In this document: piece after piece, positions 1-64,000 of the stretch
How the letters are laid out: every line of letters begins with the position of its first letter
How positions within the stretch are numbered: position 1 is the first letter of the stretch
Virus record (IMG/VR): IMGVR_UViG_3300037069_000769
Location: 38,322-102,321 of that record
Length of the DNA stretch: 64,000 bases
From: a virus
Direction: 5' to 3' (one strand)
Program-made: the position numbers and the translations under genes
The notes under the pieces: generated by a model
Databases searched by the model: none
Told to the model about the DNA's origin: nothing
Seen by the model: the letters and a program-made list of their open reading frames with translations, nothing else

Positions 1-2
1 TT

Positions 3-431
3 GAGAGGTACAACGTCGAGAAGTGTGTTATCGACTCTGGGCCTGAGACGGCTTTGGTTCAGGACTTTCAAGATAACGCTACCTGCGATGTGTGGGCCTG
101 TCGGTACGGCAGTGAGGGCTCCGATAAACGTCGTCGGTATGATACCTCTGACAAGGTGATTAGCATTGACAGAACTGAGGCGTTGGATCGCTCGTTCAGT
201 CAAATCAGGCAGAAGAAGAACATTCTGCCCGTGAATTTCACTGAGATTTTGGACGGGCAGTACGTGTCCGAGATGTGTGATCCTGTTCGCTCGATGGTCG
301 AGGATGATCGGGGAAATAGTAAGTTCGAGTGGACTAAGTGTAAAGATCACCAGCGACATTGTGACACCTATGACATGCTGGCGGCTCAGTTGATTATGGA
401 AGCAACGTTAGACGACATTTCCATTGGTTGA
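3..431 (+). CDS. terminase large subunit, C-terminal nuclease portion (5'-truncated by window)
   Basis: Frame open from window start (ERYNVEKCVIDSGPET...IDRTEALD...DHQRHCDTYD); acidic nuclease-like motifs; directly upstream of portal. Confidence 0.7.
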   Translation, partial: ERYNVEKCVIDSGPETALVQDFQDNATCDVWACRYGSEGSDKRRRYDTSDKVISIDRTEALDRSFSQIRQKKNILPVNFTEILDGQYVSEMCDPVRSMVEDDRGNSKFEWTKCKDHQRHCDTYDMLAAQLIMEATLDDISIG

Positions 432-458
432 ATTTGCAAACGTTTGCACGAGGATTTC

Positions 459-2309
459 ATGGCGAACGAGAATACTGATCCCATCGTTCTTGAGGAGGGG
501 CACCCTCTCTCTAAGGCAATTCAAGAGGCTGCTCTTGAGGTTGGGGAAACGGATGAGACCGTCATCGAGGAGATTTTTATCACTGATAACGGTGAGGGCG
601 GCGATAAGCTCATGTCTGAGCTGGAGATCATCAAGTCCGTGCTGGCTTCTAGCATGTCGGGATTTGATAGCACTAAGATTCACAGGGAGGTGAATAATGC
701 CGCCATGTTCGACATGACGAAGACGGCAGACGTGTCTAAGTCTATTGTTGACGGCTCAACTCAGAGCGATTCCGAACTAGGTTGGAATGACCTGTCCATG
801 TATCAGGTTGTTGAGCCTCCGTATCCGCCCCAGTTGATGTCAGCATTTTTGGAGGTGGATTCGACCCACTTCCGATGTGTTCGTACTAAGGTGACGGATG
901 CAGTCGGTAAGGAGTACATGATTGAGCCTGTAACCCTGCCTGACGGCACGCCCTATAAGCCGTTTGAGGGGGAGATTACTAAGCAAGTTGAAGCTGAGAT
1001 CACGGAAGTTAAAAACTTCATTGACGATTGCAATGAGATTATTGGCTTCGACGGTGTGCTCGAACGGGTGGGCATGGACTATGAGGCTATCGGTTGGGGA
1101 GCGATCGAAGTTATTCGTGGTCGGGATATGAAGGTTAAAAAACTTGCCCATCTTCCGGCATCTCGTATCCGAGTGTTGCGAGGGTGGGGAGGCTTCGTCG
1201 AATCTTTGGTAAATGGCAAGTTTATTTACTATCAGAACTTTGGGGACAAGGTTGTATCCACGACAGAAACTGATCCGTTTACTGATAGACCTGTAGCATA
1301 TGATCCTAAACGTGACGGCACCTTGAATGGTAGTAGTGCCAAGTGGAGTTTGATCGATAGGCATTCCGGAAAGCCTACTGCCGATTTCAGCAATTCGGCT
1401 AACGAGGTTATTTGGATTCCTCGACACCACTGCTCGACCATCTATTACGGGTTGACCGACGTGTTGCCGGCTCTCGGTGATCTGCTGGCGAATGTGCATA
1501 TCCGGGATTACTTGCTACAGTTCTTTGAGCATAACACGATTCCACGGTATGCAATCATCATCAAGGGAGCTAAGATTGCTGACGGGGTGAAGAAGGAGAT
1601 TCTCAAATTCTTCAGCGATCATATCAAAGGCAAGGCCCATAAGACTCTGATTATTCCCATCCCTGCGGTACGCGGTGAGGTGGAGATTAAGTTCGAGAAG
1701 CTTGCTGCGGATGTGACTGAGGGCTCGTTTCAAGATACCCGAAAGAACAACTCTCAGGGCATCCTTACTGCTCACGGTGTTAGTCCCGCTATTATCGGCA
1801 TTAACGATGCGGCAAGTCTTGGCTCAGGTAAGGGTATGTCCCAAGCCGAAATCTACAAGGATCGCATCGTAACGCCGTCTCAGCGGCGATTTGCTCGACC
1901 TCTGAACCGATTATTCCGGATTGGACTCGGAATCAAGATTGTAGCTCTGAAGTTTAGCCCTCTCGACATTCGAGATTTGGAAGCTGAGATGCAGATTTAC
2001 ACCGGTTATCTTGATAAAGGTTGCATGACTATCAATGGGGTTATTAAGAAAGTCGGCCTTGGTGATCCCATTGAGGGCGGTGATCGAGCCTTTATTGTGT
2101 TGCCGCACATTGGGATACAGTTTGTCGATGAGATGACTACTCAGGTGAGTCAGCAAATGCAAGACTTGCAGGATCAAGTAGACTCTGCAAAGCAGGAGCT
2201 TCAGAACCGGGCACTCCAACAGAAGGCTCAGCAGGCAGCACAGAATGGTCAAAAACCTCAGCAATCCGCCAAGTCTTCTAAGTCTGCCAACAGTGGAGCT
2301 GGAAAATAG
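459..2309 (+). CDS. portal protein
   Basis: About 617 aa after terminase; DYEAIGWGAIEVIR, FFEHNTIPRYAIIIKG, ILTAHGVSPAIIG typical of HK97/PBSX-type portals; ATG at 459 with GAGG RBS. Confidence 0.9.
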   Translation: MANENTDPIVLEEGHPLSKAIQEAALEVGETDETVIEEIFITDNGEGGDKLMSELEIIKSVLASSMSGFDSTKIHREVNNAAMFDMTKTADVSKSIVDGSTQSDSELGWNDLSMYQVVEPPYPPQLMSAFLEVDSTHFRCVRTKVTDAVGKEYMIEPVTLPDGTPYKPFEGEITKQVEAEITEVKNFIDDCNEIIGFDGVLERVGMDYEAIGWGAIEVIRGRDMKVKKLAHLPASRIRVLRGWGGFVESLVNGKFIYYQNFGDKVVSTTETDPFTDRPVAYDPKRDGTLNGSSAKWSLIDRHSGKPTADFSNSANEVIWIPRHHCSTIYYGLTDVLPALGDLLANVHIRDYLLQFFEHNTIPRYAIIIKGAKIADGVKKEILKFFSDHIKGKAHKTLIIPIPAVRGEVEIKFEKLAADVTEGSFQDTRKNNSQGILTAHGVSPAIIGINDAASLGSGKGMSQAEIYKDRIVTPSQRRFARPLNRLFRIGLGIKIVALKFSPLDIRDLEAEMQIYTGYLDKGCMTINGVIKKVGLGDPIEGGDRAFIVLPHIGIQFVDEMTTQVSQQMQDLQDQVDSAKQELQNRALQQKAQQAAQNGQKPQQSAKSSKSANSGAGK

Positions 2310-3387
2310 CCTTAGGCACGCTCAACGCAAGATCATCATCGTAAAGGCCGCTACTTCCGGTATGCGGTTAATGCTGGAAGATGCGTTTCAGGATCAGCTT
2401 CAGAGATTCATTCGGGCATGGCACGTTCGGCTTAGTCGTCACCTTGAAAGTGTTGAGTACTTCAAACGTGCTGTGACCGATGCTCGAATCCTTAAAGCTA
2501 AGAGTACCTCAATAAGCGATCTTAGGCGTAGAGTTAATACCTCGTTCGCCTCTGATCTTGATCCGCTGCTGGAAGAGTTTCGACGCATTATTGTTACTGC
2601 TCCTATTGAGAAGTACTATGTGCGATGGGCACCTCTGGTGTTTAGCTTAGGGGCTGTGACAACTCTGAACACGTTTGGAGTACATGCTCGAAGTCCCGCT
2701 CTTGAGACTTTTCTTAGGGTGGGTGTTGTCTCCAAGGCGTCGGGGGGCGAAGATTTTACGTTTGAGTTGAGTGATGCTGCGATTATCCATGCCTTAGAGA
2801 GTCGTGGTATTATCGTAGGTGCGGGCTTAACTCACGACATTATCGAGGATGCTCGAAGCTTAATCCGAGACAAGGTGTACTTGGGAGGCTCGGATGTTGC
2901 TGACATTGCTGAGGAGCTGGCTTCTGCCCACGCTATAGCTGACTGGCGTGCTTTGTCTATCGCTAGAACTGAGACGCAGGCCGCGTTCAACCTTGCATCG
3001 TATCGGATGTTTGAGCGGTCAGGCGTACAGAAACAGTTCTGGGTCACAGTTGGAGATAACCGGGTAAGACCTCAGCACGTAGCTAATGAGGAAGCCGGAG
3101 CAGTTCAGATAGGTGTACCTTTTCCTAGCGGTCAGCTTCATCCGGGAGACGGGCCACTATCTGTTAATTGTAGATGCAGCCTTCTCCCTGACTTGAGTGA
3201 TCCGTCGATCTTGTTGAACCCTTGGGATGGGAAGTCTGGACCGTTCTTATCTACGGATGCTGGAGCAACCTTGCCGGCTGTTCGACGATTTAGTAAGAGA
3301 TTGTCAATTCCGCATGGTATCGCTCCGGGAGTGTCAGACGCCCGAGTTGACTTGGCAGATGAAGAGTTACTCTTTCCTGAAGAGTGA
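2245..3387 (+). CDS. head morphogenesis protein (SPP1 gp7 / Mu gpF-like)
   Basis: IARTETQAAFN, WVTVGDNRVRPQH and NCRC motifs; follows portal; start uncertain. Confidence 0.88.
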   Translation: MVKNLSNPPSLLSLPTVELENSLRHAQRKIIIVKAATSGMRLMLEDAFQDQLQRFIRAWHVRLSRHLESVEYFKRAVTDARILKAKSTSISDLRRRVNTSFASDLDPLLEEFRRIIVTAPIEKYYVRWAPLVFSLGAVTTLNTFGVHARSPALETFLRVGVVSKASGGEDFTFELSDAAIIHALESRGIIVGAGLTHDIIEDARSLIRDKVYLGGSDVADIAEELASAHAIADWRALSIARTETQAAFNLASYRMFERSGVQKQFWVTVGDNRVRPQHVANEEAGAVQIGVPFPSGQLHPGDGPLSVNCRCSLLPDLSDPSILLNPWDGKSGPFLSTDAGATLPAVRRFSKRLSIPHGIAPGVSDARVDLADEELLFPEE

Positions 3388-3409
3388 TACCTGTTAATAA
3401 GATACGAAT

Positions 3410-3471
3410 TGTCAGCCCCCTTAAAGATTTTTTAGGCGGGGGTTGACAGTTCCTTTTTTACAGTGTAGACT
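3410..3471 (+). promoter_or_regulatory. hairpin overlapping a sigma70-like promoter
   Basis: TGTCAGCCCCC...GGGGGTTGACA stem; TTGACA(3443)-17 nt-TAGACT(3466). Confidence 0.55.
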
Positions 3472-3536
3472 GGGTGAATTGCGGCAGTGGTGGTTGGTAC
3501 TTAGTTTCACATTCCTTTTGCAAACGTTTGCAAACT

Positions 3537-4109
3537 ATGAGTAACCTGCGGGCAGTTCTTAGTCAGCCTTCGTTTACAGCCTTATCCGATGCTGATGCTT
3601 TATCTGCGTTGGAGACACCTGTAATTAAGACTGATAACACTCCTTACACTTGGAGTGGGCTATCAACTCGATTGATTATGAACGGCATGTCGTCGAACAT
3701 GATTATCGGGCTCGATGCGTGGGTCACTTCTATTAATAACTACGGCGGTGCAATGCTCCGTAACTGGCTCAATTCGGGGGGCATTGATTTCACACTCGAT
3801 AGTGTTCGGGAGAATCTGAGCACTCTCCGGCCCAACCTTGACGATACTGGTAAGGCTTACATCGACGCTCTATTGACGGTGGGTCAGTGGGTGATTCCTT
3901 ACTGGCAGGATCAAGGGATTCTCACCAGTGACTTCGGTAACGGTCTTACTCCCCAACTAAGTGACGTGCAGACCGTTCGGGCAACCATCGCATCTGATGC
4001 ACTTAGAGCTAAATGCTCTGATGCCTATAACTCGCTTGTTGTGGCGATGAATGCCGGCACCGTGACGACATGGCAGCAGGTTCAGGCTTTGATCGCAGGC
4101 ATTAGGTAA
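3537..4109 (+). CDS. hypothetical protein
   Basis: ORF; ATG just after palindrome copy 3519. Confidence 0.65.
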   Translation: MSNLRAVLSQPSFTALSDADALSALETPVIKTDNTPYTWSGLSTRLIMNGMSSNMIIGLDAWVTSINNYGGAMLRNWLNSGGIDFTLDSVRENLSTLRPNLDDTGKAYIDALLTVGQWVIPYWQDQGILTSDFGNGLTPQLSDVQTVRATIASDALRAKCSDAYNSLVVAMNAGTVTTWQQVQALIAGIR

Positions 4110-4369
4110 GACGGCCACAGTTTCATCTAAGTTAGAGGCACGGAGCATGCTCATCTAAAACTGCATATCCCCCGCTGGATTCCCAGTGAATTCCACAGGT
4201 CTCACTCACGAAGAAGTGATGCGTTCGTGTGAGGAGTCGCGAGTCGCGAATGGTGCGAACTTCCAACCATCGTTGATCGGCGAATGCGTTCGCATCAACG
4301 GGAAGACGTTTCAGATTACCGACGTTCCCGACTATCACTCTTTAACCGTACAGCCGGTGACCTTCTGAA

Positions 4370-5782
4370 ATGGCCATAAACGCTACGGCAGTCTGGCGAG
4401 TACGAACCGGAGGCAATGATGCTAATGGAGCCGGATACGATGCGGGCATTTCAGGAGCCGGTGTTGACTACAGTCAGCAGGATTCGCCTGTCCTCACTTT
4501 GACGGACATTGCGTGCTCAAATACTACTACAGTTACTAGTGCCACCGGCGGATTTACGTCGGCAATGATCGGCAATGCGGTTCGGATCACGGGCGGTGGG
4601 GCGACCTCGGGATATTACTACATTACCGCTGTCGCGAGTTCGACAAGCATCACGGTGCACACGACACCAGGAGCAGTGACCAACGGCACGGGTAAGGTTG
4701 GCGGAGGGGCGGCGACACCCGCAAGGTTGCTCAACATTTCCAACGCAGCAGGTGATAAAGTCGTCCCCGGGAACATTGTGTATATCCGAGGCAGCGGGTC
4801 GTTCACACCATCAACGAACGACTATACGACTACGGGATTCACGCAACTGGCTGTCGGAGACCAGACCAGCGGCCAAATTCAGGTGATTGGTGAGAATGGG
4901 ATGCCTCGCTTGGGTTCCAATGGGCTCATGTGGTATCAGGCGACGGAAGTGTTATTCAAAAATCTCTATTTAGTCGCGTCTTCAAATTCAAACGGAAATC
5001 TTGGCATTTTGAATTTCAATGCGGGGGGGGCGGTCATTGGGTGCGTGGTGGACATGGCTGGGCAAGGTGGACTCAAGGGCATCCTTGGAATCTCAAATGG
5101 CGTTGTGTCTGGATGCGAAATCAAGGGCGGCGCGTCAGGGGCGTCTTCTGGCGCTGACGGGGTTTCGCCTGGGAGCTACGGGGCGACCGTTTTCGGGAAC
5201 TATATTCACGACGTTGGAGGTGTGGCGCTATCGCTATCTGGATTTATGCACCGTGCGCATCAAAACATTATTTCTGGCTCTTGGGGCGATTCAGTGTCAC
5301 TCTCTTTAGCCTCAGCGACGTACGGTTGCGAATTCTTCAATAACACCATCGACGCTGGACATGGGCACGGAATCAATTTCGCCTCCCAAGCGGCTGTTGC
5401 GACCTGGTCGGCCTACAACAACATCATCTCGAACCATGCCGGTGCGAGCAAATTCGGGATGATCGTCACGAGCGGGGTGACTGCAACCAGCGACCGGATG
5501 AAGAAACTCATCGACTACAACAACTTCTATGGCAACACCTCAAACTACAGTAACATCTCTGCTGGTCCGAATGATCTCGCTCTCGACCCTCAGTATGTGA
5601 ATCAGCCGGGTAGGGATTTCCGCCTGAGTGGCTCGAACATGAAGGCCAATGGGTATCCGGGATTGTTCTTGAATGCCGGGTCGAATCAGGCTTATGTGGA
5701 CCGTGGGGCATTGCAGTCGCAGGCGAGTGGCGGATCGGGCGGCATCCTCCACCAGCCTAATTTCAACGGAGGCTACGAATGA
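4370..5782 (+). CDS. right-handed beta-helix (pectate-lyase-like) protein, probable virion appendage
   Basis: 470 aa G/S/T/N-rich; repeated NxI/NNT turns (GNYIHDVGG, NNTIDAGHG, NNIISNH, YNNFYGN), C-terminal DPQY...DFRL...DRGA. Confidence 0.7.
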   Translation: MAINATAVWRVRTGGNDANGAGYDAGISGAGVDYSQQDSPVLTLTDIACSNTTTVTSATGGFTSAMIGNAVRITGGGATSGYYYITAVASSTSITVHTTPGAVTNGTGKVGGGAATPARLLNISNAAGDKVVPGNIVYIRGSGSFTPSTNDYTTTGFTQLAVGDQTSGQIQVIGENGMPRLGSNGLMWYQATEVLFKNLYLVASSNSNGNLGILNFNAGGAVIGCVVDMAGQGGLKGILGISNGVVSGCEIKGGASGASSGADGVSPGSYGATVFGNYIHDVGGVALSLSGFMHRAHQNIISGSWGDSVSLSLASATYGCEFFNNTIDAGHGHGINFASQAAVATWSAYNNIISNHAGASKFGMIVTSGVTATSDRMKKLIDYNNFYGNTSNYSNISAGPNDLALDPQYVNQPGRDFRLSGSNMKANGYPGLFLNAGSNQAYVDRGALQSQASGGSGGILHQPNFNGGYE

Positions 5783-6426
5783 GCCGTCGCAAAATTGTTG
5801 CGGGCACTGCCAGTAATCTTATACCTGTGTTCGTGAGGGATACTAGTAAGACTGACGGTTCTGGATTATCTGTAGCTTACAACGCCTCCGGCCTAACTGC
5901 TGAGTATCGTCGTAAGGGATCATCGTCTTGGACCTCAATCAGCGTTGTTACGAAAACCCTCGGAGTATTCACAAGTGGGGGTTGGTGTGCGGACGGCAGC
6001 TTAACCGGAGCCCATGAGTTTGCTCCCCCTGACGCTGCTTTTGCTGCTGGGGCAACTTCGGTAGCTCTCAGAGTGTACGGTGTAACTAATATGTTACCCG
6101 TGCTTCTTGAGTTTGAGTTGATGACTTTTAACGATCAGGCTGCTGGAGGTAAAGTACCTGTAGCGGCTAAGGGATTGGCGATAAGTAACTTCGGCTTCAT
6201 TATGCGAAGTTCAACGTCTAAGGCCCCGACTCCCGGTTTGACTGTGACGGCTCAGAGAAGTTTGGACGGTGCAGCGTTTGGGGCCTGTGATAACTCTCCC
6301 TCGGGTATCGGTAGCGGGGCATACAGTATCAATCTAAGCACCGCTGACACCAACGCTAACGTAGCGATGTATATGTTTACGGCTACTGGAGCTGATCCGA
6401 CCTTTGTTGAGATGCTTTTTCAATGA
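5779..6426 (+). CDS. hypothetical, probable structural beta-rich protein
   Basis: 215 aa, ATGA coupling with upstream gene, beta-strand-like composition. Confidence 0.6.
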   Translation: MSRRKIVAGTASNLIPVFVRDTSKTDGSGLSVAYNASGLTAEYRRKGSSSWTSISVVTKTLGVFTSGGWCADGSLTGAHEFAPPDAAFAAGATSVALRVYGVTNMLPVLLEFELMTFNDQAAGGKVPVAAKGLAISNFGFIMRSSTSKAPTPGLTVTAQRSLDGAAFGACDNSPSGIGSGAYSINLSTADTNANVAMYMFTATGADPTFVEMLFQ

Positions 6427-7175
6427 TGATCTTTTGCGGTAACGCGATTGTCGAGGAAAGGTACTTTGAAGGGGATTGGGGCACTGAACTGCGGGGTTTT
6501 TCAGACTCCTTAACTTTGCAAACGTTTGCAATTTTTTTGAGTTCTGTTACGCGGCAGGGTTTTGAAGCTATCAATTTACCGTCTGTCAGTAGTGCGTCAG
6601 GTTCAGTAGGGGTTGGGGTAGTTGGAAGTCTCAGTGCCTCAGCGACTGGCAACCTACAGAGTGGTGATGTGGTGGGAGTTGTAGCCGACCTTGAGTTAAG
6701 TGTCGCAAATTTGTATGCTACCTCAGGGGTTGTGAGTGCTGAGGTATCATTTGCTGCGAACTCGGTGTGCGAACTTCTTCTGACTGCGGTTAATCAACTT
6801 CACGAGGTTATTGAATCTGATGCCGTAGCTAGTGAGATAATGTCGGCTCAAAATGAGCTTGTGGGTAGTCTAACTGAGATCGTTCGGGCTGGCTTATTGG
6901 GGCAGTTGTCAAATTCAATCGCGGATCAGATGACCTTAGGGATTTCGGCCGAGATTGCGTTTTCTGCCGGCAAGCATTACATTGAGAGTTTTGCCCTAGC
7001 CGTGTTGTCCCAACTGGAGCTTGCTGGGGTCTCCGGACGAACGTTTAACGTATTGAGGGTGTTGGGCGAAGCTTTTAAGCAAGCTCTAATGTCCATCGAA
7101 TCTCTCACGCAAGGTGACATGATTGATGAGACGCTTCGAGATAGCGATCTAACTGACGAAACATTTCTTCCTTGA
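6423..7175 (+). CDS. hypothetical protein
   Basis: 250 aa, ATGA-coupled; contains palindrome copy 6517 (LQTFA). Confidence 0.6.
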   Translation: MMIFCGNAIVEERYFEGDWGTELRGFSDSLTLQTFAIFLSSVTRQGFEAINLPSVSSASGSVGVGVVGSLSASATGNLQSGDVVGVVADLELSVANLYATSGVVSAEVSFAANSVCELLLTAVNQLHEVIESDAVASEIMSAQNELVGSLTEIVRAGLLGQLSNSIADQMTLGISAEIAFSAGKHYIESFALAVLSQLELAGVSGRTFNVLRVLGEAFKQALMSIESLTQGDMIDETLRDSDLTDETFLP

Positions 7176-7186
7176 GGGTGGCACAT

Positions 7187-8044
7187 ATGAAGTGGCTGTT
7201 TCAACTGATCTCCGCTCTGTACCGTGCCTATACCCCCGGCAGCTTGTTCGGTCAGACTACCGTTTTGAACTTCAAGTCTGAGTGTAGAGATTCAGATGGG
7301 AAACTTCGCTGGACGGATGATGTAAACCTCCCAGTGGTGATTGCTGGCAATATCCTTCCGCTATTGGGGCTGTTTGTAGCGTTGTCGCTGCTAGTGCCAT
7401 ACGGCAGTTGGATCGCCTTGGGGTTAGTGACCACCGCGGGCCTCAATAAGTTGCTTGACGCAACCGTTAAGACTGGTTTGACTTCGCCCGCATGGTACGT
7501 TGGGCTTATTGGGGCTAAAGTTACTGACGGTGCGATGACGGCATCGTCGGCTACTTTGACTTCGGCAAGTAATCCGTTTGCATCCGGTGATGTTGGCTTG
7601 CATATCATTGTTCGTGGTGCGGGAGCGGCTGGAGCCGATCTTTACACTACGATCAGTGCTTATACTAATGCTGGCCAAGTTACTCTGGCGGCTACGGCTG
7701 GGACAACTGTAAGTGGGGCTGGGGTAGCCTTCGATCCCCGTCCTGCTGACACGATGGCCTCGCATTCGTTTGTAAGTGTTACTCCGTTCAGTAACTCTAC
7801 TCGACCTGCTTGGACTCCGGGCAGCATCTCTGCGGGGTCTGTGAGTAATTCGGGTTCTCCCGCAGTGTTCACCGTCAATGCTTCGTCATACGTGTTCGGG
7901 GCGTTTCTTGCTGACGATAGCGGTGTTAGCGGTACTACCGGAACTCTGTACGGAGGATCAATGTTTACTGGAGGTATCGCTCGGCAGGTGGCCAGTGGTG
8001 ATACTTTGACTGTAACTGGGACTCTTACAGTGACGGCAGCATGA
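7187..8044 (+). CDS. hypothetical virion protein
   Basis: T/S/G/A-rich; LVTTAGLNKLLD...WYVGLI...GDTLTVT resembles phage minor structural proteins; N-terminal hydrophobic stretch. Confidence 0.6.
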   Translation: MKWLFQLISALYRAYTPGSLFGQTTVLNFKSECRDSDGKLRWTDDVNLPVVIAGNILPLLGLFVALSLLVPYGSWIALGLVTTAGLNKLLDATVKTGLTSPAWYVGLIGAKVTDGAMTASSATLTSASNPFASGDVGLHIIVRGAGAAGADLYTTISAYTNAGQVTLAATAGTTVSGAGVAFDPRPADTMASHSFVSVTPFSNSTRPAWTPGSISAGSVSNSGSPAVFTVNASSYVFGAFLADDSGVSGTTGTLYGGSMFTGGIARQVASGDTLTVTGTLTVTAA

Positions 8045-8400
8045 CCACAACCTTTGAGGTAGATCAGGGAACATCTGCTAGATACTCTGCTACTCTGGTG
8101 GATGAGAATAGTGACCCCATTTCTGGGGCCGATCTCTTTTCATTAGTGTTGACGCTAACTGCTGCTGATGGGAGTTATATTAACTCTCGAAATAGTCAGA
8201 ATGTGTTAAACGCTAATGGAGTGACTGTGGATGATAGTGGGGTATTAGTGTGGGACTTGGCTCCCGCAGATAATCCTATTGTAAGCTCTATCGGGCTCGG
8301 TGGGGTTGAGGAGCACGACGCTCTATTTGAGTTTACGTGGTCGGGTGGGGCAAAAGCTGCCAAGCATCGAATTTCCCTGCTGGTAACTAAGTTGAAATAG
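8041..8400 (+). CDS. hypothetical Ig-like virion protein
   Basis: 119 aa beta-sandwich-like pattern; ATGA-coupled. Confidence 0.5.
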   Translation: MTTTFEVDQGTSARYSATLVDENSDPISGADLFSLVLTLTAADGSYINSRNSQNVLNANGVTVDDSGVLVWDLAPADNPIVSSIGLGGVEEHDALFEFTWSGGAKAAKHRISLLVTKLK

Positions 8401-8435
8401 TGCAAACGTTTGCAATTTCCTCACAGGTGTGTAGC

Positions 8436-9956
8436 ATGGCAAATGCTGACGGTAAAGAGCTTCTGATGCTTAGCTCCCCTGTGGGCTTTGTGCTGGAGGA
8501 GGTGGATGCGACTCAGACACCTTTAGCGATTAAAGGATTTGTGTCTGTGGAGAGTAAGGACCGCAGTGGGGACTTTGTTCCCGCTGATGGCTTCTCGATT
8601 CAGCAGTTTATGTCGGCTCCGACGATGCTGGTGAATCATGCTTACTGGAACGATGAATTCGGTAATAAGGTTGGAGTCGGAAGACCTCTTTCCTTGACCG
8701 TTGCTAAGCTTGCTTCCATTGCTGGAGACGATGCTAACTGGGCCATCCTCGACGCTGTTAGCGGAGAGCAGGTTAATACTTTTCCGAAAGCTAAGGTTCC
8801 CAATTTGACTGCTGGGGACCGTGGTTTGTTTGTAACCGCCGAGGTGACTAGATGGGATGTCGCTCAGATGGTTGCTCGGGGAGAGCTGGGAGCCTTCTCA
8901 TGGAGGGGATTGGCTCAAGTTGATTACGTTGTGGGAAAAAACAGTGAGATCATACGTCGTCTGACCGGCATTGATTTGTGGGAAGTTAGTCTTGTAAACG
9001 TTCCCAACAACCCCAACGCTACATTCACTGTCGGTAAGAGTGTTCAGGGAGTTCGTGTTGCCAAGTCCCGCTTTGAGGGGGCTGGAGTAGCTTCAGAGTA
9101 TCTAAAGTGTCATGGCGTTTGCCCATGTGACTTGCGTGAGGATAGCGATTTCTATTACGCATCTTTGAAGCCTGTGTCATCCTTTGCGGCCAAATCCTTG
9201 GTATTGACTAAGATGGCTGATGGGGTGGAGATGATTGCCGGAGAAACTGCTGCACCTCCTATGAGTACGATTGCGTGGGACGAACGTGCTTTAGGTGCTG
9301 AACTTGTTGCAAAACTCGCTTTATTTGAAAAGGAAGGGACGATGACTGAAGCTGCCAAAACGGCACCCGCTGCTGAGGGTACTGTTGTGAATCCTCCTGC
9401 TGCGACTGACGTCGCGAACGCTGCGGGCAAGAAGAAGTCTCAAAAGGACTGTGGGCCGAGTCAGACCTACGATCCCGATCAGGACGAGTGCGTTGCTTCC
9501 AAGACCGCTGAGTCTGCCGAAGCCGCGATGAAGAATTTGGGCGAGATGCTTGCCACTAAGACGGTTGAAGGACTCACTGCCGCTTTGACCCCGGTCTTCG
9601 CTGAGATGACCAAGTCCATGACGACCCTCTCTGAGGGTATGCAGAGTATTGCCACCAAGATGGCTGAGTCTCCGACGGCTGCACCCGCTGCCGCTCCTGT
9701 GACGACTCCGGCTGTCGAAACGGCTAAAAACGAAGTCGTATCGGACCCCGTTACCGTATCGAAGTCCGCCGAAGCCTTGCAGGCCATTTTGGCTCCGCTG
9801 GTCAAAGTGGTCGCGGATGTGCAGAAGGCTGTTGATACCGTGTCAAAGACGACTCCGGCCCCGATTGTTCGGGATGAGCGTATTGACACGTCGAAGACTG
9901 TTGCTGAGTCGCCGAATTCGGTGTTCGACAACATCTTTGCGTTCACCAAGAAGTAA
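8436..9956 (+). CDS. prohead protease (HK97-type) fused to scaffold-like C-terminus
   Basis: IKGFVS..SKDRSGD, MLVNH, GAFSWRG, LWEVSLVNVPNNPNA; A/T/P-rich C-terminal half; precedes MCP. Confidence 0.85.
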   Translation: MANADGKELLMLSSPVGFVLEEVDATQTPLAIKGFVSVESKDRSGDFVPADGFSIQQFMSAPTMLVNHAYWNDEFGNKVGVGRPLSLTVAKLASIAGDDANWAILDAVSGEQVNTFPKAKVPNLTAGDRGLFVTAEVTRWDVAQMVARGELGAFSWRGLAQVDYVVGKNSEIIRRLTGIDLWEVSLVNVPNNPNATFTVGKSVQGVRVAKSRFEGAGVASEYLKCHGVCPCDLREDSDFYYASLKPVSSFAAKSLVLTKMADGVEMIAGETAAPPMSTIAWDERALGAELVAKLALFEKEGTMTEAAKTAPAAEGTVVNPPAATDVANAAGKKKSQKDCGPSQTYDPDQDECVASKTAESAEAAMKNLGEMLATKTVEGLTAALTPVFAEMTKSMTTLSEGMQSIATKMAESPTAAPAAAPVTTPAVETAKNEVVSDPVTVSKSAEALQAILAPLVKVVADVQKAVDTVSKTTPAPIVRDERIDTSKTVAESPNSVFDNIFAFTKK

Positions 9957-10023
9957 GTTCCAATCTCAACTGCATTGTCGCTTTGCAAACGTTTGCAAGG
10001 GTCACTTTTTTCTGGGGTGTTGA

Positions 10024-11025
10024 ATGACTGCTGAAATCAAGCTTCCGCTTGGCCAGATGTTTTCGAAGTCGGCAATTGACGAGACTTCGTTGCCGAACTC
10101 CATTCTGAATCGCCAGCAAGCGAATCGATTCATTGACATGGTCGTCGATGAAGCCATTCTGATGAAGAATGTGCGGGTGGTTCGTACGGATACGAACAAG
10201 GGCGAAATCAACAAGTTGGACCTTGGCACCATTGTGACGCAGGGTGCCAGCACTACGAGTCGGGCAACCACTCGTATTCCGACTGAGAAGGTCGTGACCT
10301 ATGATACTGAGAAGTATCGGTCGGCCTTCGATCTGAAGACGGACTTCATGGAGGATAACCTTGAGAAGGGCGGAGCCCGCGATACTCTGCTCGGGATGTT
10401 CTCGAAGCGTATGGCAATCGATACTGAGTTGGCTGCCATCGAAGGTGATAGCACGCTCGCGACCGGCGACTCTCAGTCTGACGAGAACAACCTGCTCGGC
10501 GTGAACGACGGATTCAGCAAGATTTTGCTGGCCAACGTTCCCAGTGCTCAGCAGGTGGATGCAAGTGGAGATGCTCCGAGCAAGCGGCTCTACTACGAGA
10601 TGAAGCGTCGGATTCCCTCGCGTTATCGCGTTGCGAAACCCGATTACGTGTGGATCGTTCCGTCGGGGCCTGCTGATAAGTGGAAGCTGGACTGGTCGGA
10701 TCGTGAAACCGTGGGTGGCGACTCGGCCTTGTCTTCGGGTCTGGTCCCCGGCCCGTGGGGCATTCCGATGCTCGAAGTCCCGCTGATGCCCGAAGACCTG
10801 AGCTTCGGCACCATCGGCACGGATGGATGCCAGATTTGGCTGACCCCGCTCAAGAACCTGATCTACTTTGTCCAGCGGGACATCACGATCGAGTTCGACC
10901 GCCGCCCGCGTCAGGACGTGTGGGAAGTGACCATCCACTTCCGAGTGGACTTCGAGATTGAGAATACGGAGTTGGTCATCATGGCGAAGAATGTTTCGCT
11001 GAGTGGCTCCGACTATACCGGCTAA
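10024..11025 (+). CDS. major capsid protein (HK97 fold)
   Basis: 333 aa after protease; LNRQQANRFID, DFMEDNLE, DTELAAIEGD, NDGF, PWGIPMLEVPLMP, RVDFEIE. Confidence 0.9.
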   Translation: MTAEIKLPLGQMFSKSAIDETSLPNSILNRQQANRFIDMVVDEAILMKNVRVVRTDTNKGEINKLDLGTIVTQGASTTSRATTRIPTEKVVTYDTEKYRSAFDLKTDFMEDNLEKGGARDTLLGMFSKRMAIDTELAAIEGDSTLATGDSQSDENNLLGVNDGFSKILLANVPSAQQVDASGDAPSKRLYYEMKRRIPSRYRVAKPDYVWIVPSGPADKWKLDWSDRETVGGDSALSSGLVPGPWGIPMLEVPLMPEDLSFGTIGTDGCQIWLTPLKNLIYFVQRDITIEFDRRPRQDVWEVTIHFRVDFEIENTELVIMAKNVSLSGSDYTG

Positions 11026-11092
11026 TCCCCGATGTTTGGGCGGCTACTGTGAGCGAAATCTCCGGTAGCCGCCTCTTCCTTGTGAGGTGCAC

Positions 11093-12268
11093 ATGGATGG
11101 GTTCAAGGTAGTGGATGGGGAAGAACCTCGTGCCTCGATTCCTGACGGGTGGTTCAGTAAGTCAGATGGTCCCCCTCTTAGAGTTGCGTTGAAGTTTGTT
11201 GGCGGAGTTGGTGACATTACGATGGCTATAGGGGGCACAGCTTCAGCCCTCGACGGGCGGTCTTGTTTCGTTGACGCCTTTGTTCTGCCTCACCAAGTTA
11301 AGTATGCTGCGATACTCTCAGGCATTCGTAAGGCATACCCCGTTGCAAGTTGGAATGAGCCTGAAACACGTTTTCAGTATGATGTGGTCATTGACTTCGC
11401 AGGTGTTCTGAATAACGCCCGAAGCTTGAAGGCCAAAGATTACTACGAATTGATTAGCGAGCGGGTGGGCACGTTAGTCAAGCCGGGATCGTATTTGGGA
11501 TTTACGTTTAAGCCTCAACCGGTAGCATGTGTGGCACTTCACCCCGGAGCAAGTAACCCGAACCGACGTTGGCCTTATTCAAATTGGGATAAGTTAGCAT
11601 ACATGCTGGCATCCCGAGAGCTAGAAGTGTTGTGGCTTGGAACCCGTGACGATTACGGGTTTAACGACGAGAAATGCGGAATTTGGAAGCTGAGTGATTA
11701 CTACGAAGATTTGGTAACTCAGACCAAGAAGCTTGCCACGTTCCGATATTTCATTGGAAATGATTCAGGATTTGCACACATCGCCGGCCTGCTAGGCGTA
11801 CCCGGAGTGGTACTGTTTAGTTCGACCCACCCCGACGATGTGATTGCGAGATACGATTCTTTGAGAGGTGTTCACCGATTCGATTTAGTCGGAGAGCCTA
11901 CTCGAAGTTTGGATAAGAAAGACCGGAGGTCATTGGACGCACTGGAGGCACTTACTCCAGAAGACGTGTTGAATGCCACCCCTTTCAAGGATACTCCTGA
12001 TAAGCAGCAGATAAAAAGGCCGCTGCCTGCTCGAAGACGCAAGATTGTTTTGGTTGGGTCGATCCCACTTGCTGACCGTTTGTACGAGTTCTTAGCCGAT
12101 CTATATGATGTGGAACGGAGTAAGAATGTGTCAGAGAACTTAGAGTACGATGGACTCTTGGTTATCTCTGAGGCTGGTTGTGAATTACGAACGGCAAAAA
12201 ACGTAAGTAGGGTAAACGTGAGTGACTTTGAAAACGTCACTAGGGCAATCCGTGAACGACTTGCGTAG
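11093..12268 (+). CDS. glycosyltransferase family 9 (heptosyltransferase-like)
   Basis: GGVGD, YDVVIDF, LHPGASNPNRRWP, FIGNDSGFAHIAGLLGVPGVVLF. Confidence 0.9.
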   Translation: MDGFKVVDGEEPRASIPDGWFSKSDGPPLRVALKFVGGVGDITMAIGGTASALDGRSCFVDAFVLPHQVKYAAILSGIRKAYPVASWNEPETRFQYDVVIDFAGVLNNARSLKAKDYYELISERVGTLVKPGSYLGFTFKPQPVACVALHPGASNPNRRWPYSNWDKLAYMLASRELEVLWLGTRDDYGFNDEKCGIWKLSDYYEDLVTQTKKLATFRYFIGNDSGFAHIAGLLGVPGVVLFSSTHPDDVIARYDSLRGVHRFDLVGEPTRSLDKKDRRSLDALEALTPEDVLNATPFKDTPDKQQIKRPLPARRRKIVLVGSIPLADRLYEFLADLYDVERSKNVSENLEYDGLLVISEAGCELRTAKNVSRVNVSDFENVTRAIRERLA

Positions 12269-12319
12269 AAAGCTTCACCTATGAGCGGAGGCAAGAGCCC
12301 CCGGAAAGGAGGTCTTGAG

Positions 12320-12877
12320 ATGGACGAGACCCCCGTAACGGAGAACAGGGTACTTCACAGTAGAATCAACGACATTGAGGATGATGTTCAAGGGTTCGGG
12401 CAACAGCTAGCTAGCGTCAAGTCCGAGGTAGCTCATATCTCACTCGGGCTTGACAAGTTAGCTAAGGGCTTTGAAACTTTTGCCAGTTCGGTCAGTGTTA
12501 GTAACAAACCGAACTGGCAGACGATCGCAGCGTGGGCTGGCCTTGTTATCGGTATCATGGGGTCTTTGGGATACCTATACCAACAGCCTTTACAGCAGCG
12601 ATTGGATAAGATCGACGGAGATATGCCTGCCATACGGCGGGCTACTGCTGAATACCAAGTAAAGTTTGATGGGATCGAGCGAGAGATCGTACTTCGGGAA
12701 GAACTTCAACAGGAACGCCTGAAGAGACTTGACGAAAAGATCGATCTGTACACCAAACTTTCCATTTACGAGCGAGAGCATCAACGATCATGGCAGTTAC
12801 CGCCAACACGACTACCGTCAGCTCCACTGGGCAAGAAGTTTATGTCGGAGATACTGGATGCACCCTCTTCACCGTGA
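12320..12877 (+). CDS. hypothetical coiled-coil protein with one transmembrane helix
   Basis: AAGGAGG RBS; WQTIAAWAGLVIGIMGSLGYLY between coiled coils; possibly lysis-related. Confidence 0.55.
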   Translation: MDETPVTENRVLHSRINDIEDDVQGFGQQLASVKSEVAHISLGLDKLAKGFETFASSVSVSNKPNWQTIAAWAGLVIGIMGSLGYLYQQPLQQRLDKIDGDMPAIRRATAEYQVKFDGIEREIVLREELQQERLKRLDEKIDLYTKLSIYEREHQRSWQLPPTRLPSAPLGKKFMSEILDAPSSP

Positions 12878-13098
12878 CGGTGCCTTCAACTTCAACGCAG
12901 GACGCCCTTGTGAACGTGGCGGGCCTGCACTCCCGATCTACGGACAGCAACAGCACTCCTGTTGACTTCTTCCGCGTGCGTAAGGGAGCTACCCAAACGT
13001 TTCGCATGGAGAAGGGCGGTATTCGCCGAGTGTTTATCAAGGGTGATAGCGGGAATGCTACTGTTGACTGGGGTGTTACAGGACGTACCTCTTTCTAG
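12790..13098 (+). CDS. hypothetical small beta-rich protein
   Basis: 102 aa, T/V-rich; overlaps end of previous ORF. Confidence 0.55.
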   Translation: MAVTANTTTVSSTGQEVYVGDTGCTLFTVTVPSTSTQDALVNVAGLHSRSTDSNSTPVDFFRVRKGATQTFRMEKGGIRRVFIKGDSGNATVDWGVTGRTSF

Positions 13099-13107
13099 GT
13101 GGACCGT

Positions 13108-13806
13108 ATGGGAAACTACGCAACCGTAGCAGATGTCCGAAACTTCAAAGTTGCTGGTCAGCCTATCGACCTCTCGGGGTTGACTGACGTTGATATTGAG
13201 GACGACATTGCTTTGGCTGAAGAGGTGGTGGAATTAGTTACGGGGGACATCTTTTACGTTAAGACAGAGACGAATAAGTTCGACGGATCGGGCCTTTATT
13301 CTCTGCACTTTGTCCCTCAGATTCCCTACCAGTTGTTGAGTGTCACCTCGATTGAGGATGTTGATCCCGGCAGTCAGGTGATGTACACTTACCAACCCAC
13401 TGACTTCGTGGTGTATCCCTACCATATCGAGTTGACACAGGAATGCGGTGATCCGCGTTACAACTTTGGTAGGTCGGGTGTTTGGCCCCGAGGTCAGCAA
13501 AACATCGTGATTGCGGGAACGTGGGGCAATGCCACCTGCCCTGCGGCAATCAGACGGGCAGTAGTTTTGCTCACTCTTGAGAGGATCATGCCGGGATCAA
13601 CTCAAATGATTCCTGACGGGATTGCTCAAGCTCAGTGGCCTGACTATCTCGTGACGTTCAAAGGTCGAGCAGCTCAAGGAATTACGACAGGGTACGTTGA
13701 GGTGGATTTGCTGCTTGAGAAGCACATCAACCATAACGGTATGTTCATCGTGGTGCCCGATCAGAAGCAGACCTATGACGGTAACCGGATCAAACTGGTG
13801 CACTAA
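13108..13806 (+). CDS. head-tail adaptor/connector
   Basis: YATVADV N-terminus, GQQNIVIAGTWG...PAAIRRAV; position after capsid genes. Confidence 0.75.
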   Translation: MGNYATVADVRNFKVAGQPIDLSGLTDVDIEDDIALAEEVVELVTGDIFYVKTETNKFDGSGLYSLHFVPQIPYQLLSVTSIEDVDPGSQVMYTYQPTDFVVYPYHIELTQECGDPRYNFGRSGVWPRGQQNIVIAGTWGNATCPAAIRRAVVLLTLERIMPGSTQMIPDGIAQAQWPDYLVTFKGRAAQGITTGYVEVDLLLEKHINHNGMFIVVPDQKQTYDGNRIKLVH

Positions 13807-13922
13807 CATGAAAAATTGGGGTTTGATACTGTTGGGAATTTTGCTTGGAGCTGCTCCTTTTCTGTTGGTGCTCTTGTACGTTTGGTTACTGTTCGCAACT
13901 GAAAGTCCTATAGGAGATACTC

Positions 13923-14219
13923 ATGTCGGTTCGTGCGAAGTTTACGTGCTACGAAAAAATCCCCGCGACTGCTCCAGACTGCGATGGCGGTCAGGTCAAG
14001 TTGAGAGCGGTGATCGACGGCAGTGCTGAGAATGAGGCGTTCTTTCACTACACGCCTTACGGCGAGTTGTCGATGGGAACGATCAATCAGGCCGCATTCG
14101 ATCAGTTTGAGGTAGGGAAGCAGTACTATCTCGACATCTCTTCGGCTGAAGTCCCAACTGTCGCAACTCGTGAGAAGACTCCGGATGAAGAGGCTTCTGA
14201 TCCCAGATACTGCGGTTGA
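13923..14219 (+). CDS. conserved phage hypothetical protein
   Basis: AGGAG RBS; VRAKF...ENEAFFHYTPYG...FEVGKQYYLD pattern. Confidence 0.7.
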   Translation: MSVRAKFTCYEKIPATAPDCDGGQVKLRAVIDGSAENEAFFHYTPYGELSMGTINQAAFDQFEVGKQYYLDISSAEVPTVATREKTPDEEASDPRYCG

Positions 14220-14245
14220 TTTTGCAAACGTTTGCACGGTGATCT

Positions 14246-14626
14246 ATGCCCGCAATTCCCTTGTTTGGTCTGCCTCACAAGATTGACGTTTACAAACTGG
14301 CGGATGCTGACGACGGGGCAGGGGGCGTTATTCCGGGAGGAGCTAGAACTAATCTCTACACTGGGCTTAGGGCTAGAATCTCCCGGATGGTGGACAAAGA
14401 CGAAAACGAACTTTTTGGTCAAGCAACCGGGGAACATTGGCGAGTTGTAGTTGCCCCAAGCAGTATCCCCAAAGGATGCTTCATCACCCTAAACGCCAAT
14501 TGTATTCCGGCTCCTCTTGACCAAGGCGAGGTATGTCAGGTGATCTACGCCAAGAAGGAGATCGATCACGTAGGCAACCATAACCACACTTCAGTAGTTA
14601 TGCACCTATGGACTGGTGACAAGTGA
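14246..14626 (+). CDS. putative head-closure protein
   Basis: 126 aa with DDGAGG loop; synteny. Confidence 0.6.
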   Translation: MPAIPLFGLPHKIDVYKLADADDGAGGVIPGGARTNLYTGLRARISRMVDKDENELFGQATGEHWRVVVAPSSIPKGCFITLNANCIPAPLDQGEVCQVIYAKKEIDHVGNHNHTSVVMHLWTGDK

Positions 14627-15120
14627 CCGCAGTACTCTCAGTAACTCTGGATAGTTTAGGTACTATTGACGCTCGCATTGCTGTGATGATGGCCTCATTT
14701 CCCCAAAGATTGGGGCAGGCCATGTTCACTTCAGCGTACGATACGGTAGTGCCTGCGGTTCAAGCTCAGATCAGAGCTAACACCTCAGTCTTTCGAGGTG
14801 GGTTGCATCAGCGAGTATCTCCCTCAGTTACAGTAAGTAACACTGGTGCAGTTCTCGTAATCGGGTCTTTGGGAGTTCAGTACGGATTGTTCGTGGAGGA
14901 GGGAAGTCTTCCTCGCGTAATGAGTGCGGCGGAAATTAGGCAGATGCCCGCATGGGTAATGGCTAAGGGAATTACGCCTGATCCCGTAATAGCTGCAAGG
15001 ATTGCATGGAACATTATCCGAGCAATTCAGTCAAAGGGAAATAAACCTCACCCGTATCTTGTGCCCGCGTGGGTAGCAACACGGGATGCGTTCTTTGCTG
15101 GCGTCTTAGCGAGGTTCTAG
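14623..15120 (+). CDS. neck/tail-completion protein (HK97 gp10-like)
   Basis: YGLFVEEGS and GNKPHPYLVPA motifs; synteny. Confidence 0.7.
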   Translation: MTAVLSVTLDSLGTIDARIAVMMASFPQRLGQAMFTSAYDTVVPAVQAQIRANTSVFRGGLHQRVSPSVTVSNTGAVLVIGSLGVQYGLFVEEGSLPRVMSAAEIRQMPAWVMAKGITPDPVIAARIAWNIIRAIQSKGNKPHPYLVPAWVATRDAFFAGVLARF

Positions 15121-15121
15121 T

Positions 15122-15568
15122 ATGCTGGACGCTTTGTACAATGCAATCATTCAAAAACTTCGAGGCGACGGGCAGCTTGTTAGCTTAACTGAGCATACTG
15201 TTTCCCCGCCTGACTTTCGGATAGGTAGAGGGCATCCCACTACGGTAGGCAAAAAGCCTTACCTTGCCGTAGATGCTATGGTCTCCACCCCATTGACTCC
15301 TGATGTATCGGCAGTTGAGAAAGCACGCATAGTTTTTACTGCGATCTCCTCTGATCCGGTAAAGTGCATGCAAATTGCTGGACGAGTAAAGGCTCTCCTG
15401 AGTAATCAAACGCCTCGTGACTATTGGAACTTCACAAACTCCAGTATTGTAAACAAAGGCACGACCTACAAGGGTTACGGTAAGATTCTTGAGTATGATG
15501 ACAACTTGAAATGTTACAGCACCGAAGTTCATGCGGATGCTGTTTGGTCAGACGGCCCCTGTAGTTGA
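15122..15568 (+). CDS. putative tail terminator
   Basis: 148 aa directly upstream of major tail protein. Confidence 0.6.
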   Translation: MLDALYNAIIQKLRGDGQLVSLTEHTVSPPDFRIGRGHPTTVGKKPYLAVDAMVSTPLTPDVSAVEKARIVFTAISSDPVKCMQIAGRVKALLSNQTPRDYWNFTNSSIVNKGTTYKGYGKILEYDDNLKCYSTEVHADAVWSDGPCS

Positions 15569-15586
15569 TTCAGTTTGGAGAGTTAA

Positions 15587-16069
15587 ATGTCTGGAAATGC
15601 TAACAACATCTTGGTTGGAGCCGCACAGGTTTCGATCAACGGAAGTGATGTTGGGTACACCAAAGGCGGCAGTCAGGTTCGCTACGAGCCTGAATTTCTT
15701 GACATCATGGCCGATCAGGCTATTGGTGTGGTCAAGAAAAACCGTACTTCTGAACGCATGTACGTGAAGTTTACGGTGCTGGAGGTGACTCTGGCTCGTA
15801 TCCGACAGGCGTTTATGATGCCCTCCGCTAACTTGAGCGGCAGCACGTTGACCCTCGGATACAACTCTGCCTGTTGGACGGATCAGGTGGCGTTGGTTCT
15901 CGTTGGTGTGTCTCCGTCATGCGGAACCCGTACCTTCACCTTCTCCAACTGTACCACCTTCGGCAAGAAGGAGTACAACATGAAGCGTGAGGAAGAGACC
16001 ATGTTCGAGATGGAGTTTGAAGTCTTGAAGAATTCCAGTGGAGTCTTCGGGACGATCATTGACTCGTAA
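15587..16069 (+). CDS. major tail (tube) protein
   Basis: NNILVGAA, DVGYTKGG, ADQ, FTVLEVTL, FEVL typical of siphoviral tube proteins. Confidence 0.8.
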   Translation: MSGNANNILVGAAQVSINGSDVGYTKGGSQVRYEPEFLDIMADQAIGVVKKNRTSERMYVKFTVLEVTLARIRQAFMMPSANLSGSTLTLGYNSACWTDQVALVLVGVSPSCGTRTFTFSNCTTFGKKEYNMKREEETMFEMEFEVLKNSSGVFGTIIDS

Positions 16070-16081
16070 AGGGGGTGATCC

Positions 16082-16309
16082 TTGAGTCACACGGCAAGTA
16101 GTGAGACAGGTTCATACGTTAAGACTGAGGTGGATCATCTCGGCATTTCGACGTATGAGGAATTGCAGGCTTTCCGTGCTCTGCCCCGACGGCTGGGTAA
16201 CATGAACACGGCATTGGCTGCGGTTGCTACTGCTCGAAGAAAGCAGTGGCAGAGTCGTAAGCGGATGAGAAGTGATGCTCTCCGCTTGTTCCGTGAGGGA
16301 CAGTTGTAG
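16082..16309 (+). CDS. hypothetical protein
   Basis: 75 aa with GGGGGTG RBS; palindrome just after the stop. Confidence 0.45.
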   Translation: MSHTASSETGSYVKTEVDHLGISTYEELQAFRALPRRLGNMNTALAAVATARRKQWQSRKRMRSDALRLFREGQL

Positions 16310-16358
16310 GAAGTGCAAACGTTTGCACTCCAGTTCTTGAGTTTGGGAGTTTCAAAGC

Positions 16359-16730
16359 ATGGGACATGATTTTTCATTCGCCGGGGGTATGGGTGACTTC
16401 ACGGTCACCAAGAGTAACCCTTCGGGCAATATCGTGAAGTTCACGATTACCGACTCGGGACATCTGCTGACCACCAGTAAGATGATTCGCTCGGTGCTGG
16501 AAGACGCCATCGACCAGTTCATCGCCATTGAGCGTGCTGATCTGAACACTAACGGCGACTCTTCCGTGAAGGGTTACGATCAGTACGATCCCCGCCATGT
16601 CGGTGATGGGTACGGTGCGTTCACTTGGAACTTCGCCGGCAAGTATGCTCAGGTTACCCTGACCGCTCTGACTAACATTGCGGCCACTGGTACGATCACT
16701 GTCAGTATTCCTTACGGGGATACGGTCTAA
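16359..16730 (+). CDS. hypothetical protein
   Basis: 123 aa, flanked on both sides by palindrome copies. Confidence 0.65.
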   Translation: MGHDFSFAGGMGDFTVTKSNPSGNIVKFTITDSGHLLTTSKMIRSVLEDAIDQFIAIERADLNTNGDSSVKGYDQYDPRHVGDGYGAFTWNFAGKYAQVTLTALTNIAATGTITVSIPYGDTV

Positions 16731-16773
16731 CGCAAACTGAGTGGTTTGCAAACGTTTGCACTGGAGTAAGAGT

Positions 16774-17091
16774 ATGAGCACCGATACGATTGATCCTCTC
16801 ACAAATCAGCCGTCAACCACCTTCCGCACCAAAGATACGGCACAAGCGGCCTTTCTTTGGTGTCGGACAGGTGTGAAATTGTTAAGCGTCGAAGGTCAAG
16901 GGAAGACTGTGTTCTTCTCGTTTCATGTTCCGTTGGATGAGCGGGACATGACTGCCCTCGTCCTATCTTATGCAAATGGTGAGACTACGGTCGAGCCCAA
17001 ACTGTTTGTGCAAAAGCAGAATGATCTCCGTGATCTGATCCACGGCATTCTGAAGATGCCCAAACGTGATACGAAAGAGGTACGAACATGA
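16774..17091 (+). CDS. DUF5659-like protein
   Basis: TKDTAQAAFL...FFSF...YANG...VEPKLF...LRDLI pattern. Confidence 0.6.
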   Translation: MSTDTIDPLTNQPSTTFRTKDTAQAAFLWCRTGVKLLSVEGQGKTVFFSFHVPLDERDMTALVLSYANGETTVEPKLFVQKQNDLRDLIHGILKMPKRDTKEVRT

Positions 17092-17546
17092 GTATTGAAT
17101 CCGCAATCAAGGCAGACGTTGAAGCTGTTGGCGGTAAGGTTCTCTCCGAAGCTGAGCGTATGTTCAACTTGGGCGAGACCATTGTTACCAAGACTTTGGG
17201 CAAAATCACCGTCAAAGAATTGTCGCTTGAGAGTCTGCTCGGAATGAGTCAGTCACTCGTGGCGATTTTAGGGGAAGTCCAAACCCTTGCGGCAAAGCTC
17301 GGCCCGAAAGCTGACCCCTTCGCATGGGTGTCCGCCGTTCTCACTGATCCCAAGCTGATGGACGTGTTGAAGTCCCTCGCCGCCGCAGCGACTGGGATCG
17401 ATGTGAGTAAGTTCAACAATCTTCCCATTTCTGATTGGGTGAAGATCGGAACTTCGCTTGCCCATGTGACTGACTTTGCGGAGATTCAGCAGCTTTTTCA
17501 AATGATTCTCCCGACTCTTCAGGCTCTGAAGCCGAGTTCGCCGTAA
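17088..17546 (+). CDS. tail assembly chaperone
   Basis: 152 aa between tube and tape measure; -1 frame open from about 17474 to 17863. Confidence 0.7.
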   Translation: MSIESAIKADVEAVGGKVLSEAERMFNLGETIVTKTLGKITVKELSLESLLGMSQSLVAILGEVQTLAAKLGPKADPFAWVSAVLTDPKLMDVLKSLAAAATGIDVSKFNNLPISDWVKIGTSLAHVTDFAEIQQLFQMILPTLQALKPSSP

Positions 17547-17863
17547 ACAATGCGGCTCAACTGGTAGACGAGTTAGCTCGGGAGTATAGTTGGACTGTTG
17601 AATATATTATCAGCAAGTCCTACCATCAGTTAAAAGAGTTGCAGAATCAGATAGAGATACGGCGATACTACGACCGTCGCCTACTCTGCCTGATCCAAAG
17701 AGCATCCTCGGGGATGGCACCCGCTTCTGACATTGAAGGGTTTTTGAATACTCTGAAACCTACCATTAGAGGAAAGAGGACGCAACCCTCGCTGGTGCCT
17801 GATTTCGAGGGCCCAAGTTTCGTCGATACCGACGGAATTTTCAGCTACAACAGCAAGGGGTGA
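17493..17863 (+). CDS. tail chaperone C-terminal extension, probably by -1 frameshift
   Basis: -1 frame FSNDSP...LAREYSWTVEYII...; candidate slip site CTTTTTC at 17493-17499. Confidence 0.6.
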
Positions 17864-17866
17864 CTC

Positions 17867-20800
17867 GTGGCGTTCACCGACACTTTAGGTCAAGCGGTAA
17901 TCCGTGTTGTCGCTGACATTAGCGGAGCCCTCAGCGGCCTTCGTGCTCTCGGTGCGGCTGTAAACCAATTTGGAAATACCGTGGCCAGCGTTGGTCGCGG
18001 TATTTCCTCATTTGGTGCGTCTGCCGCCATTCTCTCAGCATCTTTGACAGGGTTGTTCACTCCTACCATTCTGGACGGTAGTAAGTTCGAGCAAACCATG
18101 TCAGCGGTCAAGGCCGTTGTCGATGATCTCGCAAAAGACATTGGCGATGCTAAAGGTAACTTCGATACCCTGACCGATGCTGCCCGTGCTTTGGGTAACG
18201 GTAAGTACGGCCCTGTTGCCGTCGCCGAAGCTATGAAGTCGTTGGGTCAAGCGGGCCTAACGTCTAGTCAAATCTTGGCAGGTATCAAACCTGTGCTTGA
18301 TTTGGCGGCTGCCGGCGAGATGCAACTCGGGGCTGCGGCTGACCATGCTGCCGACTCTATGAATGCGTTCGGTCTGAGAGCTTCAGACTTGAACCGCGTC
18401 GTAGATGCTATGGCGGCTGCTGCTTCTGCTTCGACCATTAACATCAGCGACATGGCGGAGACGTTGAAATACGCCTCCCCGCTTGCTGCTGCCTTGGGTC
18501 AAAGTATTGAAAGCGTGTCCACCGGTATCGGTCTGCTAGGTAATGCAGGCTTGAAAGGTTCGATGGCCGGCACCGGTCTGGCCCACGTCTTCCAGCAGTT
18601 AAGTAAGAAGGCTGACGAAGCTGATGAGATGCTTCGACGATACGGGTCGAGCTTTGCTGCTGTTGATCCGCAGGTTAAATCGCTCACTGAGATTGTGTTG
18701 GAGTTTCAGCGTGTAGGTGTATCTACTGCTGATATGATGGACTTCTTCGGAGCGTTCGCTGGCCGAGCTATGCTCAGCTTGAAGAACACTACGACTGAGG
18801 CCATTGCCAAAATGACTGAAGCTTTGCAGAACAATCTCGGCTCTGCCGCAGATCAGGCTGCAATCCGACTACAGAACGTCAGGGGAACATGGGCTGAGTT
18901 GCGGTCTGCTTTGCAGAATCTGAACATCGAAGTCTTTAATGCTATGAAGCAGCAGATTTCGGAGGTTCTTAAGACTGCTACGCAACTCATTATTAAGTTC
19001 CAACTTTGGGCAAGTGAAAACTCCAAAATCGTCGCCACTATTGGCACGGTTGCTGGAGGATTGGCCGCGTTCGCTGCGGCAGTCGCTGCTGTCGGCGTGC
19101 CTCTCGGCGTAACCGTTATGGCCTTGGGTAACCTTGCAGCGGCAGCAGGAACTGTCATTGCAGCCCTCGGAAATATCGAAGTTGCTATCGGGGCGGGACT
19201 TGCTGCGGCCTTTACCGGGTTGCTCATTCCCATCCTAATATCGTTGGGCCAGCACTTCGACGAACTCAAGGAGATTGCATCTCTGACATGGACTCAGGGA
19301 ATTGAGCCCTTTATCGCAGGTATGCAGGAAGGATTTCCTACTGCTCTCGCCGGGGTGCAGGAAGCCTTTAGTGGACTTAATACCGCCGTTGGGGGTGCTC
19401 TCGGTCATTGGAAGGAAGCCCTTCAGAATCTTGACCCCGCAAAAGTTTCTGACTTTGGCAATCTTTTTGTTCAGATTATGGGGCAGATCGCTGAAGCTGT
19501 AATTAACGCTTCGACGATCATCGTCAAAAACCTGAAGCTGATCTACGAAGGGTTGAAATTGGTTATCCCCGGATTGGGGGTAGTGTTCGATCTTTCTGAG
19601 AAATTGTTAGGTGAGGCCAGCGGAGGAGCGGCTGAGGTCAAGAAATCCTACGATGAACTCGTAGCAATCTTCGATGAGTTGAAGCTTCGGGCCGACGCCT
19701 TCACTGAGAGTAGTGGGGAACAGGTTGAGAATGCTCGAAAGGTAGTCAAAGAGCAGCAGGAACTCGTCTCACTGTTGGAGCGTCAAAGCCACCTCAAACC
19801 TTCAGAATTTGGGAAGCTTGGGGATTTGATGGATCGTAACCCGAACATGCGGGGCGATCTTGAGAACTCTGTAGATGCTACGAAGGCTCAACTCACTAAG
19901 GCTGAGCAAGAGCTTGCTAAGGCAAAAGCGGCCCAGCGTGATCTTGCTCCCAATTCCGATCTTTATGCTCAGGCCGGAGAACGTATCCGTGCTTTGACCG
20001 AGGTCGTACGTCGATGGCGGGACACTCTTGCAACTGCTGAACGAAACCTTAAAGACTTCGACAAAGCGTTGGAAGATAACCCCGGCATGCTCGATAAGGA
20101 TGCTGACGGGTTCCGAAAGCTTTCTGCCGAGTTGCGGGAATACGAAGCAGCAATTAACAAAGCTAAAGCTGCTCAAGAGGCGATGGGCAAGGGTGAGAAC
20201 AAGTTCCAGCGTGCTGTTGACTCCATTGACGAGCCTAAGCAAACGGGAACGGCTGGCGAGCTTCAAAAAGCTGACCAACTTAAGGAGAAAAACGAGGAGA
20301 TTCTCAAGCAGCGTAGGGAGCAACTCTCTGCGATGATTGAAGGTATGGAAGCTGCTGGAGCGATGAACGACCGGTTTGACGATCAGATTAAGAAGCTGAA
20401 GGAGCAGCGAGAACTTCACAAGGATAACGCTGAAAAGGTTGCAGAACTCGATAAGCGTTTGAAGGTGTTGAACGATGCTCAGCAGGCAGCCAACGCTAAT
20501 CGGATCGAGAGTGAACTCAGGGTTAAGGAATTGCGGGAGGATCGTGATAAAGTAGACGAGCTTCTTATCAAGAATCAGGCCAATACTGAGGATAAGAAGA
20601 CTAAGATCATGGAGCAGGCTGAGCAGAAGCGTAAAGCTCACTTGCTCGACCTCGAAGCTGATGCTGCCCGCGAGAAGGGTAATCACACTCTACAGGCTAA
20701 GAAGGAAGCTGAGAAGTTTCTTGAGGAGGAAAAGAAAAAGCTTGACGATTTGTATCAGCTTGACGGCGTAAACGACGCTAAGATCACGGCTGAACGTCAA

Positions 20801-21895
20801 GCGGCTGAGGAGGCTGCTGAACGCAAAGCCCAAGCGATGCGTGAGAAGGGTATCAAGGAAGACGCTCAGGCCAAGAAGAAAAAGGCTAAGGATGTTCTCG
20901 GGGATGCTGAGAAAGCTGCTGAGCAATCACTCGCAAAGCAGGTTCATTCGGTCGAGCAGTTGTACGCCTTGTATCAGGCCATTGCAGCTATTCGACGGGA
21001 TCAGGAGCATCGGGCTGAGATGGCTGCTCTGAAAGCATTGGAGTTGGAACGTCAAGCCCAGAATAAAGCGGCTAAGGCTGTTGCACGTCCTACCGACGCA
21101 GTTGCTCAAAACCGTGCCCTTCAGGCTCAGAACGCTGCACGAGTAGCTAAAGCTTTTGCCAGTGCTCGGGCTAATCAAGCCGGAGTTGAAGACCCGTTTG
21201 GGGAAGCATCCGATCTCGGGATGAAAGTCCATGAGAATCAGGTACGGAATTCGGCCCGAGCTGCTGTTAATCTTCGCAAGACGATTGACGGGGCTCTTGA
21301 TACTATCTTCTCCCGCTTTGAGGAATTGCAGGAGCGGATTTCCAGCGTAGGAGAAACGCTAGCCACCTCATTCGGGTCTGACAAGTTTCAGCCCCTTATT
21401 GACGGCGTGTACGAGTTACGCGACAATATCATTAACGCTTTGGATAGTATTCAGAACGAATTCACGTTCGCTCCTGAGAAATGGTCGTCAGCCTTTTTGG
21501 CAGCGTGGCAGGGAGCGGCCCAGCAAATCGTCGATGCTGTAATCTCCACGATGGAGCAAATTAAGCATGAGATGGACCCCGAAACTAAGCATAGCCCTTC
21601 ACTGGTCGATGTTTGGAATATGAACGTTGATACTGTTCGGGGAGGTATCAATCGAATCGGGTCAGTGCTGTCTAAGTTTGGCCCGCAAATGTCGGGGCTA
21701 AGTTTGGGAACTTTGGTTCACCCCAGACCTCATCCGATGATTGCGGGAGTTCCGACTCAAGTTGGGTCATCTTCGACCATTAACGACCATCGAAGTATGA
21801 CCATGCACGTAAACACCTCGTACGGTCTTGCTGACATGAAGCGTCATGTCGGTAATGTCATCGGGGATGCCTTTGCTGCCAAGGGAACTCGTTAA
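17867..21895 (+). CDS. tape measure protein (TP901 family)
   Basis: 1342 aa; FEQTMSAVKAV, LGQAGL, LDLAAAG, LGNAGLKGSMAGT core; long coiled coil. Confidence 0.95.
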   Translation: MAFTDTLGQAVIRVVADISGALSGLRALGAAVNQFGNTVASVGRGISSFGASAAILSASLTGLFTPTILDGSKFEQTMSAVKAVVDDLAKDIGDAKGNFDTLTDAARALGNGKYGPVAVAEAMKSLGQAGLTSSQILAGIKPVLDLAAAGEMQLGAAADHAADSMNAFGLRASDLNRVVDAMAAAASASTINISDMAETLKYASPLAAALGQSIESVSTGIGLLGNAGLKGSMAGTGLAHVFQQLSKKADEADEMLRRYGSSFAAVDPQVKSLTEIVLEFQRVGVSTADMMDFFGAFAGRAMLSLKNTTTEAIAKMTEALQNNLGSAADQAAIRLQNVRGTWAELRSALQNLNIEVFNAMKQQISEVLKTATQLIIKFQLWASENSKIVATIGTVAGGLAAFAAAVAAVGVPLGVTVMALGNLAAAAGTVIAALGNIEVAIGAGLAAAFTGLLIPILISLGQHFDELKEIASLTWTQGIEPFIAGMQEGFPTALAGVQEAFSGLNTAVGGALGHWKEALQNLDPAKVSDFGNLFVQIMGQIAEAVINASTIIVKNLKLIYEGLKLVIPGLGVVFDLSEKLLGEASGGAAEVKKSYDELVAIFDELKLRADAFTESSGEQVENARKVVKEQQELVSLLERQSHLKPSEFGKLGDLMDRNPNMRGDLENSVDATKAQLTKAEQELAKAKAAQRDLAPNSDLYAQAGERIRALTEVVRRWRDTLATAERNLKDFDKALEDNPGMLDKDADGFRKLSAELREYEAAINKAKAAQEAMGKGENKFQRAVDSIDEPKQTGTAGELQKADQLKEKNEEILKQRREQLSAMIEGMEAAGAMNDRFDDQIKKLKEQRELHKDNAEKVAELDKRLKVLNDAQQAANANRIESELRVKELREDRDKVDELLIKNQANTEDKKTKIMEQAEQKRKAHLLDLEADAAREKGNHTLQAKKEAEKFLEEEKKKLDDLYQLDGVNDAKITAERQAAEEAAERKAQAMREKGIKEDAQAKKKKAKDVLGDAEKAAEQSLAKQVHSVEQLYALYQAIAAIRRDQEHRAEMAALKALELERQAQNKAAKAVARPTDAVAQNRALQAQNAARVAKAFASARANQAGVEDPFGEASDLGMKVHENQVRNSARAAVNLRKTIDGALDTIFSRFEELQERISSVGETLATSFGSDKFQPLIDGVYELRDNIINALDSIQNEFTFAPEKWSSAFLAAWQGAAQQIVDAVISTMEQIKHEMDPETKHSPSLVDVWNMNVDTVRGGINRIGSVLSKFGPQMSGLSLGTLVHPRPHPMIAGVPTQVGSSSTINDHRSMTMHVNTSYGLADMKRHVGNVIGDAFAAKGTR

Positions 21896-21937
21896 ACTTG
21901 CAAACGTTTGCAAAACTTCAGTTAAGAGTGACGACAC

Positions 21938-22327
21938 ATGACTTGGCCTAAGATTGCTACGCTGAATGGCACTAACCTGCCCGTTCAGTTTTCATACAAG
22001 CCGTACATCCCGAAGAAGCGTAACACCACGACAGCAACTGCTAACGGTGTTGTGATTCAGTACGCGAATCCTCAGATTGTGCATGGTGAGGGAACTCTTC
22101 CTTTCACCATTCCGGGATGTACACCACCGGAGTATCAGACTCTCTGGACCCTGTACAATACCTCAACCCCAACAGGCTACACGTTTGTTGGGTATTGGGG
22201 AGAAACCCTGACCGTGTATTTCTCCACTTTGGATGAACCCACGGTCAGGAGCAGATTCTTTGACGTTTCAGGAATGCTGCAAGTATTGAGTATCGATGTA
22301 GATTACAATCCCGAGTGTGAGGGGTAA
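21938..22327 (+). CDS. putative distal tail protein
   Basis: 129 aa beta-rich ORF directly after tape measure. Confidence 0.55.
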   Translation: MTWPKIATLNGTNLPVQFSYKPYIPKKRNTTTATANGVVIQYANPQIVHGEGTLPFTIPGCTPPEYQTLWTLYNTSTPTGYTFVGYWGETLTVYFSTLDEPTVRSRFFDVSGMLQVLSIDVDYNPECEG

Positions 22328-22329
22328 GC

Positions 22330-24846
22330 ATGGGTTCCGAAGTAAGTCAATATCTGTACAGTTACGCCATCCAGCCTTCGAGAGATTGGAGGTACGACTA
22401 CGCACTTGATATTCCGTTGTTAATTGCTCCCCGCAATAATACGAATATGTGCGTAGAAAATATCGACTGGCTGCTTGACGGCACTCCGTTTGAGGAAGGT
22501 GGGAACAGCGGTATTGACTTGGTGTGGACTTCAGTAACGGGAGCGGAGTATTACATCCTTCAGTGGTGTAACAACTCTAGCTTCCGTGGGCCTACGTTAC
22601 GAGCCCTGCAAGTTGCTGACTCCGGCAACCTGTACACAACCTACACGCTGAAGTATATCACCGATGTATGGTACGGTGAGACCATCTATTGGCGGGTGAT
22701 TGCGTATAACACTCACGGTGGAGTTGGAGCTAAGTCGGATACTTGGCAGGCCACTTACGACTGTCCCGGAGGTAACAAGTCTAAGCAGCCTCAAAAGCCG
22801 AGCAACAACGACAGTCAAATCTGTGACAAGTTCGGAGTTCGGATTACTCTGGACGGTCCTGAGCATATGATGTGCTGCGATAAGCAGATGTACACACTGA
22901 ATGCTCAGTACTCGTGCACCGCTGATGATGGGGCACCGATCACAATTTATGCTGTGAACTATGCGATCGCTCAGGGATCGGTAGGCGGCGTATCAATCAT
23001 TCAGCAGAATGACAAGTTAGTAGTCGTCGAGATTGCGGCCACAGCTACTAACAGCTTTACCCTGACTGCCTCTATTACGTTCCAAGTCACTACTGACGAA
23101 GGGACTAAGTTTTTTACGTGCACCGGGCACAAGAAGATTTACACAGACTGTCTGACAGGTAAGGCCAGTGAAAAACCTTGGCTGAAGCTTGCGTATTACC
23201 CTTTGCCCGGCGTGGTGTTCTACACCGATCCATTCTACTCGGGAGATATGGTAGGCACGGACGACACGATGGACCCCGGTCTAGCAGTTCCGGGTATTCT
23301 TGGTCAGGCTCCTTACTGCGTTTCAAATATCCATGACGGGCTTCTTGCCAGTCTTGGGCAGAATGGGGCATACTCTGTTGACCTGATTGCCGTCGGTCCA
23401 GTAATTGAGATCAATCGAACCTACAATTACTTCTATTACGATAATGGAGGGTGCTCCAGCGGCATCCCTATCGGAGAACTCACGTATCAGATCAATGAGG
23501 CCCGCGTTCATATTCCGGTAGGATGTGGTCTGTGGTACGATGCTGAGTACGGGCTCCGTGCTGACAAACGTATGGCCGGTCGAGGATTGGGTTGGGGCTC
23601 AGACGCTTGGGGAGCTAGTACGGATCATCGGAGAGACTGTCAGTTAGGCATTCACACTTGTGGAGGATTTTTCGGGTTTAATACCTACCTAGGTGGTCCC
23701 GATGGAGCTTGCGATGGGTGTCCTCCGGGAACCTCTCCCCAAGATTTCGGTATCGGCGAAGCATTGTTTCCGATTGCAAGCGAGTTGATCGATAACGTAT
23801 TTCTGGGTAACACTCCCGCACTTCCCAACACTGATCCCGTATCTGCTAGCGGCGGTCCTATTGTCATGGGATGGACTGCGGCCTCAATGGGCTCGCTGGA
23901 TAGTACTTGGTGTGGGTCCGGATACGTTCTTGCCCTCAATTACGACTGCTCTTTGAAGGTTACTGCTGGTGCGGGTTGGGCAAATCAAACCGCTCTTGGA
24001 GTAGATACCGACCATCTTGCGGGCAGAGGTCTTCTCACTCAGATAGACGAGCTTTGTGATAAACTGCAAGTTGACTTAGGTTGCGGTTTGGCCCTTGATG
24101 GTAATCAGATTGTCATAAACGGCTCAGACCTTGGAGGTGCGGGCATCGCAGCGGGAAGTGGGTGCTCGTTAAGTGTTATCACCGGATGTGGTACTTACAT
24201 CGATCCAGATACGCACGCTGTCACGTTTAATGGCTCTGACGTAGCTGGAAACGGTCTGGTTGTTGGGGGAACGGGGTGCTCTCTTGATGTGAATCCCGGT
24301 TGCGGTATCTACATTTCAGCCGATCAAGTTACCGTCAAACGTGATGACCTTATTGGGAATGGGTTGAAAGCTGGATACGGTACGTGTTCGATTGACATTA
24401 ACTACGGTTGTGGTCTCACCTTGTCCTATGGTGCTCTGATCGTCAATAAGTCAACTTTGGCAGGCAAGGGGCTGCAAGCTGCGGGCTTATCTTCGTCCTG
24501 TGCTCTTGACGTGTTTGTGGGATGCCACCTCACTATTGAGACCGATAACAGTATTGGGGTAAGTACTGACGACGGCTTGTGTGGTGACGGTCTTACAAAT
24601 GGAACTAGCGGTTCCTGTGAGAACATTAATATCAATCCCGGATGTGGTTTGAAGATCAGTGGAGGCACGGGAACGGGCGGAGCTGTAATGGTAGATAACT
24701 CTGCTCTTGCCGGTGCCCACCTTGTAACCTCAGGAACTTGTGCTCTTGCTGTGAATGTTACTTCCCAAACTGTAGTTACGGGAGTAACCTGTAATGGTGA
24801 TGGGACGATTACAGTAACTACCGCAACGGTAAATGTCGTGGTGTGA
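22330..24846 (+). CDS. Cys-rich tail fibre/spike with FN3-like N-terminus and GCG repeats
   Basis: WTSVTGAEYYILQ...YWRVIAYN (FN3-like); about 36-aa repeats with GCG and AG.GL in C-terminal third. Confidence 0.65.
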   Translation: MGSEVSQYLYSYAIQPSRDWRYDYALDIPLLIAPRNNTNMCVENIDWLLDGTPFEEGGNSGIDLVWTSVTGAEYYILQWCNNSSFRGPTLRALQVADSGNLYTTYTLKYITDVWYGETIYWRVIAYNTHGGVGAKSDTWQATYDCPGGNKSKQPQKPSNNDSQICDKFGVRITLDGPEHMMCCDKQMYTLNAQYSCTADDGAPITIYAVNYAIAQGSVGGVSIIQQNDKLVVVEIAATATNSFTLTASITFQVTTDEGTKFFTCTGHKKIYTDCLTGKASEKPWLKLAYYPLPGVVFYTDPFYSGDMVGTDDTMDPGLAVPGILGQAPYCVSNIHDGLLASLGQNGAYSVDLIAVGPVIEINRTYNYFYYDNGGCSSGIPIGELTYQINEARVHIPVGCGLWYDAEYGLRADKRMAGRGLGWGSDAWGASTDHRRDCQLGIHTCGGFFGFNTYLGGPDGACDGCPPGTSPQDFGIGEALFPIASELIDNVFLGNTPALPNTDPVSASGGPIVMGWTAASMGSLDSTWCGSGYVLALNYDCSLKVTAGAGWANQTALGVDTDHLAGRGLLTQIDELCDKLQVDLGCGLALDGNQIVINGSDLGGAGIAAGSGCSLSVITGCGTYIDPDTHAVTFNGSDVAGNGLVVGGTGCSLDVNPGCGIYISADQVTVKRDDLIGNGLKAGYGTCSIDINYGCGLTLSYGALIVNKSTLAGKGLQAAGLSSSCALDVFVGCHLTIETDNSIGVSTDDGLCGDGLTNGTSGSCENININPGCGLKISGGTGTGGAVMVDNSALAGAHLVTSGTCALAVNVTSQTVVTGVTCNGDGTITVTTATVNVVV

Positions 24847-24939
24847 CCTAGCGGGATCACCTCAAATGTGCTACAATACCCTGAGTCTCATTTGAGGCTT
24901 GGGGTTTTTCTTTTGCAAACGTTTGCACGGAGTTTAGGT

Positions 24940-25362
24940 ATGCCATCAACAACTTTTGCTTGTGCTTGTTGCGGCGGGGGCGGCGGGGGATGTTCCGCAT
25001 GTACCGGAGTCGGGTCTACCTTAACGGTAACTATCAGCAATGCCCCAAACCTAGTTTGCGGCACGTGTAGTGTTATTACGACACCTCGTACTGTGACTAA
25101 GATTGCAGACTGCGAGTGGGAGTCATCTACGTTTAATACTTGCAGTAGGACTTGGAAGCTGGGGGTGATTGTCTTTACCTCTGCGGGAGTACGCCACGTC
25201 CGAGTATCTCTTACTTGCGTATCAGCGGGATGTTCTGATCTGATCTCGTGGACAACTCCGGCTCCTAATGCGTGTCCTCCTCAATCCGGCATTCCGGTAG
25301 ATGGTGGCGGTGGGGGCTCGGCCGCTTGCGACTTCAGTGCTAGCACGGCAGCCGTTGCTTAA
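24940..25362 (+). CDS. Cys/Gly-rich hypothetical protein
   Basis: ATG after palindrome 24914; CACCGGGGGGC and many Cys. Confidence 0.6.
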   Translation: MPSTTFACACCGGGGGGCSACTGVGSTLTVTISNAPNLVCGTCSVITTPRTVTKIADCEWESSTFNTCSRTWKLGVIVFTSAGVRHVRVSLTCVSAGCSDLISWTTPAPNACPPQSGIPVDGGGGGSAACDFSASTAAVA

Positions 25363-25380
25363 ACTTTCTCATATTTACTA

Positions 25381-25409
25381 TTGACACCATGTCAATATAT
25401 CGTTATAAT
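25381..25409 (+). promoter_or_regulatory. consensus sigma70 promoter with inverted repeat over -35
   Basis: TTGACA-17 nt-TATAAT; TATTGACA-CCA-TGTCAATA palindrome. Confidence 0.8.
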
Positions 25410-25494
25410 AAACTAACGTTTACACCGTTGGGGGAAAGTATATACATTACTCAACATTGCAAACGTTTTCACAAATCTACTAAGAATACCCGAT

Positions 25495-25707
25495 ATGACA
25501 CAAGAAAAACACAAAACGGGCGGTGATTCTGGGTTGCCCGAACCTTTGCCAAGGGTGTACGTCATTCTTCTGAATACCAAAGCAGGCCCGGCTGTTCGGG
25601 AAATGCTGCGTCGGGAATGGAACGAGCAAGTAGCGGGCTCTCCTATCTCTGGCATTCCTTTGGTGATACTCGGGCCGGGAGTAGAATCGGTGGAGGTACT
25701 TCCCTGA
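25495..25707 (+). CDS. hypothetical protein
   Basis: 70 aa downstream of promoter. Confidence 0.45.
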   Translation: MTQEKHKTGGDSGLPEPLPRVYVILLNTKAGPAVREMLRREWNEQVAGSPISGIPLVILGPGVESVEVLP

Positions 25708-25745
25708 AATCTGCTTTCGTAATCTCGGTCCTGAAGTGAGAACGT

Positions 25746-25994
25746 TTGAAAATGTTTACTACCCTTGATCCTAGTAGTACCTACAAACCCCATCCTGACG
25801 GAATCTCAGTAATTTCTGGGGATGGGGTTTTGGTTGCCCGAATTGCTTGGTGGTCTGATGATCCGGTAAGAGACGGTATAGGTGAGGCCCGAACTGTTGT
25901 AGCTTGGTATCACAAACGCGGAATTGACGTTACCCGTATTGTACTTGATAGATCGGGTAATGAGCTATTTAGGTGCAGTGGGGAAGACCTATGA
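25746..25994 (+). CDS. hypothetical protein
   Basis: Small ORF in tightly packed run. Confidence 0.5.
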   Translation: MKMFTTLDPSSTYKPHPDGISVISGDGVLVARIAWWSDDPVRDGIGEARTVVAWYHKRGIDVTRIVLDRSGNELFRCSGEDL

Positions 25995-26230
25995 CAGATA
26001 TTTCTGATGTGGCCCGACTCTCTGACATTGAGAAGTGCTTTCTCCGTCGGCCTGTGAAAGATTTGCAAGCGTTTGCAAAAGAGCAGGGGTTCACTGTTCG
26101 CATCGTAGCTGTGAATGGCTATAGATGTGTGGTGACTCAAGGCTTCAACCCTAACCGAGTAAACATCGGTGTTGGGTCTTTGCCCGGAGAACTCGACGGC
26201 CAGATCACTAGCTTTGAAGGGGTTGGGTGA
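25991..26230 (+). CDS. hypothetical protein (I78-inhibitor-like C-terminus)
   Basis: ATGA-coupled; VTQGFNPNRVNI resembles the VT.D...RLN motif. Confidence 0.5.
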   Translation: MTDISDVARLSDIEKCFLRRPVKDLQAFAKEQGFTVRIVAVNGYRCVVTQGFNPNRVNIGVGSLPGELDGQITSFEGVG

Positions 26231-26556
26231 TGAGTAACACTCTGAGTATTGATTTTCTCAAGCGACTTCTTATGGCTAATCAACTTGGGATCAGACTTGA
26301 GCGGATGGATGGCCATAGGCGGTTGCTGTACTCTGTCACCGATTACCCCGGACCCTGCGATGAGGTCAGCTTTGACGAGATGTACCTGCTGAAGTCCGGA
26401 CGGCATGCTCCCATGAAGGAATACGGGTCTCCTTCTGATGCTCTTGACAAAATTGATGCTTGTCTGAAAGATTTGAGCATGCCACCCCTTCTTGAGCAGT
26501 TTCACGATACTTGGGCCGGAGATTGGGCCTTAGCTTGGGGTATAGCCGATGAGTGA
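26227..26556 (+). CDS. hypothetical protein
   Basis: Coupled ORF. Confidence 0.55.
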   Translation: MMSNTLSIDFLKRLLMANQLGIRLERMDGHRRLLYSVTDYPGPCDEVSFDEMYLLKSGRHAPMKEYGSPSDALDKIDACLKDLSMPPLLEQFHDTWAGDWALAWGIADE

Positions 26557-26866
26557 TCCTGATTCAATTATTGTCCCGAAAGCTTTGGGAGAAGCCGTTG
26601 TTAGGTTTACCCGAGCCCGCGAAGTGGCCGAGACTGCACGGGAACTCCGTCTGGCCTTTCGGGACTGTTGGAGTATGTGGTTCAAATGGTTCCGACGGCG
26701 AGAGTTTGAGAGACGCAAGCAGCGTTTGAAGGCGGCATGTCAACGTATGTCGGCTTTAATAACCTCTGCGTATATTGACTCGGACCCCGAGGTAGATGCT
26801 GCTCTACGGGATGATTTAACCCGTATCTTGCAAGACGTTGAAGCGGAGTTCTTTCATGGCAAGTGA
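26549..26866 (+). CDS. hypothetical protein
   Basis: Coupled ORF. Confidence 0.55.
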   Translation: MSDPDSIIVPKALGEAVVRFTRAREVAETARELRLAFRDCWSMWFKWFRRREFERRKQRLKAACQRMSALITSAYIDSDPEVDAALRDDLTRILQDVEAEFFHGK

Positions 26867-27116
26867 TCCCTCTGAGGGGTTATTCGGAGAAGATCGGAAA
26901 CCTGTTATGGTAAAGATATGGGGCAAATGGGTTTTGGTTTCGCCCGAATTGTGTCGTACGGCTGTCTGCCAATACCGCAATTGCATGCAGGCCGGACTTG
27001 AGTGGTGGGACTTCTCAGTACTTTCAACTGTTCTTAACCTCTTGCTGCACGGTTGATCTGAAATGCGATACTTGTAGTACACGACTCCGATTGCCCTAAG
27101 TGTAAGGGAGAGTAAT

Positions 27117-27359
27117 ATGGGAGATTTTCCCCGAAATGTTGATGCTCGAACTAAGCCGATTGAGTCCTATGAGATAGCTCAATGGCACCCACTTCCTGAC
27201 GGTAAGGGTAAGCCAACCGCTGTGTGCTTCATCCTTAATGTTAAGGGTGAACCCCCGAAGGCTATGCGGATGAAGTCACGTCGAGCAGTTGACGAGCTTA
27301 TTGAAGCTTTGATCCTGCACCGTGATTCTGTTTTCCCCGAACCTGAGAAGAAGGTTTGA
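27117..27359 (+). CDS. hypothetical protein
   Basis: GGGAG RBS, 80 aa. Confidence 0.6.
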   Translation: MGDFPRNVDARTKPIESYEIAQWHPLPDGKGKPTAVCFILNVKGEPPKAMRMKSRRAVDELIEALILHRDSVFPEPEKKV

Positions 27360-27406
27360 CCCTTTTCGATTGCAAACGTTTGCAGTCTTTAGTTGGAGAA
27401 TGTGAG

Positions 27407-27727
27407 ATGAGGTTCGGTCGAATCTACAAGCCTTACATCCGTCGGGTGCTCGGAGAGATAGTTGAGGGTAAATTCTCTACTGTTGGAGCACTGACGGATA
27501 GGTTTGATAGTCGGGGTAAACCCACCGTTGCTGAGCTTGAGAGTTGGTACGTCTACCATTACGTGACCCGATTCAGTTTGATGCCCGAATCCCCAAAAAC
27601 CGCCGCAGCCTTTGCTGAGGCTGTCAGACAGGCCCTGAAAAAATTCCGGGAAACTCCCATTGCGGACAGTTATACCATGTTGTATAATACATACTCGGAA
27701 TTTCGGGATCGGTTTCCGAACATTTGA
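27407..27727 (+). CDS. hypothetical protein
   Basis: GGAG RBS after palindrome 27371. Confidence 0.55.
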   Translation: MRFGRIYKPYIRRVLGEIVEGKFSTVGALTDRFDSRGKPTVAELESWYVYHYVTRFSLMPESPKTAAAFAEAVRQALKKFRETPIADSYTMLYNTYSEFRDRFPNI

Positions 27728-27741
27728 TAGGAGAGTGTGCC

Positions 27742-27972
27742 ATGTCCGAATCTAAGATTCCTCAAGTCGGCGATAAGTTCTATCCGGGATTTGAGGATGA
27801 GTATCTCGATCCCCCGAAACCTGAAACTCAGTTGGTAAGGATTGCCAAAATTGGGCAGATGATTGAGATGGACGGTCATGAGGGTCGTGCTGTCTTCGTT
27901 GAAGATCAAGGTTGGTATGACTGCTTTTGGAGTACGAAACTTAAGCAGTTTGTCGCAGTTCTTGAGACGTAA
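27742..27972 (+). CDS. hypothetical protein
   Basis: AGGAG RBS. Confidence 0.55.
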   Translation: MSESKIPQVGDKFYPGFEDEYLDPPKPETQLVRIAKIGQMIEMDGHEGRAVFVEDQGWYDCFWSTKLKQFVAVLET

Positions 27973-27992
27973 CTTTAGCTATTGAGGGTATC

Positions 27993-28214
27993 ATGGTTGA
28001 GAAGATTCAAGTCGATGCGTACAAGACGGCTGATGGGAAAGTGTTCAACGATTCGCAGGAAGCGAAGGATCACGAGGATGTGTTCCTGCTGACTCGATTT
28101 TGCGAGATACATTCGCAAAGCAACCCATGTCCTGATGATCCTACCGGCCTTGCTGATTGGTTGCTTGAGCATGCCAAGGAGTTGCACTCCCTGCTCTCAA
28201 CCATAAAGCCCTGA
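27993..28214 (+). CDS. hypothetical protein
   Basis: GAGG RBS; YKTADGKVF motif common in phage small proteins. Confidence 0.6.
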   Translation: MVEKIQVDAYKTADGKVFNDSQEAKDHEDVFLLTRFCEIHSQSNPCPDDPTGLADWLLEHAKELHSLLSTIKP

Positions 28215-28227
28215 CTTTGGAGGTAGG

Positions 28228-28590
28228 ATGAGTCGTGAAGTATTTGTTCAGTTGATGCAGGAGATGGCCGATCTTACGAAGCCGGCATGTGCGTCTTGTC
28301 GAGTACCTCATGCTTGCTGTGATGGGATGTACTGCGGCATTGCGATTGAGTACGCTAAGAATGTGTGGGGCGTAGCTCTTGAGCCTACAGGTCACCCCGA
28401 TCTTCCTCTGATGGGTGAGACTGGCTGTACTGCTCCACCCCACCTCAGACCTATTTGTACTCTTCATGCTTGCAGTATCGCGGGCATAGGAGCTTCCAGC
28501 GATCCTAAGTGGGATGATCGGTACTATCAACTGCGTGATAAGATCATGGAAACGTATGTTGCCCTCGAAGAAATGGGTGACATGGTGTAG
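28228..28590 (+). CDS. Cys-cluster protein (YkgJ-like)
   Basis: CASC...CC...C and GC......RPIC....C. Confidence 0.6.
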   Translation: MSREVFVQLMQEMADLTKPACASCRVPHACCDGMYCGIAIEYAKNVWGVALEPTGHPDLPLMGETGCTAPPHLRPICTLHACSIAGIGASSDPKWDDRYYQLRDKIMETYVALEEMGDMV

Positions 28591-28597
28591 CTTAGTT

Positions 28598-28696
28598 GCC
28601 CCGGTCCCATGAAAGCTGTTGGGGAGGTATCGCTTAGCCAGTTGACGCCATCAGCAGTATTTGGAAATGGCATGGGTTCGAGTCCCAGCCGGGGCA
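28598..28696 (+). tRNA. tRNA-like RNA, anticodon arm not assignable
   Basis: GCCCCGG/CCGGGGC acceptor stem, TGGG-TTCGAGT-CCCA T arm, GCCAT/ATGGC long variable stem. Confidence 0.55.
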
Positions 28697-28726
28697 TTTT
28701 TGCAAACGTTTGCACGAAAGGGAGAT

Positions 28727-29179
28727 ATGAACGTTCAATACAAGAAGGGCGACCTTCTCGAAGCTACTGAGGACATCATTGCTCATGGCTGTAACTGTGT
28801 GGGCATAATGGGAGCTGGGGTTGCCAGAGTTATCAGTGATCGATGGCCTGTGGTGTTTCCGGCTTACTCGAAGGCTTGCAATGCTGGACTGTTCCAGTTG
28901 GGAACGTGTCAGTTGTTGCAGGTGTCCATTCCGTTTCCAGTCCCTACTCGGGGTATGAGGATTGCCTACGTGGCGAATTTGGGAACTCAGCATGCTCCCG
29001 GCCCAGACTTCAGATTGTCGGCCCTGCGGACGGCTTTGGATAACTTGGTTCTCCGTGTTGGGCGTGAACGTGTAGCCATCCCTAAGATTGGGGCGGGGTT
29101 AGGCGGAGGAAATTGGCACGAGATCGAGAGGGTTCTCTTTGACACCCCTCTGAACTTTACAGTCTATGTCTTGGAGTAG
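28727..29179 (+). CDS. macrodomain protein (ADP-ribose hydrolase, Poa1p/TARG1-like)
   Basis: KGDLL, IAHGCNCVGIMGAGVA, AIPKIGAGLGGGNW. Confidence 0.92.
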   Translation: MNVQYKKGDLLEATEDIIAHGCNCVGIMGAGVARVISDRWPVVFPAYSKACNAGLFQLGTCQLLQVSIPFPVPTRGMRIAYVANLGTQHAPGPDFRLSALRTALDNLVLRVGRERVAIPKIGAGLGGGNWHEIERVLFDTPLNFTVYVLE

Positions 29180-29181
29180 CC

Positions 29182-29418
29182 ATGCGTAAGTATTTGAAAT
29201 TTATCGATGCTGTGCGGACTACGGCGTATGGTGTGTCTTTTTGCATACTTGCTACGGTCTGCTACAGCATGATGTATCGATTGGGAAGTTTGGAATCTCG
29301 GGTGCACCAACTTGAGGATGCCAAGTATCAGCAGTTTCTCAAGGAGGAGATGGAGAAAGTTCCCGGTCCTATGCTACTGCCTCCAAAGCGTGGACGCGAT
29401 CCTCTAGCTCGCAGGTAG
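29182..29418 (+). CDS. small membrane protein
   Basis: GGAG RBS; one TM segment then coiled coil. Confidence 0.5.
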   Translation: MRKYLKFIDAVRTTAYGVSFCILATVCYSMMYRLGSLESRVHQLEDAKYQQFLKEEMEKVPGPMLLPPKRGRDPLARR

Positions 29419-30150
29419 ACCGTGCGGAGATTTGTCGGTAAACCTCGATTCAGTAATTGCTGGATGACTTGTGCTTGCCTATTTCTGGCAGGACGATTAC
29501 GAGGTGTTGTTATCATTTTTCCAGCAGGTCAAGTAATGCCTCATTTGATTGGCATAACCCGTAGGGGTAAGTTGATTCACTTGATTCACTGTCGTGATCC
29601 TTACTGTGATTGTTGGAACTACATCTTTTGGGGAAGACTTCAAGTTTTTTCACCCAAGTTGTTTGATCGTCGTAGAGGGTGTCCTTATTATGTGTTAGGA
29701 AGACTATGCCTGATATGACGATCAACAATTCGAGCATTCAGCGTAGGGCTTTCTCTTTTGAGTATACGGGCAATGTTGACAGTGAGCCTACTGCGATGCG
29801 GTGGGAGCATTGGATGGAAGATGTGATGAAGTTCATTGACGGTATCGAACCTAAGTGTTTGGTGAATGTCATTGAGCATGGCCATGTCGGGAAACACATC
29901 ATTATCGTTTGGTATTGGAGAGTGCTGTGATCCCTCTGACAGGATTTCATCGACAAATGCCTGAGTTACGGATGACCGAGGATGAAGAGAATCGATTGAT
30001 GGTTCGTAAGGTCTCCGGTGGGGTACTCATTAAGAATAACCGAGCTAGGTGCGTTTGTCGTCAGAGTGCAAAGTCTCGTCGAGATATTCCTCTGTTGGAC
30101 CGTCGGGCCGAAAAGAAACGAGAACGTCAAGCACGCCGTCGAAATAGGTC

Positions 30151-30179
30151 TTGACAGTTGTTCATTTGAGCGGTATAAT
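30151..30179 (+). promoter_or_regulatory. consensus sigma70 promoter
   Basis: TTGACA-17 nt-TATAAT. Confidence 0.8.
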
Positions 30180-30434
30180 CCAATAGCAACGACCGTGCCA
30201 ATCCGGTTGGGATGTTTACCCTCAAGACCGACAATGGAGGGAGAGTTAGTGATCTTTGCTACATAGGGTCCATTCGGAGTGTTTCCGCATAACTCGCAGC
30301 CTCGATTGGTTACTTAGGCAGGTAGGTAAGGCAGGGTAACGGTTAAGATGGTCTAACGCTCCTGTGATTGCACTGGGTTGTAGTCAGCGATCCAGCCCTA
30401 TACTTGTCGAGTTGACTTCTGTAAGGAGAATGAA

Positions 30435-30632
30435 GTGGGTGGTTCGGTAACGTACGATGTGTACACGTATCGCATGGGCAAATTTTGGCTGTGCGATAGT
30501 TTCGAGAGTGAGGAGATGAATAAGACTCCGGAACTGCTCGCACAGATCAACGATCCTACGTTACGTCATCGAGGACGGTGGCGGGTGGTGAAACGTCAGG
30601 GTAAGAAGGCTCGGGCATTCCTGCCTGCGTAG
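30435..30632 (+). CDS. hypothetical protein
   Basis: AAGGAG RBS before GTG. Confidence 0.5.
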   Translation: MGGSVTYDVYTYRMGKFWLCDSFESEEMNKTPELLAQINDPTLRHRGRWRVVKRQGKKARAFLPA

Positions 30633-30645
30633 TTCTTACCTTGTC

Positions 30646-30715
30646 TAAGTCGTAGCTCAAACAGGCAGAGCGTCGGAGAATTCCGAGGTTGTGGGTTCAA
30701 ATCCCACCGGCTTAG
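30646..30715 (+). tRNA. tRNA-like RNA with shrunken (4-nt) anticodon loop
   Basis: TAAGTCG/CGGCTTA acceptor, TA-GCTC...GAGC D arm, TCGGA-GAAT-TCCGA, GTGGG-TTCAAAT-CCCAC T arm. Confidence 0.75.
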
Positions 30716-30748
30716 GTTTGCAAACGTTTGCAAAGGTGAGTTCCAAGA

Positions 30749-31204
30749 ATGTCTGACGAATACATCAGTATCAAAGCTGCTTGTAAACTTGCAGGCGTAT
30801 CCCAAGGCACACTATACTTAGAGATCGATCGAGGTAATCTGAAAGCTCTGAAAGCTACTGTCGGTCTTAACAAATATAGACGCACACAGTATCGAATCCT
30901 CCGATCTGATTTTGAGGTATGGGTCAACTCTTACAGACTTACCCGACCGTCTACGAATGCGGCGGGTGTTTGTGTATTCTGCGGTAAGGCTTGTTCAACC
31001 GCAGTTACCAGTTGCGATACTTGTCCCTCTCAGGAAATCATTGCTAAGGGCACTGCTGAAGCTCGGGCAGAGTGGGACGCGGTTACTGAGTTGGGAAGAC
31101 GGGCATCCGGAAAACCTGTTGAGTTTACCTTGCCTCGATTTATTCCTCGCACAAGACGTGAGAGGGATATTGTCCATAACCTAAGTCGTGAGGCAACCGG
31201 TTGA
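30749..31204 (+). CDS. excisionase-like HTH protein with zinc ribbon
   Basis: ISIKAACKLAGVSQGTLYLEIDRGNLKA...YRILRSD; CVFC...CDTC. Confidence 0.75.
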   Translation: MSDEYISIKAACKLAGVSQGTLYLEIDRGNLKALKATVGLNKYRRTQYRILRSDFEVWVNSYRLTRPSTNAAGVCVFCGKACSTAVTSCDTCPSQEIIAKGTAEARAEWDAVTELGRRASGKPVEFTLPRFIPRTRRERDIVHNLSREATG

Positions 31205-31692
31205 AGATTTCCCTGTTGACATTAGGGCCGGGTGATTGCGGTATCCGAAGATTCTTTTGCAAAGAGGATCGGATATACACTGAAGAGACTGTGCCCTTTC
31301 AAGTACTTCGATGGGATGATGTAAGATGCGTGCTGTGGATGGCTGATGGCACAATTATTACGGATATTCCGTCTCGACAGGTTCGAGTAGTTCCAAACGA
31401 GGAGTTTGAGGATGTCCTCTCCGACTTCAGCTTCATCCGATCCGAAGTTGCCAAGGGAGACCGTAACCGCAAGGCTGTACGAGCAAAAAGCAGACTCCGG
31501 GTATTCCCTGATCCACGAAGGGAGGTGCCTGATATGGGGCACCCTCCTCGGATTGTGTGTTGGAGTAATCGAATGTTCTTGCTTTACGATACTCTCTATT
31601 GGATGGAGGGCTTTGTAGATTATCGTGAGATTAAGGACATGTGCTGGATGCCCACCGAAACTCAACCCGATGCGAGGGACCGATTGCCGTGA
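31201..31692 (+). CDS. hypothetical protein
   Basis: 163 aa coupled ORF. Confidence 0.5.
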   Translation: MKISLLTLGPGDCGIRRFFCKEDRIYTEETVPFQVLRWDDVRCVLWMADGTIITDIPSRQVRVVPNEEFEDVLSDFSFIRSEVAKGDRNRKAVRAKSRLRVFPDPRREVPDMGHPPRIVCWSNRMFLLYDTLYWMEGFVDYREIKDMCWMPTETQPDARDRLP

Positions 31693-31870
31693 TTGAGTTA
31701 AAGATTTGTTCGGTGATTGTGACTGCCTTGCTTGCCTTGCTCGTGAGAAGTATCTGCCTCCAGCAACGCATCTCAATGTGGGAGTGTTTGATTGATGCTC
31801 TCGAAGACACCTATGGTTGGGTGATTCGGTGGAAGATACGATTTCGTAGGTTTAGGGAGCGTAGAAGGTA

Positions 31871-32467
31871 ATGACGCATGAACTGGTGATCGCTCACTAT
31901 GCAGAGAGTTTGGATTGGGTTAGAGGTCAGGAGTGGGCTTCCCCTCAAATCTACTCTAAAGGGCAGACCGTAGCGACACCCTTGCCGATTGTTGATCTTC
32001 TTCCAAATGTGGGCCGAGAGGCTCACACTTACCTGCATTACCTGATTACCCGATACGACAGTTTGCCTGACTATGTTGGGTTCTGTCAGGGCAATCCCTT
32101 CGATCATTGCAGAACGTTTATCCCTGAGCTGAGAGCCGCGTTCAGAAGGCCGAAACCGTTTAGTGGTTTTGGGTGGCAGTTACACTGCGATCCAAGAGGG
32201 TGTCCTGAGCATTGTGGGCTCCCTCTCGGGTTTTACTCGGATCGACTATTTGCCCGAAAGTTTTCAGAATTTGACTTTCAAATTGGGGCACAGTTCGTAG
32301 TCAGTGCCGAGAGAGTTAAGCGTCATCCTAAGTCATTTTACGAATGGCTGTATGTGTTTACCCGCGAGGATGAGGTAATGCCGTGGGTACTTGAACGACT
32401 GTGGGCAGTAATCTTCGATGGTTGTACGAACCTACGGAGACACGCTATTCCGGGAGACGGACCTTGA
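31871..32467 (+). CDS. DUF3431-family protein
   Basis: LVIAHYAESLDW, LPNVGREAHTYLHY, FCQGNPFDH, GAQFVVS, LERLW. Confidence 0.8.
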   Translation: MTHELVIAHYAESLDWVRGQEWASPQIYSKGQTVATPLPIVDLLPNVGREAHTYLHYLITRYDSLPDYVGFCQGNPFDHCRTFIPELRAAFRRPKPFSGFGWQLHCDPRGCPEHCGLPLGFYSDRLFARKFSEFDFQIGAQFVVSAERVKRHPKSFYEWLYVFTREDEVMPWVLERLWAVIFDGCTNLRRHAIPGDGP

Positions 32468-32593
32468 GTTGGGATCAAGCTTGGTGGTGGAGTATTCGAG
32501 GATTTGCCGCCGCAATTACGTGTGTACTGATAGTTATCGGCCTGATCCTCACGTCTTGTAGTGAGTACCCCTATGACGATCAGATGTGACCTA

Positions 32594-32622
32594 TTGACAA
32601 GTTATTGTCAGTATGGTACAAT
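32594..32622 (+). promoter_or_regulatory. sigma70 promoter with inverted repeat over -35
   Basis: TTGACA-17 nt-TACAAT; TGACAA-GTTA-TTGTCA. Confidence 0.75.
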
Positions 32623-32629
32623 AGGTAAA

Positions 32630-32980
32630 TGAAATTGAATCTCGGCCCCTAGAACAGACTCTTAGACCGGGAGACTGTAAGCTGCGGGGCGGCTTTTCGG
32701 GGGAAGCTAGGGGCCGAGTGCTTCTAAAGCTGCTTACTACTTATCAAGTCGGAAGGGCCTCAATCTCCTCTGGACCCCGTTCCGCTACTTATAGTAGTAA
32801 GCAGTTTTCTTTTGTTGATGGAAAAACCTTGGTGCAATGCCAAGGTGGTCTCTCTTGAGATCGAGTGATGTGCACTCCGGGGCGAACCCGGACCCCATTG
32901 TAATGGTGAGTAAAGTCCTCAGAATCCTTTGACTCATCGGGAGAGGCGTAACGCACCTGCCGACAAATCGGCAACATCGC
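32630..32980 (+). ncRNA. candidate structured non-coding RNA
   Basis: No + strand ORF of 60 aa or more; 12-bp stems 32641-52/32707-18 and 32730-41/32793-804 plus smaller hairpins; between a promoter and palindrome 32984. Confidence 0.6.
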
Positions 32981-33029
32981 TTTTGCAAACGTTTGCAATT
33001 CCTCGCTCTCTATCTGAAAGTGTTCTCCC

Positions 33030-33350
33030 ATGAAGCAGGATTTCAAATCCAATCAGTTTAGTGATGTTAACGGTAACCCCGCAGGGGGTCAGACGTTCGG
33101 GCCGGGAGTTTGTGTTGCATGGCAAAACGGTCCTTTGGCCGTTGACGGGGAGCGTAAGGAACCTAACGGCTGCTTTGTTGAGACAATCATCGCGATTGCT
33201 ATTGATCGTTTGAACTTTTATGAGCAGAGCAAGTTTGCGAGTGATTACAACAAGTCAGCGTTGCATCACCTCCATTTGGCTATGGCGGCACTTGAGCAGC
33301 GAACAAAGGACCGCGAGGCTCGTGGCGTTGAAGGTACTCATAAGGTCTGA
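33030..33350 (+). CDS. tad1: Tad1-like immune-signal sponge protein
   Basis: WQNGP...NG...IAIDRLNFYEQSKFASDYNKSALHHL...RTKDREARGVEGT matches recalled Tad1 pattern (DRL..FQ...F.S.EN..AL.H...R..DR..R.V.GT). Confidence 0.75.
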   Translation: MKQDFKSNQFSDVNGNPAGGQTFGPGVCVAWQNGPLAVDGERKEPNGCFVETIIAIAIDRLNFYEQSKFASDYNKSALHHLHLAMAALEQRTKDREARGVEGTHKV

Positions 33351-33383
33351 ACGATCAGTTGCTACCGTTTGAAAGGTTTGAGG

Positions 33384-34820
33384 ATGTCTCCTGATCGATA
33401 TATTGAAGCTTTGCACGCCGAAATCGGAAAAACTAAGTTTTTCGATTATCAGCCTAGTTCTGAGACTTCACGTCTTATCGAAATGTACTCGGATGGGTCA
33501 GTCCTTGATCCTCGAAAGAAAGTGTCATCTTGGGATGTTGTTCTTGGCGGTCCCCGCAAAGATACCCCAACTCTGAGATTACACAATGATGGAGAGATAC
33601 TTGTCTTGATGGCTCTCACGTCTCAAGGTACGTGGCAGGGTCGGGATCGTCGTGGTGGGGGTCGATGTTTGATCGTCCCGCAACCCAAAGATGGGCTTAC
33701 GCGGTGGGACATTATCGCAAACCCCTACAAGTATTTCTCTGAGTTCAAACCTGATGACGATGAGGCCGAGTTTCGGTATCAGGAAAGTCTTCCGGTCCAG
33801 ATCGACTGGGCTCCTCACGAGTGGGACATTCGTAAGTTAATCAAGCATCCTGAGCGGTACGCTCGAAGCGACACTGCTGTATGTCTGCTTGCTAACGATC
33901 GACCGGATTACTTTAAGCAGGTGGTGCAAACGCTTGCAAAAAATCCTGAAATTAAGGCTGGAATGCCTGTGTTCGCATTTCTGGACCTGCCTCTCGAACA
34001 GGAATTTTTGAACTGTCAGAGAGTGCAAACCGAAATCCTGAACGAGCTTATCCCCAATGCCGTAGTGATCTGGAGAAAGGTCAACTTCGGGTGCGGGAGA
34101 AATCTCATTGATGCCCGTAAGCAGTTGTTCGACCACTTGGGATTCGAGTATGTGTTCATGTTTGAGGACGATATGATCGTCTCCCCCGATTACATGGATA
34201 CCTGTATTCGACTGATGCGGTGGTGTCAGAGATTCTATGACAACGTTGGGGCAGTGCAGGCTTGGAACCCTTGTCGGCATTCTACGGATTGGAAACTTAA
34301 GGCTTCCAACTTAGTGCGTCCAACGTTTGAGAATCTGTGGGGTTATCTGATGTCCAAGCGGGCATGGGATGCCATCAAGGCTCAGATGTATACCTACACC
34401 AACTTGTTTCTTGGTGGTGATTATCGTCTGAGACCTCATAAGTCTATTGCCCACTGGTTTAGGCTTAAAACCAACCGTAAGCAGCAGCGGGTAGGATCAA
34501 CTCAATTTCCGCTCGATGTTGAGTTTGCAACAAATCGACAGTTGTATATCGACGGGCCTCCAACTGGACAGGATGCTGCTACCGCACTGCTTCTTGATTG
34601 TGCGGGATTTGTCCGTGTGACTACTGTCGTAAATCGAGGGATGAATATCGGGAAGGTCGGTCTGCATATGACACCTACCCGATGGATGCAGCAAGGCATG
34701 GACGAGATTGCCTTGGACGCCGTACCTACCCCTGATACTTTTGAAGTGCAGGGTCAGGTTGAAACTCCAAAAGATGCGGAGTCACCCGTTGAGGGGTTTG
34801 AATACATTAGGAGGACGTAA
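33384..34820 (+). CDS. GT-A fold glycosyltransferase with unknown N-terminal domain
   Basis: LLANDRPDYF, NFGCGRN, FMFEDDMIVSPDY, NLWG, NIGKVGLH. Confidence 0.75.
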   Translation: MSPDRYIEALHAEIGKTKFFDYQPSSETSRLIEMYSDGSVLDPRKKVSSWDVVLGGPRKDTPTLRLHNDGEILVLMALTSQGTWQGRDRRGGGRCLIVPQPKDGLTRWDIIANPYKYFSEFKPDDDEAEFRYQESLPVQIDWAPHEWDIRKLIKHPERYARSDTAVCLLANDRPDYFKQVVQTLAKNPEIKAGMPVFAFLDLPLEQEFLNCQRVQTEILNELIPNAVVIWRKVNFGCGRNLIDARKQLFDHLGFEYVFMFEDDMIVSPDYMDTCIRLMRWCQRFYDNVGAVQAWNPCRHSTDWKLKASNLVRPTFENLWGYLMSKRAWDAIKAQMYTYTNLFLGGDYRLRPHKSIAHWFRLKTNRKQQRVGSTQFPLDVEFATNRQLYIDGPPTGQDAATALLLDCAGFVRVTTVVNRGMNIGKVGLHMTPTRWMQQGMDEIALDAVPTPDTFEVQGQVETPKDAESPVEGFEYIRRT

Positions 34821-35098
34821 TGTCTACCATTGTCGAGATGTTTCAGAAGACTTTGAGTCTTGCTAAGGCCCTCATTACCGGTACGGATGTAAGTGAGGAC
34901 CGGCTCCGGGCACGCCTTGAGATTTGTTCGACGTGCGATAAGGTTAAGCATGATGGCAACACCATGCGATGCGGGATTTGCGGCTGTAAGTTGGCCGATA
35001 CTGGTCTTGTGAACCTTGCTCGATACGAGGAAGACCCTGACAAGAAGTACGGCTGCATGCACCCCGATGGAAGCCGGTGGAAGGCTAAGGGTGTGTGA
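34820..35098 (+). CDS. small Cys-rich protein (DUF6171-like)
   Basis: RLEICSTC...CGICGC...C.....W. Confidence 0.65.
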   Translation: MSTIVEMFQKTLSLAKALITGTDVSEDRLRARLEICSTCDKVKHDGNTMRCGICGCKLADTGLVNLARYEEDPDKKYGCMHPDGSRWKAKGV

Positions 35099-35280
35099 TG
35101 CCTCAAAAGAATTATCGGTCAGTGCTAATTTCCGACCAAGCGTTTATGGAACTTAGGCGAAACTCTGCTAATATGAGAGTACCTCAGCAGAGATTCCTCA
35201 GTGATCTGATTCTTTTGGTTGTGGAAAAGCATCCTGAGATTCTTGCTGAATTGCAGGAATCTTATTCAGCGGGAGAGTGA
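35095..35280 (+). CDS. small putative ribbon-helix-helix protein
   Basis: RSVLIS strand then two helices, 61 aa. Confidence 0.4.
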   Translation: MMPQKNYRSVLISDQAFMELRRNSANMRVPQQRFLSDLILLVVEKHPEILAELQESYSAGE

Positions 35281-35393
35281 GATGCTGGAGTTCTTGTTAA
35301 TCATTCACAGCTTGATGCCGTTAGGTGTGGAACTTTGGGATAAGTGTTATCCCCACAGAGTAGGTAACTTGCAATTAGCAAGAGAGAGTGCCG

Positions 35394-37160
35394 ATGAAGA
35401 TTGCGATCGTCAGCGAGGGCCTGTCAACGCCGAGCGGGTTTGGGCAGCAGGTCAGGCTATTATCAGCGGGTCTGGCGAAGAGGGGCCACGAGGTAACGGT
35501 TGTTTCTAGGAATACTCGTTATCCCGAAGCTCCCTCAGGAGTCAACGAGTGGCGACTGGTAACCCTTGATAATCTTGACCATCTTGATCGAGCCTTACAT
35601 CAATTGCAGCCTGATGCTGTGATCGTGTTGTGGTTTACCTCGATGGTTATTCACTTGAGTGGCATGAAGGCAGCTCCGGGTAACTGCCCGGTGTTCTTCT
35701 GGTTCCCTTGGGAGGGAAGTACCGTTCCTAAGGAAGCTGTCAACTGGATGGCTGGAACTCCCCGTGGGTCTGTCGTGCATCTGAGTCAGTTTGCTCAGAA
35801 GTTGTGGGACAAGACCACAGTAGGGTCGGATACCGTGATTCCTCATGGAGTCGATCTGACCATTTTCAAGAAGCTTCCGGAACGCACTCTGGATGTAGTG
35901 GAGAATCTCCGTGAGAAGTGGAGTGAGAGGCTTAACGCCAATCTTCACAGCTCATTCTTGGTGTTGAATGTTGATCGAAACATTCGACATAAGCGTTGGG
36001 ATGCGACGTATGCCTTTTTGCAAACGTTTGCAAAACGATCCGGCAAGAAGGTCAAGTTAATTGCCCACACTCACAAGGTTGGGGAAAAGCTTGATGGAGG
36101 ACTGTCTAGCTATGATCTCGGTAGGCTTGAAGAGGCGTACGATCTTCGAGGTAAGACAGCCTATACCGGATTTGATTGGGGTAACGGGCTTTCTCGTGAG
36201 GAAGTAGCTGAGTTGTACCATCTGGCCGATCTTCGGATCAGTACGTCTGAGGGTGAGGGCTTTGGCATTCCCACTATTGAGGCGGCTGCTTGCGGTTGTC
36301 CTCAAGTGCTTACTCGGCATACGGTTATGTCAGAATTGCTTCCCGAGAATAGCCCCTCTTTAGTGCCTCCAGCTTTCATGGAGTTTGATCGAGATTCCCT
36401 TTGGGCCGTTCCCAACGTTACGGCGATGGTTGATCGCACTCTTGAAGTGATGATGGACGCCGATACGTATGAGAATGTGATTGAACCCAACTACCGACAC
36501 GTCATCGAGAAGTTTGATTCGGAGGTTGTGTGCGATCAGTGGCATAATCTGCTGACTGGTAAAGCAGCCACCTCGACTAAGCGGGAGTTGTGGAATTCGC
36601 ATAGGTGGGGATTCCGTGGGGCCATTGAACGTCAGTTGGCCATTCGGGCTCTTGTAACTACCCTTGCCAAGTTTCAGATTCGCAAGGTGTTCGAGGTAGG
36701 ATCGTTTGACGGTAGATTTTTGGCTATGGCTCTCGAAATCGGCTTGGATGCCACGGGCCTTGAGCCGGACATTGAAGCTTTACAGCAGGCTGATCTCCGA
36801 GTTCGTACTCGGATAAAGTCTGATGTTGTGGTGAATCACAGTTGGCCCGCAGCTAATGCCGTAGTTCTGAATGATTCGCTGGGAATGGTCTCGGCATTGC
36901 ACAAGTCTGAGGGTGTGCGGATTGTGCTTGACCGAGTGTCGGGCTACCCGTTTGCGTTTATTCAGAACAGCCCGTTGTATATGTGGAAGGAAGAGATTCC
37001 TGACTTGTCGTATGTCTCGGATTACCTGCAATCCAAGAATATGACAAGACGCCATGACCTTGAAATTCTTGCTAAAAAACAAGATCAGTTCTTTGTGCAT
37101 GAAATCTGGCAGCAGGGTCAGGACACTTCGCACGTTCCTCCCCAATTAGCGAGTTCGTAG
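35394..37160 (+). CDS. GT4 glycosyltransferase fused to methyltransferase-like domain
   Basis: SGFGQQ, VIPHGVD, EGEGFGIPTIEAAACGCP; C-terminal VFEVGSFDGRFL...GLEPD. Confidence 0.88.
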   Translation: MKIAIVSEGLSTPSGFGQQVRLLSAGLAKRGHEVTVVSRNTRYPEAPSGVNEWRLVTLDNLDHLDRALHQLQPDAVIVLWFTSMVIHLSGMKAAPGNCPVFFWFPWEGSTVPKEAVNWMAGTPRGSVVHLSQFAQKLWDKTTVGSDTVIPHGVDLTIFKKLPERTLDVVENLREKWSERLNANLHSSFLVLNVDRNIRHKRWDATYAFLQTFAKRSGKKVKLIAHTHKVGEKLDGGLSSYDLGRLEEAYDLRGKTAYTGFDWGNGLSREEVAELYHLADLRISTSEGEGFGIPTIEAAACGCPQVLTRHTVMSELLPENSPSLVPPAFMEFDRDSLWAVPNVTAMVDRTLEVMMDADTYENVIEPNYRHVIEKFDSEVVCDQWHNLLTGKAATSTKRELWNSHRWGFRGAIERQLAIRALVTTLAKFQIRKVFEVGSFDGRFLAMALEIGLDATGLEPDIEALQQADLRVRTRIKSDVVVNHSWPAANAVVLNDSLGMVSALHKSEGVRIVLDRVSGYPFAFIQNSPLYMWKEEIPDLSYVSDYLQSKNMTRRHDLEILAKKQDQFFVHEIWQQGQDTSHVPPQLASS

Positions 37161-37164
37161 AAGG

Positions 37165-39003
37165 ATGACACTACAAACAGATATTAAGTCTTGGAATGCT
37201 TCCTACGCGATGCGTGGGAGCTTCGAGGGCACGGTTGTACTTACTAACGAGGATGGGACTTACACCACCTCGGATTTAAGATGGACCCCGTTTGTAGTGT
37301 CTCTTCAGTCTGCCGTCGGCGGATCAATTGGGATTGAGGATACGTCATGTTTTGCTGGCACTGTTGATTGGATCAACGGTATCGTGCAAAGTGTTGACGA
37401 CTCTGAGCAGTTGTCCGAGCGAAGTGTGACGTTGAAGGTGCGGTCGTATTTTGCTCAGTTGGCGAAGAAGCCCATTGAGACGTACTATATCGTCACAAAC
37501 ACCACGGACGCTATTAACGCAACATTGCAGATTTTTGGTGCCATCCCGGCAAGTTTTATTGACTTGACCGAGATGACCACCAATAACTACTTCTTCAGTG
37601 TGATCTCCGGGAATAATCTCCTTGACGAACTTACTAAGGTTTGTCAGGTAGCCGAGTCTGACGTGTTTGTTCAGGTCGGCGGCAAGATGACGGTTATCCC
37701 GTGGAAGGATAACAGAAGCTCTGTTGAGATTACAATTCCAGATGTTGCAGTTATCAGTGCTGAACTGACTCGCAACGATGATCCCTTGCCTAGTCGTATT
37801 GTTGGGCGGGGTCGATTTGTCTCGTACTATCGATGCGGATGGCAGACTGCGGGAGGTGATGGTAATCCTCTCGAAGCTCAGCCCTTCGACCCGAGTAAAG
37901 ACCCATTGACTCGCGGCTCTCAAACGAAGTGCTTGCAGAACGGAGCATACACTTCATCGGTCACTGTACCTGTACCTAACGCTCAGGGCAACAGTGAGTC
38001 GGCCCGCAATAGTGTTGTCACTGAGACGAGTGGAAACGGTGAAGTTTCTGCGTTGTCCCCTGATGGCACTCAGGCTGAAGTTACCGGCCCAAGCGGCAGT
38101 GCCCTTACTGACGGTAGTTTGACTTTAACTATCAGTCAGGAAATTCGCCAGAAACCTCCTAACGAGTATCAGGCGGCTAATGCCAAGCAAGGGCCTTTGT
38201 CACCTATCGTGGCCAGCGGGAATGAGATTCTCAAGAAAATCTATGATCGTTTGACAGATCATCACGATTTTACTCAGGGGCAGGGAGGTGGGGGAAACTC
38301 CGATGCGACCGCTCAGACTCCTGATCCAATTCAGATGACAATGTTTGTGGACGATAGTGCCCTTAAGGCCCAGTTCGGAGTGATCTACGATCAGTACGAG
38401 AATGAGTACATTTCTGATTTTGAAACTCTGTTTGACGTGATCGTCCGACGGTTTCAAGAGTCGAAGATGGCTCGTAACTCATGGAAGGTTGAGTGCGTGT
38501 ACTTGCCCTGTTTGAAGTTGGGGCAGGTTGTGCAGTTTAACACTCCGAAAGACGGTCGTACGATCACTGGGTTGTTGGCAGCTATCTCACTTCCATACGA
38601 AGCCGCCCCATCCGCTCGCATGACCTTGACGGTCTTGTCATTTGAGGAGCTTGGCAGCACTACCTACGTTTCAGGTAATCTGTTCCGATACCCTGAAATG
38701 TGTGGGTATAACGGCGAGGACTGGTTTGTTACTGGCGTGGTTGGTATGAATGGGGGTTATGCCACGATACGGAGTGGTGCAACCCTAAATCAGACTCTGC
38801 TGTTGGAGGTCGGGGCAGATTACACTCTTAGCTATGAGAGTACAGGTGGAACTATCACAGCAACTGTGACTGATACTGGAGGTACTGTTATGACGGGTGC
38901 TGGAACGTTCACCGCCCGCAACATTGCCAACACGTTTACGTTTGCCGCCTCTGGAGTAACGTTTTTCGGCAGACCTTACGTATATAAAACGGTGGTCAGG
39001 TAA
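37165..39003 (+). CDS. probable tail hub/tip structural protein
   Basis: 612 aa S/T/G-rich; FAGTVD, LTKVCQ, QFGVI...ENEYI, YLPCLKLGQVV resemble tail hub proteins. Confidence 0.55.
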   Translation: MTLQTDIKSWNASYAMRGSFEGTVVLTNEDGTYTTSDLRWTPFVVSLQSAVGGSIGIEDTSCFAGTVDWINGIVQSVDDSEQLSERSVTLKVRSYFAQLAKKPIETYYIVTNTTDAINATLQIFGAIPASFIDLTEMTTNNYFFSVISGNNLLDELTKVCQVAESDVFVQVGGKMTVIPWKDNRSSVEITIPDVAVISAELTRNDDPLPSRIVGRGRFVSYYRCGWQTAGGDGNPLEAQPFDPSKDPLTRGSQTKCLQNGAYTSSVTVPVPNAQGNSESARNSVVTETSGNGEVSALSPDGTQAEVTGPSGSALTDGSLTLTISQEIRQKPPNEYQAANAKQGPLSPIVASGNEILKKIYDRLTDHHDFTQGQGGGGNSDATAQTPDPIQMTMFVDDSALKAQFGVIYDQYENEYISDFETLFDVIVRRFQESKMARNSWKVECVYLPCLKLGQVVQFNTPKDGRTITGLLAAISLPYEAAPSARMTLTVLSFEELGSTTYVSGNLFRYPEMCGYNGEDWFVTGVVGMNGGYATIRSGATLNQTLLLEVGADYTLSYESTGGTITATVTDTGGTVMTGAGTFTARNIANTFTFAASGVTFFGRPYVYKTVVR

Positions 39004-39019
39004 AATCGCAGTAGCTCTA

Positions 39020-39048
39020 TTGACCTACCTAGCCCGTACCTGTATAAT
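39020..39048 (+). promoter_or_regulatory. sigma70 promoter, probably leaderless transcript
   Basis: TTGACC-17 nt-TATAAT with extended TG; ATG 6 nt downstream, no SD. Confidence 0.7.
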
Positions 39049-39054
39049 CGAAGC

Positions 39055-39948
39055 ATGGATAGCAAATTCATTCACCTTATCGAGAACCTAAGTAAGCAGT
39101 CGGTATCGAATGATGCTGTTGTCGCTTATATGGTTATGCGATGCGAGGTGACTGCTGGGAATACGTCAACCTCGAAAGCATGGAAAGTTCGAGGTGGGCT
39201 GGTATCCGGGCTCGATTTGCAAACGCTTGCAAATCGGACTCGGGTAAATCTTCTGACGGCCCAGCGGCTTGTGGATGAGTTAGTACGAGCTGAGTGGATA
39301 CGACCGAAGCGTGACTCTGGCGACTTGGTGTATCAGTTAGGTGAGATCAAGGATTTCACTGCTGAGTGGTTCGCTGATAGTACTGCTGAGATAGTTGTGG
39401 TGGAGAAGGTTGAAAAACCTTCAGATAGAATCCGAGCAATGCTTGCTGAAAAGCGTGCACGGGATTCTGCACGGCATGAGCCTGTGAGATTGTCAACTGA
39501 TGCAAAACGCAAGATGCTTGCCGATGCGGGCATAGTTGAGACTACTAAGAACTCAAGTACGTTGTTCGTGGAAATCTATAACAAGAAATTCCGCGAAGTG
39601 TTCCATGCTGAACCGAAGGGTGTCAAGGGCGATGTAGAATCTCGACCCTCTCCGCAGACCTACGTGTATGTGGGACGGATGTTGAAGATTCACAACCGAA
39701 AGCTTGAAATCGCGGTTGAGTTCATGGACTGGGTATTCTCCAATTGGGAGAAGTTAGCGACTGCTGCTAAGGTGTCGGGAAACCCGACCCTGAACATTCT
39801 GTGCACTAAGTCATTTATCGACACTTTCAGAGGTTGGCGAATCTCTGGAATCCCCGAACGTAGGGTGCCGGTGAGTGATAAAGATGGAATTGGAAAGAGA
39901 GCAGACTCCGCAGCAATTGAAGAAGCCGCCGATCTCGGCTGGTCGTAA
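39055..39948 (+). CDS. putative replication initiator
   Basis: N-terminal winged-helix-like segment; precedes DnaC-like and DnaB genes. Confidence 0.5.
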   Translation: MDSKFIHLIENLSKQSVSNDAVVAYMVMRCEVTAGNTSTSKAWKVRGGLVSGLDLQTLANRTRVNLLTAQRLVDELVRAEWIRPKRDSGDLVYQLGEIKDFTAEWFADSTAEIVVVEKVEKPSDRIRAMLAEKRARDSARHEPVRLSTDAKRKMLADAGIVETTKNSSTLFVEIYNKKFREVFHAEPKGVKGDVESRPSPQTYVYVGRMLKIHNRKLEIAVEFMDWVFSNWEKLATAAKVSGNPTLNILCTKSFIDTFRGWRISGIPERRVPVSDKDGIGKRADSAAIEEAADLGWS

Positions 39949-40531
39949 AATCCCTTTGACGCCTGACGTGTTAGAGAGGTTACAGATTCCCCGTGTTCAC
40001 TGGAACACGAAGGCGAGTCTTATTCCTGACTCCTGTAAGCACAAGAAGCTTATAGTTGAGTATGTTGAGAATATCTCTGCAAACGTTTGCAAACCGCGAG
40101 GCTTGCTTCTGTTTGGGACGTATTCTGCTGGAAAATCCGGATGTGCGGCAATCTGTTTGAAGGCTGCCGCTTTCCGAGGGTGTATCGGTTTGTGGTTGGT
40201 CGCCAACAGCGTGCCGACTGTTCAGATCGAGAAGACGCCTTTCGACGAAGAAGTTACTTTGTACGAGAGGGCATGTTCCGTACCACTGTTAGTTCTTGAC
40301 GAGTTGCAGATTCGCAGCGAAGTTAAGGGCATCGAGCAGTACGTAGAGCGACTGATTAGGTTGAGAGTGGATGCTAAGCTGGCAACCATCATCACCACTA
40401 ATCACACCCCTGCTGAGGTTTCTGCGAAGTTTCCCGCATTAGCTGCGGCCCTATTGGAGGCCGTAGTGCCTATGAAGGTCGATGGGCACGACTTTCGCAA
40501 AGAAATCTCTAACGGACTCTTGAAGGGCTAA
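39875..40531 (+). CDS. DnaC/IstB-like helicase loader ATPase
   Basis: GLLLFGTYSAGKS, LLVLDEL, TIITTN, GHDFR. Confidence 0.85.
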   Translation: MIKMELEREQTPQQLKKPPISAGRKIPLTPDVLERLQIPRVHWNTKASLIPDSCKHKKLIVEYVENISANVCKPRGLLLFGTYSAGKSGCAAICLKAAAFRGCIGLWLVANSVPTVQIEKTPFDEEVTLYERACSVPLLVLDELQIRSEVKGIEQYVERLIRLRVDAKLATIITTNHTPAEVSAKFPALAAALLEAVVPMKVDGHDFRKEISNGLLKG

Positions 40532-40532
40532 A

Positions 40533-41831
40533 ATGTCTGAAGAAGTCAAAACAGACCCTTTGGGCAAGCGTCTTGTCTATGCCCTGCTCAATGAGAAAAA
40601 TCCGTCTATCCTGACTCTGGCTGGGGTAACTGAAAATGACATTTTTGGCGATGGTCGAGAAGCTTACGCATGGTCGTTGAAATTCCTGAGTGAGACTGGG
40701 GACTGGCCAACCCCGAGAATCCTTGAGGAGAACTTGGGGATGGTGCTCCCCGAGTATGAGGAGAAGCTTGAATACATTGCTGATCTTGTACGAAAGCGGA
40801 GTCTCGGAAATGTTCTCCATCGAGAGTTACGAGCTTCTGCGGAACTGCTTGATCGACGGGAGCCGGATGCGGCTCTTAAGCATTTAACCTCAGTTGCTTT
40901 GAAGCATAGTGGAGGACGCCGGGGAGGTGCAGTTAGTTATCGGGCCTCGGGTCCTGACCGTATTGAAGCCTACAAAAGCATCAAAGAGCATGGTATTCCC
41001 GGAGTACCTACCCCGTGGGATACTTTGGATTTGATGATTCAGGGATGGTGTAATGGAACGCTTAACGTCGTAATGGCTATGCAGAACACCGGCAAAAGTT
41101 GGTTTATTTGCATTACCGCTGAACACTGTTTGAGATTGAAGAAGAAGGCTCTTGTCGTAACGATGGAGATGCCTGTATCTCGTATTCAGCGACGCATTGA
41201 CTCCATTCGCCACAAGATACCTTTCAAATTGTTGCGGGATACTTCGCTTGATTTGATCTCTGAAGATCGATGGATGGATATGCTGACGGAGGATGTTTCT
41301 GGGGACGGTGACATTATCCTTGCTGACAAGAAGTTGGTGAAGCGTGTCTCGGATGTGACTGCTTTGGTATTGGAACATAGGCCGGACATTGTGCTGATTG
41401 ATGGCGGTTATCGATTTGACGGCAAGCAGCCGGGGCAATGGGAGTCTACTGTCGAGATTGTAGGGGAGTTGCAAACATCTGCGGAGATGACGAACATTCC
41501 GTGGGTTGTTACCACTCAGATGGGTGACTCTAATGAGACTGGTAAGACAGGGAAGAAGGGTGTTCCCGGATCGTCGATGCGAGCATGGAATGTTCGCTAT
41601 GGTAAGGAATGGGTAATCAATCCGGACGTTGTGATTGGTATGTACCAAGACAACGATCTGCGGCTCATGAAGGAGATGGTGTTAGTTCTCCTTAAAATGC
41701 GTGATTCAGCCGGGGAGGGAATCTTTAATGACTTCCGCATCAAATGGGATCAGGGCATTATGGACTTCGCTGAAGTTCCGCGTGTTGCGGGTGAGGTTGT
41801 GGTTGACAGTACTATGGAGGTTAGTTACTGA
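40533..41831 (+). CDS. replicative helicase, DnaB-like
   Basis: GVPTPWDTLD, AMQNTGKS, TMEM, IVLIDG, LKMRD. Confidence 0.88.
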   Translation: MSEEVKTDPLGKRLVYALLNEKNPSILTLAGVTENDIFGDGREAYAWSLKFLSETGDWPTPRILEENLGMVLPEYEEKLEYIADLVRKRSLGNVLHRELRASAELLDRREPDAALKHLTSVALKHSGGRRGGAVSYRASGPDRIEAYKSIKEHGIPGVPTPWDTLDLMIQGWCNGTLNVVMAMQNTGKSWFICITAEHCLRLKKKALVVTMEMPVSRIQRRIDSIRHKIPFKLLRDTSLDLISEDRWMDMLTEDVSGDGDIILADKKLVKRVSDVTALVLEHRPDIVLIDGGYRFDGKQPGQWESTVEIVGELQTSAEMTNIPWVVTTQMGDSNETGKTGKKGVPGSSMRAWNVRYGKEWVINPDVVIGMYQDNDLRLMKEMVLVLLKMRDSAGEGIFNDFRIKWDQGIMDFAEVPRVAGEVVVDSTMEVSY

Positions 41832-42037
41832 TCGACCTTTTCGGGATTTGGATTTGCAAACGTTTGCAATTGAAGAGAAAGAGTACTTAGTAATTAAGTA
41901 CCCTGTCTCAATGCCGTACCATAGTAGGCATCAGTTAGCCCTAATGATTCATAGGTTGATGCCGATAGACGCAGATACCCAGTTGGGCAGAGTTCTCTTA
42001 GTTCCGCAAGATTTCGACTTTACGAAGTGTCGCATAG

Positions 42038-43039
42038 ATGACCTTGGACGAATTGAAGTTGATCCTTCGTAGATTGTCGATCCCATGCGACAACTTGAAA
42101 CCTTGGGGCAAAGAGAAGGATCAAGTTCAGATTCCCTGTCCTCTGGCTCCGTGGTTTCATTCGAGTAAGACTGACTCTCACCCATCCCTGTCGATTAAGT
42201 TTGAGAATAAGACAGGATGGACAGTATTTAAGTGTTGGGCTTGCAAGGAGCAAGGTAAGCTTTGGGAGTTGGTGCAATCTCTCGGAGCATTAAGGAAGGA
42301 TGATTCGCTGTTAGAGTTGGCTAATCAGCTACACGATAGTGATCGGCCTACTTTGACAGCCCTATTTGAGTCTATGTCTCAAGGAATTGAGAAATGGACA
42401 TTAGATAAACACGTCGCCGGGCCGATGGTGCTTAGCGAGGATGTTTTCAAGCATTTTCACCCCGCTTGGGAGCATTCAGTCAGTCGGGTGTATTTGAGTG
42501 GACGAGATGTTTCTCCTGAACTGTGTACGGAGTTTGGGCTTCTCTATGACACTCGCCAAGAGCGTGTTGTATTTCCTGTACGCGATAGGTCAGGAAACCT
42601 TGTTGGGGGTGTTGGTCGAGCAATCACCGGAAGAGAGCCTCGCTACTTTAACTATCTTAATTTTCCCAGTGGTGCTACTCTTGGGGGACATGATCGACTG
42701 GATAACGAGCGACCGTTTCTCATTGTGGTTGAAGGATTTTTTGATCTGCTGAGATGCTACCGCTGGGCACATGATGTCGAATCTGACATTGTGTGTACTT
42801 GGAAATCTGAGGTGGCCGAAGCTCAAGCTGATCTGATATTGCAGCTTGACAAAAGTATCCAGATTTGGTATGATGGAGATGAAGCTGGACGCGAAGGTTG
42901 GAACAAAGCGTCTAGGTCGTTGGGGCCTGTAGCCCTAGGTTTACGGCGAGCTACACTACCGGAAGATAAAGACCCCGGTGAGTTAGTCGAAGCCGAATTT
43001 CTTTCTGTGTTTCGCTCTACTATGGGAGCACTTCGATGA
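42038..43039 (+). CDS. DNA primase (Zn-binding + TOPRIM)
   Basis: CP....H...CWAC; VVEGFFD; YDGDEAG; KDPGE. Confidence 0.9.
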   Translation: MTLDELKLILRRLSIPCDNLKPWGKEKDQVQIPCPLAPWFHSSKTDSHPSLSIKFENKTGWTVFKCWACKEQGKLWELVQSLGALRKDDSLLELANQLHDSDRPTLTALFESMSQGIEKWTLDKHVAGPMVLSEDVFKHFHPAWEHSVSRVYLSGRDVSPELCTEFGLLYDTRQERVVFPVRDRSGNLVGGVGRAITGREPRYFNYLNFPSGATLGGHDRLDNERPFLIVVEGFFDLLRCYRWAHDVESDIVCTWKSEVAEAQADLILQLDKSIQIWYDGDEAGREGWNKASRSLGPVALGLRRATLPEDKDPGELVEAEFLSVFRSTMGALR

Positions 43040-43713
43040 GTGATGAAAGTTTGCCTCCGTGGATGACTGGTGCCGGGCTTGATGATGATATGAAGGGCGA
43101 CCCCTCCGGGAGTAGCTCGGTGTATCGCTTCTGGATGCCGAAAGGCACCTCCCGCAATGTTGTCTTCCTGACTGACGGGAATAAGTCTCCGATCATTTGG
43201 GAGCATAACTACCAGTATCGGGGGAATTGGAGAAACTGGCTGACCTGTCTTTCCGGAATGGGGGTAAGATGCCCCATGTGTGACTTCCACGAGAAGGAAG
43301 GTAAATACGGTAGGTACAAGATTCAACTCTTCACTGTCATCGACTGTAACAAGTTCACTGACAAGAAGGGTGTCGTTCGTGAGAACGAGAAGCGTGTCGT
43401 CTGTGCCAAGAAGGATTCCTGCGAGGTCATTGCCCGACGTTGGAAAACGTTGATGGAGAATGGCAATACTCTGCGGTACGCGATGTTCAAAGTGCATCGC
43501 GGAAACAGTGATAAGTCAGCAGGTGTTGGTGACGATTACGAGTTCATCAAGATGGTCGATCCTGCAACCATTGCGGACCCGGCTCCTATGGACTACAAGG
43601 AGCTGTTTGCTCCCCAGCCCGAGAAGATGGCTCGTGTTGTTGAAATCTTGTCGTCTAAGGTAGCAGCGGGAGAAGATGCTCCCGAGGGAACTGATACCTC
43701 AGTCGCATACTAA
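43036..43713 (+). CDS. single-stranded DNA-binding protein (gp32-like)
   Basis: EHN...TC...CPMC Zn site; acidic C-terminal tail; between primase and polymerase. Confidence 0.65.
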   Translation: MSDESLPPWMTGAGLDDDMKGDPSGSSSVYRFWMPKGTSRNVVFLTDGNKSPIIWEHNYQYRGNWRNWLTCLSGMGVRCPMCDFHEKEGKYGRYKIQLFTVIDCNKFTDKKGVVRENEKRVVCAKKDSCEVIARRWKTLMENGNTLRYAMFKVHRGNSDKSAGVGDDYEFIKMVDPATIADPAPMDYKELFAPQPEKMARVVEILSSKVAAGEDAPEGTDTSVAY

Positions 43714-43728
43714 GTCGGTTTTCCAGTT

Positions 43729-43764
43729 GGGTGGGTTTGCAAACGTTTGCAAACCCATCCTTTT
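43729..43764 (+). terminator. hairpin built around a palindrome copy (26-bp perfect palindrome)
   Basis: TGGGTTTGCAAACGTTTGCAAACCCA at 43732-43757 followed by TCCTTTT. Confidence 0.55.
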
Positions 43765-43780
43765 CCTTTGAAAGCATATC

Positions 43781-45769
43781 ATGAGTACCGTTGAAGAAAC
43801 GATGTCACCGGCTCAGGTGCGTGCTCGAAACTTTGTAGCGGCTGCTAAGACCTACAAGCGTTTCGCATTTGACATTGAGCATGATCCAAATGTGGAGCCA
43901 ACCGACGTTGGTTTCATCATTCACGGATGTAGTTTCTGCTGTGAAGATATGGTCTTCTATGAGACCGATCTAAGCATTGTGCAGCTCATCCTGCTTGACC
44001 TGTTTGACGATCCCGAACTTGAGGCTATTGCCTTTAACGGTAAGTACGACCTGAAGTGTCTCATCTCTTCGGGCATCATCACGCAGTATCAGTACCCCAA
44101 GAGTTTCGTTGACCCGATGATCGGGGTGAACCTCTTGGACGATAATCGAAAGAAAGGCGAGATGGGCCTTAAGTCGATTATCTATGATAAATACAAGCAC
44201 GTTATGGTTCACTTCGAGGAGGCTATCGTTGATGGGCTGACCTCGGTGAAGTTCCGTCTGTATGCTGAGGATGATGCTCGACAGGAGTATCGTCTTTGGT
44301 CTGACATTCGCCCGGAACTTGAGAAGTCCAACCTGCTAAAGGTGCTGACGAAGGTTTTGTGTCCGGCCAGCTTGGTCTTTGCGGATATGGAGCTTGCGGG
44401 ACTGCACTGGGACTTGAAGGGAGCCCGAGACTTACTTCGAGGGTATCAGGCTTTGCGTGACGAGTTTCACGCTATGGCTTTGAAGGAACTCGGGCCGATT
44501 AATTTGGCATCCGGGGATCAATTGGCCAAGAGATTGTTTGAGGAATTGGGATATTCTACTGAGGGTGTGCCTCTCACTAAGTCGGGTAAACGGTACAGCG
44601 TCGATGCTGATACGATGGAGATGCTTGCGAAGAAGTATCCTATCTGTCAGAAAATTGCCCGGTATCGTACTGCTGAGAAGATGATAAACACGTACGTTGA
44701 GCCGATCACCCGAAAGTGTCTGGCCGATGTGAATCGTCGAGTGCATCCTTCATTCTGGCAGATTTCGGCCACTGGCCGTACTCGGTGCGAAGACCCCAAC
44801 TTCCAGAACATCCCATCATTTCTTGCGAAGGAGTTTTCGCACCTCTCGATCAAGAAGAACTTCATTGCAGCTCCGGGGCATAAGTTCATCATCGCTGACC
44901 TTTCGCAGATTGAGTTGCGACTGGTAGCCCATATTACGCAAGACCCTCTGTTCCTTGCAGCGTACAAGAATTGGACTTGTACGGCATGTGGGCAGAAGGG
45001 TACTTCGGATAAGATTTTGCACTCATGTCCTAACTGTGGGCAGGCTGAAGTTGAAGCTATTTTGCAAACGTGCCCAAATCCGAAGTGTAAAACTCCTCAC
45101 GTCAACTTCGACAAGAAGACCAAGACCTGTGGTGTATGTCGCGGCGAGGTGACCAAGGAAGTCGCCACGATTAGAGGTTTTTGGCACGGGCTGGACTTGC
45201 ACCAAATCACGACCGATAAGGTGTCTGCTCTAGGCGGGGAACGCCAGAACGGTAAGGTCGCTAACTTTGCTCTGGTGTATTGTGCTACGGCAACCCGCAT
45301 GCACTACGAATACCCTGATATGAGCAAATCTCAGTGGCAGAGTATTATCGATCAGTACATGGAGACGTACAAGGGCGTTGCTAGATGGCATGAGCGAATG
45401 GAGCGAGGTTTGCATGAGAGCGGCGTGGGCATCGACATCTTTGGACGTCGCCGCAGAATTCCCCGCTTTACGATTCAGCAGAACAAGAAGCACGCTCTGA
45501 ACCAGTTCGTCAACTTCGGGCCTCAAGCTGGGGCCTGTGAGATGATGCAGTTGTCTATGAGCCGAATCCGTGAGGAGTGCATCGGACTTGGGACTTGGAT
45601 CAATGAGATTGTTCAAGTCAACATGGTGCATGACGAAGGTGTATGGGAAGTCAAGGAAGACAAGGTTGAGCAGCATGCGGCCATCATTCAGAAGCACCTC
45701 GAAAACTCTGTGCAGCTTCGCGTGCCAGTTCGCACCAGCTTAATCGTCAGTGACTGCTGGTCTAAGTAA
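43781..45769 (+). CDS. DNA polymerase family A with 3'-5' exonuclease and Cys-rich insertion
   Basis: FDIE, FNGKYD, YAEDD exo motifs; ATGR, PNFQNIP, DLSQIELR, RQNGKVANFALVY, VHDE. Confidence 0.95.
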   Translation: MSTVEETMSPAQVRARNFVAAAKTYKRFAFDIEHDPNVEPTDVGFIIHGCSFCCEDMVFYETDLSIVQLILLDLFDDPELEAIAFNGKYDLKCLISSGIITQYQYPKSFVDPMIGVNLLDDNRKKGEMGLKSIIYDKYKHVMVHFEEAIVDGLTSVKFRLYAEDDARQEYRLWSDIRPELEKSNLLKVLTKVLCPASLVFADMELAGLHWDLKGARDLLRGYQALRDEFHAMALKELGPINLASGDQLAKRLFEELGYSTEGVPLTKSGKRYSVDADTMEMLAKKYPICQKIARYRTAEKMINTYVEPITRKCLADVNRRVHPSFWQISATGRTRCEDPNFQNIPSFLAKEFSHLSIKKNFIAAPGHKFIIADLSQIELRLVAHITQDPLFLAAYKNWTCTACGQKGTSDKILHSCPNCGQAEVEAILQTCPNPKCKTPHVNFDKKTKTCGVCRGEVTKEVATIRGFWHGLDLHQITTDKVSALGGERQNGKVANFALVYCATATRMHYEYPDMSKSQWQSIIDQYMETYKGVARWHERMERGLHESGVGIDIFGRRRRIPRFTIQQNKKHALNQFVNFGPQAGACEMMQLSMSRIREECIGLGTWINEIVQVNMVHDEGVWEVKEDKVEQHAAIIQKHLENSVQLRVPVRTSLIVSDCWSK

Positions 45770-45794
45770 GTTTCCTTGTGCAAACGTTTGCAAA

Positions 45795-47156
45795 ATGCGA
45801 CCCTGTATTCTCAATCGACTGTTGTGGGTTCCCAAGGAAGCCGTAGATGTGAGTAGGGTAAAGTCTCAGTTGACTTTGCATACTACCCCGTTTATTGGCA
45901 AGCCTGAAGAAATCCCGTTGTACGTTGATGGAAACGACTACCTCGGCGTGCCTCGAAACTGGGGATACGAGAATCGATGGGTGCATGCTAAGACTACCAT
46001 CGAAGATCGGATGGTGCAACCTTTCTATGGATGGCCCGACATTCAGTTTCCCGGAGATGGGACGTACTGGGCAGGTCAAAAGGAATCCATTGAGGGTATG
46101 TATTCCTTCCTGCGACCTAATTGTGGGGGCCTGCTTGAGGCGGGATGCGGTGCCGGGAAAACCCTTATGGGCATGGATATTGCTTCCCGGTTTCACACCC
46201 CAACTCTGATCCTAGTTCACAAGACTGATCTTGCTGACCAGTGGCATGAGACTGCCAAAACTTTCTTTCCGACCGTATTGGCGGGGCATGTTCAGGGTGA
46301 CGTGTGGAACTGGCGAGGTAAGCATTACGTTGTCGCAACTGCTCAAACGATTGTATCAAGAAAGGATGCTCTTGATCCCGAGTTTATCGCCAATTTCGGT
46401 TGTGTGATCTTCGACGAAGGGCATCGTTATCCTGCTAGAACGTTTGAGCAGATTTTGGGAATGTTTCCCGCTAGACGGCGGTTGGCCGTATCAGCAACTT
46501 GGCGTAGAAACGACGGGCTCGAAGCCGTATGGCATTGGCACGTCGGGCATGTCGGGTGGAGAACTAAGAGTGTACGCCTGACTGGTGAGTATGTTCAAGT
46601 TGAGTGGCGTACGTCCATCAAAGAGCGAGATATTCTCCAGTACGGTAAGTTGAATATCTCGAAAGCGTTGGAGCAGATTACGGCCAGTTCGCTGTATAAC
46701 GAGTGGTTGACCAAAAGCTTGATGGCGGGAGCAGGTGTTGACCGCAAAGTACTGCTTGTTAGCGATCGTATTGAGCATCTTGTTGATATTCGACGACGTT
46801 TGATGCTCGCCGGATGTGATCGCACTGTAGGGATGTACGTTGGGCAATGGCCTGATGCTGCGGGTAAGCGGAAGGTCGTTAAGAAGGATGAGCTTGAGCA
46901 GGCCAAGTCCTGTGACATTATCCTCGCAACCTACAAGAAGATGAATGAGGGGACTGACATTCCTGCCCTCGATACCCTGATTTTGGGAACTCCGAAGTCG
47001 GATGTTGAGCAGGTGGTCGGAAGAATCCAACGACATAAGGAAGATAAGCGTAAGTTGCTTATCATTGACCCTGTGTTTCAAACACCATCCCTGATTCGCA
47101 TGGGCGAGAAGAGGGAAAAGGTGTATAAAAATTTAGGATTTGTGAGGCAATCATGA
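45795..47156 (+). CDS. superfamily 2 helicase
   Basis: GCGAGKT, DEGH, SAT, EGTDIP.LD, QVVGRIQR. Confidence 0.92.
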   Translation: MRPCILNRLLWVPKEAVDVSRVKSQLTLHTTPFIGKPEEIPLYVDGNDYLGVPRNWGYENRWVHAKTTIEDRMVQPFYGWPDIQFPGDGTYWAGQKESIEGMYSFLRPNCGGLLEAGCGAGKTLMGMDIASRFHTPTLILVHKTDLADQWHETAKTFFPTVLAGHVQGDVWNWRGKHYVVATAQTIVSRKDALDPEFIANFGCVIFDEGHRYPARTFEQILGMFPARRRLAVSATWRRNDGLEAVWHWHVGHVGWRTKSVRLTGEYVQVEWRTSIKERDILQYGKLNISKALEQITASSLYNEWLTKSLMAGAGVDRKVLLVSDRIEHLVDIRRRLMLAGCDRTVGMYVGQWPDAAGKRKVVKKDELEQAKSCDIILATYKKMNEGTDIPALDTLILGTPKSDVEQVVGRIQRHKEDKRKLLIIDPVFQTPSLIRMGEKREKVYKNLGFVRQS

Positions 47157-47503
47157 TTGAGGATGATGTTGGTAGTGATGGTATTGCGGCCCCCAGCAGT
47201 GGCTCACTGATGGTGAATCGCATGTACTACGCGAGTAAGGTGCTCACGAAAGAGGAGGCTACCGAGGAAACCATCGAGGTCCGCAAACCCGCTGTGGGCA
47301 TCCCTCTGGCTCAAGTGTCGGTTGGCGGCAGCATGACTGTTAACATGGGCAACTTTGAGAGTGTTAAGTTGTACGTGGGCGTGACCCTTCCTTGCTATGT
47401 TGAGGAAGTGGACTCATGTTACAGCGTTGCTAAGTTGTTTGTCGATAAACATTTGAACCTTGAGATTGCGGCCCTCCGCGATCATCGTGATTCTAAGAAG
47501 TAG
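47153..47503 (+). CDS. hypothetical protein
   Basis: TVNMGNFES motif common in phage proteins. Confidence 0.65.
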   Translation: MIEDDVGSDGIAAPSSGSLMVNRMYYASKVLTKEEATEETIEVRKPAVGIPLAQVSVGGSMTVNMGNFESVKLYVGVTLPCYVEEVDSCYSVAKLFVDKHLNLEIAALRDHRDSKK

Positions 47504-47512
47504 GGGAACTCT

Positions 47513-48637
47513 GTGGCCAAGAAGAAAGAGAAGGATGAGAAGCTCGGATCAGGCTTGTCCCCCACGGTTGATGCGTGGCGGGATAAGGTGAATAAGGTGT
47601 ATGAGTCCGAGGTCATCGCTGACGGTGGAAAATTTGCAGCGTTAAAGATGCTGAGATTCTCTTCCGGGATTCTTACCCTCGATCTTGCATTGGGTGGGGG
47701 ATGGCCATTCGGTCGTGTGGTTACTGTAGCTGGTGACTTCTCTACCGGTAAGACCGTAACTGCTATGAAGGCAGCTTGCGAGATTATGAACTACGATCAT
47801 GTGTACCATGTGCATAAGGATCGGTTGGCCAAAGTTGCACCTACTGCTACGTTTCAACCCTGTCGAGCCCTCTTTATGGACGTTGAGGGCACGTTTGATT
47901 TGGAGTGGGCCGAAGCGAACGGATTTGATCCCAAGTATCACGAGGTAAGTAGGCCAGCCTACGCAGAGCAGTGCATCGACGTTGTTGATGACGCTATTAG
48001 GTCAGGGCTGTTCGATCTGGTGATTGTAGACTCTCTTGCTGCCTTGACTCCGACTGCTGAGATTGAGTCCAGCACGGAAGAGTGGCAAATGGGTTTGCAG
48101 GCCCGCCTGATTAACAAGGCTATGCGGAAATGGAATTCCGCTGTAGTTACCCGCTCGCAACAGTGTCCGACGGGAGTGCCTACTGTGTTCTGCTTGAACC
48201 AGTTCCGCCTGAAGATCGGTGTTTACATGGGTGATCCTCGTGTGATGCCGGGCGGGGAAGGGCAGAAGTTTTGTAATTCCATTATCATCTACACCAAGTC
48301 CGCTGACTACGATGATAGCAAGGACGAGGAGTTGGATGAGGTTGAGTTGCGGGGCCTCGTATTCAAGAATAAGACTGCGATCCCGAAACAAAATTATACT
48401 TTCACCTTGACTTTGAAAGACAAGGATGGTATAAAAAAGGGTACGGTAAAAAATGTCAATGATTTGTTCGACTTTGGAGTGGCGTACGGGCTCATCGTTA
48501 AGACGCCTTCTGTGAAGTTTAACGGGGTTGAGTATCCGACACAAAAGGCATTGAAAGATTACCTGAATGTTTCGGATGCAAGTCGAAGGTTGTTGTGGAA
48601 GTCGATTGTGCATCAAGCTACTGGTCAGCTTGTGTGA
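47513..48637 (+). CDS. recA: RecA/UvsX-like recombinase
   Basis: SSGILTLDLALGGG, GDFSTGKT, VDSLAAL, GLQARL, NQFR, PGG, KNK. Confidence 0.95.
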   Translation: MAKKKEKDEKLGSGLSPTVDAWRDKVNKVYESEVIADGGKFAALKMLRFSSGILTLDLALGGGWPFGRVVTVAGDFSTGKTVTAMKAACEIMNYDHVYHVHKDRLAKVAPTATFQPCRALFMDVEGTFDLEWAEANGFDPKYHEVSRPAYAEQCIDVVDDAIRSGLFDLVIVDSLAALTPTAEIESSTEEWQMGLQARLINKAMRKWNSAVVTRSQQCPTGVPTVFCLNQFRLKIGVYMGDPRVMPGGEGQKFCNSIIIYTKSADYDDSKDEELDEVELRGLVFKNKTAIPKQNYTFTLTLKDKDGIKKGTVKNVNDLFDFGVAYGLIVKTPSVKFNGVEYPTQKALKDYLNVSDASRRLLWKSIVHQATGQLV

Positions 48638-48663
48638 TTTGCAAACGTTTGCAAAGGTGAGCG

Positions 48664-48909
48664 ATGGGCCGTCAGACTGCTGAGATAGCCACCCGACATA
48701 GGTTGATGGTGAAGTTGGCCATCAAGGCCCTCTGGCGGTTGAATGCTCCGTTAACGTCTCGGCAAATTGCCACTCACACCGGCTTGACAATCTGGTGTGT
48801 GAACCAGATACTGCGTCGGAATCTGGACATATTCAGGCGGGTCGATGTGCCCACTAAGGGCGGTCGAATCCATAGTAGGGGTGTTCAGGTGTATTGGGAG
48901 CTGTACTGA
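48664..48909 (+). CDS. small winged-HTH protein
   Basis: PLTSRQIATHTGL...VNQIL. Confidence 0.5.
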   Translation: MGRQTAEIATRHRLMVKLAIKALWRLNAPLTSRQIATHTGLTIWCVNQILRRNLDIFRRVDVPTKGGRIHSRGVQVYWELY

Positions 48910-49361
48910 TGTCTCTTGATCGTGCGGGACGAAAGCAGCCGGGAGCCCCAAAGTTGGGGTCAAAGAAGTCTGGAAAGGCTGCTGTAAACGAGCATGAGTA
49001 TGAGTTAGCTGAGAAACTGGGAGGTCGGCGACAGCCTGCCTCGGGAGCCTTAGCTGCTCATAAGGGAGACATTAAGACCCGAGATTTCCTGTTTGATTCG
49101 AAGGAGACGGAAGCAACTGCAATCAGTGTGTTCGGCACTGATCTTACGAAGATTACTCGTGAGGCTCGGGGTGAGGGTAAACATCCGGGCCTTGTTTTGA
49201 CTATTCGAGGGGTGCCGTCAACCACTGACAGTGAGTGGGCGTGCATCCCCTTGGATGTATTTGCAAGTATTCTTGCAGAATTGGAGAATCAACGTGAAGC
49301 CCTCAGAAAAAATCCGTCAGATGGTACAGCAGGCTCGGGACTCGGGGGAAGTAGTTCCTGA
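48909..49361 (+). CDS. PD-(D/E)xK nuclease, resolvase-like
   Basis: E..LA...GG...PASGA...KGDI...FDSK. Confidence 0.7.
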   Translation: MSLDRAGRKQPGAPKLGSKKSGKAAVNEHEYELAEKLGGRRQPASGALAAHKGDIKTRDFLFDSKETEATAISVFGTDLTKITREARGEGKHPGLVLTIRGVPSTTDSEWACIPLDVFASILAELENQREALRKNPSDGTAGSGLGGSSS

Positions 49362-49938
49362 CGATCACCCTAGCAAGCATCCTCTTACTGCGAAGGTGTA
49401 TGAGTATATTTGTAATGGGCATTTGCCTGCTACGAATGCTCCAAGACTTCGCGGAGCAACTGATGAGGAGATTGCTGCTGCTTTTCCGGACGTGGCCCAT
49501 AATAATGTGCGATGGGCTCGTTGGAGTATGACCAAGAACGGATACATCCTTGATTCGGGAATCCGTAGGGCCAAGTTGAAGAATCGCGGGCAGGCAAAAG
49601 TTTGGGTAAAGGCTGATGTGCCTGAGAAGAAGCGAGGCCGAGGTGTAATCAAGCCTCAGTCGATCTTCAATGAGATGTTGGGCATCATCCTGATGTATCC
49701 GCAAAGTGAGTGGCCTCTTCTGCTGGAGCAGTTAGCCTCTGACTTCAAATTGAACTTTGATATGGATGATTTCAGGAAGAGGCTACAAAGTGTTGGAGGC
49801 ATTCAAACTAGCGGAGACTTTGAAGTCCGCTCCGTCAGTTCCGGAGGCGGAGGTGAGATCATCCTCATCGACCCCCGTAACTCTGAAGGATCGCGAAGCT
49901 CCCAAGATGCTGGAGATCAAGAACCCAGCTCTGCTTAA
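49294..49938 (+). CDS. hypothetical protein
   Basis: GGAG RBS before GTG; HTH-like GATDEEIA...RW. Confidence 0.5.
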   Translation: MKPSEKIRQMVQQARDSGEVVPDDHPSKHPLTAKVYEYICNGHLPATNAPRLRGATDEEIAAAFPDVAHNNVRWARWSMTKNGYILDSGIRRAKLKNRGQAKVWVKADVPEKKRGRGVIKPQSIFNEMLGIILMYPQSEWPLLLEQLASDFKLNFDMDDFRKRLQSVGGIQTSGDFEVRSVSSGGGGEIILIDPRNSEGSRSSQDAGDQEPSSA

Positions 49939-50890
49939 CGTTACGAAAGCAGTTAATGCTTGGGTTGATTCGTGGCCCAACCAGAACTCCTACACAGATT
50001 TCCTTCGAGCATCATCTCTGCATGGGGTGTGTCCGAGGGAGTTTGTGTTTAATTATTGGCAACCGAAGGCTAATCGCAGTTTCGACGCTAAGTCCCGTGT
50101 TCTCATGTCTATCGGGACTCATTTGCACTCATTGAAGCAGAACCAGGTTCTTGGACCCTTGGGCATTCTATGGGGCACTTGGAAGTACGTGGGCAGCTCT
50201 GAGGCTTTGAAGACCCACGAAGGGTTCCATCCTGACCCTGATGAAGCTGTATGGGCGATGGTACATGAGAAGGAGCAGAAGTGGGAGTATGTTGAGCCCG
50301 AGGTGTGGGATGAGAAGTATAGAATCAAAGGGCACATTGACGGGTTGATTGATGTTGGTAGGTTAGAGTGGTTGAATTCCAATCTGCCTCTGCTGAAGAA
50401 AGACCCGATTTCAACTTGCAAACGTTTGCACGCGATGGCTCCTACACAGCGAATGCTGTTTGAATTGAAGACAACTGGTAGTTTTGTCTTTGACAAGTTG
50501 GTAGCACCCAAAGACATTGCTGACTACTACCAGATGCAGGCGTGTATCTACCAGAGATTGATGGGCGTGTCTCATACTCTGTTCTGGTATGTGAATCGAG
50601 ATACTGCGGCGTCCAAGTTGTTGTTGTACGCTTACGATGCTGGCTGGTGGCGGGATGCTACAAGAAAGGCTAGGATCATTTGGGAGAGTATTAGAGATGA
50701 AGTCCTGCCGGAGGCATTGATGCCCTGTCACTCTCCAACTGATAAGCGTGCTAAGGAATGTGTGCACTGTCCAGTGTGCTTCGGGAAGTTGGACTTTAAG
50801 AAGTACGTTGAGTCGGGTAAGGAGAGAGCTGCTAAGGAAGGTCGAAAGTTGCTCGATTTGCGAGGGATTAGTTTTGAAACGCCTGCGTGA
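49757..50890 (+). CDS. Cas4-like PD-(D/E)xK exonuclease
   Basis: CPR, GTHLH, GHIDG, ELKT, QACIY, C-terminal C...CVHC; start uncertain. Confidence 0.8.
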   Translation: MIWMISGRGYKVLEAFKLAETLKSAPSVPEAEVRSSSSTPVTLKDREAPKMLEIKNPALLNVTKAVNAWVDSWPNQNSYTDFLRASSLHGVCPREFVFNYWQPKANRSFDAKSRVLMSIGTHLHSLKQNQVLGPLGILWGTWKYVGSSEALKTHEGFHPDPDEAVWAMVHEKEQKWEYVEPEVWDEKYRIKGHIDGLIDVGRLEWLNSNLPLLKKDPISTCKRLHAMAPTQRMLFELKTTGSFVFDKLVAPKDIADYYQMQACIYQRLMGVSHTLFWYVNRDTAASKLLLYAYDAGWWRDATRKARIIWESIRDEVLPEALMPCHSPTDKRAKECVHCPVCFGKLDFKKYVESGKERAAKEGRKLLDLRGISFETPA

Positions 50891-51341
50891 TATAATCGAT
50901 CAGATAGAAGACACCGTTAAGGTGTTGCGGTCGTTTTATCTCTACGCCAGCATTAAACCTCAAGCTAAGCAGTCAGTGGCGTTTGGGAAAGGGCATGGGT
51001 TTACTCCACCCAAAAAGCGGGCCTACTTGAAGAATTTGGGTAAGAAGTTGGCAGAAAGTTACCCCACTCAAATGAAGGTATGTGGGCTCGTTCGTCTGAC
51101 TGTCCTGCTTTCGTTTCCTTGGCGAGAGACCGATTGTAAGAGTTTGCTGTGGGCGTTAATGGAAGAATCGCCTGATGTTGATAATCTCTACAAGCCTGTT
51201 GCTGATAGCTTGCAGGAGATATGCTTGAAGAATGACTCTCAAGTAGTGTCAATTCGGGTGCAGAAGATTAGGTCCGAGGATGTCGGAATTCTAGTCAAAG
51301 TCGAGGAAGTTATGGCAAATAGAGCAATTCAGCTAGGTTAG
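50748..51341 (+). CDS. RusA-like Holliday junction resolvase
   Basis: PDVDNLYKPVADSL...NDSQVV; true start probably near 50874. Confidence 0.8.
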   Translation: MLRNVCTVQCASGSWTLRSTLSRVRRELLRKVESCSICEGLVLKRLRDIIDQIEDTVKVLRSFYLYASIKPQAKQSVAFGKGHGFTPPKKRAYLKNLGKKLAESYPTQMKVCGLVRLTVLLSFPWRETDCKSLLWALMEESPDVDNLYKPVADSLQEICLKNDSQVVSIRVQKIRSEDVGILVKVEEVMANRAIQLG

Positions 51342-51473
51342 GAAGACCTCTGTAAAGTGCCCTCCAGAGCGTGCGTTCAAAATTTCCGACTCACGTATCG
51401 CCAAACTTAGTCGTGCTGCTAGCGTGATCCCAGAGAATTTCGACAAATTTTATGGAATTTTGTCGGATTCCTC

Positions 51474-51502
51474 TTGACAACGATTTGTGCGTATGCTACT
51501 AT
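51474..51502 (+). promoter_or_regulatory. sigma70-like promoter
   Basis: TTGACA-17 nt-TACTAT. Confidence 0.6.
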
Positions 51503-51649
51503 CGGATCATTGTTCGAGGTCTCAGGTTGAACCTCGTAGCCGGACACGCCTACCAGATAGTTTTTCAGAGAGAGTGTTGAAGATGCTTGGTGCAATTGGT
51601 GTGAGTGCAAACGGTTTGCAAAATTCGTTATAAATCGGGGCGAAATTCC

Positions 51650-51678
51650 TTGACTTTCTGACCCGGAAATGCGATACT
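51650..51678 (+). promoter_or_regulatory. repeated promoter (TTGACW-N17-GATAHT class)
   Basis: TTGACT-17 nt-GATACT preceded by TGC. Confidence 0.7.
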
Positions 51679-51725
51679 TAACTTATCAAACGTAATGTAT
51701 CGCAACCCCAGAAAGGAAGGAAAAC

Positions 51726-51929
51726 ATGCCAGCCGACAACTTGCGAATCGGAACTTACAAGGGTCAGCCTATGGTAGTCTTCGGACCGGCTGACGACAAG
51801 TTCCCCTTCCAATTCCAGAAGGGGAAGGCCGCGAAGATCGTTGAGGCGATTGCTGCTCATGGGTTGCATCAGGTGCTGGAGTCGATCTACACGGTCGCTG
51901 GGGTGCCGATGCCGTCCGATCTGTGCTAA
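51726..51929 (+). CDS. hypothetical protein
   Basis: AAGGAAGG RBS; YKGQP...FPFQFQKGKA. Confidence 0.7.
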   Translation: MPADNLRIGTYKGQPMVVFGPADDKFPFQFQKGKAAKIVEAIAAHGLHQVLESIYTVAGVPMPSDLC

Positions 51930-51991
51930 GGGATTTGCAAACGTTTGCAAGTCGTACTTTCAACCAACTGTAGCTGTTAGGAGAGTGTGTC

Positions 51992-53026
51992 ATGGCCAAG
52001 AAAACGAAAAGTTCGTCCGGCGTGGTGCCGGCTGACAAGACCCTGCCCGCAACGGGCGAAACGAAGGAAGCGAGTACGAAGATGAGTGACGAAGTGACCA
52101 CTACCCCTGCTCCCGAAGTGGCCGGCGAGGCCGAAGTGCTGACTCCGGAAGCTGAAACGAAGATCATCACGACCGGCAAGGCGACCGATCTGCTCGCCGA
52201 AGGTGGTGGGGTGTTTCTCCCGTCGGCCCTGAAGGGCGTGACCGATTTGGCCCAGCGTCAGGAGATGACCCGCCAGTACATCAAGCAGGCGGCTCAGGTC
52301 AGCGATCGGCTGAACCTCGTGGCCGGCGAGCTGCTGTTCGAGTGTGCCAAGAACGCCTACTGGAAGGAGTGGGAGTTCACCGACGAGAAGGGCGAGACCC
52401 GCAAGTACGCCAAGTTCGAGGAGTACTGCGATCACGAGTTCTCGCTCGGCTACCGGAAGGCCATGTACCTGATCTCGATGTACGAGAAGTTCATCGTCGA
52501 GCTGGACCTGCCCATCGACGTGCTCGGAGGTCTCGACTGGTCGAAGGCCAAGGAACTGGTGCCGGTCATCACGAAGGAGAATGCGGCAGACCTGCTCGAC
52601 AAGGCCAGCCACATGACCTTCAAGCAGGTGCAGGAACTGGCGAAGTCGATGAAGGCCGCGGCGAAGACCGGCACTGCCGGTGCTGCGACCGGAGCGTCCG
52701 AGCCCGCCGAGGTGAAGGAGAAGATCGCTTTCACGGTCCCGAAGGAGAAGGCCGAGACGATCCGTGCGGCACTCGCTCTGGCCGAAAGCCTGTCCGGGTC
52801 CGCTGATCCGGGAAGTCAGCTCGATTTCATCTGCTCCGACTTTACGGCCTCTTCCAGCGGCATGGGCACCGATGGTGCTCTCTCCAAGCTCGATGTCATC
52901 ATCAAGAACATCGAGCGGACGTTCCACGTCAAGCTGGAGATCACCAGTGTCGATGCCGATCACTACAAGACGGCTGCGGCTCCCGAAGTCCCCGCCGAGG
53001 GCGAAGTGCTCACTCCCGGTGCGTAG
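51992..53026 (+). CDS. putative DNA-binding protein (DUF3102-like core), strong codon bias
   Basis: GELLFECAK..YW...FEEYCDHEFSLGYRKAMYLI...LDWSKAKEL; mostly G/C-ending codons; long antisense shadow ORF. Confidence 0.6.
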   Translation: MAKKTKSSSGVVPADKTLPATGETKEASTKMSDEVTTTPAPEVAGEAEVLTPEAETKIITTGKATDLLAEGGGVFLPSALKGVTDLAQRQEMTRQYIKQAAQVSDRLNLVAGELLFECAKNAYWKEWEFTDEKGETRKYAKFEEYCDHEFSLGYRKAMYLISMYEKFIVELDLPIDVLGGLDWSKAKELVPVITKENAADLLDKASHMTFKQVQELAKSMKAAAKTGTAGAATGASEPAEVKEKIAFTVPKEKAETIRAALALAESLSGSADPGSQLDFICSDFTASSSGMGTDGALSKLDVIIKNIERTFHVKLEITSVDADHYKTAAAPEVPAEGEVLTPGA

Positions 53027-53073
53027 TCTCCGGGCCTGAGTGAGGAACATTCCTTGCAAGGGGTTGCAGGAAG

Positions 53074-53114
53074 ATGGGGAGTGGGGATTCGTTCCCTGCT
53101 CCCCATTCCTGTTT
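53074..53114 (+). terminator. GC-rich hairpin with TTCG loop
   Basis: ATGGGGAG...TTCG...CTCCCCAT then CCTGTTTT. Confidence 0.65.
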
Positions 53115-53144
53115 TGCAAACGTTTGCAAATTTGGAGAAATCTA

Positions 53145-53627
53145 ATGAGAGTGCTAACTCTCCAAGCGATGAAGAAGTTCGTCAAGTTCCCCGCTTACCT
53201 GTACACCAAGGATAAGTTGCAGCACTGGTGTGACCGGCTCACCTTGGACGAAGATGGTAAGGTTCTGCGAAGTCGGTATGCTTTGACCGGCAATGTGTCC
53301 TGCATGTGCCAGCAGTTCGCGGAGAACTTCAATACTACCCGAACCTGCTTGCACTTGCAACTGTTGACCGGGAAGTTTCCGGACGTGCTGGGCATCAGTC
53401 GAGTTGAAGCCATCGACGAGTGGACAAAGTTGATTGCGGGATTGCGGGGAGAGCACCCCGATTTGGTACAGACTATTGACGGAGAGATGGCTGAGATAAA
53501 TGTCCCTGACATCGTTGAGGCTATTTTTGTCCGGATTGCCTCGCAAGCTAAAGACTTCGACAGGTTGATCTATCGAGCTGAAGCTGAGTCGGGCAGTTCG
53601 TATTGGGTGTGCCTCATTTCTTCGTAA
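53145..53627 (+). CDS. SWIM zinc-finger protein
   Basis: SCMC..F......TCLH; GGAG RBS. Confidence 0.6.
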   Translation: MRVLTLQAMKKFVKFPAYLYTKDKLQHWCDRLTLDEDGKVLRSRYALTGNVSCMCQQFAENFNTTRTCLHLQLLTGKFPDVLGISRVEAIDEWTKLIAGLRGEHPDLVQTIDGEMAEINVPDIVEAIFVRIASQAKDFDRLIYRAEAESGSSYWVCLISS

Positions 53628-53634
53628 ATCTCTC

Positions 53635-53663
53635 TTGACTTTTTGTCGCCGATGTGCGATAAT
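53635..53663 (+). promoter_or_regulatory. repeated promoter
   Basis: TTGACT-17 nt-GATAAT. Confidence 0.75.
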
Positions 53664-53718
53664 ACTCCTACAAACGTCGGGTTCGGAAACGATTTTCGTA
53701 AGAAAGGATTAGGAGTAG

Positions 53719-55239
53719 ATGGCTGCAACCCCAATTAAGATGAACAAGGTGGTGGAGCTTTATATCCGGACGGGAGAGAGAACGTTCAAAGCCTTCCGCC
53801 TGATCGCATGGAAGTGCCGGGCATCTGCCGACTTGGAGGTCTTGTCTGTTGACGGAGACAAGGTCACAAAGGTCTCCTGCTCATGTGTGAAGTTCAAGGC
53901 CGAAAGTAAGTGCGATCACTCTGCTGCCCTGATCGGAGGTGTGTCTTATGCGGCCACGTCTCACGATGGGTGGAGTGAGATTGAGACTGTCGGCACGATG
54001 CGGGCCACCCTCAAGCGAACTGCCCTGATCGCTGACGATGTTCACGGTCTCGGAGTGCTGGCTGTTGTTCACCCGTCGCTGCCCGATCTGAACTTGGTGA
54101 ACTTTGGCTGGTTGATGTCGAACGCTGTGACTGAGGGCATTCGAGCCCAGACTGGCACCCTACGGCCTCAGCGGTTGTTTGACGAGAGCGTGCTGTCTGT
54201 TGAGAAGGGCTTTACGTTCGAGCATGCTGAGGTGACCGCCAAAGGTAAAGCCTGTACGGCGACTCAGTCCGAGGATGACGTTAAGCACATCATTACGGAG
54301 TTCGGGTTGTCTGAGTTCAAAGGATTTGCTCACGTCTCGGGAGGGATTCCGATGGGTGAGTCCTCTGAGCCCGAGCCTCCGGCCAGCAAGGCCCCGAGCA
54401 AAGCTAAGCCGTGGAACGACATCAAGCGTCCTGATCCCAGTACGTTCTACGTTGATCGGGATACGTGGACCCAGATGGTCTACGGTATGTTGAACGGCAA
54501 GAACATTCTGCTGACCGGACCGTCGGGGTCTGGAAAATCTGAGTTGTGTTATCAGGTGGCTGCTGCCTGCGGTCGCAAGCTGGAAGCGTTCAACATGGGG
54601 GCCATGAGTGAGCCTCGCACCAGCCTGATCGGTAACACTCACTTCGACCGAGAGAAGGGGACATGGTTTGCTATGTCCCGGTTTGCCCGAGGTGTGCAGA
54701 CGCCTAACGGAGTAATCTTGTTGGACGAGATGACCCGCTCTGATCGTGGAGCGTTCAACATTCTGCTGCCGCTGCTGGACCGTCAGGGCTATTTGGCTCT
54801 CGATGAATCCGAGGATGCGACAGTGATTCGCAAGGCTGAGGGTGTGTGCTTCCTCGTTACTGCGAATATCGGTATGGAGTACACTGGCACTGAAGCGATG
54901 GACAAGGCGGTGCTGGATCGCAATGCCATCGTGATTGACATGCAGTTTCCGCCTGCCGCCAGCGAAGTGCAGGTCTTGCTGGGTCGATGTCACGGTCTCT
55001 CCAACTTGCTCGCGAAGCGGTTGGTGGACTTGGCCGAGAGCCAGCGGCAACTGTGGCGTTCAGGAGACATGCAAACGGCGATCAGCACCCGAATGCTCAT
55101 TGAGGCTGGTGAGCAGATTTCGCGGGGAATGGACTTCAAGTTGGCCTGTAGGTTCTGTGTCGAGAATCACTTCTCCAACGAGGGTGATGACGACTCGGAG
55201 CGAACCAAGGTCAAGCAGCTTGTTCAGAAGGGCGGCTGA
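53719..55239 (+). CDS. MoxR/CbbQ-type AAA+ ATPase with N-terminal SWIM finger
   Basis: CSC..F.....CDH; GPSGSGKS, LLDEMTR, TANIG.EY.GT..MD.A..DR, ISTR. Confidence 0.9.
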   Translation: MAATPIKMNKVVELYIRTGERTFKAFRLIAWKCRASADLEVLSVDGDKVTKVSCSCVKFKAESKCDHSAALIGGVSYAATSHDGWSEIETVGTMRATLKRTALIADDVHGLGVLAVVHPSLPDLNLVNFGWLMSNAVTEGIRAQTGTLRPQRLFDESVLSVEKGFTFEHAEVTAKGKACTATQSEDDVKHIITEFGLSEFKGFAHVSGGIPMGESSEPEPPASKAPSKAKPWNDIKRPDPSTFYVDRDTWTQMVYGMLNGKNILLTGPSGSGKSELCYQVAAACGRKLEAFNMGAMSEPRTSLIGNTHFDREKGTWFAMSRFARGVQTPNGVILLDEMTRSDRGAFNILLPLLDRQGYLALDESEDATVIRKAEGVCFLVTANIGMEYTGTEAMDKAVLDRNAIVIDMQFPPAASEVQVLLGRCHGLSNLLAKRLVDLAESQRQLWRSGDMQTAISTRMLIEAGEQISRGMDFKLACRFCVENHFSNEGDDDSERTKVKQLVQKGG

Positions 55240-55368
55240 TCGGCTACGTTTGCAAACGTTTGCAAATGTTCGTGATCGCATATCTGATTGGAATGATTGT
55301 GCTTGCAGGATTGTGGGCAGTTCTTGGAGTGCGGATCAGAAAACTCTAAAAAACGCTCGCAACTTCTA

Positions 55369-55397
55369 TTGACAATCAGAGTACAGCTTGCGATAAT
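55369..55397 (+). promoter_or_regulatory. repeated promoter
   Basis: TTGACA-17 nt-GATAAT. Confidence 0.75.
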
Positions 55398-55439
55398 ATA
55401 TCGGTAGTCGATTCCCGCAACCCCGCAGGAGCAGGTATT

Positions 55440-58226
55440 ATGTCGTCGTGGTTCACTGAGGTTCGAGCAGTCCTGCTGGATGATTATCATCTGAAGTGGG
55501 ACAAGCTTGCCACGAAGGAGCGGGCTTATCTCGCCAAGCTTCGATCTGAGGGTTACTCTCCGTACGATGCGGCTCACAAGCTGTTCATGTCGGAAGAAGT
55601 TCTCGTTGAGGACGAAGCGAAACTTATCAGCGAGTTGACCGAAGAGTACGCTGTGATCTCCGAGTCTGACGAGGAGACAGGGTACATTGGCGATCTGTTG
55701 GGTCGGCTGTCAAAGTACGAGGGCAGCGATACTAAAACCTTGTCCTCTGCGTGGACTCGGGGCAGGTCTAAGAAGAAGGAGCCGCGAGGTATCGTTCTTG
55801 ATCTCATTAAGATCAAGAACGGTGTCCGCAGTCTGTTGCGGGCTCACGGCGTCCCGAAGAACCTCAAGTTGGAGCTTGCCAACATTACGGCAGGTGCCAG
55901 CGGCATGGCCGGATTCCATGACATTGGGACTTGGCGAAGGCCGTTCATCTTCCTTGACACGAAGGTGTACGACTCTTGCGATGCCCGCGAAGTGTACGAT
56001 GTGTACTGCGGGATCGGGCTGCATGAGGCCAGCCATATCAAGCATACCCGAACAATGTATGAGCGGTTAAAGTCCGGAAAGTTGGACAGTACTACCCGCC
56101 GTGCAATGTGGGAAGGCTTGTTCGAGGACGAGCGGATTGAGGAGTTGGTTCGACAGGAATCGCCCGGTTATGCTGGGTATCTCCAGATCATGCGTCGGGC
56201 CTTGTTTGAGAAGAAGGCGTTTGGTTGTGCCATGCGTAAATGGCATAACAAGATGACTGACCTTGACCGAGTGTGTTTGCTGATCTTCGGCCTCATTCGG
56301 TGTCCCTACCTGCTCAGCCCTGAGATGAAGGAATGGCGGACTCTCAAAGGTGAGTGTGTTTTCGAGAGTCTAAAGAAGTTGTTCCCGACGATCCCCGAAT
56401 CCGAAAGGATCGTGGAGATTTACGGTGAGCGACTGGAGAAATTCTGGACTCGCCTCCAAGCTGAATACAAGGAGCTGGCTAAGGCCCGTAAGGAGGAACT
56501 CGATAAGCTTCGGGGGAAGGACAAGCCTGCGAAGGATGACAAATCCGGGGAGTCTGCTGAAGGCACCCTAGTACCTACTGACACAGGGGAGACTGCTGAT
56601 GGACGAGTCAGCGATTCGGATGGTGGGATCAAAGGCGACAGTTCGGGAGCTGACTCCGGAGACGGAAGTTCTAGTGGTGACGACAGTGAACGGGGAGCCT
56701 CATCTGATTCCGACGAATCAGAAGAACTTGGAGATAGTGTTGGAGAGGGCGAAGATGATGCAGACGAGACCTCTGAACGAGCGGCCGAGAGAGTTGATCG
56801 AGGCGGAGTACGCGAAGGCTGTGAGACAGCCGGAAGTGACGTTGGCGACACAGGGGAGAGAGAACCGGAAGGATCGCTTGGCGAAGAAGGCGAGACTGAA
56901 GCGGGAGAGTTCGAGGAAACTCTCGAAGGCAGCCCGTCGGATGAAGAAGATGGTGAAGTAGACGATGAGCTTGAGCGGTTGAGAATGCAACTCGATGCCG
57001 ATGAGCGGGACGCTGAATTCTCTCGCCTTGCTGGTGAGTTGCATTCGATCATCAAGACGGCTGGGGATCGAGCTGCACGTCGAGCTTCTATGGATTTAAC
57101 GGAGGCCATGAAGGGCGGCAAAACCCTTAAAGACCTCTTCCCCGAAGTAGGGGTAGGTGGCGATGCCCGAGAAGCCTTGGAGAGAGCCTTCTCTGACCGC
57201 GAGGATGAGGGTAGATTCTCCATCGAAGATATTCGGCACATGATGGAGGTATTGGACGTAGTTACTGACTCGCTTGATGCTGAAGAAAGTACCGAGCTTG
57301 AGAAGGTGACGAAAGAGCGGATCGAATTCGGGGACGAGTGGTCTGCTGATGAGCGTCGAAAGTCCGAAGGTAGTCGATCTCACGCCGAGAAGCTTGACCG
57401 CAGAACTGTTATCATCCATCCGCAAGTGACTCAGTATGAGAAAGATAAGTATAATGCCTATCTCGACAAAGTTCGAGGTCAGGTCATGCGGATGCGGGGT
57501 GTTTTCCGTCTGAGATTGGGTAAGCGTCTCTACCAAGAGAATGAGCGGATCGAGGGCCGTCTCCATCGTCGGAAACTCAGTCAGATTATGAGTACCGATC
57601 GAGTGTTCTTCCAGCGTAATGAGAAGCATGCTCACGGGTTGGCCATCTGTTTGCTGCTCGATGAGTCAGGGTCGATGGGTAATGCCGGGCCGCACCCCAG
57701 TCGCAGCCCCAACCGAGCCCAGATTGCTCTCGAAGTAGCTATCCTGATCTCCGAGGCTCTTAAGGGACTTCCGGGTGTTGAGCTTGAGGTGTACAGCCAT
57801 GCAAGTTGCGGTGACTCTGACATGGACTGTCAGGTCAAGTATCTGTACGGTAAGAATAATCCCAAGTTGCAGGCTATAGCGGGCTTCGAGTCTGGGGCTC
57901 AGAATTACGATCATATGGCCCTGAAGACTGCTGGCGACCTGTTCATCGCTAACACTCAGAACACCAGCAGACTGATGATTGTCTTGTCCGACGGATCACC
58001 TTGCGGCTACATGTACGGTGGGGCAGTTGCCAACCGGCAGACTCGACAGGCCGTTCAGAATCTGGAGAAGCGTGGGGTCAAGGTGATGGGAGTAGCCATC
58101 CACGATTACAACGCATCCGCGATCTACGGGAAGAATACACTGAAGTTCCTTGACCTGTCTGACCTTATCAACCGCATGAGGCGGCTGGTGGTTCAGGTGA
58201 TTAAGCAGAATTCGTCGCTCGAATGA
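55440..58226 (+). CDS. CobT/NorD-like vWA protein with HExxH domain and long acidic linker
   Basis: HEASH...FEDERIE; D/E/S/G-rich linker; LLLDESGSM MIDAS, VLSDGSP. Confidence 0.88.
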   Translation: MSSWFTEVRAVLLDDYHLKWDKLATKERAYLAKLRSEGYSPYDAAHKLFMSEEVLVEDEAKLISELTEEYAVISESDEETGYIGDLLGRLSKYEGSDTKTLSSAWTRGRSKKKEPRGIVLDLIKIKNGVRSLLRAHGVPKNLKLELANITAGASGMAGFHDIGTWRRPFIFLDTKVYDSCDAREVYDVYCGIGLHEASHIKHTRTMYERLKSGKLDSTTRRAMWEGLFEDERIEELVRQESPGYAGYLQIMRRALFEKKAFGCAMRKWHNKMTDLDRVCLLIFGLIRCPYLLSPEMKEWRTLKGECVFESLKKLFPTIPESERIVEIYGERLEKFWTRLQAEYKELAKARKEELDKLRGKDKPAKDDKSGESAEGTLVPTDTGETADGRVSDSDGGIKGDSSGADSGDGSSSGDDSERGASSDSDESEELGDSVGEGEDDADETSERAAERVDRGGVREGCETAGSDVGDTGEREPEGSLGEEGETEAGEFEETLEGSPSDEEDGEVDDELERLRMQLDADERDAEFSRLAGELHSIIKTAGDRAARRASMDLTEAMKGGKTLKDLFPEVGVGGDAREALERAFSDREDEGRFSIEDIRHMMEVLDVVTDSLDAEESTELEKVTKERIEFGDEWSADERRKSEGSRSHAEKLDRRTVIIHPQVTQYEKDKYNAYLDKVRGQVMRMRGVFRLRLGKRLYQENERIEGRLHRRKLSQIMSTDRVFFQRNEKHAHGLAICLLLDESGSMGNAGPHPSRSPNRAQIALEVAILISEALKGLPGVELEVYSHASCGDSDMDCQVKYLYGKNNPKLQAIAGFESGAQNYDHMALKTAGDLFIANTQNTSRLMIVLSDGSPCGYMYGGAVANRQTRQAVQNLEKRGVKVMGVAIHDYNASAIYGKNTLKFLDLSDLINRMRRLVVQVIKQNSSLE

Positions 58227-58657
58227 CCAAGCGTGATGGACATCGACTGAGTGTGTGGATTCCAAAGGCAGACGAGTGGATGTTGCGGACTATGGACCGC
58301 CTTCGCAAGTCTGCCGAGGAAGCTGGTATCCCTGTCACTGAGGGAGAGTTGGTAAGATTGGCGTTGGAGGAGTACCTGCTGCCCAAAGCTTCAGATGGTG
58401 ATGTTGCAGAGTATGAAAGTAAGAGCAAGACTCCGCCTGCTCCCAAGGGGAACAAGCGGATGATTGTGTTCCGCAAGGAATTCGCCGAGGTACTTGCTAA
58501 ACTGGATCGGATCGTCCAGATGAAAACGCTCTCCGGAATATCCACCAGCTTTAGCTACGAAGTAGTGCGTCTAGTTCGTAACGCATTAACCCGTACCGTA
58601 ACGGGCTCCGATCTTGACCGATCAATCCTGAGTGATTCCAGTGCTGATAAACCTTGA
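58223..58657 (+). CDS. putative tandem ribbon-helix-helix protein
   Basis: RLSVWIP...ELVRLALEEY and RMIVF...EVVRLVR. Confidence 0.45.
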   Translation: MTKRDGHRLSVWIPKADEWMLRTMDRLRKSAEEAGIPVTEGELVRLALEEYLLPKASDGDVAEYESKSKTPPAPKGNKRMIVFRKEFAEVLAKLDRIVQMKTLSGISTSFSYEVVRLVRNALTRTVTGSDLDRSILSDSSADKP

Positions 58658-58905
58658 CCTGTTGTCCCATTTCTGTAACGTTATGACTGTTGTGCTGGGC
58701 TGTGATTGGATAGTCCATGCAGCAGTAACGAGAACCGGGGAGTACGCCAGAACCATGATTGGCGACTGCTTAGTTACTCTGCGGGTGCCTGCCGGAAGTC
58801 AGCATGGAGCTGCTTTCAAGGTGTGCTCCTCTGATGGGAATACCCTTGAAACCCTTGAGAAGACTTGGATGTCGGTGATGTCACAATCACCAGAAAGTTC
58901 CTCTG

Positions 58906-59382
58906 ATGACGGAGCAGTTAAAGAACCCGGTAACTGATGCGGAGTTTAAGAGTTTCGGGGAGTATATTGACTCCCTGACTAAGAGTTGGCAAGACCTGCA
59001 AATTCAGCAGTACCAACTGGATCAAAGTAAGGCAGCTATCCTCGCGGTAGCCGTAAATGCTGCAAAGGAGGCAAGTCCCGACACTGTGCGGGGCTCTGTG
59101 AAACTCGAAGGAGTTGTCACCCAACTGAAAGTGGTGTTTAAGCAGAGTGCATCCTATCCCCGAGAGCGGGGTGCCGTCCATCCGTTAAGGCTGCTCGCTC
59201 AAGACTTTCCTGAACTTGAAGACATGATTCGAGTTGACATTGAGGAGAGTGGGTCCAAGATTGAAAAATTCTTGGAGCGTGGTGACTACGACGATCACGA
59301 ACGCGAGTTGGCTGAGAAGCTTAGGGATATTCGGATAGTGAAGGATGGGAAGCCTTCGCTCGAAGCTGTCAACAAGGACTGA
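58906..59382 (+). CDS. hypothetical protein
   Basis: 158 aa, N-terminal coiled coil. Confidence 0.6.
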   Translation: MTEQLKNPVTDAEFKSFGEYIDSLTKSWQDLQIQQYQLDQSKAAILAVAVNAAKEASPDTVRGSVKLEGVVTQLKVVFKQSASYPRERGAVHPLRLLAQDFPELEDMIRVDIEESGSKIEKFLERGDYDDHERELAEKLRDIRIVKDGKPSLEAVNKD

Positions 59383-59420
59383 TACTGCCGAATAACCCTA
59401 ACTTGCAAACGTTTGCAATT

Positions 59421-59696
59421 ATGACCAAGCACAACGCCAGCCGAGTCCATTGGGCAAAAATCTGGAAGATTATCCGCAAGGATAATAAGACTGCCCTGTA
59501 CGATATTGCTAAGACTTTTGGGGTTGACCGCCATGACGTTGAGTTCTTGAAGGCCGTCGATCAGCTTGTCCAGCAGAATCGAGTTCGGCAAGCAATGGGG
59601 CACACCGAGGAAGGTATGCTCTGCGTGTGCTTGATTCCCAACCGAGACTTCTTTGACGAGCCTGACGACAATGAAGAAGACACAGACGACGAGTGA
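59421..59696 (+). CDS. hypothetical protein
   Basis: ATG 3 nt after palindrome 59404; winged-helix-like, acidic tail. Confidence 0.5.
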   Translation: MTKHNASRVHWAKIWKIIRKDNKTALYDIAKTFGVDRHDVEFLKAVDQLVQQNRVRQAMGHTEEGMLCVCLIPNRDFFDEPDDNEEDTDDE

Positions 59697-60258
59697 TACC
59701 GGGGCCAAGAGAAGCTCAGATGCCGATGGGATGAGATTTGATCTCATTAGTCCTATCGGCCTTGCTAGACTGGCTAAGACTTACGGTGAGGGAGCTAAGA
59801 AGTACAAGCCTCACAACTACTTGAAAGGTTTCAAGGCAAGTGGGCTGCTCTGCCATGCAATCCGTCATTTGATGATGTGGTTGTTTGGAGACCGAGGCCA
59901 AGATCACCTCGGCCACGCCGCATGGAATATATTCACCCTGATGCACTTTGAGGTACTGCGGCCTGAGTTGATGGACGTGCCACCTTACCTCAAGGGGATA
60001 ACTGCTAAAGGGGTTGAGCAGATGTGGGATATGTATCAAGTTCCAAATGAGGAAAGACTCAAAATAATTGAGAACCTCATTGAGAGTAGTACCGGAGCCA
60101 CGTTCTGTGAGTTCCCCAAAGTAAAGAAGGTGAAGAATGCTACCATCCGAAAGTCTGCGGCAAGACGAAAACCCACCTCAGCCCGAAAGCCTGCAAAAAG
60201 GTCAGGAAATCCTAACGCCCAAGAGCGTGCTGGAAGACCTCCGGTGGAAAAAGTTTGA
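59671..60258 (+). CDS. dATP/dGTP diphosphohydrolase-like protein (DUF5664)
   Basis: RFDLI...GAKKY..HNY.KG...HAIRHL..W..G....DHLGHAAWN. Confidence 0.82.
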   Translation: MKKTQTTSDTGAKRSSDADGMRFDLISPIGLARLAKTYGEGAKKYKPHNYLKGFKASGLLCHAIRHLMMWLFGDRGQDHLGHAAWNIFTLMHFEVLRPELMDVPPYLKGITAKGVEQMWDMYQVPNEERLKIIENLIESSTGATFCEFPKVKKVKNATIRKSAARRKPTSARKPAKRSGNPNAQERAGRPPVEKV

Positions 60259-61219
60259 GTGTGGGAGTGACGGGTATGTGTGCCTCGTCGATACGATGGG
60301 CACAGATCACGATGTCATTCAGGCTGCCCGCGTTAGCTTTGGACAGGATGTCCGGGCAAACCGAGATGCCTTTGAGATGACTCCCTCTGACCAGACTCTC
60401 TTGCGGTACTTGCTCAGGCATCATCACACTACTCCGCTGGAGATGGTGGAGTTTAAGTTCCTGATCCGCTGTCCGATGGATGTCTGGCGTCAGTGGATTC
60501 GGCATCGAACGGCTAGCGTCAACGAGTACTCTACTCGCTACAAGCCTGCAATCGACAGTATGAATACGGTTGATGCGGAGCAGTGGCGGGCTCAGTCAAA
60601 GAACAATAAGCAGGGAAGCTCCGGACTGGTTGAGACCTTCCCTGAGAATTGGAGGTTCCTGCGTGATCCCAAGGGTGAAGATTTTCTGCATGTGTACATC
60701 GGTGATGTGCTGCATCAAGTTCTCCAGTGGGATCGTGACTCTGCTTTGCCTACACCTCAGCAGTGGTTGAGTACTCGTGAGGAGTGGCTCCAAAATGAGA
60801 TCACCGAAGTTTACAAAGAGCGGTTGAAGTTTGGGGTGGCGAATGAGCTGGCCCGAAAGGACCTGCCCCTCTCGAACTACACCGAGGCGTATTGGAAGAT
60901 CGACTTGCACAATCTGCTGAATTTCCTCCGCCTGCGTATGGATTCGCATGCTCAGCAGGAGATTCGGGAGTTTGCGAACGCAATCGGGAACCAGATTGTC
61001 AAGCAACTGTGTCCGGTTACATGGGGGGCGTTCGAGGATTACTGTCTGAACTCGATGCAGCTTTCGGCCAACGAGGTGACGGTGATCTATAAGCTGCTGG
61101 AGAACCTCGGAGTGCAAGTTTCCTCTGAGGTGGTTCAAAGTCTGAACCTCAGTCAGTTGAGTGGGCGGGAGTTCGAGGAGTTGCAAGCGAAGTTGACACG
61201 TATCGGACTGATGGCGTGA
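60137..61219 (+). CDS. thyX: FAD-dependent thymidylate synthase
   Basis: AARVS, HTTPLE, RQWIRHRTASVNEYSTRY, ARKDLP, LRMDSHAQQEIR. Confidence 0.96.
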   Translation: MLPSESLRQDENPPQPESLQKGQEILTPKSVLEDLRWKKFECGSDGYVCLVDTMGTDHDVIQAARVSFGQDVRANRDAFEMTPSDQTLLRYLLRHHHTTPLEMVEFKFLIRCPMDVWRQWIRHRTASVNEYSTRYKPAIDSMNTVDAEQWRAQSKNNKQGSSGLVETFPENWRFLRDPKGEDFLHVYIGDVLHQVLQWDRDSALPTPQQWLSTREEWLQNEITEVYKERLKFGVANELARKDLPLSNYTEAYWKIDLHNLLNFLRLRMDSHAQQEIREFANAIGNQIVKQLCPVTWGAFEDYCLNSMQLSANEVTVIYKLLENLGVQVSSEVVQSLNLSQLSGREFEELQAKLTRIGLMA

Positions 61220-61236
61220 AAACCTACGGCGAGTTG

Positions 61237-61270
61237 AGAAGCCTCCAGTGTAAAGCTGGGGGCTTTTCTT
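61237..61270 (+). terminator. intrinsic terminator
   Basis: AAGCCTCCAG-TGTAAAG-CTGGGGGCTT-TTCTT. Confidence 0.75.
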
Positions 61271-61307
61271 GTTTCAGTGGGAATCCGAAATTCCGGGCCG
61301 ATTTCTC

Positions 61308-61336
61308 TTGACTTTCAGACTCGGGTGTGCGATACT
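61308..61336 (+). promoter_or_regulatory. repeated promoter
   Basis: TTGACT-17 nt-GATACT. Confidence 0.75.
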
Positions 61337-61373
61337 ATTCCTAACGTTTCGGTAATACAAACTCACGGAGAGA

Positions 61374-61601
61374 ATGATGACCCCGGAAGAGCATGACCTC
61401 CAAGCATTGCATGAGGCTCAAACGAAGGAGTATGAGAACTTCAGCCACAATGCCCGTACTTATCTTTGCTTTACTGGCGAGGATTTGAAAGCTGCGGGCC
61501 ACGAGTCGATAGGAGCGGCTCTGCTTTATGCTACTCAGCAGCATGCTAAGAGATTGGCGAAGTTGATCGCCGATCATGTCAAGAAGTGGCCCGACAAGTA
61601 G
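61374..61601 (+). CDS. hypothetical protein
   Basis: GGAG RBS after promoter. Confidence 0.6.
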   Translation: MMTPEEHDLQALHEAQTKEYENFSHNARTYLCFTGEDLKAAGHESIGAALLYATQQHAKRLAKLIADHVKKWPDK

Positions 61602-61609
61602 GAGCAGTG

Positions 61610-61924
61610 ATGACTGTCAAGTTGAAGGTGTTGAAACGACTGCATGAGGTGCTCACCGCAGCAAGTGCTTGCGGCTTATTGGACGATCTTCAGGAGTACG
61701 TTCCTGACCCTGACATGCTGAATGACGTGTGCGATGGTGTCTACAGTTTGTTGACTGAGAGTCGTACTGCGATTCAAAGCTCAGGTGTCACGGCTGATCG
61801 TGGGTTACTGTGGGTAAACGGTAAGTCGTTGGACGCCCCGGAGGCAGATGCTGTCGCCCGTCATCATGGTTTTGCATTCGCTGAAGACTTAGTGAAGTTT
61901 CTTAGTGAGAATCCTGTCTTCTAG
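61610..61924 (+). CDS. hypothetical protein
   Basis: AGGAG RBS. Confidence 0.55.
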   Translation: MTVKLKVLKRLHEVLTAASACGLLDDLQEYVPDPDMLNDVCDGVYSLLTESRTAIQSSGVTADRGLLWVNGKSLDAPEADAVARHHGFAFAEDLVKFLSENPVF

Positions 61925-61974
61925 CACAAGACGTATCAACCCCTGCATGGTAAGGGCCGGATAGTAAGGAGTAA

Positions 61975-62478
61975 GTGACTATGGCATGGTGGAAACGCCG
62001 TCGTAACACCTTGATGGCCCTTCAAGACGGCAGGTGCTATTGGTGCTTTCGCAAAGTTGAGATTATCCGTGGAGATGTTACAATGCCTCCACCGGACCAT
62101 ATGGCAACAATCGATCACCTGTACGACAAGTATGACTCTCGACGCCAAGGGTATGTACGGGGAGAGACGCCCAAATGCGTTACTGTTCTTGCATGCTACA
62201 AGTGCAACAACTCTCGGGGGCAGCAAACAGCACGAGATGCTGTCTCGATTCGAGAGTCGATGCTCTCAGTGGCGATAGAGAGGATTCGAGAGTTGGGAAT
62301 TGGAAACCAGCGAGGTGACCTGTTCACAAAGGCCGAGTGTTCGCAGGTTTTGCTCAACGTGATTGACGAGTATGAGAGCAATTCTAGCAGAGCAAGTAAT
62401 GTCTGTGGTCGTCTCCGAGCTTGTGTCATATTGGCGATGAAATATCATGCTCACCCAGATAAACCTTTGCTAGAGTAG
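61975..62478 (+). CDS. HNH endonuclease
   Basis: QDGRCYWC...ATIDH...VLACYKCNNSRG. Confidence 0.85.
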   Translation: MTMAWWKRRRNTLMALQDGRCYWCFRKVEIIRGDVTMPPPDHMATIDHLYDKYDSRRQGYVRGETPKCVTVLACYKCNNSRGQQTARDAVSIRESMLSVAIERIRELGIGNQRGDLFTKAECSQVLLNVIDEYESNSSRASNVCGRLRACVILAMKYHAHPDKPLLE

Positions 62479-62521
62479 GAAAGCAATTTGCAAACGTTTG
62501 CAAAAATCGGGCAAATTTCTC

Positions 62522-62550
62522 TTGACTTCGGTAGTGCTTTGTGCGATATT
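62522..62550 (+). promoter_or_regulatory. repeated promoter
   Basis: TTGACT-17 nt-GATATT; palindrome copy about 20 bp upstream. Confidence 0.7.
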
Positions 62551-62593
62551 ACTCCTATCGGAAACATGCAAACCGGGCAGTAAGGAGTAAGCG

Positions 62594-62845
62594 ATGGGAC
62601 TGAGCAAGAAGCAGTATAAAGAGAAACGTCTCGCACGACTTCGGGAGCTGGTGCCGATCCTAGCAAAAGGTGTATGTCCCGAGTGCGGGTGTAAGCTGTA
62701 CCCGAACCACTCCATAACGGGCTGGATCATGTGTGGGCACAAAGGCTCTCCGGGATTCCAGAAGGAGCCGGGGCCTGAGTGTAGTTGGGACTGCGTGTTC
62801 GATCCCAACGAGGAAGAGTTGGCAATCCTGTACCCTGATCTCTGA
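62594..62845 (+). CDS. zinc-ribbon protein
   Basis: AAGGAG RBS; CPECG...WIMC...C. Confidence 0.65.
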   Translation: MGLSKKQYKEKRLARLRELVPILAKGVCPECGCKLYPNHSITGWIMCGHKGSPGFQKEPGPECSWDCVFDPNEEELAILYPDL

Positions 62846-62851
62846 GAAGAT

Positions 62852-63307
62852 GTGATGACTGATATAAAGTATGCTGAGAAATTTGAGACTCCTGAAGATT
62901 GTCAGGTGATTGCTGTCGTCGGGCCAACTGGGAGACTCTGCGGAAGTGTTGCCCCTGACTATCACGAGAGAGCAAACTTTGGAGCAGATTGTAGGTATCT
63001 GTATCTGACCTTTGAAGACCTAAATCTGCTCAAATCGTGGTGGGAGAGTGCTTGGGGTAAGAAGCTTCGGGAGACTAGCCCTCTCGATGATCCAGACAAA
63101 ATCTGGGCAGCTTTAAGACTCTGGGACGAGGGGACTGAGTGTCTTGTTGAGGGGCATGCTGATAGTCTCGGGTACGATTATTCAGACATGGGCATATATG
63201 AGTTGTCTAAGACCCTCCTTGATCTGGCGGAGTCTGAAGAGGATTTTCCTGATAAGAGTGATCTTTGTGACTACCTTCGGCATGTGATCTCCAGAATCCC
63301 TCACTGA
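62852..63307 (+). CDS. hypothetical protein
   Basis: 151 aa acidic ORF. Confidence 0.55.
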   Translation: MMTDIKYAEKFETPEDCQVIAVVGPTGRLCGSVAPDYHERANFGADCRYLYLTFEDLNLLKSWWESAWGKKLRETSPLDDPDKIWAALRLWDEGTECLVEGHADSLGYDYSDMGIYELSKTLLDLAESEEDFPDKSDLCDYLRHVISRIPH

Positions 63308-63360
63308 CAGGTCACCCTCCTTTTGAGGACCCTCCTTTAGAAGACCCTCCGTAGGAATGT

Positions 63361-63600
63361 GTGATGAGTACTCCGTATAAACCTCAGAAGTACGACCTTG
63401 CCGGATTTGATCTGGTAGGGTACAGACAGCCTGATGGCTCGATTCGGCTGGGCTCCAAGGTGATCGTCTCTGAGTTTCCACCCGAGGTTGAGCTGATCGG
63501 AGTTGTGTACACTCTGGAGGAGATTGTGGTGAACGACAAGGATGGTACGTTGTCTGAAGACCATCCGGGCAAGCATTTGATGTGGGGCATTTACGTTTAG
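63361..63600 (+). CDS. hypothetical protein
   Basis: 79 aa ORF. Confidence 0.55.
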   Translation: MMSTPYKPQKYDLAGFDLVGYRQPDGSIRLGSKVIVSEFPPEVELIGVVYTLEEIVVNDKDGTLSEDHPGKHLMWGIYV

Positions 63601-63663
63601 CTGTGTGATCTCCAAGTATGTAGCTGGAGAGATTGATCGCAACCCCCCAGAGAGGGGTATGAG

Positions 63664-63897
63664 ATGTCTGAGCCTGTTCAAGGTCCGACTGTGTACGAAG
63701 CCGCGATGACCAGAATTCGTCGGATTGATGCTAACATTGCGGAGCTTCAGAACGAGCGTGCTCTGTGTAAGCGTCGGGCTGATAGGTATATGAATAGCCC
63801 GATGCTTGAAGCTGAGCGTATTGCTACTGAGGCTGAGAAGTTTCTACCGCCCTTGCCCGATGACTTCACGATGCTCGGGGCCAACCCCGACGAGTGA
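63664..63897 (+). CDS. hypothetical protein
   Basis: GAGG RBS; palindrome 2 nt after stop. Confidence 0.55.
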   Translation: MSEPVQGPTVYEAAMTRIRRIDANIAELQNERALCKRRADRYMNSPMLEAERIATEAEKFLPPLPDDFTMLGANPDE

Positions 63898-63913
63898 TCT
63901 GCAAACGTTTGCA

Positions 63914-63950
63914 AAGAAAGCCCCCAGCGTACACTGAGGGCTTTTTATTT
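63914..63950 (+). terminator. intrinsic terminator
   Basis: AAAGCCCCCAG-CGTACA-CTGAGGGCTTT-TTATTT. Confidence 0.75.
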
Positions 63951-64000
63951 GTTGTATGTATTGTGTGCGTGAGTTTAGTTGAGAGTGAGAATTGTTGTGT

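Follow-up and report, generated by a model that had tools for sequence, protein, structure and literature searches.

We analyzed a 64,000-nucleotide stretch of a soil phage genome (hereafter the window; positions 38,322 to 102,321 of the IMG/VR record IMGVR_UViG_3300037069_000769), in which all genes lie on one strand and which encodes, among others, a portal protein, a capsid protein, a tape-measure protein, a glycosyltransferase, DnaB, PolA and RecA. The exact 14-base palindrome TGCAAACGTTTGCA occurs 27 times in the window and 44 times in the whole 102,321-bp record (G000), i.e. about every 2.3 kb, whereas no copy is expected by chance: one hundred dinucleotide-preserving shuffles gave 0 copies, and the reversed control pattern matched once in the record. 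The observation made in the sequence-only reading, a genome-wide lattice of this palindrome, is therefore confirmed, with all 27 copies at the coordinates listed there.

The array is not an assembly artefact, a possibility that had been set beforehand as a refuting condition. Logan contigs of three soil runs reproduce positions 40001-56000 of the window without a difference, although these runs may be the source samples, and a fourth study holds low-depth pieces, one of which covers the copy at 55251 unchanged.

Location of the copies

About 30 of the 44 copies sit at gene junctions. In the structural part of the window, site 1 (435-448) lies 3 nt after the upstream stop and 10 nt before the portal start at 459, while site 2 (3519-3532) lies in a 5' leader, 48 nt after a sigma70-like promoter (3443-3471) and 4 nt before the ATG at 3537. 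Site 4 (8401-8414) starts right after the stop at 8400, 21 nt before the start at 8436, and site 5 (9984-9997) occupies the junction before the capsid gene. Site 6 (14223-14236) lies 3 nt after a stop and 9 nt before the ATG at 14246, site 7 (16314-16327) lies 31 nt before the ATG at 16359, and site 8 (16747-16760), which forms the shortest gap (433 bp), lies 16 nt after a stop and 13 nt before the ATG at 16774. The longest gap (5152 bp) spans the 4-kb tape-measure gene and ends at site 9 (21899-21912), 3 nt after the stop at 21895 and 25 nt before the ATG at 21938.

Further downstream, site 10 (24914-24927) follows a terminator-like hairpin (24878-24905) and lies 12 nt before the ATG at 24940, and site 11 (27371-27384) is at a gene junction. 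Site 12 (28701-28714) follows a tRNA-like 3' end and lies 12 nt before the ATG at 28727, site 13 (30719-30732) lies 3 nt after a tRNA (30646-30715) and 16 nt before the ATG at 30749, and site 14 (32984-32997) lies at the end of a long non-coding leader with a promoter at 32594-32622, 32 nt before the ATG at 33030. Site 17 (41855-41868) lies 23 nt after the stop of the DnaB gene at 41831, site 19 (45779-45792) 9 nt after the stop of the PolA gene at 45769, and site 20 (48640-48653), after the RecA gene, 2 nt after a stop and 10 nt before the ATG at 48664. Site 18 (43738-43751) forms the apex of a terminator-like hairpin with a 14-bp stem (43729-43760; -23.5 kcal/mol), and is the only copy with a strong hairpin.

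Site 22 (51936-51949) lies 42 nt before the gene of a candidate binder, P0001 (51992-53026, plus strand), and site 23 (53115-53128) follows a strong hairpin (53073-53107). Site 24 (55251-55264) lies after a stop and 104 nt upstream of a promoter (55369-55397), site 25 (59404-59417) lies 3 nt before the ATG at 59421, site 26 (62489-62502) follows a stop and is followed by TTGACT 19 nt downstream, and site 27 (63900-63913) follows a stop and is followed by a terminator-like hairpin.

Seven of the 44 copies lie deep inside genes, in all three reading frames. In the window, site 3 (6517-6530) is inside ORF 6423-7175 at codon 32, mid-gap between sites 2 and 4 and after a hairpin (6493-6509); site 15 (36019-36032) is at codon 209 of the glycosyltransferase gene (35394-37160), read as LQTFAK inside the Pfam domain; site 16 (40078-40091) is at codon 41 of ORF 39956-40531, read as SANVCK; and site 21 (50417-50430) is at codon 125 of ORF 50045-50890, read as CKRLHA.

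Four one-mismatch variants were also found in the window, namely TGCAAACGTTTTCA at 25458-25471, 49 nt after a consensus promoter (25381-25409), TGCAAGCGTTTGCA at 26064-26077, and TGCAAACGCTTGCA at both 33925-33938 and 39218-39231. In addition, a 15-bp variant, TGCAAACGGTTTGCA, lies at 51606-51620 upstream of a promoter (51650-51678), and the variant TGCAAGGGGTTGCA lies at 53055-53068 after the P0001 gene, which is thus bracketed by four sites or variants. The flanks prefer T before and A or C after the 14-mer; half of the copies extend the palindrome by at least 1 bp, and two extend it by 6 bp per arm.

Spacing of the array

Gaps run from 433 to 5152 bp with a mean of 2354 bp, and the spacing is far more even than chance, with a coefficient of variation (CV) of 0.50 against about 0.98 for random placement or random gene junctions; none of 20,000 simulations was as even. 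The same holds in three distant relatives that carry the identical 14-mer, G002 (P 0.007), G003 (P 0.007, and below 1e-4 with one-mismatch sites) and G004 (P 0.001 with one-mismatch sites). The seven deep intragenic copies lie in the six longest gaps between junction copies (3.3-9.1 kb; Mann-Whitney P 2e-5), at 0.34-0.80 of the gap, the five lone copies being at 0.45-0.63, and random intragenic placement gives as low a CV in 0.02% of trials. Spacing itself is hence selected.

This pattern bears on the possibility that the repeats are recombination linkers, or a small mobile element at gene-cassette borders, promoting module exchange among related phages. Copies do hug ORF ends on either side of intergenic regions, phages with little other similarity share the identical 14-mer, the phage encodes RecA, and recombination between such repeats caused deletions in Cluster O mycobacteriophages (PMC4351075). 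However, this reading, which we consider unlikely, does not explain the even spacing, the avoidance of short gaps although junctions occur about every 0.7 kb, or the mid-gap intragenic copies. Moreover, 14 bp is short for RecA-type recombination, and no target-site duplications or longer conserved flanks were seen.

DNA-level versus RNA-level conservation

As all genes lie on one strand, every copy is transcribed, and an element acting on RNA could be envisaged, in which a short hairpin just upstream of ribosome-binding sites would be read by an RNA-binding protein or nuclease, controlling translation or cutting polycistronic transcripts into units of about 2 kb. In ten long intergenic regions the copy sits 4-32 nt before the start codon, and in such regions many copies lie 3-32 nt before it whatever the distance to the promoter, which an RNA-level role would explain naturally. 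In G003, several copies end 2 nt before the ATG. Copies also directly follow the tRNA and the tRNA-like 3' end cited above (sites 13 and 12), plus one more tRNA-like end outside the window (G000 29679), and one copy is the apex of a strong terminator hairpin (site 18).

Several results nonetheless make this reading improbable. The bare RNA hairpin reaches only -2.9 kcal/mol and is no better than shuffles in context, no covariation of the flanking bases extends the stem (22 paired against 23.4 expected), and G003 and G004 conserve only the 14-mer. Relatives whose motif has an asymmetric centre carry it in both orientations on the coding strand (6:3, 4:3, 2:5 and 5:3 in loci L273, L286, L300 and L304, respectively), which would give different loops. 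Furthermore, the seven intragenic copies sit where spacing along the DNA, not a start codon, explains them, and about eight copies hug the preceding stop and lie upstream of promoters.

Motifs in related phages

G002 and G003 share only 23-33% amino-acid identity with G000 in the replication genes and the capsid protein, yet carry the identical 14-mer 14-17 times. Many of the 70 IMG/VR loci fetched with the P0001 family carry their own iterated TGCAA-N4-TTGCA or TGAAA-N4-TTTCA motifs. The phages with arrays of the TGCAA-N4-TTGCA form include the cultured phages RcZahn, with 9 matches, and RHph_TM16, with 17, against 0 for the reversed control. In relatives, 17% of sites have TTGAC within 36 nt downstream (control 3.7%), with a sharp peak at 8 nt, whereas in G000 few sites are near promoters.

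These variants shed light on the resemblance to LacI/PurR/CcpA operators pointed out in the sequence-only reading, and on its proposal that the phage titrates a host LacI-family regulator, neither of which is supported. The central 12 bp, GCAAACGTTTGC, appear as a string in a PurR regulon paper (PMC3159470). This string equals the PurR-box core. The 18-mer occurs as single copies in more than 120 diverse bacterial genomes, against about 9 expected, which fits a common operator type, and titration of PurR by cloned sites is known in E. coli (PMC3266220). The phage might thus mimic operators of a host repressor, to be regulated by it or to titrate it, for instance to derepress purine synthesis. 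However, related phages use TGCAATCAATTGCA, TGCAACATATTGCA, TGCAACCCGTTGCA and similar motifs, most of them without the central CG that LacI-family operators have, and the motifs of relatives with the same genome architecture (TGCAATCAATTGCA, TGCAACATATTGCA, TGCAATTAATTGCA) mostly lack it, so that the common feature is TGCAA-N4-TTGCA and not a LacI box. Titration needs copy number, not even spacing or gap-filling inside genes, iteration and even spacing are not operator properties, and the phage has no LacI-family gene. The resemblance is probably coincidental, and we regard this explanation as very unlikely.

A candidate binder

P0001 (344 aa) belongs to a large uncharacterised phage family and has a predicted ParB/Spo0J/Noc-type helix-turn-helix (HTH) DNA-binding domain, a C-terminal part predicted to dimerise, and no ParB N-terminal CTPase domain. 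The core of the AlphaFold2 (AF2) model has a pLDDT above 90, its best structural matches are Spo0J-parS and Noc-NBS complexes, and its ESM Atlas structure neighbours include DUF3102 and ParB families. A homodimer model scored 0.46 against a best control of 0.00, a mark reached by 20 of 30 proteins solved as pairs and by 1 of 23 solved as single chains; the three runs agree in at least 89% of contacts, with a pLDDT of at least 71. The P0001-family gene has a site within 250 nt upstream in 24 of 60 non-redundant loci, against 9.5% of other ORFs (P 3e-10).

The assignment of P0001 as the binder is weakened by several observations. Its putative recognition helix (YRKAMYLIxIY) is nearly invariant across phages whose inner motif bases differ, no residue-motif covariation was seen, and the G003 homologue is very divergent although its motif is identical. 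P0001 lacks the CTPase domain that lets ParB and KorB slide; a separate ParB_N-only protein exists in G000, G002, G003 and RHph_TM16, but not in RcZahn.

Alternatively, the sites could be bound by another protein, either one of two small Xre/Cro-type (HTH_3) proteins of the phage or a host nucleoid protein, P0001 then being merely one regulated gene. One-mismatch variants lie at G000 7235 and 7412, just before and inside the gene of an 83-aa HTH protein (G000 7258-7506), and Cro-like dimers typically bind 14-17 bp palindromes. On the other hand, BLAST found no homologues of these small HTH proteins in the compared genomes G001-G004, whereas P0001 relatives occur in G001, G002 and G003, and the P0001 gene is preceded by a site far more often than other genes across the 60 loci. 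Motif variation follows phage lineage across hosts as different as Rhodobacter and Rhizobium, which argues against a single host protein. We consider this alternative unlikely, albeit the least so of those examined.

Discussion

In the best reading, which we hold as about as likely as not, the 14-mers are double-stranded DNA binding sites for a dimeric, phage-encoded DNA-binding protein, laid out as an evenly spaced array over the whole phage chromosome, with P0001 as the best candidate binder. In this view, sites would go preferentially at the edges of intergenic spacers, where they cost no protein sequence, and one would be written into coding sequence where no site lies within about 3-5 kb. 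Our analysis establishes the array and its even spacing, the filling of gaps by intragenic copies, symmetric conservation at the DNA level, the existence of family-specific motif variants, the ParB-like fold of P0001 (as predicted) and a site in front of the P0001-family gene in many phages. By contrast, we only infer that P0001 binds the sites, and that occupancy of about 50 sites organises the replicating phage chromosome or controls its transcription globally, by roadblock, promoter occlusion at the promoter-proximal subset, or bridging, by analogy with KorB-OB on plasmid RK2 and Noc-NBS on the Bacillus chromosome. The interpretation offered in the sequence-only reading is thus partly supported: its core idea, that a protein binds the whole genome at regular intervals, is the best-supported one, given the even spacing under selection, the symmetric DNA-level conservation and the candidate ParB-fold binder, while the purposes it suggested, such as silencing, compaction or shielding, remain hypothetical.

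The closest analogues among known systems are KorB-OB, Noc-NBS and the Cluster O repeats. KorB with its OB operators on the IncP plasmid RK2 (McLean et al. 2025, PMC11790492) also features a palindromic operator of similar size dispersed over a replicon and bound by a dimeric ParB-type HTH protein. In relatives of the phage, some sites lie directly upstream of the -35 element, as in that system, and KorB's reach of about 1.5 kb is of the same order as half the site spacing found here. However, KorB has the ParB N-terminal CTPase domain and slides. RK2 has about 12 sites, against 44 or more here, and even spacing and in-gene copies are not known to have been described for it. As the cultured relative RcZahn is virulent (PMC8601537), the phage array is probably not a plasmid system.

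Noc-NBS, SlmA-SBS and ParB-parS address sites likewise consist of 12-16 bp palindromes scattered along a chromosome and read by an HTH dimer, but these are cellular systems with CTP-dependent spreading (ParB, Noc) and known roles in segregation or division, while the present genome belongs to a group whose cultured member RcZahn is virulent and P0001 has no CTPase domain.

The still unexplained 17-bp dyad repeat of Cluster O mycobacteriophages, TGTTCGGNNNCCGAACA (Cresawn et al. 2015, PMC4351075), differs in sequence, host phylum and phage group and has a 3-bp spacer, and neither even spacing nor a binder candidate of ParB fold was reported there. Both repeats nevertheless have invariant 7-bp inverted arms and more than 30 copies per genome, with copies between and inside genes, an orientation without meaning and most copies not near promoters; the authors suggest a dimeric regulator.

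Stoperators, to which the sequence-only reading had also referred, are a poor match. Cluster A stoperators (L5 gp71) and Cluster K start-associated sequences are asymmetric and oriented with transcription, and stoperators serve lysogenic silencing, whereas the present sites are palindromic, their asymmetric-centre relatives occur in both orientations, and RcZahn is virulent; what they share is many short sites at gene junctions throughout a phage genome.

Occurrence of the palindrome and integrity of the assembly

The pattern TGCAAACGTTTGCA was found 27 times in the window, and every copy counted by the sequence-only reading was recovered at its position, while none of 100 dinucleotide-preserving shuffles produced a single copy; the observation itself thus held. 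When up to three mismatches were allowed, 38 matches were obtained against 2.5 expected, of which four were one-mismatch variants. The whole 102,321-bp IMG/VR virus record (hereafter G000, the window being its bases 38322-102321), which CheckV estimates to be about 80% complete, holds 44 exact copies and nine one-mismatch variants. The flanks prefer T or G before the 14-mer and A or C after it, and half of the copies extend the palindrome by one base or more.

Absence of the motif from reads, as would be seen with an assembly artefact, had been set beforehand as a possible refutation. Three soil-metagenome runs hold the phage at about 200-400x, and their Logan contigs reproduce window 40001-56000 without a difference, although these runs may be the source samples. 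A fourth study from another year has low-depth pieces, one of which covers the site at 55251 unchanged. The repeat is therefore not an assembly artefact. In the three soil runs, other contigs of 17-27 kb, at about twice the depth of this phage, match the palindrome plus flanks at window 41854-41879 with two differences, and a second abundant element there may carry the same motif.

Genome context and related cultured phages

All long ORFs lie on the + strand and about 90% of the record is coding. The recognisable genes of the window encode a portal, a Mu-F-like protein, a scaffold or protease-like protein and a 1342-aa tape-measure protein, DnaB, primase, PolA, a helicase and RecA, as well as ThyX, a MoxR/CbbQ-type ATPase with a VWA partner and several glycosyltransferases. 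Upstream of the window lie the terminase genes, a ParB_N-only protein, two Xre-type HTH proteins, a ligase, a radical-SAM enzyme and further sugar enzymes. No integrase family appeared among the Pfam families found in G000 1-36 kb, in a record that is only about 80% complete.

A megablast of 12 kb against INPHARED phages gave no match at the DNA level, and a search of IMG/VR for related loci with PolA found no relatives. At the protein level, the nearest cultured phages are Rhodobacter phage RcZahn, Rhizobium phages RHph_TM16 and RHph_Y1_11, and Vibrio and Aeromonas siphophages of about 80 kb, with the replication-recombination module in the same gene order in all of them. RcZahn is described as virulent and circularly permuted, with all 147 genes in one direction, and its paper does not mention palindromes (PMC8601537).

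Position of the copies relative to genes

Using a crude gene call of our own, about 30 of the 44 copies were placed in the roughly 10% of the genome that is intergenic, where they hug ORF ends. In tight junctions, a copy lies 0-27 nt after a stop and 3-32 nt before the next start. In ten longer intergenic regions, it sits 4-32 nt before the start codon, and hence downstream of a promoter, a tRNA or a non-coding stretch (for example the sites at 3519, 30719 and 32984), whereas in about eight others it follows the stop and precedes a promoter (for example 55251 and 62489). Seven copies are deep inside ORFs of at least 150 aa, in all three frames, and are read as L/V-Q-T-F-A, x-A-N-V-C-K or C-K-R-L-H; one of these lies within the Pfam domain of a glycosyltransferase. 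A reading of the motif itself as a promoter, with TTGCAA as the -35 element, was discarded because no conserved -10 lies at the right distance.

One tRNA was found at window 30646-30715, which ARAGORN cannot assign to an anticodon (Rfam 50 bits), and a second, tRNA-like 3' end at window 28680-28697 is called by neither tool; each is followed within 2-4 nt by a palindrome copy. At window 32594-32983, a near-consensus promoter (TTGACA-17-TACAAT with TG) is followed by about 350 nt without a + strand ORF, a stretch that contains a 9-bp-stem hairpin (32826-32846), matches no Rfam family and ends at a palindrome copy.

Selection on the spacing between copies

The 43 gaps have a mean of 2354 bp and a CV of 0.50, with a minimum of 433 bp and a maximum of 5152 bp, the latter spanning the 4-kb tape-measure gene. 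None of 20,000 random placements reached so low a CV (mean about 1.0), and neither did any of 20,000 random draws from the roughly 150 gene starts. The seven intragenic copies lie in the six longest gaps between junction copies, which measure 3.3-9.1 kb against a median near 2 kb for the rest (Mann-Whitney P 2e-5). The five lone copies lie at relative positions 0.45-0.63, and the one gap with two copies has them at 0.34 and 0.80. Placing seven copies at random inside long ORFs gives the observed CV in 0.02% of trials, and without these copies the CV would be 0.72 and the largest gap 9.1 kb. Spacing along the DNA is therefore itself selected, and the word "lattice" used in the sequence-only reading is justified.

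The same 14-mer in divergent phages

A scan of IMG/VR for the 14-mer found several long contigs with many copies, namely G001 (13 copies in 46 kb), G002 (17 copies in 98 kb), G003 (14 copies in 85 kb) and G004 (16 copies in 66 kb). G001 and G004 overlap each other and are moderately related to the window phage (portal 45%, PolA 33-38% amino-acid identity), whereas G002 and G003 share only 23-33% identity, in the DnaB-primase-PolA-helicase-RecA module and the capsid protein. All of them nevertheless keep the identical 14-mer, again mostly just upstream of start codons, and the spacing is again even (CV 0.41-0.64, with P from 0.025 to below 1e-4).

A candidate binding protein without family assignment

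One ORF, window 51992-53026 (P0001, 344 aa), has homologues in G001, G002 and G003, and had first been flagged because sites cluster around it. Pfam, PHROGs and NCBIfam gave no family for P0001, and a PDB sequence search gave nothing significant. Its conserved core reads F..Y....lG..YRKAMYLI.IY...LP......W(S/T)KAKEL, which parallels the ParB helix-turn-helix segment. An AlphaFold2 model has pLDDT above 90 over residues 100-220; the ten best Foldseek matches in the PDB are all ParB, Spo0J or Noc (probability up to 0.98, E about 0.2), and the ESM Atlas lists DUF3102 and ParB-family clusters among the structural neighbours; the predicted structural similarity is moderate. A homodimer model passes its controls, with a median score of 0.46 against a best control of 0.00; that mark was reached by 20 of 30 proteins solved as pairs and by 1 of 23 solved as single chains, the three runs agree in at least 89% of contacts, and pLDDT is at least 71. 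A profile search finds 4,845 clusters at 50% identity with E up to 0.001, and 1,176 with E up to 1e-30.

P0001 has no ParB_N/CTPase domain (no match to PF02195, the GxxR-box domain of ParB, KorB and Noc), and its residues 1-54 are predicted to be disordered. A separate 251-aa ParB_N-only protein (G000 34586-35341, box GGEHRWRSA), with no recognisable HTH, lies just before and beside the small and large terminase genes. Relatives of this protein occur in G002, G003 and RHph_TM16, but ParB_N proteins are absent from RcZahn and from the partial G004, which speaks against a split ParB composed of this protein and P0001. Two one-mismatch variants of the palindrome (TGAAAACGTTTGCA), at G000 7235-7248 and 7412-7425, lie just before and inside an 83-aa Xre-type HTH gene (7258-7506), whose product is an alternative binder candidate.

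A family of lineage-specific motifs

We next fetched 70 IMG/VR loci with the P0001 family, which gave the key result: many of them carry their own iterated 14-mers of the same shape. These include TGCAATCAATTGCA, present in many loci and in up to 9 copies in 20 kb, then TGCAATTAATTGCA, TGCAATTAACTGCA, TGCAACAAGTTGCA, TGCAACCCGTTGCA and TGCAGACATCTGCA, and also TGAAATCGATTTCA, TGAAATTAATTTCA and TGACATTAATGTCA. In complete cultured genomes, TGCAA-N4-TTGCA occurs 9 times in RcZahn and 17 times in RHph_TM16, against 0 for the reversed control. It occurs 0 times in the cultured relative Vibrio phage 1 (JF713456), which instead repeats the half-site-like word TTAATTGCAAA 6-7 times in 40 kb, possibly a degenerate or asymmetric version of the array. 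The outer TGCA(A) is thus shared across lineages, while the inner bases vary with lineage.

This bears on the resemblance to LacI/PurR-family operators put forward in the sequence-only reading. The site does have the form of such an operator, a palindrome of about 16 bp with a central CG and the GCAAAC half-site, and the string GCAAACGTTTGC is found in a paper on the PurR regulon (PMC3159470). However, most relatives' motifs, such as TGCAATCAATTGCA, TGCAATTAATTGCA, TGCAACATATTGCA and TGCAACAAGTTGCA, lack the central CG, which is hence one variant among many, and this removes the main support for a LacI/PurR reading. A search of the whole record with PF00356 for a cognate LacI-family regulator gave only a 14.9-bit sub-threshold match, to an Xre-type 89-aa ORF. 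In a scan of a genome collection, the 18-mer TTTGCAAACGTTTGCAAA occurs as single copies in more than 120 diverse bacterial genomes, including Bacteroidota, Anaerolineae, Clostridia, Massilia and Vibrio, against about 9 expected; these are probably ordinary LacI-family operators and give no clue to the host. A search with the P0001 profile in five other motif-bearing IMG/VR records (one complete provirus with 4 copies and four fragments with 2-3 copies) found nothing, and low-copy occurrences of this 14-mer elsewhere are probably ordinary operators. The interpretation given in the sequence-only reading was therefore only partly supported, its regular genome-wide spacing being borne out and its LacI-type resemblance losing its main support.

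Association between the candidate binder and the sites

The P0001-family gene has a near-palindromic site within 250 nt upstream in 24 of 60 non-redundant loci, whereas the figure for other same-strand ORFs of at least 100 aa in the same loci is 9.5% (expected 4.9; P 3e-10). In RcZahn, gp66 has TGCAATTAATTGCA 74 nt upstream. In the window, the order of features is a 15-bp variant (51606), a promoter (51650-51678), a 67-aa ORF, a site (51936), P0001, a strong hairpin, a variant (53055) and a site (53115). In relatives, 17% of sites have TTGAC within 36 nt downstream (control 3.7%), with a sharp peak at 8 nt, and a subset therefore sits at a fixed distance upstream of a -35 element; in the window phage this arrangement is rare (2 of 44). 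Against the link, the putative recognition helix is almost invariant across motif types, a comparison of helix and motif for covariation gave no clear signal, and the G003 homologue is very divergent although its motif is identical.

A DNA-level or an RNA-level element

Four observations favour a double-stranded DNA site read symmetrically. First, the 14-mer as RNA folds at only -2.9 kcal/mol and the 18-mer at -4.8, and in its natural context it is no better than shuffles; the stable stem-loop expected of an intrinsic terminator or a REP-like hairpin is thus lacking, only the copy at 43738 being built into a strong terminator-like hairpin of -23.5 kcal/mol. Second, the flanking positions show base preference but no covariation (22 paired against 23.4 expected), and in G003 and G004 nothing beyond the 14-mer is conserved. 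Third, relatives whose motif has a non-palindromic centre (CA/TG, CC/GG) carry both orientations on the coding strand, including in start-proximal copies, as was noted for the Cluster O repeat (PMC4351075). Fourth, the intragenic copies are explained by spacing and not by start codons. An RNA-level role is not excluded, given the close position before many start codons and after the tRNA and tRNA-like 3' ends; no RNA run was listed among the public runs that hold the phage, and contigs cannot show RNA ends.

Proposed mechanism

We propose that dimers of a phage-encoded protein, most likely P0001, occupy about 50 evenly spaced sites. The existence of the sites and their even spacing are established by the present analysis, whereas the specific binding of P0001 to them, and from there a global control or organisation of the phage genome, are inferred, in the absence of binding or expression data. 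In this view, the even spacing implies a process with a limited reach along DNA. KorB, a ParB-family clamp, reaches promoters up to 1.5 kb from its operator (PMC11790492), which is of the order of half the spacing here, but P0001 lacks the CTPase domain needed for that mechanism, so that short-range bridging or looping, roadblocking of RNA polymerase at gene junctions, or marking of phage DNA are equally possible.

A further, unlikely though not excluded, possibility is that a large unnamed family of phage proteins (about 4,800 clusters at 50% identity, with a predicted ParB-type DNA-binding domain and no CTPase), in a group that includes the virulent RcZahn, forms a chromosome-marking or chromosome-organising system together with evenly spaced palindromic tags. 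The tags follow TGCAA-N4-TTGCA, at about one per 2-6 kb, the distance between them is itself under selection, and tags are written into genes where needed. This would imply a mechanism with a reach of 1-2.5 kb, such as bridging into loops, short-range spreading, or marking phage DNA as self against a phage or host nuclease, and would not be ordinary promoter control.

Comparison with known systems

The nearest known kinds are KorB-OB on plasmid RK2, the chromosomal Noc-NBS and ParB-parS systems, and the unexplained 17-bp dyad repeat of Cluster O mycobacteriophages. The array shares with the ParB, KorB and Noc systems palindromic sites of 13-16 bp dispersed on the replicon, but not an N-terminal ParB/Srx CTPase domain in the candidate protein. 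The Cluster O repeat has 34 copies and invariant arms, with copies in and between genes, and its authors suggested a dimeric regulator but thought a transcriptional role unlikely (PMC4351075). The present array likewise has invariant inverted 7-bp arms, more than 30 copies in and between genes, and an orientation without meaning, although the likeness is of kind only and the sequences are unrelated. The array is a poor match to a stoperator system as found in Cluster A mycobacteriophages, which is asymmetric, with one orientation relative to transcription, and belongs to temperate phages, whereas the site here is a perfect palindrome. It is not a start-associated sequence or a REP element, and a LacI regulon is not supported.

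Dispersed palindromes have been noted in a few phage groups, such as Cluster O, and left unexplained. We found no paper describing the TGCAA-N4-TTGCA arrays, this protein family or selection on spacing, and none of the motif strings appears in a phage context in the literature searched. The present case adds quantitative proof that spacing, and not just presence, is selected, the array being even in four divergent phages with intragenic copies mid-gap. It also shows that the motif class is shared by a wide group of 80-130 kb siphophages, including the cultured RcZahn and RHph_TM16, and provides a concrete candidate binder from a very large family with no Pfam model. If the link between protein and site holds, it would assign a function to thousands of hypothetical phage proteins and would show that ParB-type site arrays, known from plasmids and chromosomes, are used in lytic phage infection, where the purpose could be global transcription control, DNA organisation or self-marking.

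Other features of the genome

At window 53719-55239 and 55440-58226, a MoxR/CbbQ-type AAA+ ATPase is followed by a 928-aa protein with a C-terminal VWA domain (a CobT-like PHROG), and RcZahn-like phages also carry AAA ATPases at this place. The genome also encodes an unusually rich set of sugar enzymes (window 11093-12268, 33384-34820 and 35394-37160; G000 25468-34586), with at least five glycosyltransferases, a DegT aminotransferase, a radical-SAM enzyme, methyltransferases and a NUDIX protein, which suggests modification of DNA, the virion or the host envelope.

Follow-up and report, generated by a model that had tools for sequence, protein, structure and literature searches.

What is a perfect 14-bp palindrome doing at so many gene junctions of a phage genome, and is it read in RNA or in double-stranded DNA? 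The window, i.e. the whole 64,000-nt stretch of DNA that was analysed, is part of a 102,321-bp contig of an uncultured siphovirus, and the initial annotation had noticed in it a palindrome with repeated copies. The array is real. Namely, a scan of the window gives 27 exact and 4 one-mismatch copies of TGCAAACGTTTGCA, while shuffled versions of the same sequence lead one to expect 0.19 copies at up to two mismatches; the whole contig holds 44 exact and 9 one-mismatch copies, 53 altogether, and copies with exactly two mismatches number zero in the window and zero in the contig. Beyond the 14-mer, conservation extends only to two flanking positions on each side, and it does so symmetrically (T,T / A,A), with no -35/-10 context at a fixed distance around the copies. 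The copies in the window are as follows (window coordinates, no strand assigned).

435..448: exact; junction of terminase-large-like ORF and portal gene, 3 nt past stop 431 and 10 nt before portal ATG 459
3519..3532: exact; 131 nt past stop 3387, 4 nt before ATG 3537; a sigma70-like promoter lies nearby (start about window 3443)
6517..6530: exact; within called ORF 6423-7175, 90 nt beyond the upstream stop, with a T-run behind it
8401..8414: exact; 0 nt from stop 8400, 21 nt before ATG 8436 of a protease/scaffold-like gene
9984..9997: exact; scaffold/major capsid junction, 27 nt past stop 9956, 26 nt before major capsid ATG 10024
14223..14236: exact; junction, 3 nt past stop 14219, 9 nt before ATG 14246
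16314..16327: exact; 4 nt past stop 16309, at the junction best conserved between lineages
16747..16760: exact; junction, 16 nt past stop 16730, 13 nt before start 16774
21899..21912: exact; behind the tape measure gene, 3 nt past stop 21895, 25 nt before ATG 21938
24914..24927: exact; just 3' of an intrinsic-terminator-like stem (24878-24905) and its T-run
25458..25471: one mismatch (TGCAAACGTTTTCA); intergenic, beginning about 42 nt past the approximate transcription start of a perfect TTGACA-17-TATAAT promoter (25381-25409)
26064..26077: one mismatch (TGCAAGCGTTTGCA); ORF-internal
27371..27384: exact; junction, 11 nt past stop 27359, 22 nt before start 27407
28701..28714: exact; behind a T-arm-like hairpin, 12 nt before ATG 28727, with no tRNA called upstream
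30719..30732: exact; 2 nt past a real tRNA gene (30645-30716), 16 nt before ATG 30749
32984..32997: exact; end of an ORF-free stretch of about 390 nt (which has a promoter at 32594-32622), 32 nt before ATG 33030
33925..33938: one mismatch (TGCAAACGCTTGCA); within ORF 33369-34820
36019..36032: exact; deep within glycosyltransferase ORF 35394-37160
39218..39231: one mismatch; within ORF 39055-39948
40078..40091: exact; 129 nt past stop 39948
41855..41868: exact; behind the DnaB-like helicase gene, 23 nt past stop 41831
43738..43751: exact; ahead of the DNA polymerase gene, 24 nt past stop 43713, 29 nt before ATG 43781
45779..45792: exact; DNA polymerase/helicase junction, 9 nt past stop 45769, 2 nt before ATG 45795; intergenic, the automated gene call having set that ORF's start too early
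48640..48653: exact; behind the RecA-like gene, 2 nt past stop 48637, 10 nt before ATG 48664
50417..50430: exact; within the Cas4-like exonuclease ORF
51936..51949: exact; junction, 6 nt past stop 51929, 42 nt before ATG 51992
53115..53128: exact; 88 nt past stop 53026, 16 nt before start 53145
55251..55264: exact; behind the AAA/CobS-like gene, 11 nt past stop 55239, 175 nt before ATG 55440
59404..59417: exact; 21 nt past stop 59382, 3 nt before ATG 59421
62489..62502: exact; junction, 10 nt past stop 62478, with a TTGACT hexamer about 19 nt downstream
63900..63913: exact; junction near the contig end, 2 nt past stop 63897

The palindrome had been said to punctuate gene junctions, and the enrichment there is indeed strong: 36 of the 53 copies fall in non-coding DNA, which makes up 15.2% of the genome (binomial P = 8e-18), and 36 of the 79 gaps of at least 14 nt hold a copy. 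The stop/core pairs on which this was based (431/435, 8400/8401, 14219/14223, 16309/16314, 21895/21899, 27359/27371, 45769/45779, 48637/48640, 51929/51936, 55239/55251, 62478/62489 and 63897/63900) all match ORF ends, and the copies directly ahead of ATG 3537, 45795 and 59421 are present. That said, punctuation describes most copies only, since six in the window are ORF-internal (6517, 26064, 33925, 36019, 39218 and 50417). Over the whole contig the gene calls place 17 of 53 inside ORFs, a few of these being call artefacts, and intragenic copies are also common in two other phages with the same word (9 of 20 in G002, 12 of 25 in G003). Nor did the more specific claim of a position just after stop codons survive the distance-to-stop test: with uniform placement of each copy within its own gap, 10.6 copies are expected at most 12 nt from the upstream stop and 13 are found (P = 0.15), so that short gaps suffice as an explanation.

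Part of the junction placement likely comes about because an invariant word of 14-16 bp fits coding sequence poorly. The second suggestion made at the outset, a DNA-level site put where it costs no coding sequence, fits better than an RNA-level one, but the copies in long gaps are not placed neutrally. Namely, in gaps with at least 60 free positions (n = 20), 8 copies lie at most 16 nt ahead of the next start, where 1.7 are expected (P < 5e-5), and 3 lie at most 13 nt past a stop, where 1.4 are expected; taken together, 11 of the 20 touch a gene boundary as opposed to about 3 expected, which a model of purely cost-free placement does not predict. Moreover, the copies are evenly spaced: the coefficient of variation of inter-copy spacing is 0.54 in this phage (G000), 0.63 in G002 and 0.40 in G003, compared with about 0.96 for randomly chosen gaps or positions (P < 2e-4, 0.02 and < 2e-4, respectively).

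Could the palindrome nevertheless be an RNA-level element? Transcribed as the hairpin UGCAA-ACGU-UUGCA, it would be read by a sequence-specific RNA-binding protein or nuclease that marks cistron boundaries, and would in this way process the long one-directional transcripts, make their ends more stable, bring about tRNA maturation or adjust the translation of the gene that follows. The long-gap copies close to the next start, which lie immediately 5' of the Shine-Dalgarno sequence, speak for such a role, as do the G002 copies directly past stops (6 of 11 within 7 nt, P = 0.001), the copy that begins 2 nt past a real tRNA, the co-orientation of asymmetric variants with transcription (11 of 11 copies in G009, 5 versus 1 in G008), which a simple homodimer site does not require, and a CsrA-like RNA-binding protein encoded in the phage group, although the loop lacks the GGA needed for CsrA binding. 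The hairpin does fold as it had been drawn, but only marginally, at -3.6 to -7 kcal/mol and in about 50% of the ensemble, and its stem is broken by the G008 variant TGCACCCGGGGACA. The 39 one-mismatch variants collected from five phages are distributed mirror-symmetrically, with 6 G·U-compatible as against 8 mirror-image changes, i.e. with no excess of the tolerance that an RNA stem would show. What is more, most lineages keep a self-complementary central tetranucleotide (ACGT, TCGA, GTAC), a property not required of a loop, exact copies sit deep in ORFs, and the order of motif and intrinsic terminator varies, from stop-motif-terminator in G002 to terminator-motif at window 24878-24927. Finally, regular spacing over the genome is not what per-cistron RNA processing predicts. 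The earlier proposal of a site at which transcripts are cut and RNAs matured thus finds no support, and we regard RNA-level action in general as unlikely.

The RNA genes themselves are confirmed only in part. Of the two tRNA-like genes reported next to copies, the one at 30645-30716 is a real tRNA with the motif starting at 30719, but the element ending at 28696 is only a T-arm-like hairpin, for which neither ARAGORN nor Rfam/Infernal at E<=1 finds a tRNA and whose fold z-score is -0.13. Similarly, the structured RNA candidate around 32980 does end at a copy (32984) but matches no Rfam family.

A reading as a promoter recognised by a phage-specific transcription factor, or as a weak intrinsic terminator, would account for the copies that lie 9-30 nt ahead of the start of many genes, and for the T-runs behind a few of them. 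However, T-rich tails follow no more than 5 of the 53 copies, where the background is 6%, the G002 copies sit between the stop codon and a canonical terminator, and the word is perfectly palindromic in a genome transcribed one way. In addition, of some 16 strong sigma70 promoters no more than 3-4 have a copy within 80 nt, and the palindrome is therefore not a promoter element. A non-exhaustive look revealed no phage sigma factor or RNA polymerase, the sigma factor of the G013 type being absent from this phage. Altogether, we find this explanation most improbable.

The distribution of the word in other genomes is informative. The identical 14-mer is present in multiple copies in distantly related or unrelated phages (G001/G005/G013, G002, G003, G012, G014 and G015), while in closer relatives the orthologous junctions hold other dyads, 14-16 bp long (TGCACACGTTTGCA, TCCAATCGATTGGA, TGCAAGTACTTGCA, TGCAGATGTCTGCA and GTGTCCCCGGGGACAC). 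In particular, the junction orthologous to that of copy 16314 has its own palindrome in G006, G007, G008 and G009, each time 5-9 nt past the stop; the terminase-large-like/portal junction (copy 435) has its own in G010, and in G009 a variant occupies the scaffold/major capsid junction (copy 9984) and another precedes the orthologue of the gene downstream of copy 14223. Such turnover of sequence at kept junctions is the pattern expected if the sites and the protein that reads them co-evolve. Outside phages, footprinting or ChIP has mapped the core GCAAACGTTTGC as the operator bound by PurR in E. coli and by MalR in S. pneumoniae (PMC3159470, PMC4451989). The 14-mer with its flanks, an 18-mer, occurs as a single copy in more than 120 bacterial genomes, compared with about 9 expected, and 13 of 80 such loci have a gene for a LacI-type HTH protein no more than 2.5 kb away, as opposed to 0 of 80 control loci.

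Sharing between unrelated phages could also arise if the word were a recombination joint, that is, a microhomology or recombinase site at gene boundaries across which co-infecting phages swap cassettes, as has been proposed for the PeSL motifs of T4-type phages. In its favour, copies abut gene boundaries in long gaps too, and seven copies divide into units the accessory region at window 24.9-33 kb, where small ORFs lie together with a tRNA and candidate non-coding RNAs. The phage's own proteins include one like RecA, two RusA-like resolvases and a Cas4-like nuclease. Yet 14 bases are very short for homologous exchange, the copies inside conserved genes and the even spacing in the conserved structural and replication modules would be left unexplained, and selection for evolvability is weak beside a direct function. 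We hold this scenario to be quite improbable.

What the sequence comparisons favour, at roughly even odds in our estimate, is that (t)TGCAAACGTTTGCA(a) is a candidate double-stranded DNA operator for a sequence-specific protein with two-fold symmetry, arrayed evenly over the whole genome. The copies that lie inside ORFs despite vacant gaps count in favour of a DNA site. We infer that a protein binds the palindrome, which kinds of protein it may be, and what its binding would do. Namely, since the copies tend to touch a gene boundary, be it the next ribosome-binding site or the preceding stop, the bound protein could from there act on a passing RNA polymerase or on the expression of the neighbouring gene, by analogy with stoperators and KorB operators. 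Candidate readers are a LacI/PurR-type repressor of the host, a phage protein of the ParB/KorB fold, and the XRE protein encoded at contig 7258-7509. The search for the reader in the phage identified no protein and found no LacI-type HTH, and G002, G003 and G005 contain nothing that corresponds to either of the two XRE genes.

As a special case of the operator explanation, the palindromes may be loading sites for the phage's own CTP clamp of the ParB/KorB/Noc type (contig 34586-35341), which would load at each of them and slide over the genome, with a role in silencing the genome as a whole, in organising the DNA or in packaging. Pfam recognises a ParB_N domain in this protein (E = 2.7e-8), a sequence profile matches ParB, Spo0J, Noc and KorB structures (1e-15 to 5e-5), and its AlphaFold model (pLDDT >80, residues 10-150) matches KorB, ParB and Noc at probability 1.0, the structure matches including 8qa9 and 7ol9. 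Homologues are present in G002 and G006-G009 and weak in G003 and G014, and in G002 and G009 a copy lies directly behind the parB-like stop. Moreover, parS, NBS and OB are also palindromes of 13-16 bp, NBS and OB being dispersed. Against this, no alignment column or residue tracks the motif class, the helix at the recognition (HTH-equivalent) position is acidic (TDDREFEKS), the G001/G005/G013, G012 and G015 contigs, themselves incomplete, yielded no homologue, and ParB_N genes beside terminase genes are common in phages. The clamp is, in our view, a rather unlikely reader.

A phage-wide array of this sort is a known kind of signal, still unexplained, and several systems resemble it. KorB OB on plasmid RK2 and Noc NBS on the B. 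subtilis chromosome are perfect palindromes of 13-16 bp dispersed over a replicon, also in genes, and have as their reader a dimeric clamp dependent on CTP. This phage, too, encodes a protein of that fold, but its role as reader of this palindrome is only putative and no ParA or KorA partner was seen in this phage. LacI-family operators (PurR box, MalR) share with the palindrome the identical 12-bp core, the central CpG and the AA..TT pattern (PMC3159470, PMC4451989), and the bacterial 18-mer often lies beside LacI-type genes; however, they number 1-2 sites per promoter on host chromosomes, as opposed to 53 sites in a phage without a LacI-type protein, and junction palindromes of related phages such as TGCAGATGTCTGCA and TGCAAGTACTTGCA do not match the LacI pattern. 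Stoperators of Cluster A mycobacteriophages and Streptomyces phage R4 are likewise one short site in dozens of copies in short gaps, whose sequence shifts between related phages while the system is kept, and they act on elongating RNA polymerase, a roadblock that is hypothetical at this palindrome (PMC9283540, PMC6550527, PMC10276819). They differ in being asymmetric, strictly oriented 13-mers, in contrast to the perfect palindrome here, and in that their binder is known, namely the monomeric immunity repressor of temperate phages; neither a repressor nor an integrase was found in this phage. Phage T1 and Citrobacter phage Stevie have a 22-bp repeat that is also mostly intergenic, with 16-20 copies in a lytic siphovirus, but that lacks symmetry and points along the direction of transcription (PMC4319613). 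Finally, the 17-bp dyad repeat of Cluster O mycobacteriophages, TGTTCGG-N3-CCGAACA, differs in sequence, in its 7-3-7 layout as opposed to a continuous 14-mer, in its actinobacterial host, and in that no link to a host operator family or sharing between unrelated phages is reported for it, yet it too is an invariant inverted repeat with more than 30 copies across a siphovirus genome and no clear orientation, about 40% of them intergenic, about 30% near ORF ends and about 30% inside ORFs (PMC4351075).

The palindrome TGCAAACGTTTGCA occurs in the window as 27 exact and four one-mismatch copies, against 0.19 expected, and in the whole 102,321-bp contig (G000) as 44 exact and nine one-mismatch copies, with none at two mismatches. 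Tabulated position by position, the 44 exact copies show flanking conservation at only two bases per side (T,T and A/C,A), and therefore the unit is a palindrome of 16-18 bp, whose 18-mer form is TTTGCAAACGTTTGCAAA; no promoter hexamers stand at a fixed distance. The mean spacing in G000 is 1.9 kb, and its coefficient of variation is 0.54, as compared with approximately 0.96 for random gaps or positions; for two other viral contigs with the same 14-mer, G002 and G003, the values are 0.63 and 0.40. Thirty-six of the 53 copies are intergenic, in the non-coding 15% of the genome (P = 8e-18), the other 17 being intragenic or at an ORF edge. More than half of the usable gaps are empty, and the intragenic share of copies is one third to one half. 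The reading that we prefer, with a probability of roughly one half, is that the array consists of putative binding sites for a dimeric DNA-binding protein.

The initial annotation had described the palindrome as sitting just after stop codons and RNA 3' ends. All twelve stop/core pairs that it quoted match called ORF ends, and three copies said to lie just before an ATG are indeed there. Concerning the RNA genes, one of the two tRNA-like genes preceding copies is a tRNA (window 30645-30716; Infernal 50 bits, ARAGORN assigning no anticodon, tRNA-???), while neither the second as a tRNA nor the structured RNA upstream of a further copy could be confirmed. The closeness to the upstream stop is not significant once the size of each gap is taken into account, with 13 copies at 12 nt or less where 10.6 would be expected (P = 0.15); judged by the refutation test that the initial annotation had itself set, this part fails. 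Long gaps number 20, and of the copies in these, eight stand at most 16 nt ahead of a start codon, as against 1.7 expected (P < 5e-5), several of the eight following an RNA gene or RNA candidate; three are near the stop, as against 1.4 expected. In G002 the bias is reversed, 6 of 11 intergenic copies being at most 7 nt from a stop (P = 0.001). From the near-start excess in one phage and the near-stop excess in the other it follows that gene boundaries are touched, and not stops specifically. That the copies are recombination joints is, in our opinion, improbable.

Is the palindrome read as RNA or as DNA? The RNA hairpin proposed earlier can be reproduced, yet it is weak (-3.6 to -7 kcal/mol, with a stem of 5-8 bp), and RNase III needs about two turns of double-stranded RNA. 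Roles at the RNA level would be in line with the touching of gene boundaries, as well as with the asymmetric variants in relatives, all of which are co-oriented with transcription (11 of 11 in the relative G009). However, the 39 variants with a single mismatch, which come from five phages, show mirror symmetry and no G·U-type bias, and the order of motif and terminator varies: in G002 several copies stand between the stop codon and a canonical terminator, while the window copy at 24914 follows a terminator-like hairpin (24878-24905), the opposite order. We therefore consider such roles rather unlikely. To a promoter or terminator function we attach next to no weight. Namely, an intrinsic terminator was rejected on account of its weak stem and of a T-rich tail that follows 5 of the 53 copies, against a 6% background, and a promoter-operator as a general rule was rejected since the approximately 16 strong sigma70 promoters (TTGACA-17-TATAAT) in the intergenic DNA of the contig bear no fixed relation to the copies. 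These promoters, including perfect or near-perfect ones at window 25381-25409, 30151-30179 and 32594-32622, suggest that the phage relies heavily on the host sigma70 RNA polymerase. Because the hairpin is weak, T-tails are rare, terminator order is variable, variants are mirror-symmetric and the relation to promoters is not fixed, the evidence favours a symmetric double-stranded DNA site over an RNA signal.

The window covers bases 38322-102321 of G000, a single IMG/VR virus contig. G000 (linear, approximately 80% complete by CheckV, GC 50%, nearly all genes on the + strand) is a siphovirus-like phage, with genes for a portal, a protease/scaffold, an HK97-type capsid, a tape measure, a family-A DNA polymerase, a DnaB-like helicase, a primase, a RecA-like protein and CobS/CobT-like proteins. 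No close relative turned up in the isolate phage collection, where major capsid identity is at best approximately 28%; metagenomic relatives number more than 100, part of them from Tara Oceans. Several other features of the group deserve mention. A Cas4-like exonuclease gene lies between two genes for RusA-like Holliday-junction resolvases (window 48909-49361, 49790-50890 and 50874-51341), with the RecA-like gene adjacent. Genes for a DegT/DnrJ-type aminotransferase, a radical SAM enzyme and several glycosyltransferases are clustered at contig 30672-34589 and window 35394-37160, and may form a sugar-modification pathway acting on DNA or on the host surface. Finally, CsrA-like RNA-binding proteins are encoded in G000 (contig 25236-25496, outside the window) and in G009 (15241-15441), the form being canonical in G009 (66 aa) and in G008 and carrying an insertion of approximately 30 aa in G000, G006 and G007; in G009 the palindrome of that lineage lies 14 nt upstream of the csrA start.

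Many further viral contigs carry the G000 14-mer in several copies, as listed here.

Other viral contigs carrying the 14-mer
G001: 21 copies in 46 kb (at most one mismatch)
G002: 20 copies in 98 kb (at most one mismatch)
G003: 25 copies in 85 kb (at most one mismatch)
G005: 24 copies in 66 kb (at most one mismatch)
G012 to G015: 4 to 9 copies each (exact copies only)

These phages are distant from or unrelated to G000, with identities of 24-60% for the capsid and 21-33% for the polymerase. Phages of the G001/G005/G013 type are transcribed in both directions and encode an ECF-like sigma factor; in G005 (59952-65006) and G013 (25410-27113) a non-coding end of the contig holds a cluster of copies, some of them only 54-58 bp apart, and resembles an origin or control region. 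The closer relatives (capsid 65-77%, polymerase approximately 50% identity), on the other hand, are without the 14-mer and carry other dyads.

Dyads of the closer relatives
G009: TGCACACGTTTGCA
L012-L014: TCCAATCGATTGGA
G010: TGCAAGTACTTGCA
G006 and G007: TGCAGATGTCTGCA
G008: GTGTCCCCGGGGACAC

Where junctions are orthologous, every lineage carries a palindrome version of its own. This is clearest at window 16309/16359, where in all five lineages the respective version lies 4-9 nt past the stop, and the pattern is repeated at the terminase/portal and scaffold/capsid junctions. A site that stays in place as its sequence changes is what co-evolving pairs of site and reader would show.

Which protein could be the reader of the G000 site? 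The phage features that bear on this question are the following.

Contig 7258-7509 (outside the window): XRE HTH gene
Contig 23760-24029: second XRE HTH gene
Contig 7235-7248 and 7412-7425: variant TGAAAACGTTTGCA, in two copies and nowhere else, before and inside the first XRE gene
Contig 34586-35341 (outside the window): gene for an orphan protein of ParB/KorB/Noc fold, 251 aa
Window 51992-53026: 344-aa ORF

The two XRE proteins make no convincing readers, as they are not shared with the other motif-bearing phages, and HTH_3 proteins are altogether absent from G002, G003 and G005; the position of the two variant copies is nevertheless suggestive of autoregulation of the first XRE gene. The ParB-fold gene stands directly upstream of those for the small (HTH_23) and large terminase, and its product is conserved in most relatives. 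Its helix at the recognition position is acidic, and no alignment column separates the homologues by the palindrome that their lineage carries, in a small sample of eight homologues covering five motif classes and one of unknown class. The 344-aa ORF, which is without a Pfam domain and has homologues in phages with other motifs, was no more convincing, and the ECF-like sigma factor of G013 and G005 is absent from G000. Pfam scans of approximately 50 proteins gave few domains and no convincing candidate, all-against-all clustering gave no protein exclusive to motif-bearing genomes, and no phage protein matched the LacI-type HTH (PF00356) at the cut-off.

LacI-family operators are palindromes of 14-16 bp with a central CG and a AANCGNTT core, and the G000 site has all of these features. 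In particular, its core GCAAACGTTTGC is identical to operators of E. coli PurR and pneumococcal MalR. More than 120 bacterial genomes from many phyla have a single copy of the 18-mer each, as against approximately 9 expected. Of 80 such loci, 13 have a LacI-type HTH gene no more than 2.5 kb away, as compared with none of 80 controls. Since the word is shared by unrelated phages, a serious candidate for the reader is a host LacI-type repressor. One could go further and imagine that these phages converged on evenly spaced, perfect operators of the host LacI family (PurR-like) as decoys, which we find doubtful. After replication, thousands of high-affinity sites would then soak up a metabolite-sensing host repressor, and its titration would lift repression from pathways such as nucleotide synthesis, or would tie phage expression to the metabolic state of the host; in relatives that infect other hosts, the sites at these junctions would have been adapted to different host factors.

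Returning to binding sites for a dimeric protein, the array might be functionally comparable to stoperators or to KorB/Noc sites. Literature on the exact 14-mer yielded only an unrelated primer. Conceivable resemblances are those to a sigma54 promoter, where the spacing is off by one base, and to IHF, CRP/FNR, LexA and SlmA/MatP sites. REP elements are imperfect, GC-rich palindromes of 20-40 nt that have a GTAG-type head and come with a Y1 (RAYT) transposase, unlike the AT-rich, perfect palindrome of 14-18 bp in G000, and were rejected, PF01797 being unmatched in the phage. With ParB-family sites (parS/OB/NBS) the phage shares an encoded ParB-fold protein (N-terminal CTPase domain and HTH), but in the small sample of homologues no residue tracks the site sequence. 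Cluster A stoperators are asymmetric and oriented with transcription, whereas the G000 site, unlike the G009 variant, is a perfect palindrome. Stoperators belong to temperate phages with a cognate immunity repressor and, when bound, stop elongating transcription; in G000 no tyrosine integrase was found in the approximately 80% complete contig, and two XRE HTH genes are present, one of them flanked by two variant copies. The closest described counterpart is the Cluster O dyad repeat, itself unexplained, which is likewise an invariant inverted repeat in tens of copies genome-wide, between and inside ORFs and without orientation. Genome-wide arrays of an invariant palindrome recur in large phages, with function proven only for the stoperator case. 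To these, the present array adds three constraints on mechanism: a textbook LacI-family operator as the site, one identical word in unrelated lineages with other words at the same junctions in close relatives, and a regular spacing. Together, they make it a testable question whether a host regulator has been recruited or an unrecognised phage protein binds DNA globally.

Follow-up and report, generated by a model that had tools for sequence, protein, structure and literature searches.

Palindromes written into phage genes: selection on a DNA word repeated along the genome

Genome-wide dyad repeats have, to our knowledge, been noticed in only a few phage groups since 2015 and have never been explained. 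In the Cluster O mycobacteriophages (Corndog and its relatives), a genome of about 70 kb contains more than 30 invariant inverted repeats of 17 bp, with the sequence TGTTCGG-N3-CCGAACA (PMC4351075). Many of these repeats are intergenic and about a third are located in coding sequence, they have no tie to promoters, the phages that carry them lack an integrase, and the dimeric protein predicted to bind them has never been identified (PMC4351075). The Cluster A stoperators, which belong to the L5 gp71 repressor, are dozens of identical short sites found mostly in short intergenic gaps and away from promoters; they are asymmetric, oriented with transcription, and serve lysogenic silencing (PMC4351075). 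In the ParB family, parS, the Noc-binding site and the RK2 KorB operators are palindromes of 14-16 bp that are dispersed over a replicon and read by a dimeric HTH protein (PMC11790492).

The array described here is present in the record IMGVR_UViG_3300037069_000769, which comes from an uncultured phage, is 102,321 bp long and is only about 80% complete. The window, that is, the whole stretch of DNA that was analyzed, comprises 64,000 nt (positions 38,322-102,321 of the record), and all coordinates below are window positions. A motif scan combined with spacing statistics defined an array of the 14-bp palindrome TGCAAACGTTTGCA (435..63913), with 27 exact and four one-mismatch copies in the window; this total of 31 compares with 0.02 expected from shuffles. 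The whole record contains 44 exact and nine one-mismatch copies. It has no two-mismatch copy, a zero that is uninformative because only about 0.3 are expected by chance (author's estimate, made with no tool). The sites are perfect palindromes in which T/A flanks extend the 14-mer to 16-18 bp; conservation stops at two flanking bases, and no further motif surrounds them. Small intergenic gaps hold the majority of the copies, typically 0-30 nt past a stop codon and 9-30 nt ahead of a start codon, including those at a structural-gene junction (16314..16327) and at the PolA/helicase junction (45779..45792), and one of the one-mismatch copies (G12T, 25458..25471) has no ORF across it. In scans for promoters and terminators, the sites were neither enriched at these elements nor systematically overlapping them. 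The sites are evenly spread, being over-dispersed relative to random gene junctions (CV of the spacing 0.49 vs 1.00 +/- 0.145; P<5e-5), which bears out the proposal of a preliminary description of this DNA that selection possibly acts on spacing.

As in Cluster O, the nearest parallel in the literature, tens of near-invariant inverted repeats are distributed genome-wide, in intergenic and intragenic positions and without a link to promoters or start codons, but the family, the host and the word are unrelated and the arms differ (7-N3-7 in Cluster O, 5-N4-5, or 7+7, here), making it an analogue and not a relative. What this array adds to the Cluster O picture is deep slot conservation, frame changes at one slot, even spacing and a candidate reader. 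The number of short sites, dozens of them, mostly intergenic and away from promoters, also recalls the Cluster A stoperators, although the sites here are palindromic; a temperate lifestyle was looked for, and the record, at about 80% completeness, gave no Phage_integrase match. Palindromes of 14-16 bp are shared with the ParB-family systems, which have a few sites near an origin or promoters, whereas here about 50 occur at roughly 2-kb intervals, some of them within genes. A literature search for the exact word returned no related report.

Seven copies in the window, four exact and three variant, are internal to ORFs, all on the plus strand. The exact ones encode LQTFA at codons 32-36 of ORF 6423-7175 (6517..6530), LQTFA again at codon 211 of a GT4 glycosyltransferase gene, 35388-37160 (36019..36032), ANVCK at codon 68 of a DnaC-like loader gene, 39875-40531 (40078..40091), and CKRLH at codon 221 of a Cas4-like exonuclease gene, 49757-50890 (50417..50430). 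The one-mismatch copies encode LQAFA in a small ORF, 25973-26230 (A6G, 26064..26077), VQTLAK at codon 186 of a GNT-I-like glycosyltransferase gene, 33369-34820 (T9C, 33925..33938), and LQTLAN at codon 55 of a wHTH initiator-like gene, 39055-39948 (T9C, 39218..39231); the last of them sits within a 24-bp near-palindrome. The frame xTG-CAA-ACG-TTT-GCA is used by five of the seven. The preliminary description had reported palindromes embedded in all three reading frames, and translation of the exact copies found all three frames occupied; the peptides that it quoted (LQTFA, ANVCK, CKRLH, LQAFAK, VQTLAK and LQTLAN) were recovered, and it was also right that, of the window's four one-mismatch copies, three are changed next to the central CG, at position 6 or 9. 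Homologue alignments spanning the site identify the GT4, DnaC-like, GNT-I-like and wHTH initiator-like ORFs as real genes there, and the Cas4-like gene is backed by PHROG matches and homologues. Homologues of ORFs 6423-7175 and 25973-26230 were sought and none were found; codon log-odds are coding-like on either side of sites 6517 and 26064, and from their sequence both ORFs are probably genuine genes, so the copy at 6517 is probably intragenic, the gene status at 26064 being uncertain.

These copies also fill gaps, as had been claimed. The largest gap is 8,871 bp (32984 to 41855) when intragenic copies are left out and 5,152 bp when they are included. Random coding positions equalled this effect in 0.25% of trials (P=0.0025) when only exact copies were considered and in 1.5% with the variants included. 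The filling is significant, though not complete, and gaps of 4-5 kb remain, at the tape-measure gene (1,342 aa) among others.

The cost to protein sequence that was proposed earlier is visible in embedded peptides that depart from the family consensus. In the GT4 protein, LQTFA takes the place of the V-R-R-L-Q-like residues seen in about 30 homologues, and homologues align across ANVCK of the DnaC-like protein, some of them with A-N-V, the Cys being unique to this phage. The expectation that the motif peptides are lineage-specific therefore held for the GT4 and DnaC-like proteins and failed at 33925 and 39218, where [VL]-Q-[TS]-[LI]-A is conserved in homologues, including ones without the motif, and where the change of TTT to CTT retains a Leu conserved among homologues. 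Because of this conservation, these two slots probably started as coding sequence that resembled the motif.

A nucleotide-level search of a phage collection yielded no relative, and neither the GT4 nor the Cas4-like protein gave matches when IMG/VR was scanned with it alone; alignment-based scans did give matches. The syntenic relatives found (25-60% protein identity) bear their own dyad variant at corresponding slots, with lineage words that include TGCAA-N4-TTGCA, TCCAA-N4-TTGGA, TGTCC-N4-GGACA, CGCAC-N4-GTGCG and GTGAA-N6-TTCAC. The intergenic slot at 16314 is occupied in G006, G007, G010 and G013 by the motif of the respective genome, and that at 45779 is common even to the very distant G001. 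Four shared slots are intragenic, and there the peptides of the relatives are altered to suit their own palindrome variant, with replacements such as P-H-T-C-A and I-Q-S-I-G; in two of the four the reading frame differs between lineages. At the GT462 slot, ANVCK in this phage stands against VQSIA in G007, with a 1-nt frame shift, and in the Cas4-like gene the motif of G008 lies no more than about 15 nt from ours, in another frame. The GNT-I-like slot (33925) contains the exact motif of L067/G010 and variants in G007, G011, L078 and L083. The slot at 39218 is the most widely conserved of the intragenic ones, and at its codon L078 has the same variant and L067/G010, L079/G008 and L077 have variants of their own. 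The copy at 36019 is lineage-specific, L078 having a site instead 67 nt upstream of its GT4 gene. The nearest isolates are Vibrio, Rhizobium and Rhodobacter phages, and TGCAA-N4-TTGCA occurs 17 times in Rhizobium phage RHph_TM16, nine times in Rhodobacter phage RcZahn and 16 times in Aeromonas phage HJ05.

Since distant relatives retain a palindrome of their own at matching positions, with the peptide refitted, the DNA word itself is under selection, largely as the preliminary description had proposed: the slots are conserved, the spacing is even and the sites are independent of promoters. The intragenic copies are likely to be a working part of a genome-wide set of two-fold-symmetric DNA sites with a dimeric protein as their reader, and we infer that this protein acts on duplex DNA. 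The N4 spacing between the arms is fixed in most genomes. In G011, the gap between the arms is one base shorter (N3 vs N4) at over half of the sites, which counts against a dimeric reader because a rigid dimer would tolerate such sites poorly, and the orientation bias of asymmetric variants in G003 and G011 hints at some strand-specific constraint.

The best candidate for this reader is the 344-aa core protein encoded on the plus strand at 51992..53026. Its gene was found in all reasonably complete array-bearing genomes, including the distant G001 and G003, and its family has about 1,300 homologues. The protein has no Pfam match, and PHROG, Pfam and protein-atlas searches gave no named function. 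Residues about 100-226 resemble, in the predicted model, the HTH DNA-binding domains of ParB/Noc/Spo0J, which are the best fold matches (Z 7.1-7.9, rmsd 2.2-2.9 A), with a superposition of 95-101 residues that covers the entire Noc domain; a Z below 8 is a middling score for a helical domain. In this middle domain the candidate may be akin to the ParB-family proteins, from which it differs in that the CTPase N-terminal domain was sought and is absent, so that the resemblance does not imply clamping and sliding. Within the presumed recognition helix, the hexapeptide Y-R-K-A-M-Y is common to G000 and the distant G001, both bearing the 14-mer, and closer relatives with other motifs differ at it, whereas L388 and G003 have the same or a similar motif and yet a helix with A/G-R-K-A-K-Y, unlike G000; this covariation of helix and motif is confounded by shared descent. 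An exact copy of the palindrome (51936..51949) lies 42 nt before the ATG of the gene, a position that recurs in relatives and isolated phages: this phage, G008, RcZahn, HJ05 and KarBoss all have a site 42-181 nt ahead of the gene, although KarBoss has just three sites in its 87 kb. Isolated phages with the candidate gene have 9-17 TGCAA-N4-TTGCA sites, against none for a control pattern. From the modelled fold and this arrangement, it is tentatively proposed that the product of 51992-53026 could be the array reader and could be autoregulatory, acting at the site that precedes its gene. It is also conceivable, though slightly less probable, that a widespread phage family having only the ParB/Noc DNA-binding domain reads a lattice of 10-60 evenly placed dyads per genome, some of them in essential genes.

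A reader supplied by the host, such as a LacI/PurR-type regulator or a nucleoid protein, would explain the array by convergence of phages that share a host and by retuning upon host switches. The word fits the LacI-family pattern TGnAAnCGnTTnCA and the core of the PurR box, and the 16-mer is present in many bacterial genomes, scattered across many phyla without pointing to any one host. Moreover, the unrelated element G002, which lacks the candidate gene and shares a single ORF with any other genome and none with this phage, carries five exact and two variant copies of the 14-mer, and G001 has the identical word despite only about a dozen genes in common at 25-33% identity. However, TCCAA, TGTCC and CGCAC arms, centres other than CG and N6 spacing are not what one host family would recognize, and the phage itself encodes a conserved protein of suitable fold whose gene has a site upstream, making a host reader unlikely. 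A LacI-family regulator encoded by the phage was also searched for, and PF00356 gave only a 14.9-bit generic HTH match. An RNA element, namely a small intercistronic hairpin for processing, stability or translational control, seems more improbable still. It would agree with most copies lying, on the single coding strand, after a stop codon and ahead of the following ribosome-binding site, with a few copies being extended into long hairpins (one is a palindrome of 26 nt, at -15.3 kcal/mol, with a T run behind it), and with the orientation-biased asymmetric variants of G003 and G011 and the variable loop length of G011. The core hairpin is nevertheless weak (-2.9 kcal/mol over 14 nt, -4.8 kcal/mol over 18 nt), the 53 copies show no stem covariation, the sense-strand variants of G003 break pairing through A-C and A-G mismatches, and the loop bases are invariant in the genome of this phage. 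In addition, cleavage at mid-gene sites in the helicase loader, exonuclease and glycosyltransferase would destroy the message. The preference of the preliminary description for a DNA role over mRNA cleavage thus stands, on account of the weak hairpin, the asymmetric variants, the rigid arm spacing and the mid-ORF sites.

Just left of the window lies the gene of a protein with a ParB_N (CTPase-fold) domain, which could load at the sites, slide and coat the genome or recruit neighbouring DNA-modification enzymes. Its Pfam ParB_N match is above the cut-off, its folds match CTP-bound ParB, Noc and KorB (Z 13-15.5), it is found in G000, G001, G004, G007-G009, G012 and G013, palindromes of 14-16 bp are typical of ParB-family sites and sites about 2 kb apart would be compatible with sliding over short distances. 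The domain is absent, though, from G011, whose genome is complete, has terminal repeats and carries 56 sites, and from G006, with nine. Some relatives that do have ParB_N lack a clear array over 21 kb, and there is no Tet_JBP dioxygenase partner; as a required reader this protein was rejected, since G011 and G006 have arrays without it, and in general it is a very improbable one. A ParB-activated thymine-dioxygenase pathway (PMC13229309), considered because of the glycosyltransferase, radical-SAM and aminotransferase genes nearby, was discarded too, as there is no Tet_JBP match and relatives without the gene block still have arrays. An 89-aa Cro/CI-type HTH protein was dismissed as reader, not being conserved in relatives. 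Finally, that the intragenic copies have no function and result from conserved peptides, or from a selfish copying repeat of the REP or MITE kind, is hardly credible: the peptides at 33925 and 39218 do recur in homologues without the motif, but codon choice fits 13 of 14 bases, relatives swap the peptide to fit their own motif, with different frames at one slot, and a mobile repeat is at odds with orthologous slots and in-place substitutions without indels.

In the explanation favoured here, a dimeric phage protein on duplex DNA, the array would be an old trait in a family of tailed phages of roughly 80-105 kb, with one version per lineage. The sites keep conserved slots and have changed in place and in concert within each genome; they would be read on double-stranded DNA by a dimeric sequence-specific protein whose specificity may drift along with them; where gene junctions offer no room, the site would be written into coding sequence and the protein sequence would yield. 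Because the spacing is even and there is no link to promoters, the array is more suggestive of genome-wide organisation, coating or roadblock-type silencing than of promoter-by-promoter control.

The same slots filled with each lineage's own word, sometimes in a new frame and at a cost to the protein, constitute unusually clean evidence for selection on a DNA word, and the statistically regular spacing suggests that the sites act physically along the DNA and do not regulate gene by gene. There is now a concrete candidate reader that is also encoded by culturable phages and, if it were confirmed, the purpose of such repeats would become experimentally tractable. Should a family with only the ParB/Noc-type domain indeed read such lattices, these phages would encode a system that organises or silences DNA across the whole genome and evolves together with its sites; the isolates RcZahn, RHph_TM16 and HJ05 would allow a direct test, and repeats of the Cluster O type may be explained by analogy.

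The 14-bp palindrome (dyad) TGCAAACGTTTGCA occurs in the window, which is the right-hand 64 kb of the 102,321-bp virus record, as 27 exact and four one-mismatch copies (0.02 expected), while the whole record contains 44 exact and nine one-mismatch copies and not a single copy with two mismatches. Almost every gene is on the + strand, and most sites are in the small gaps, 0-30 nt past a stop codon and 9-30 nt ahead of an ATG with its ribosome-binding site. Outside the 14-mer the flank preference is limited to two bases, T-T before and A-A/C after. No promoter-like element was found in the flanks of the copies, and sigma-70-type promoters and terminators were neither enriched nor in systematic overlap with the sites. 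The 14-mer is also contained in a perfect palindrome of 26 bp outside the window (genome 16108-16133, L161), which is followed by a T run, with an RNA hairpin of -15.3 kcal/mol and an 11/12 sigma-70 promoter downstream (genome 16150-16178), and there the motif probably forms part of a terminator. Two promoters in the same record (genome 2305-2333 and 19894-19922) match the sigma-70 consensus perfectly, at 12/12, and have an extended -10 TG, suggesting that the host RNA polymerase probably recognises the canonical consensus.

The preliminary description had placed copies within coding sequence in all three reading frames, and its coordinates, frames and peptides agree with the translations: exact copies do use the three frames, one of which is common to five of the seven intragenic copies. 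In the genes coding for a GT4 glycosyltransferase (36019), a DnaC-like loader (40078), a GNT-I-like transferase (33925) and a winged-helix initiator-like protein (39218), alignments with homologues run across the site, so that these four copies are truly internal. For the Cas4-like exonuclease gene, which contains the copy at 50417, the support comes from PHROG hits and from homologues. No homologues were found for ORFs 6423-7175 and 25973-26230, which have coding-like codon statistics on both sides of their copy. In the variants at 33925 and 39218 the change is TTT to CTT, in the frame common to the five copies, and the base adjoining the central CG is the variable one because this change retains a Leu or Ile conserved among homologues. 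In the gene for the large terminase (genome 35990-38752, running into window 1-431; 920 aa, gpA type), a one-mismatch copy lies at codon 112; towards its N terminus the protein gives a weak LAGLIDADG-like match, which may represent an intein or a homing-endonuclease insertion.

Selection acts on the nucleotide word, as had been proposed, and the grounds are peptides that depart from the family consensus, places (slots) shared with relatives that carry their own dyad there, and regular spacing. The GT4 protein reads L-Q-T-F-A where about 30 homologues have V-R-R-L-Q-like residues, and just upstream it has Ala in place of a nearly invariant Asp; in the loader peptide, A-N-V-C-K, the Cys is seen in no homologue aligned. 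The same slots are occupied in syntenic relatives (25-60% protein identity) by the relatives' own dyad. At codon 55 of the initiator-like gene the one-mismatch variant recurs unchanged in L078; L067/G010 shows an exact motif of its own (peptide P-H-T-C-A), L079/G008 likewise a motif of its own (I-Q-S-I-G) and L077 a TGCAAT version. Codon 186 of the GNT-I-like gene bears an own version in each of L067/G010, G007, G011, L078 and L083. In a second glycosyltransferase, left of the window (genome 33797), a one-base shift of the motif places it in a different reading frame, giving A-N-V-C-K here and V-Q-S-I-A in G007, and in the Cas4-like gene the G008 motif lies at most about 15 nt away, in another frame. 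Intergenic slots (8401, 16314, 43738, 55251 and 45779) are also common to relatives, the last even to the very distant G001. The positions of the exact copies 36019 and 40078 are not conserved in relatives; L078 has a dyad just upstream of its own GT4 gene rather than inside it, and the site looks like one that has moved within the region, not a fixed point. The coefficient of variation of the gaps is 0.49; positions placed at random give 0.97, and gene junctions drawn at random give 1.00 ± 0.145 (P < 5e-5). Intragenic copies lower the sum of squared gaps beyond random coding positions (P = 0.0025 for exact copies, 0.015 with variants), which gives statistical backing to the gap-filling that had been raised as a possibility; gaps of 4-5 kb persist despite these copies.

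A dyad array was found in every relative examined when whole records were analyzed. G001, G002 and G005 use the same 14-mer, G003 and G004 TGCA-n-ACGT-n-TGCA, and G012 and G013 TGCA-N6-TGCA; the other dyads are TGCAA-N4-TTGCA (G007, 19 copies), TCCAA-N4-TTGGA (G008, 63), TGTCC-N4-GGACA (G009, seven), CGCAC-N4-GTGCG (G010, six), TGCAAG-N1/2-CTTGCA (G011, 56) and GTGAA-N6-TTCAC (G006, nine). Arm spacing is constant within most genomes. At orthologous slots the dyads change in concert per genome, which points to a reader that acts in trans and has a drifting specificity. In the complete 101-kb genome G011 (L237-L242), 33 dyads are of the N3 type (TGCAA-N3-TTGCA, arms one base closer) and 23 are N4, and the central base of its 13-mers is biased 17:5 in orientation relative to the coding strand; among the asymmetric variants of G003 (L154-L156), read on the sense strand, the right half is changed about eight times and the left about three. 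G002 (L159-L160), 40 kb long and bounded by terminal repeats, is an unrelated element that encodes its own canonical full-length ParB with a G-E-R-R-x-R motif (24.7-26.3 kb); its seven copies within about 12 kb may be a true parS-type cluster using the same word.

That the intragenic copies are a mere by-product of coding, or a selfish repeat, is highly improbable: the peptides are off consensus and one slot can be read in different frames, and slot changes are substitutions in place with no indels, which excludes a copying element. An RNA role, such as the mRNA cleavage already disfavoured in the preliminary description, could draw on the orientation bias of the asymmetric variants in G003 and G011, the mixed spacing in G011, and the few copies extended to strong hairpins, one of them terminator-like. 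It is nevertheless very unlikely, and action as duplex DNA is favoured, because pairing in the RNA hairpin is weak (-2.9 kcal/mol for the 14-mer, -4.8 for 18 nt), the 53 copies show no stem covariation and, in this genome, no variation in the loop bases, the sense-strand variants of G003 produce mismatches in the RNA stem and several sites are mid-gene in essential genes.

As to what reads the dyads, this phage encodes no LacI-family protein. The predicted CTPase fold of a ParB_N protein encoded immediately left of the window is convincing (Z about 15, rmsd 1.5-1.7 Å over 93-97 residues), and the protein occurs together with the array in eight genomes, but arrays are borne without any ParB_N by G006 and by the complete G011 with its 56 sites, so it cannot be the required reader, and there is little chance that the sites are its loading sites. 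Its gene belongs to a block (genome 28398-35341, L162:8398-15341) that also encodes an unknown 353-aa protein, a DegT-type aminotransferase, a radical-SAM enzyme and a glycosyltransferase, directly upstream of TerS and TerL and absent from G006 and G011; it resembles ParB-associated DNA-hypermodification neighbourhoods (PMC13229309), and the Tet_JBP dioxygenase sought as a partner of this block was not found. A host factor would account for the same word in the unrelated element G002, and very distant phages could likewise owe their identical word to a common host; we consider this unlikely, if somewhat less so than ParB_N loading.

A phage-encoded reader is instead tentatively sought in the 344-aa product of 51992-53026, one of two unknowns that, with the replication and recombination core genes, are common to all array-bearing genomes; homologues of this protein number about 1,300. 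In its predicted model (mean pLDDT 81), residues ~100-226 match the DNA-binding domains of Noc, Spo0J and ParB (the top twelve Foldseek hits; VIA-align), with rmsd 2.2-2.9 Å over 95-101 residues and coverage of the entire 105-residue Noc domain; Z scores of 7.1-7.9 are middling for helical domains, so that a ParB/Noc-type domain is only suggested. The putative recognition helix is Y-R-K-A-M-Y both in this phage and in the distant G001, which also share the identical 14-mer, and differs in closer relatives with other dyads; the correlation is imperfect, because L388 and G003 pair a similar dyad with a different helix. The candidate gene is preceded, at a distance of 42-181 nt, by a dyad in this phage (counted from the end of the site to the ATG), in G008 and in the isolated phages RcZahn, HJ05 and KarBoss, the last of which has only three such sites in 87 kb. 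Among isolated phages that encode the candidate, TGCAA-N4-TTGCA occurs 17 times in Rhizobium phage RHph_TM16, nine in Rhodobacter phage RcZahn and 16 in Aeromonas phage HJ05 (MN988459.1, MW677529.1, OQ594355.1; L390-L392), with none for a control pattern; the paper describing RcZahn does not mention palindromes, inverted repeats or repeated sequences. We regard it as possible, somewhat short of an even chance, that this protein is the reader.

In annotation, a resolvase is directly upstream of the homologue in RcZahn (Cas4 exonuclease, RuvC-like resolvase, gp66) and RHph_TM16, unannotated hypothetical proteins flank it in HJ05 (where it is gp88), and the label 'ribonuclease E/G family' in Rhizobium records is probably wrong. 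Elsewhere in the window, the gene at 43036-43713, flanked by those for the primase and PolA, encodes a 225-aa core protein whose nearest protein-atlas clusters are gp32-type single-strand-binding proteins, a lead only as to function; a MoxR/CbbQ-type AAA ATPase paired with a VWA-domain protein (53719-58226) and a ThyX thymidylate synthase (60137-61219) are also encoded.

Among published cases, the nearest is a 17-bp dyad repeat found in Cluster O mycobacteriophages, with more than 30 copies, one third of them in coding regions, and no tie to promoters, for which a dimeric binder was predicted and whose function is unknown (PMC4351075). Stoperators, unlike these sites, are asymmetric and serve lysogeny; the phage resembles ParB/Noc/KorB systems in the kind of site, and perhaps in the kind of domain that reads it, without sharing their CTPase clamp. 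To these systems it adds the conservation of slots across reading frames, a significant regularity of spacing and a candidate reader that, being present in isolated phages, is testable.

Follow-up and report, generated by a model that had tools for sequence, protein, structure and literature searches.

The DNA analyzed here, referred to as the window, comprises 64,000 nt and corresponds to bases 38322-102321 of a 102,321-bp IMG/VR virus record with an estimated completeness of 80%. Positions refer to the window unless they are marked as genome positions. The phage is tailed, with genes for portal, capsid, tape-measure, family-A polymerase and helicase found, and its + strand carries essentially all genes. 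Relatives with a 71-78% identical capsid protein are syntenic with it. A weak hint at the host is given by the 2.7-kb contig L138 (CAYTDU010000866.1), which was binned with an uncultured Gemmatimonadaceae MAG and on which the capsid gene is 76% identical.

Synteny was compared with the relatives G006 to G013. Where the junction could be located, in six relatives, the gene for the glycosyltransferase (window 33369) comes directly after the tail gene (window 22330-24846). Therefore, the region of about 24.9-33.4 kb represents an accessory island unique to this phage. It spans from approximately 24900 to 33368 (8.5 kb), is absent from the six syntenic relatives examined and is likely a counter-defence island. 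The following features of the island were considered:

28727-29179: macro-domain protein
30645-30716: aberrant tRNA (Rfam 50.2 bits)
30749-31204: HTH_17 excisionase-like protein
31871-32467: DUF3431 protein
32594-32622, + strand: sigma70-type promoter; TTGACA (32594-32599), 17-nt spacer with an extended -10 TG, TACAAT (32617-32622)
32641-32718, + strand: domain 1; perfect 12-bp G+C-rich stem with a 54-nt interior folding into three small hairpins
32726-32816, + strand: domain 2, probable intrinsic terminator; 16-bp base stem and 51-nt interior, directly followed by TTTTCTTTTGTT
32826-32862, + strand: two short hairpins, ACCTTGG..CCAAGGT and GGTCTC..GAGATC, the first weakly terminator-like
32863-32982, + strand: domain 3; multi-branched fold with a 9-bp closing helix GAGTGATGT/ACATCGCTT including two G-U pairs
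32983-32998, no strand assigned: palindrome TTGCAAACGTTTGCAA, one copy of a genome-wide 16-bp motif
33030-33350, + strand: Tad1-like gene (106 aa) without a sigma70-like promoter of its own

The tRNA is aberrant in that 4 nt replace the 7-nt anticodon loop. ARAGORN names no anticodon for it, and a copy of the palindrome follows 1-2 nt later.

By similarity the gene downstream of the stretch is indeed Tad1-like, as the first-pass annotation had proposed. Its product matched PDB Tad1 8kbb (phmmer, E 3.5e-5, residues 29-105), the annotated Tad1 of Bacillus phage SBSphiJ7 (tblastn, 39% identity over 77% of the query) and PHROG 2428, with the match to characterised Tad1 confined to the C-terminal ~75 residues. 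Two homologues were 72% (P0002) and 70% (P0004) identical, and P0004 is encoded by 62 contigs of up to 83 kb. In five other phages, including L008, L009, Vibrio phage SD25 and Bacillus phage SBSphiJ7, the Tad1-like genes begin 0-118 nt behind the preceding gene and lack a comparable leader. Between 32780 and 33040 the best promoter-like match reached only 4+4 of 12 positions, and after 33030 no sigma70-like promoter was found before window 39020.

The promoter at 32594-32622 had been described as near-consensus, which proved correct: 11 of the 12 consensus positions are matched, the spacer is 17 nt long and the TG is present. From the spacing, transcription is predicted to start near 32629. 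When at least 10 of 12 matches and spacers of 16-18 nt were demanded, the 102-kb genome yielded 23 sigma70-like promoters, every one of them on the + strand. Nearly all of the 23 have a 17-nt spacer; members within the window are located, among others, at 3443, 25381, 30151, 32594, 39020 and 42846. We regard this + strand class as real and the predicted promoter at 32594 as a good member of it. At ten intergenic promoters of the class an ORF begins about 0-50 nt past the predicted start site, whereas the nearest ORF of at least 60 aa downstream of 32594 begins 401 nt past it.

T-rich tracts are rare on the + strand. In total, only 21 were found, and about ten of them directly adjoin stems of 9-13 bp; these sites can be taken as the intrinsic terminators of the phage. 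One of them combines a 12-bp stem with a 48-nt interior (genome 24494-24565). Several of the stem and T-tract terminators are directly followed by a promoter, so that the whole gives a readable transcription map. The order terminator, then promoter occurs at three other sites (genome 16134/16150, genome 25150/25168 and window 3449/3443) and is reversed at 32594, where the promoter precedes the terminator. Behind the perfect promoter TTGACA-17-TATAAT at 30151, about 460 nt (window 30186-30645) separate the promoter from the aberrant tRNA. The sole ORF in them, of 65 aa, is doubtful, and this region may be another non-coding transcript.

Both long-range stems of the stretch are located where they had been placed from the letters. 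The arms of domain 1, CTCGGCCCCTAG/CTAGGGGCCGAG (32641-32652 and 32707-32718), form a perfect 12-bp inverted repeat, and the domain folds with an MFE of -40.9 kcal/mol (z -3.9). Its minus-strand fold reaches -33.6 kcal/mol, the inner helices using G-U pairs that are available on the + strand only. The arms of domain 2, CTGCTTACTACT/AGTAGTAAGCAG (32730-32741 and 32793-32804), are likewise perfect over 12 bp. This stem is lengthened to 16 bp by AAAG/TTTT, an extension which includes a G-U pair, and the domain has a z-score of -7.2. Together with the adjoining TTTTCTTTTGTT it fits the stem-plus-T-tract pattern of the other terminators of the phage. Therefore, promoter, domain 1 and putative terminator can be regarded as one delimited unit that runs from 32629 to ~32812 and measures about 184 nt. 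Its RNA would begin with a 5' tail of 12 nt, continue with domain 1 and a linker of 11 nt, and close with the terminator hairpin. The 51-nt interior is atypically long for an intrinsic terminator, and the termination efficiency of domain 2 is uncertain for this reason.

Perfect 12-bp inverted repeats with arms within 150 nt are expected about 0.6 times in the 64-kb window (64,000 x 150 x 4^-12). Five or six were seen, and two of these adjoin each other in this ORF-free stretch. The nested CGGAA/TTCCG helix and the small hairpins that had also been pointed out, including CCTTGG/CCAAGG (32826-32846) and GCCGA/TCGGC, are present. However, the interiors of the two domains fold no better than shuffled sequences: z was -1.0 for domain 1 (35 of 200 shuffles fold as well) and -1.6 for domain 2 (18 of 200). 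The folding signal therefore resides in the long closing stems, and neither the nested helix nor the other small hairpins are significant.

Further downstream the signal is weaker. The segment 32816-32858 had a z-score of -2.95 and the third part (32859-32982) one of -2.5, with 3 of 200 shuffles folding as well; domain 3 ends right at the palindrome and its status is uncertain. On the + strand the whole 411 nt gave z -4.8. A scan of the genome in 180-nt windows with 20 dinucleotide shuffles each placed the stretch about 13th of 852 windows (z about -4.6 to -4.75), against a background in which z averages -1.04 (sd 1.4) and falls below -4 in 2.9% of the windows. The stretch is thus clearly structured, yet it is not singled out by thermodynamics alone.

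Stepwise folds of the growing transcript gave the same picture throughout. The fold of the modules was unchanged and stable at every transcript length tried: domain 1 was the same at all lengths, and the 5' strand of the terminator stayed unpaired until its 3' partner was made. No antiterminator competing with the terminator appeared in these folds.

The first-pass annotation had let the RNA end at the palindrome. This has to be revised. The motif TTGCAAACGTTTGCAA occurs 34 times in the window, where 0.3 copies are expected, and 51 times in the 102-kb genome when up to 2 mismatches are allowed. Examples in the window are the copies at 3518, 9983, 21898, 30718, 32983, 43737 and 62488. Most copies precede a start codon by 2-45 nt and immediately adjoin the Shine-Dalgarno sequence on its upstream side, and two are found directly behind a terminator (genome 24574 and window 24913). 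Since it is a genome-wide motif of 51 copies, the palindrome is not the end of the RNA element; the copy at 32983-32998 belongs to the upstream region of the Tad1-like gene. Its 12-nt core GCAAACGTTTGC is the same as that of E. coli PurR operators, e.g. at purM and xanP (PMC3159470), which suggests a LacI/PurR-family operator or titration site. A role as an RNA hairpin is also conceivable. No Pfam domain, and specifically none of the LacI family, is present in the ORF at 51992-53026.

Exact copies of the palindrome abound in five very distant phages (G001-G005; IMGVR_UViG_3300040801_004562 and four others) with protein identities of 25-33%, whereas the much closer syntenic relative G006 (IMGVR_UViG_3300037459_000160) has 0 copies. 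The distribution of the motif thus does not track the phylogeny of the phages but another factor, which is perhaps the host. The copies at window 28700 and genome 29678 are directly preceded by the T-arm-like GGTTCGA. Another copy, in the region genome 16108-16178 before the window, tops a terminator hairpin (TTACCGTGCAAACGTTTGCACGGTAA plus T tract) which is followed by a promoter 16 nt later.

Coding in the stretch is unlikely. Between 32590 and 33029 no + strand ORF exceeds 46 aa, in line with the earlier description of the stretch. The density ascribed to the rest of the genome holds in part only, as a crude ORF map shows several other gaps of at least 250 nt. The 46-aa ORF has a GTG start inside the P1 stem and lacks a Shine-Dalgarno sequence. 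Neither this ORF nor an 87-aa ORF on the - strand has homologues, and neither is a called protein in a collection of 5.8 billion proteins, in which the adjacent Tad1-like protein is present on three contigs. That the stretch encodes one or more small proteins (46-, 31- and 34-aa ORFs exist on the + strand) is, to judge from its two longest ORFs, hardly credible.

Known RNA families did not account for the stretch either, as had been supposed. At gathering thresholds Rfam 15 gave no match in it (riboswitches, tRNA, tmRNA, RNase P, 6S, C4, GOLLD/ROOL and others). At E-values up to 10, the region 32400-33200 yielded only mir-251, a chance match with E 7.6 and 14.9 bits where the threshold is 45, and no tRNA signal or T-loop. 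ARAGORN found no tRNA or tmRNA in the stretch; the tRNA at 30645-30716 is the only one of the window. A retron ncRNA (msr-msd) was rejected, with no reverse transcriptase among the flanking genes (DUF3431, Tad1-like, glycosyltransferases). A MITE-like or repeated palindromic element was rejected as well, the stretch being present in a single copy in the genome and giving chance matches only in three public collections.

No homologue of the RNA was found across phages, plasmids, the phage's own genome, 15 related records, pattern scans and covariance-model scans. The blastn search of INPHARED phages and PLSDB plasmids gave nothing; against the own genome and five phages sharing the palindrome the palindrome alone matched, and against ten relatives chosen by their major capsid protein only chance-level matches were obtained. 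Scans for the stem pattern yielded chance matches only: in IMG/VR none in one scan and a single match (L107) of unrelated interior in another, two matches with unrelated interiors in JGI metagenome contigs, and no match in GTDB genomes. A single-sequence covariance model of domain 1 recovered itself in the own genome as a control and found nothing in 30 viral records or 23 further loci. Among the loci related via three flanking proteins, none had a comparable non-coding stretch. Within the genome and these collections the stretch is therefore a single-copy orphan sequence.

Based on these data, the best-supported reading is that the stretch is a self-contained unit giving rise to an orphan phage small non-coding RNA of about 184 nt. 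We put it forward tentatively, at somewhat less than an even chance, and it is compatible with a terminated leader. Host sigma70 RNA polymerase would start near 32629 and make a 12-nt single-stranded 5' end. Domain 1 would be transcribed next and form a 12-bp stem of very high stability that carries a branched top, followed by domain 2 as a long hairpin whose 16-bp base stem adjoins the U tract. The majority of transcripts would stop at ~32812 and leave the ~184-nt non-coding RNA. Some read-through into the Tad1-like gene is likely, since this gene lacks its own promoter. The product would most probably act in trans-acting regulation or protein binding. The DNA itself shows promoter, stems and U tract, the lack of an ORF and the single-copy orphan status, whereas transcription, termination and any function are deduced.

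Two properties expected of a stand-alone small RNA gene are present at the sequence level. Its own putative promoter matches the strongly strand-biased class, and the 12-bp stem (16 bp when extended) with TTTTCTTTTGTT would provide a Rho-independent terminator at the 3' end. Furthermore, the long distance to the next ORF sets this promoter apart from the ten others, and the order promoter, then terminator would delimit a transcript. The modular fold is stable at all lengths, its G-U pairs (inner helices and stem extension) together with the T tract favour the + strand, and the two longest ORFs remain uncalled as genes, unlike the neighbouring Tad1-like protein.

Several observations argue against a small RNA. 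Since the searches returned no homologues, the structure is backed neither by covariation nor by a trace of selection. The interiors are at chance level, the z-score is not unique in the genome, and the 51-nt interior of the terminator is atypical. About 170 nt between terminator and palindrome are unaccounted for. In a search of the phage genome for antisense targets the longest complementarity was 11 nt, compared with 11-15 nt in shuffled controls, and thus no target stood above chance. Two sites of the genome match an anti-Shine-Dalgarno-like loop (UCUCCUCU) over 10 nt, neither of them at a ribosome-binding site.

In its layout the unit resembles small RNAs of phages and prophages (lambda OOP, P22 sar, prophage DicF and IpeX) as well as morons. 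Morons are promoter-gene-terminator cassettes in the accessory regions of phages. A host-type promoter, a short ORF-free transcript and a stem with U-tract terminator would be shared with these systems, as is the position in a variable accessory region between conserved modules. The candidate unit could thus be a moron-like arrangement of promoter, payload and terminator in an accessory island, with an RNA instead of a protein as payload. However, it has no sequence or Rfam relation to any of the phage small RNAs, nor an antisense target above chance in the phage genome, and with ~184 nt and a 78-nt branched 5' domain it is larger than lambda OOP (~77 nt). The tRNA-like RNA of the same island (30645-30716) is comparable insofar as a structured module, domain 3 in our case, ends 0-3 nt from a copy of the palindrome. 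The stretch differs from it in lacking a tRNA signal and a T-loop.

An alternative that we consider possible, at roughly one chance in four, is that the Tad1-like/glycosyltransferase operon has the stretch as its long 5' leader, with the promoter at 32594 driving the operon and the terminator being read through partly or conditionally. From the terminator to the ATG at 33030, and onwards to 39020, sigma70-like promoters are missing, and the genes from 33030 to 39003 therefore need transcription from upstream. Early expression from promoters of the host type is usual for anti-defence genes, which would suit such an arrangement. Domain 1, only 12 nt past the predicted start site, could possibly be a cis-acting antitermination RNA like HK022 put, or a phage antiterminator protein could be involved. 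With HK022 putL/putR and Bacillus EAR it shares the stable stem-loop domain right after the promoter, and the terminators and long operon downstream; however, put consists of two simple stem-loops, in contrast to the 12-bp stem with a branched top found here, and no Rfam match links domain 1 to a known antitermination RNA. A terminator with such a strong 16-bp base and a good U tract speaks against a leader, as do the Tad1-like genes of the five other phages, which do without one. Additionally, the palindrome precedes the Tad1-like gene as it precedes many others, and two of its copies also directly trail a terminator, so expression of the Tad1-like gene may depend on that motif instead.

Less probable, though still deserving attention, is an explanation without a dedicated RNA function. 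The stretch would then be a mosaic joint in a recently acquired island, at which a promoter and one or two terminators, acting as insulators between modules, came to lie side by side, and its stems would be terminator-type hairpins. The absence of the 8.5-kb island from the six relatives, the orphan status and the non-significant interiors agree with this, and the terminator at genome 24494-24565 offers a precedent for a 12-bp stem with a long interior. However, domain 1 has a perfect 12-bp stem without a U tract and is thus not a terminator. A near-consensus extended -10 promoter that runs straight into a terminator would also be wasteful, and the three other terminator/promoter pairs are arranged in the productive order.

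The transcript, in its 184-nt or the whole 354-nt form, might represent a new class of phage anti-defence RNA; an anti-defence decoy had been envisaged in the first-pass annotation. Early in infection, a promoter of the host type would supply this structured RNA as a decoy or inhibitor, which would complement the Tad1-like sponge, the protein with the macro domain and the aberrant tRNA-like RNAs found in the island. The sole point in favour is the position of the unit in an accessory island with an anti-defence flavour, and we consider this doubtful.

A ligand-sensing leader of the sponge gene, which had also been envisaged, is very improbable. Domain 1 would be the aptamer of such a riboswitch and domain 2 its terminator expression platform. 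The order promoter, structured domain, terminator and gene is indeed that of terminator-type riboswitches, and part of domain 1, the 9-mer UGUAAGCUG, is similar to the terminator's 3' strand. However, no alternative pairing of the terminator 5' strand, and hence no antiterminator, was seen at any transcript length, and the 12-bp, G+C-rich P1 is too stable for switching. No conserved aptamer was recognised: the interior of domain 1 is at chance level, Rfam gave no match even at E-values up to 10 and homologues were not found. The gene begins 218 nt past the terminator, behind another motif, and the Tad1-like genes of the five other phages lack such a leader.

Equally remote is an element acting at the level of DNA. 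The inverted repeats would then bind protein or form cruciforms at an origin, belong to a recombination site, or be the terminal repeats of a small mobile element. All pairs of the 12-bp arms are Watson-Crick, which makes the arms equally good on either strand, and the two elements are similar in arm length and spacing (54 and 51 nt). However, the region is not A+T-rich, it occurs once in the genome and was not found in the collections searched, and its two arm sequences, being unrelated, do not form a repeat family. Moreover, the inner helices and the stem extension need G-U pairs, and the T tract is present on the + strand only.

The unit is accordingly best described as a real and well-delimited orphan candidate, either for a small RNA gene or for a terminated leader, which to judge from its sequence is new as such and known in kind. 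Its main value is that promoter, predicted 5' end and putative terminator are defined. If expressed, it would be a non-coding payload in an island that otherwise carries counter-defence-type genes, and thereby a candidate for counter-defence or host takeover by means of an RNA, for which to our knowledge few examples exist. The more general lesson of the locus concerns the transcription map of the phage, with its strand-pure sigma70 promoters, stem and T-tract terminators and 51-copy palindrome.

Finally, the lowest fold z-scores among the 180-nt windows of the genome (-5.8 to -6.5, below that of the stretch) were located at 37160-37700, 53000-53180, 15560-15740 and 3560-3740. In the first of these regions (window 37160-37700), the beginning of a gene for 612 aa carries a perfect inverted repeat of 12 bp (37167/37290).
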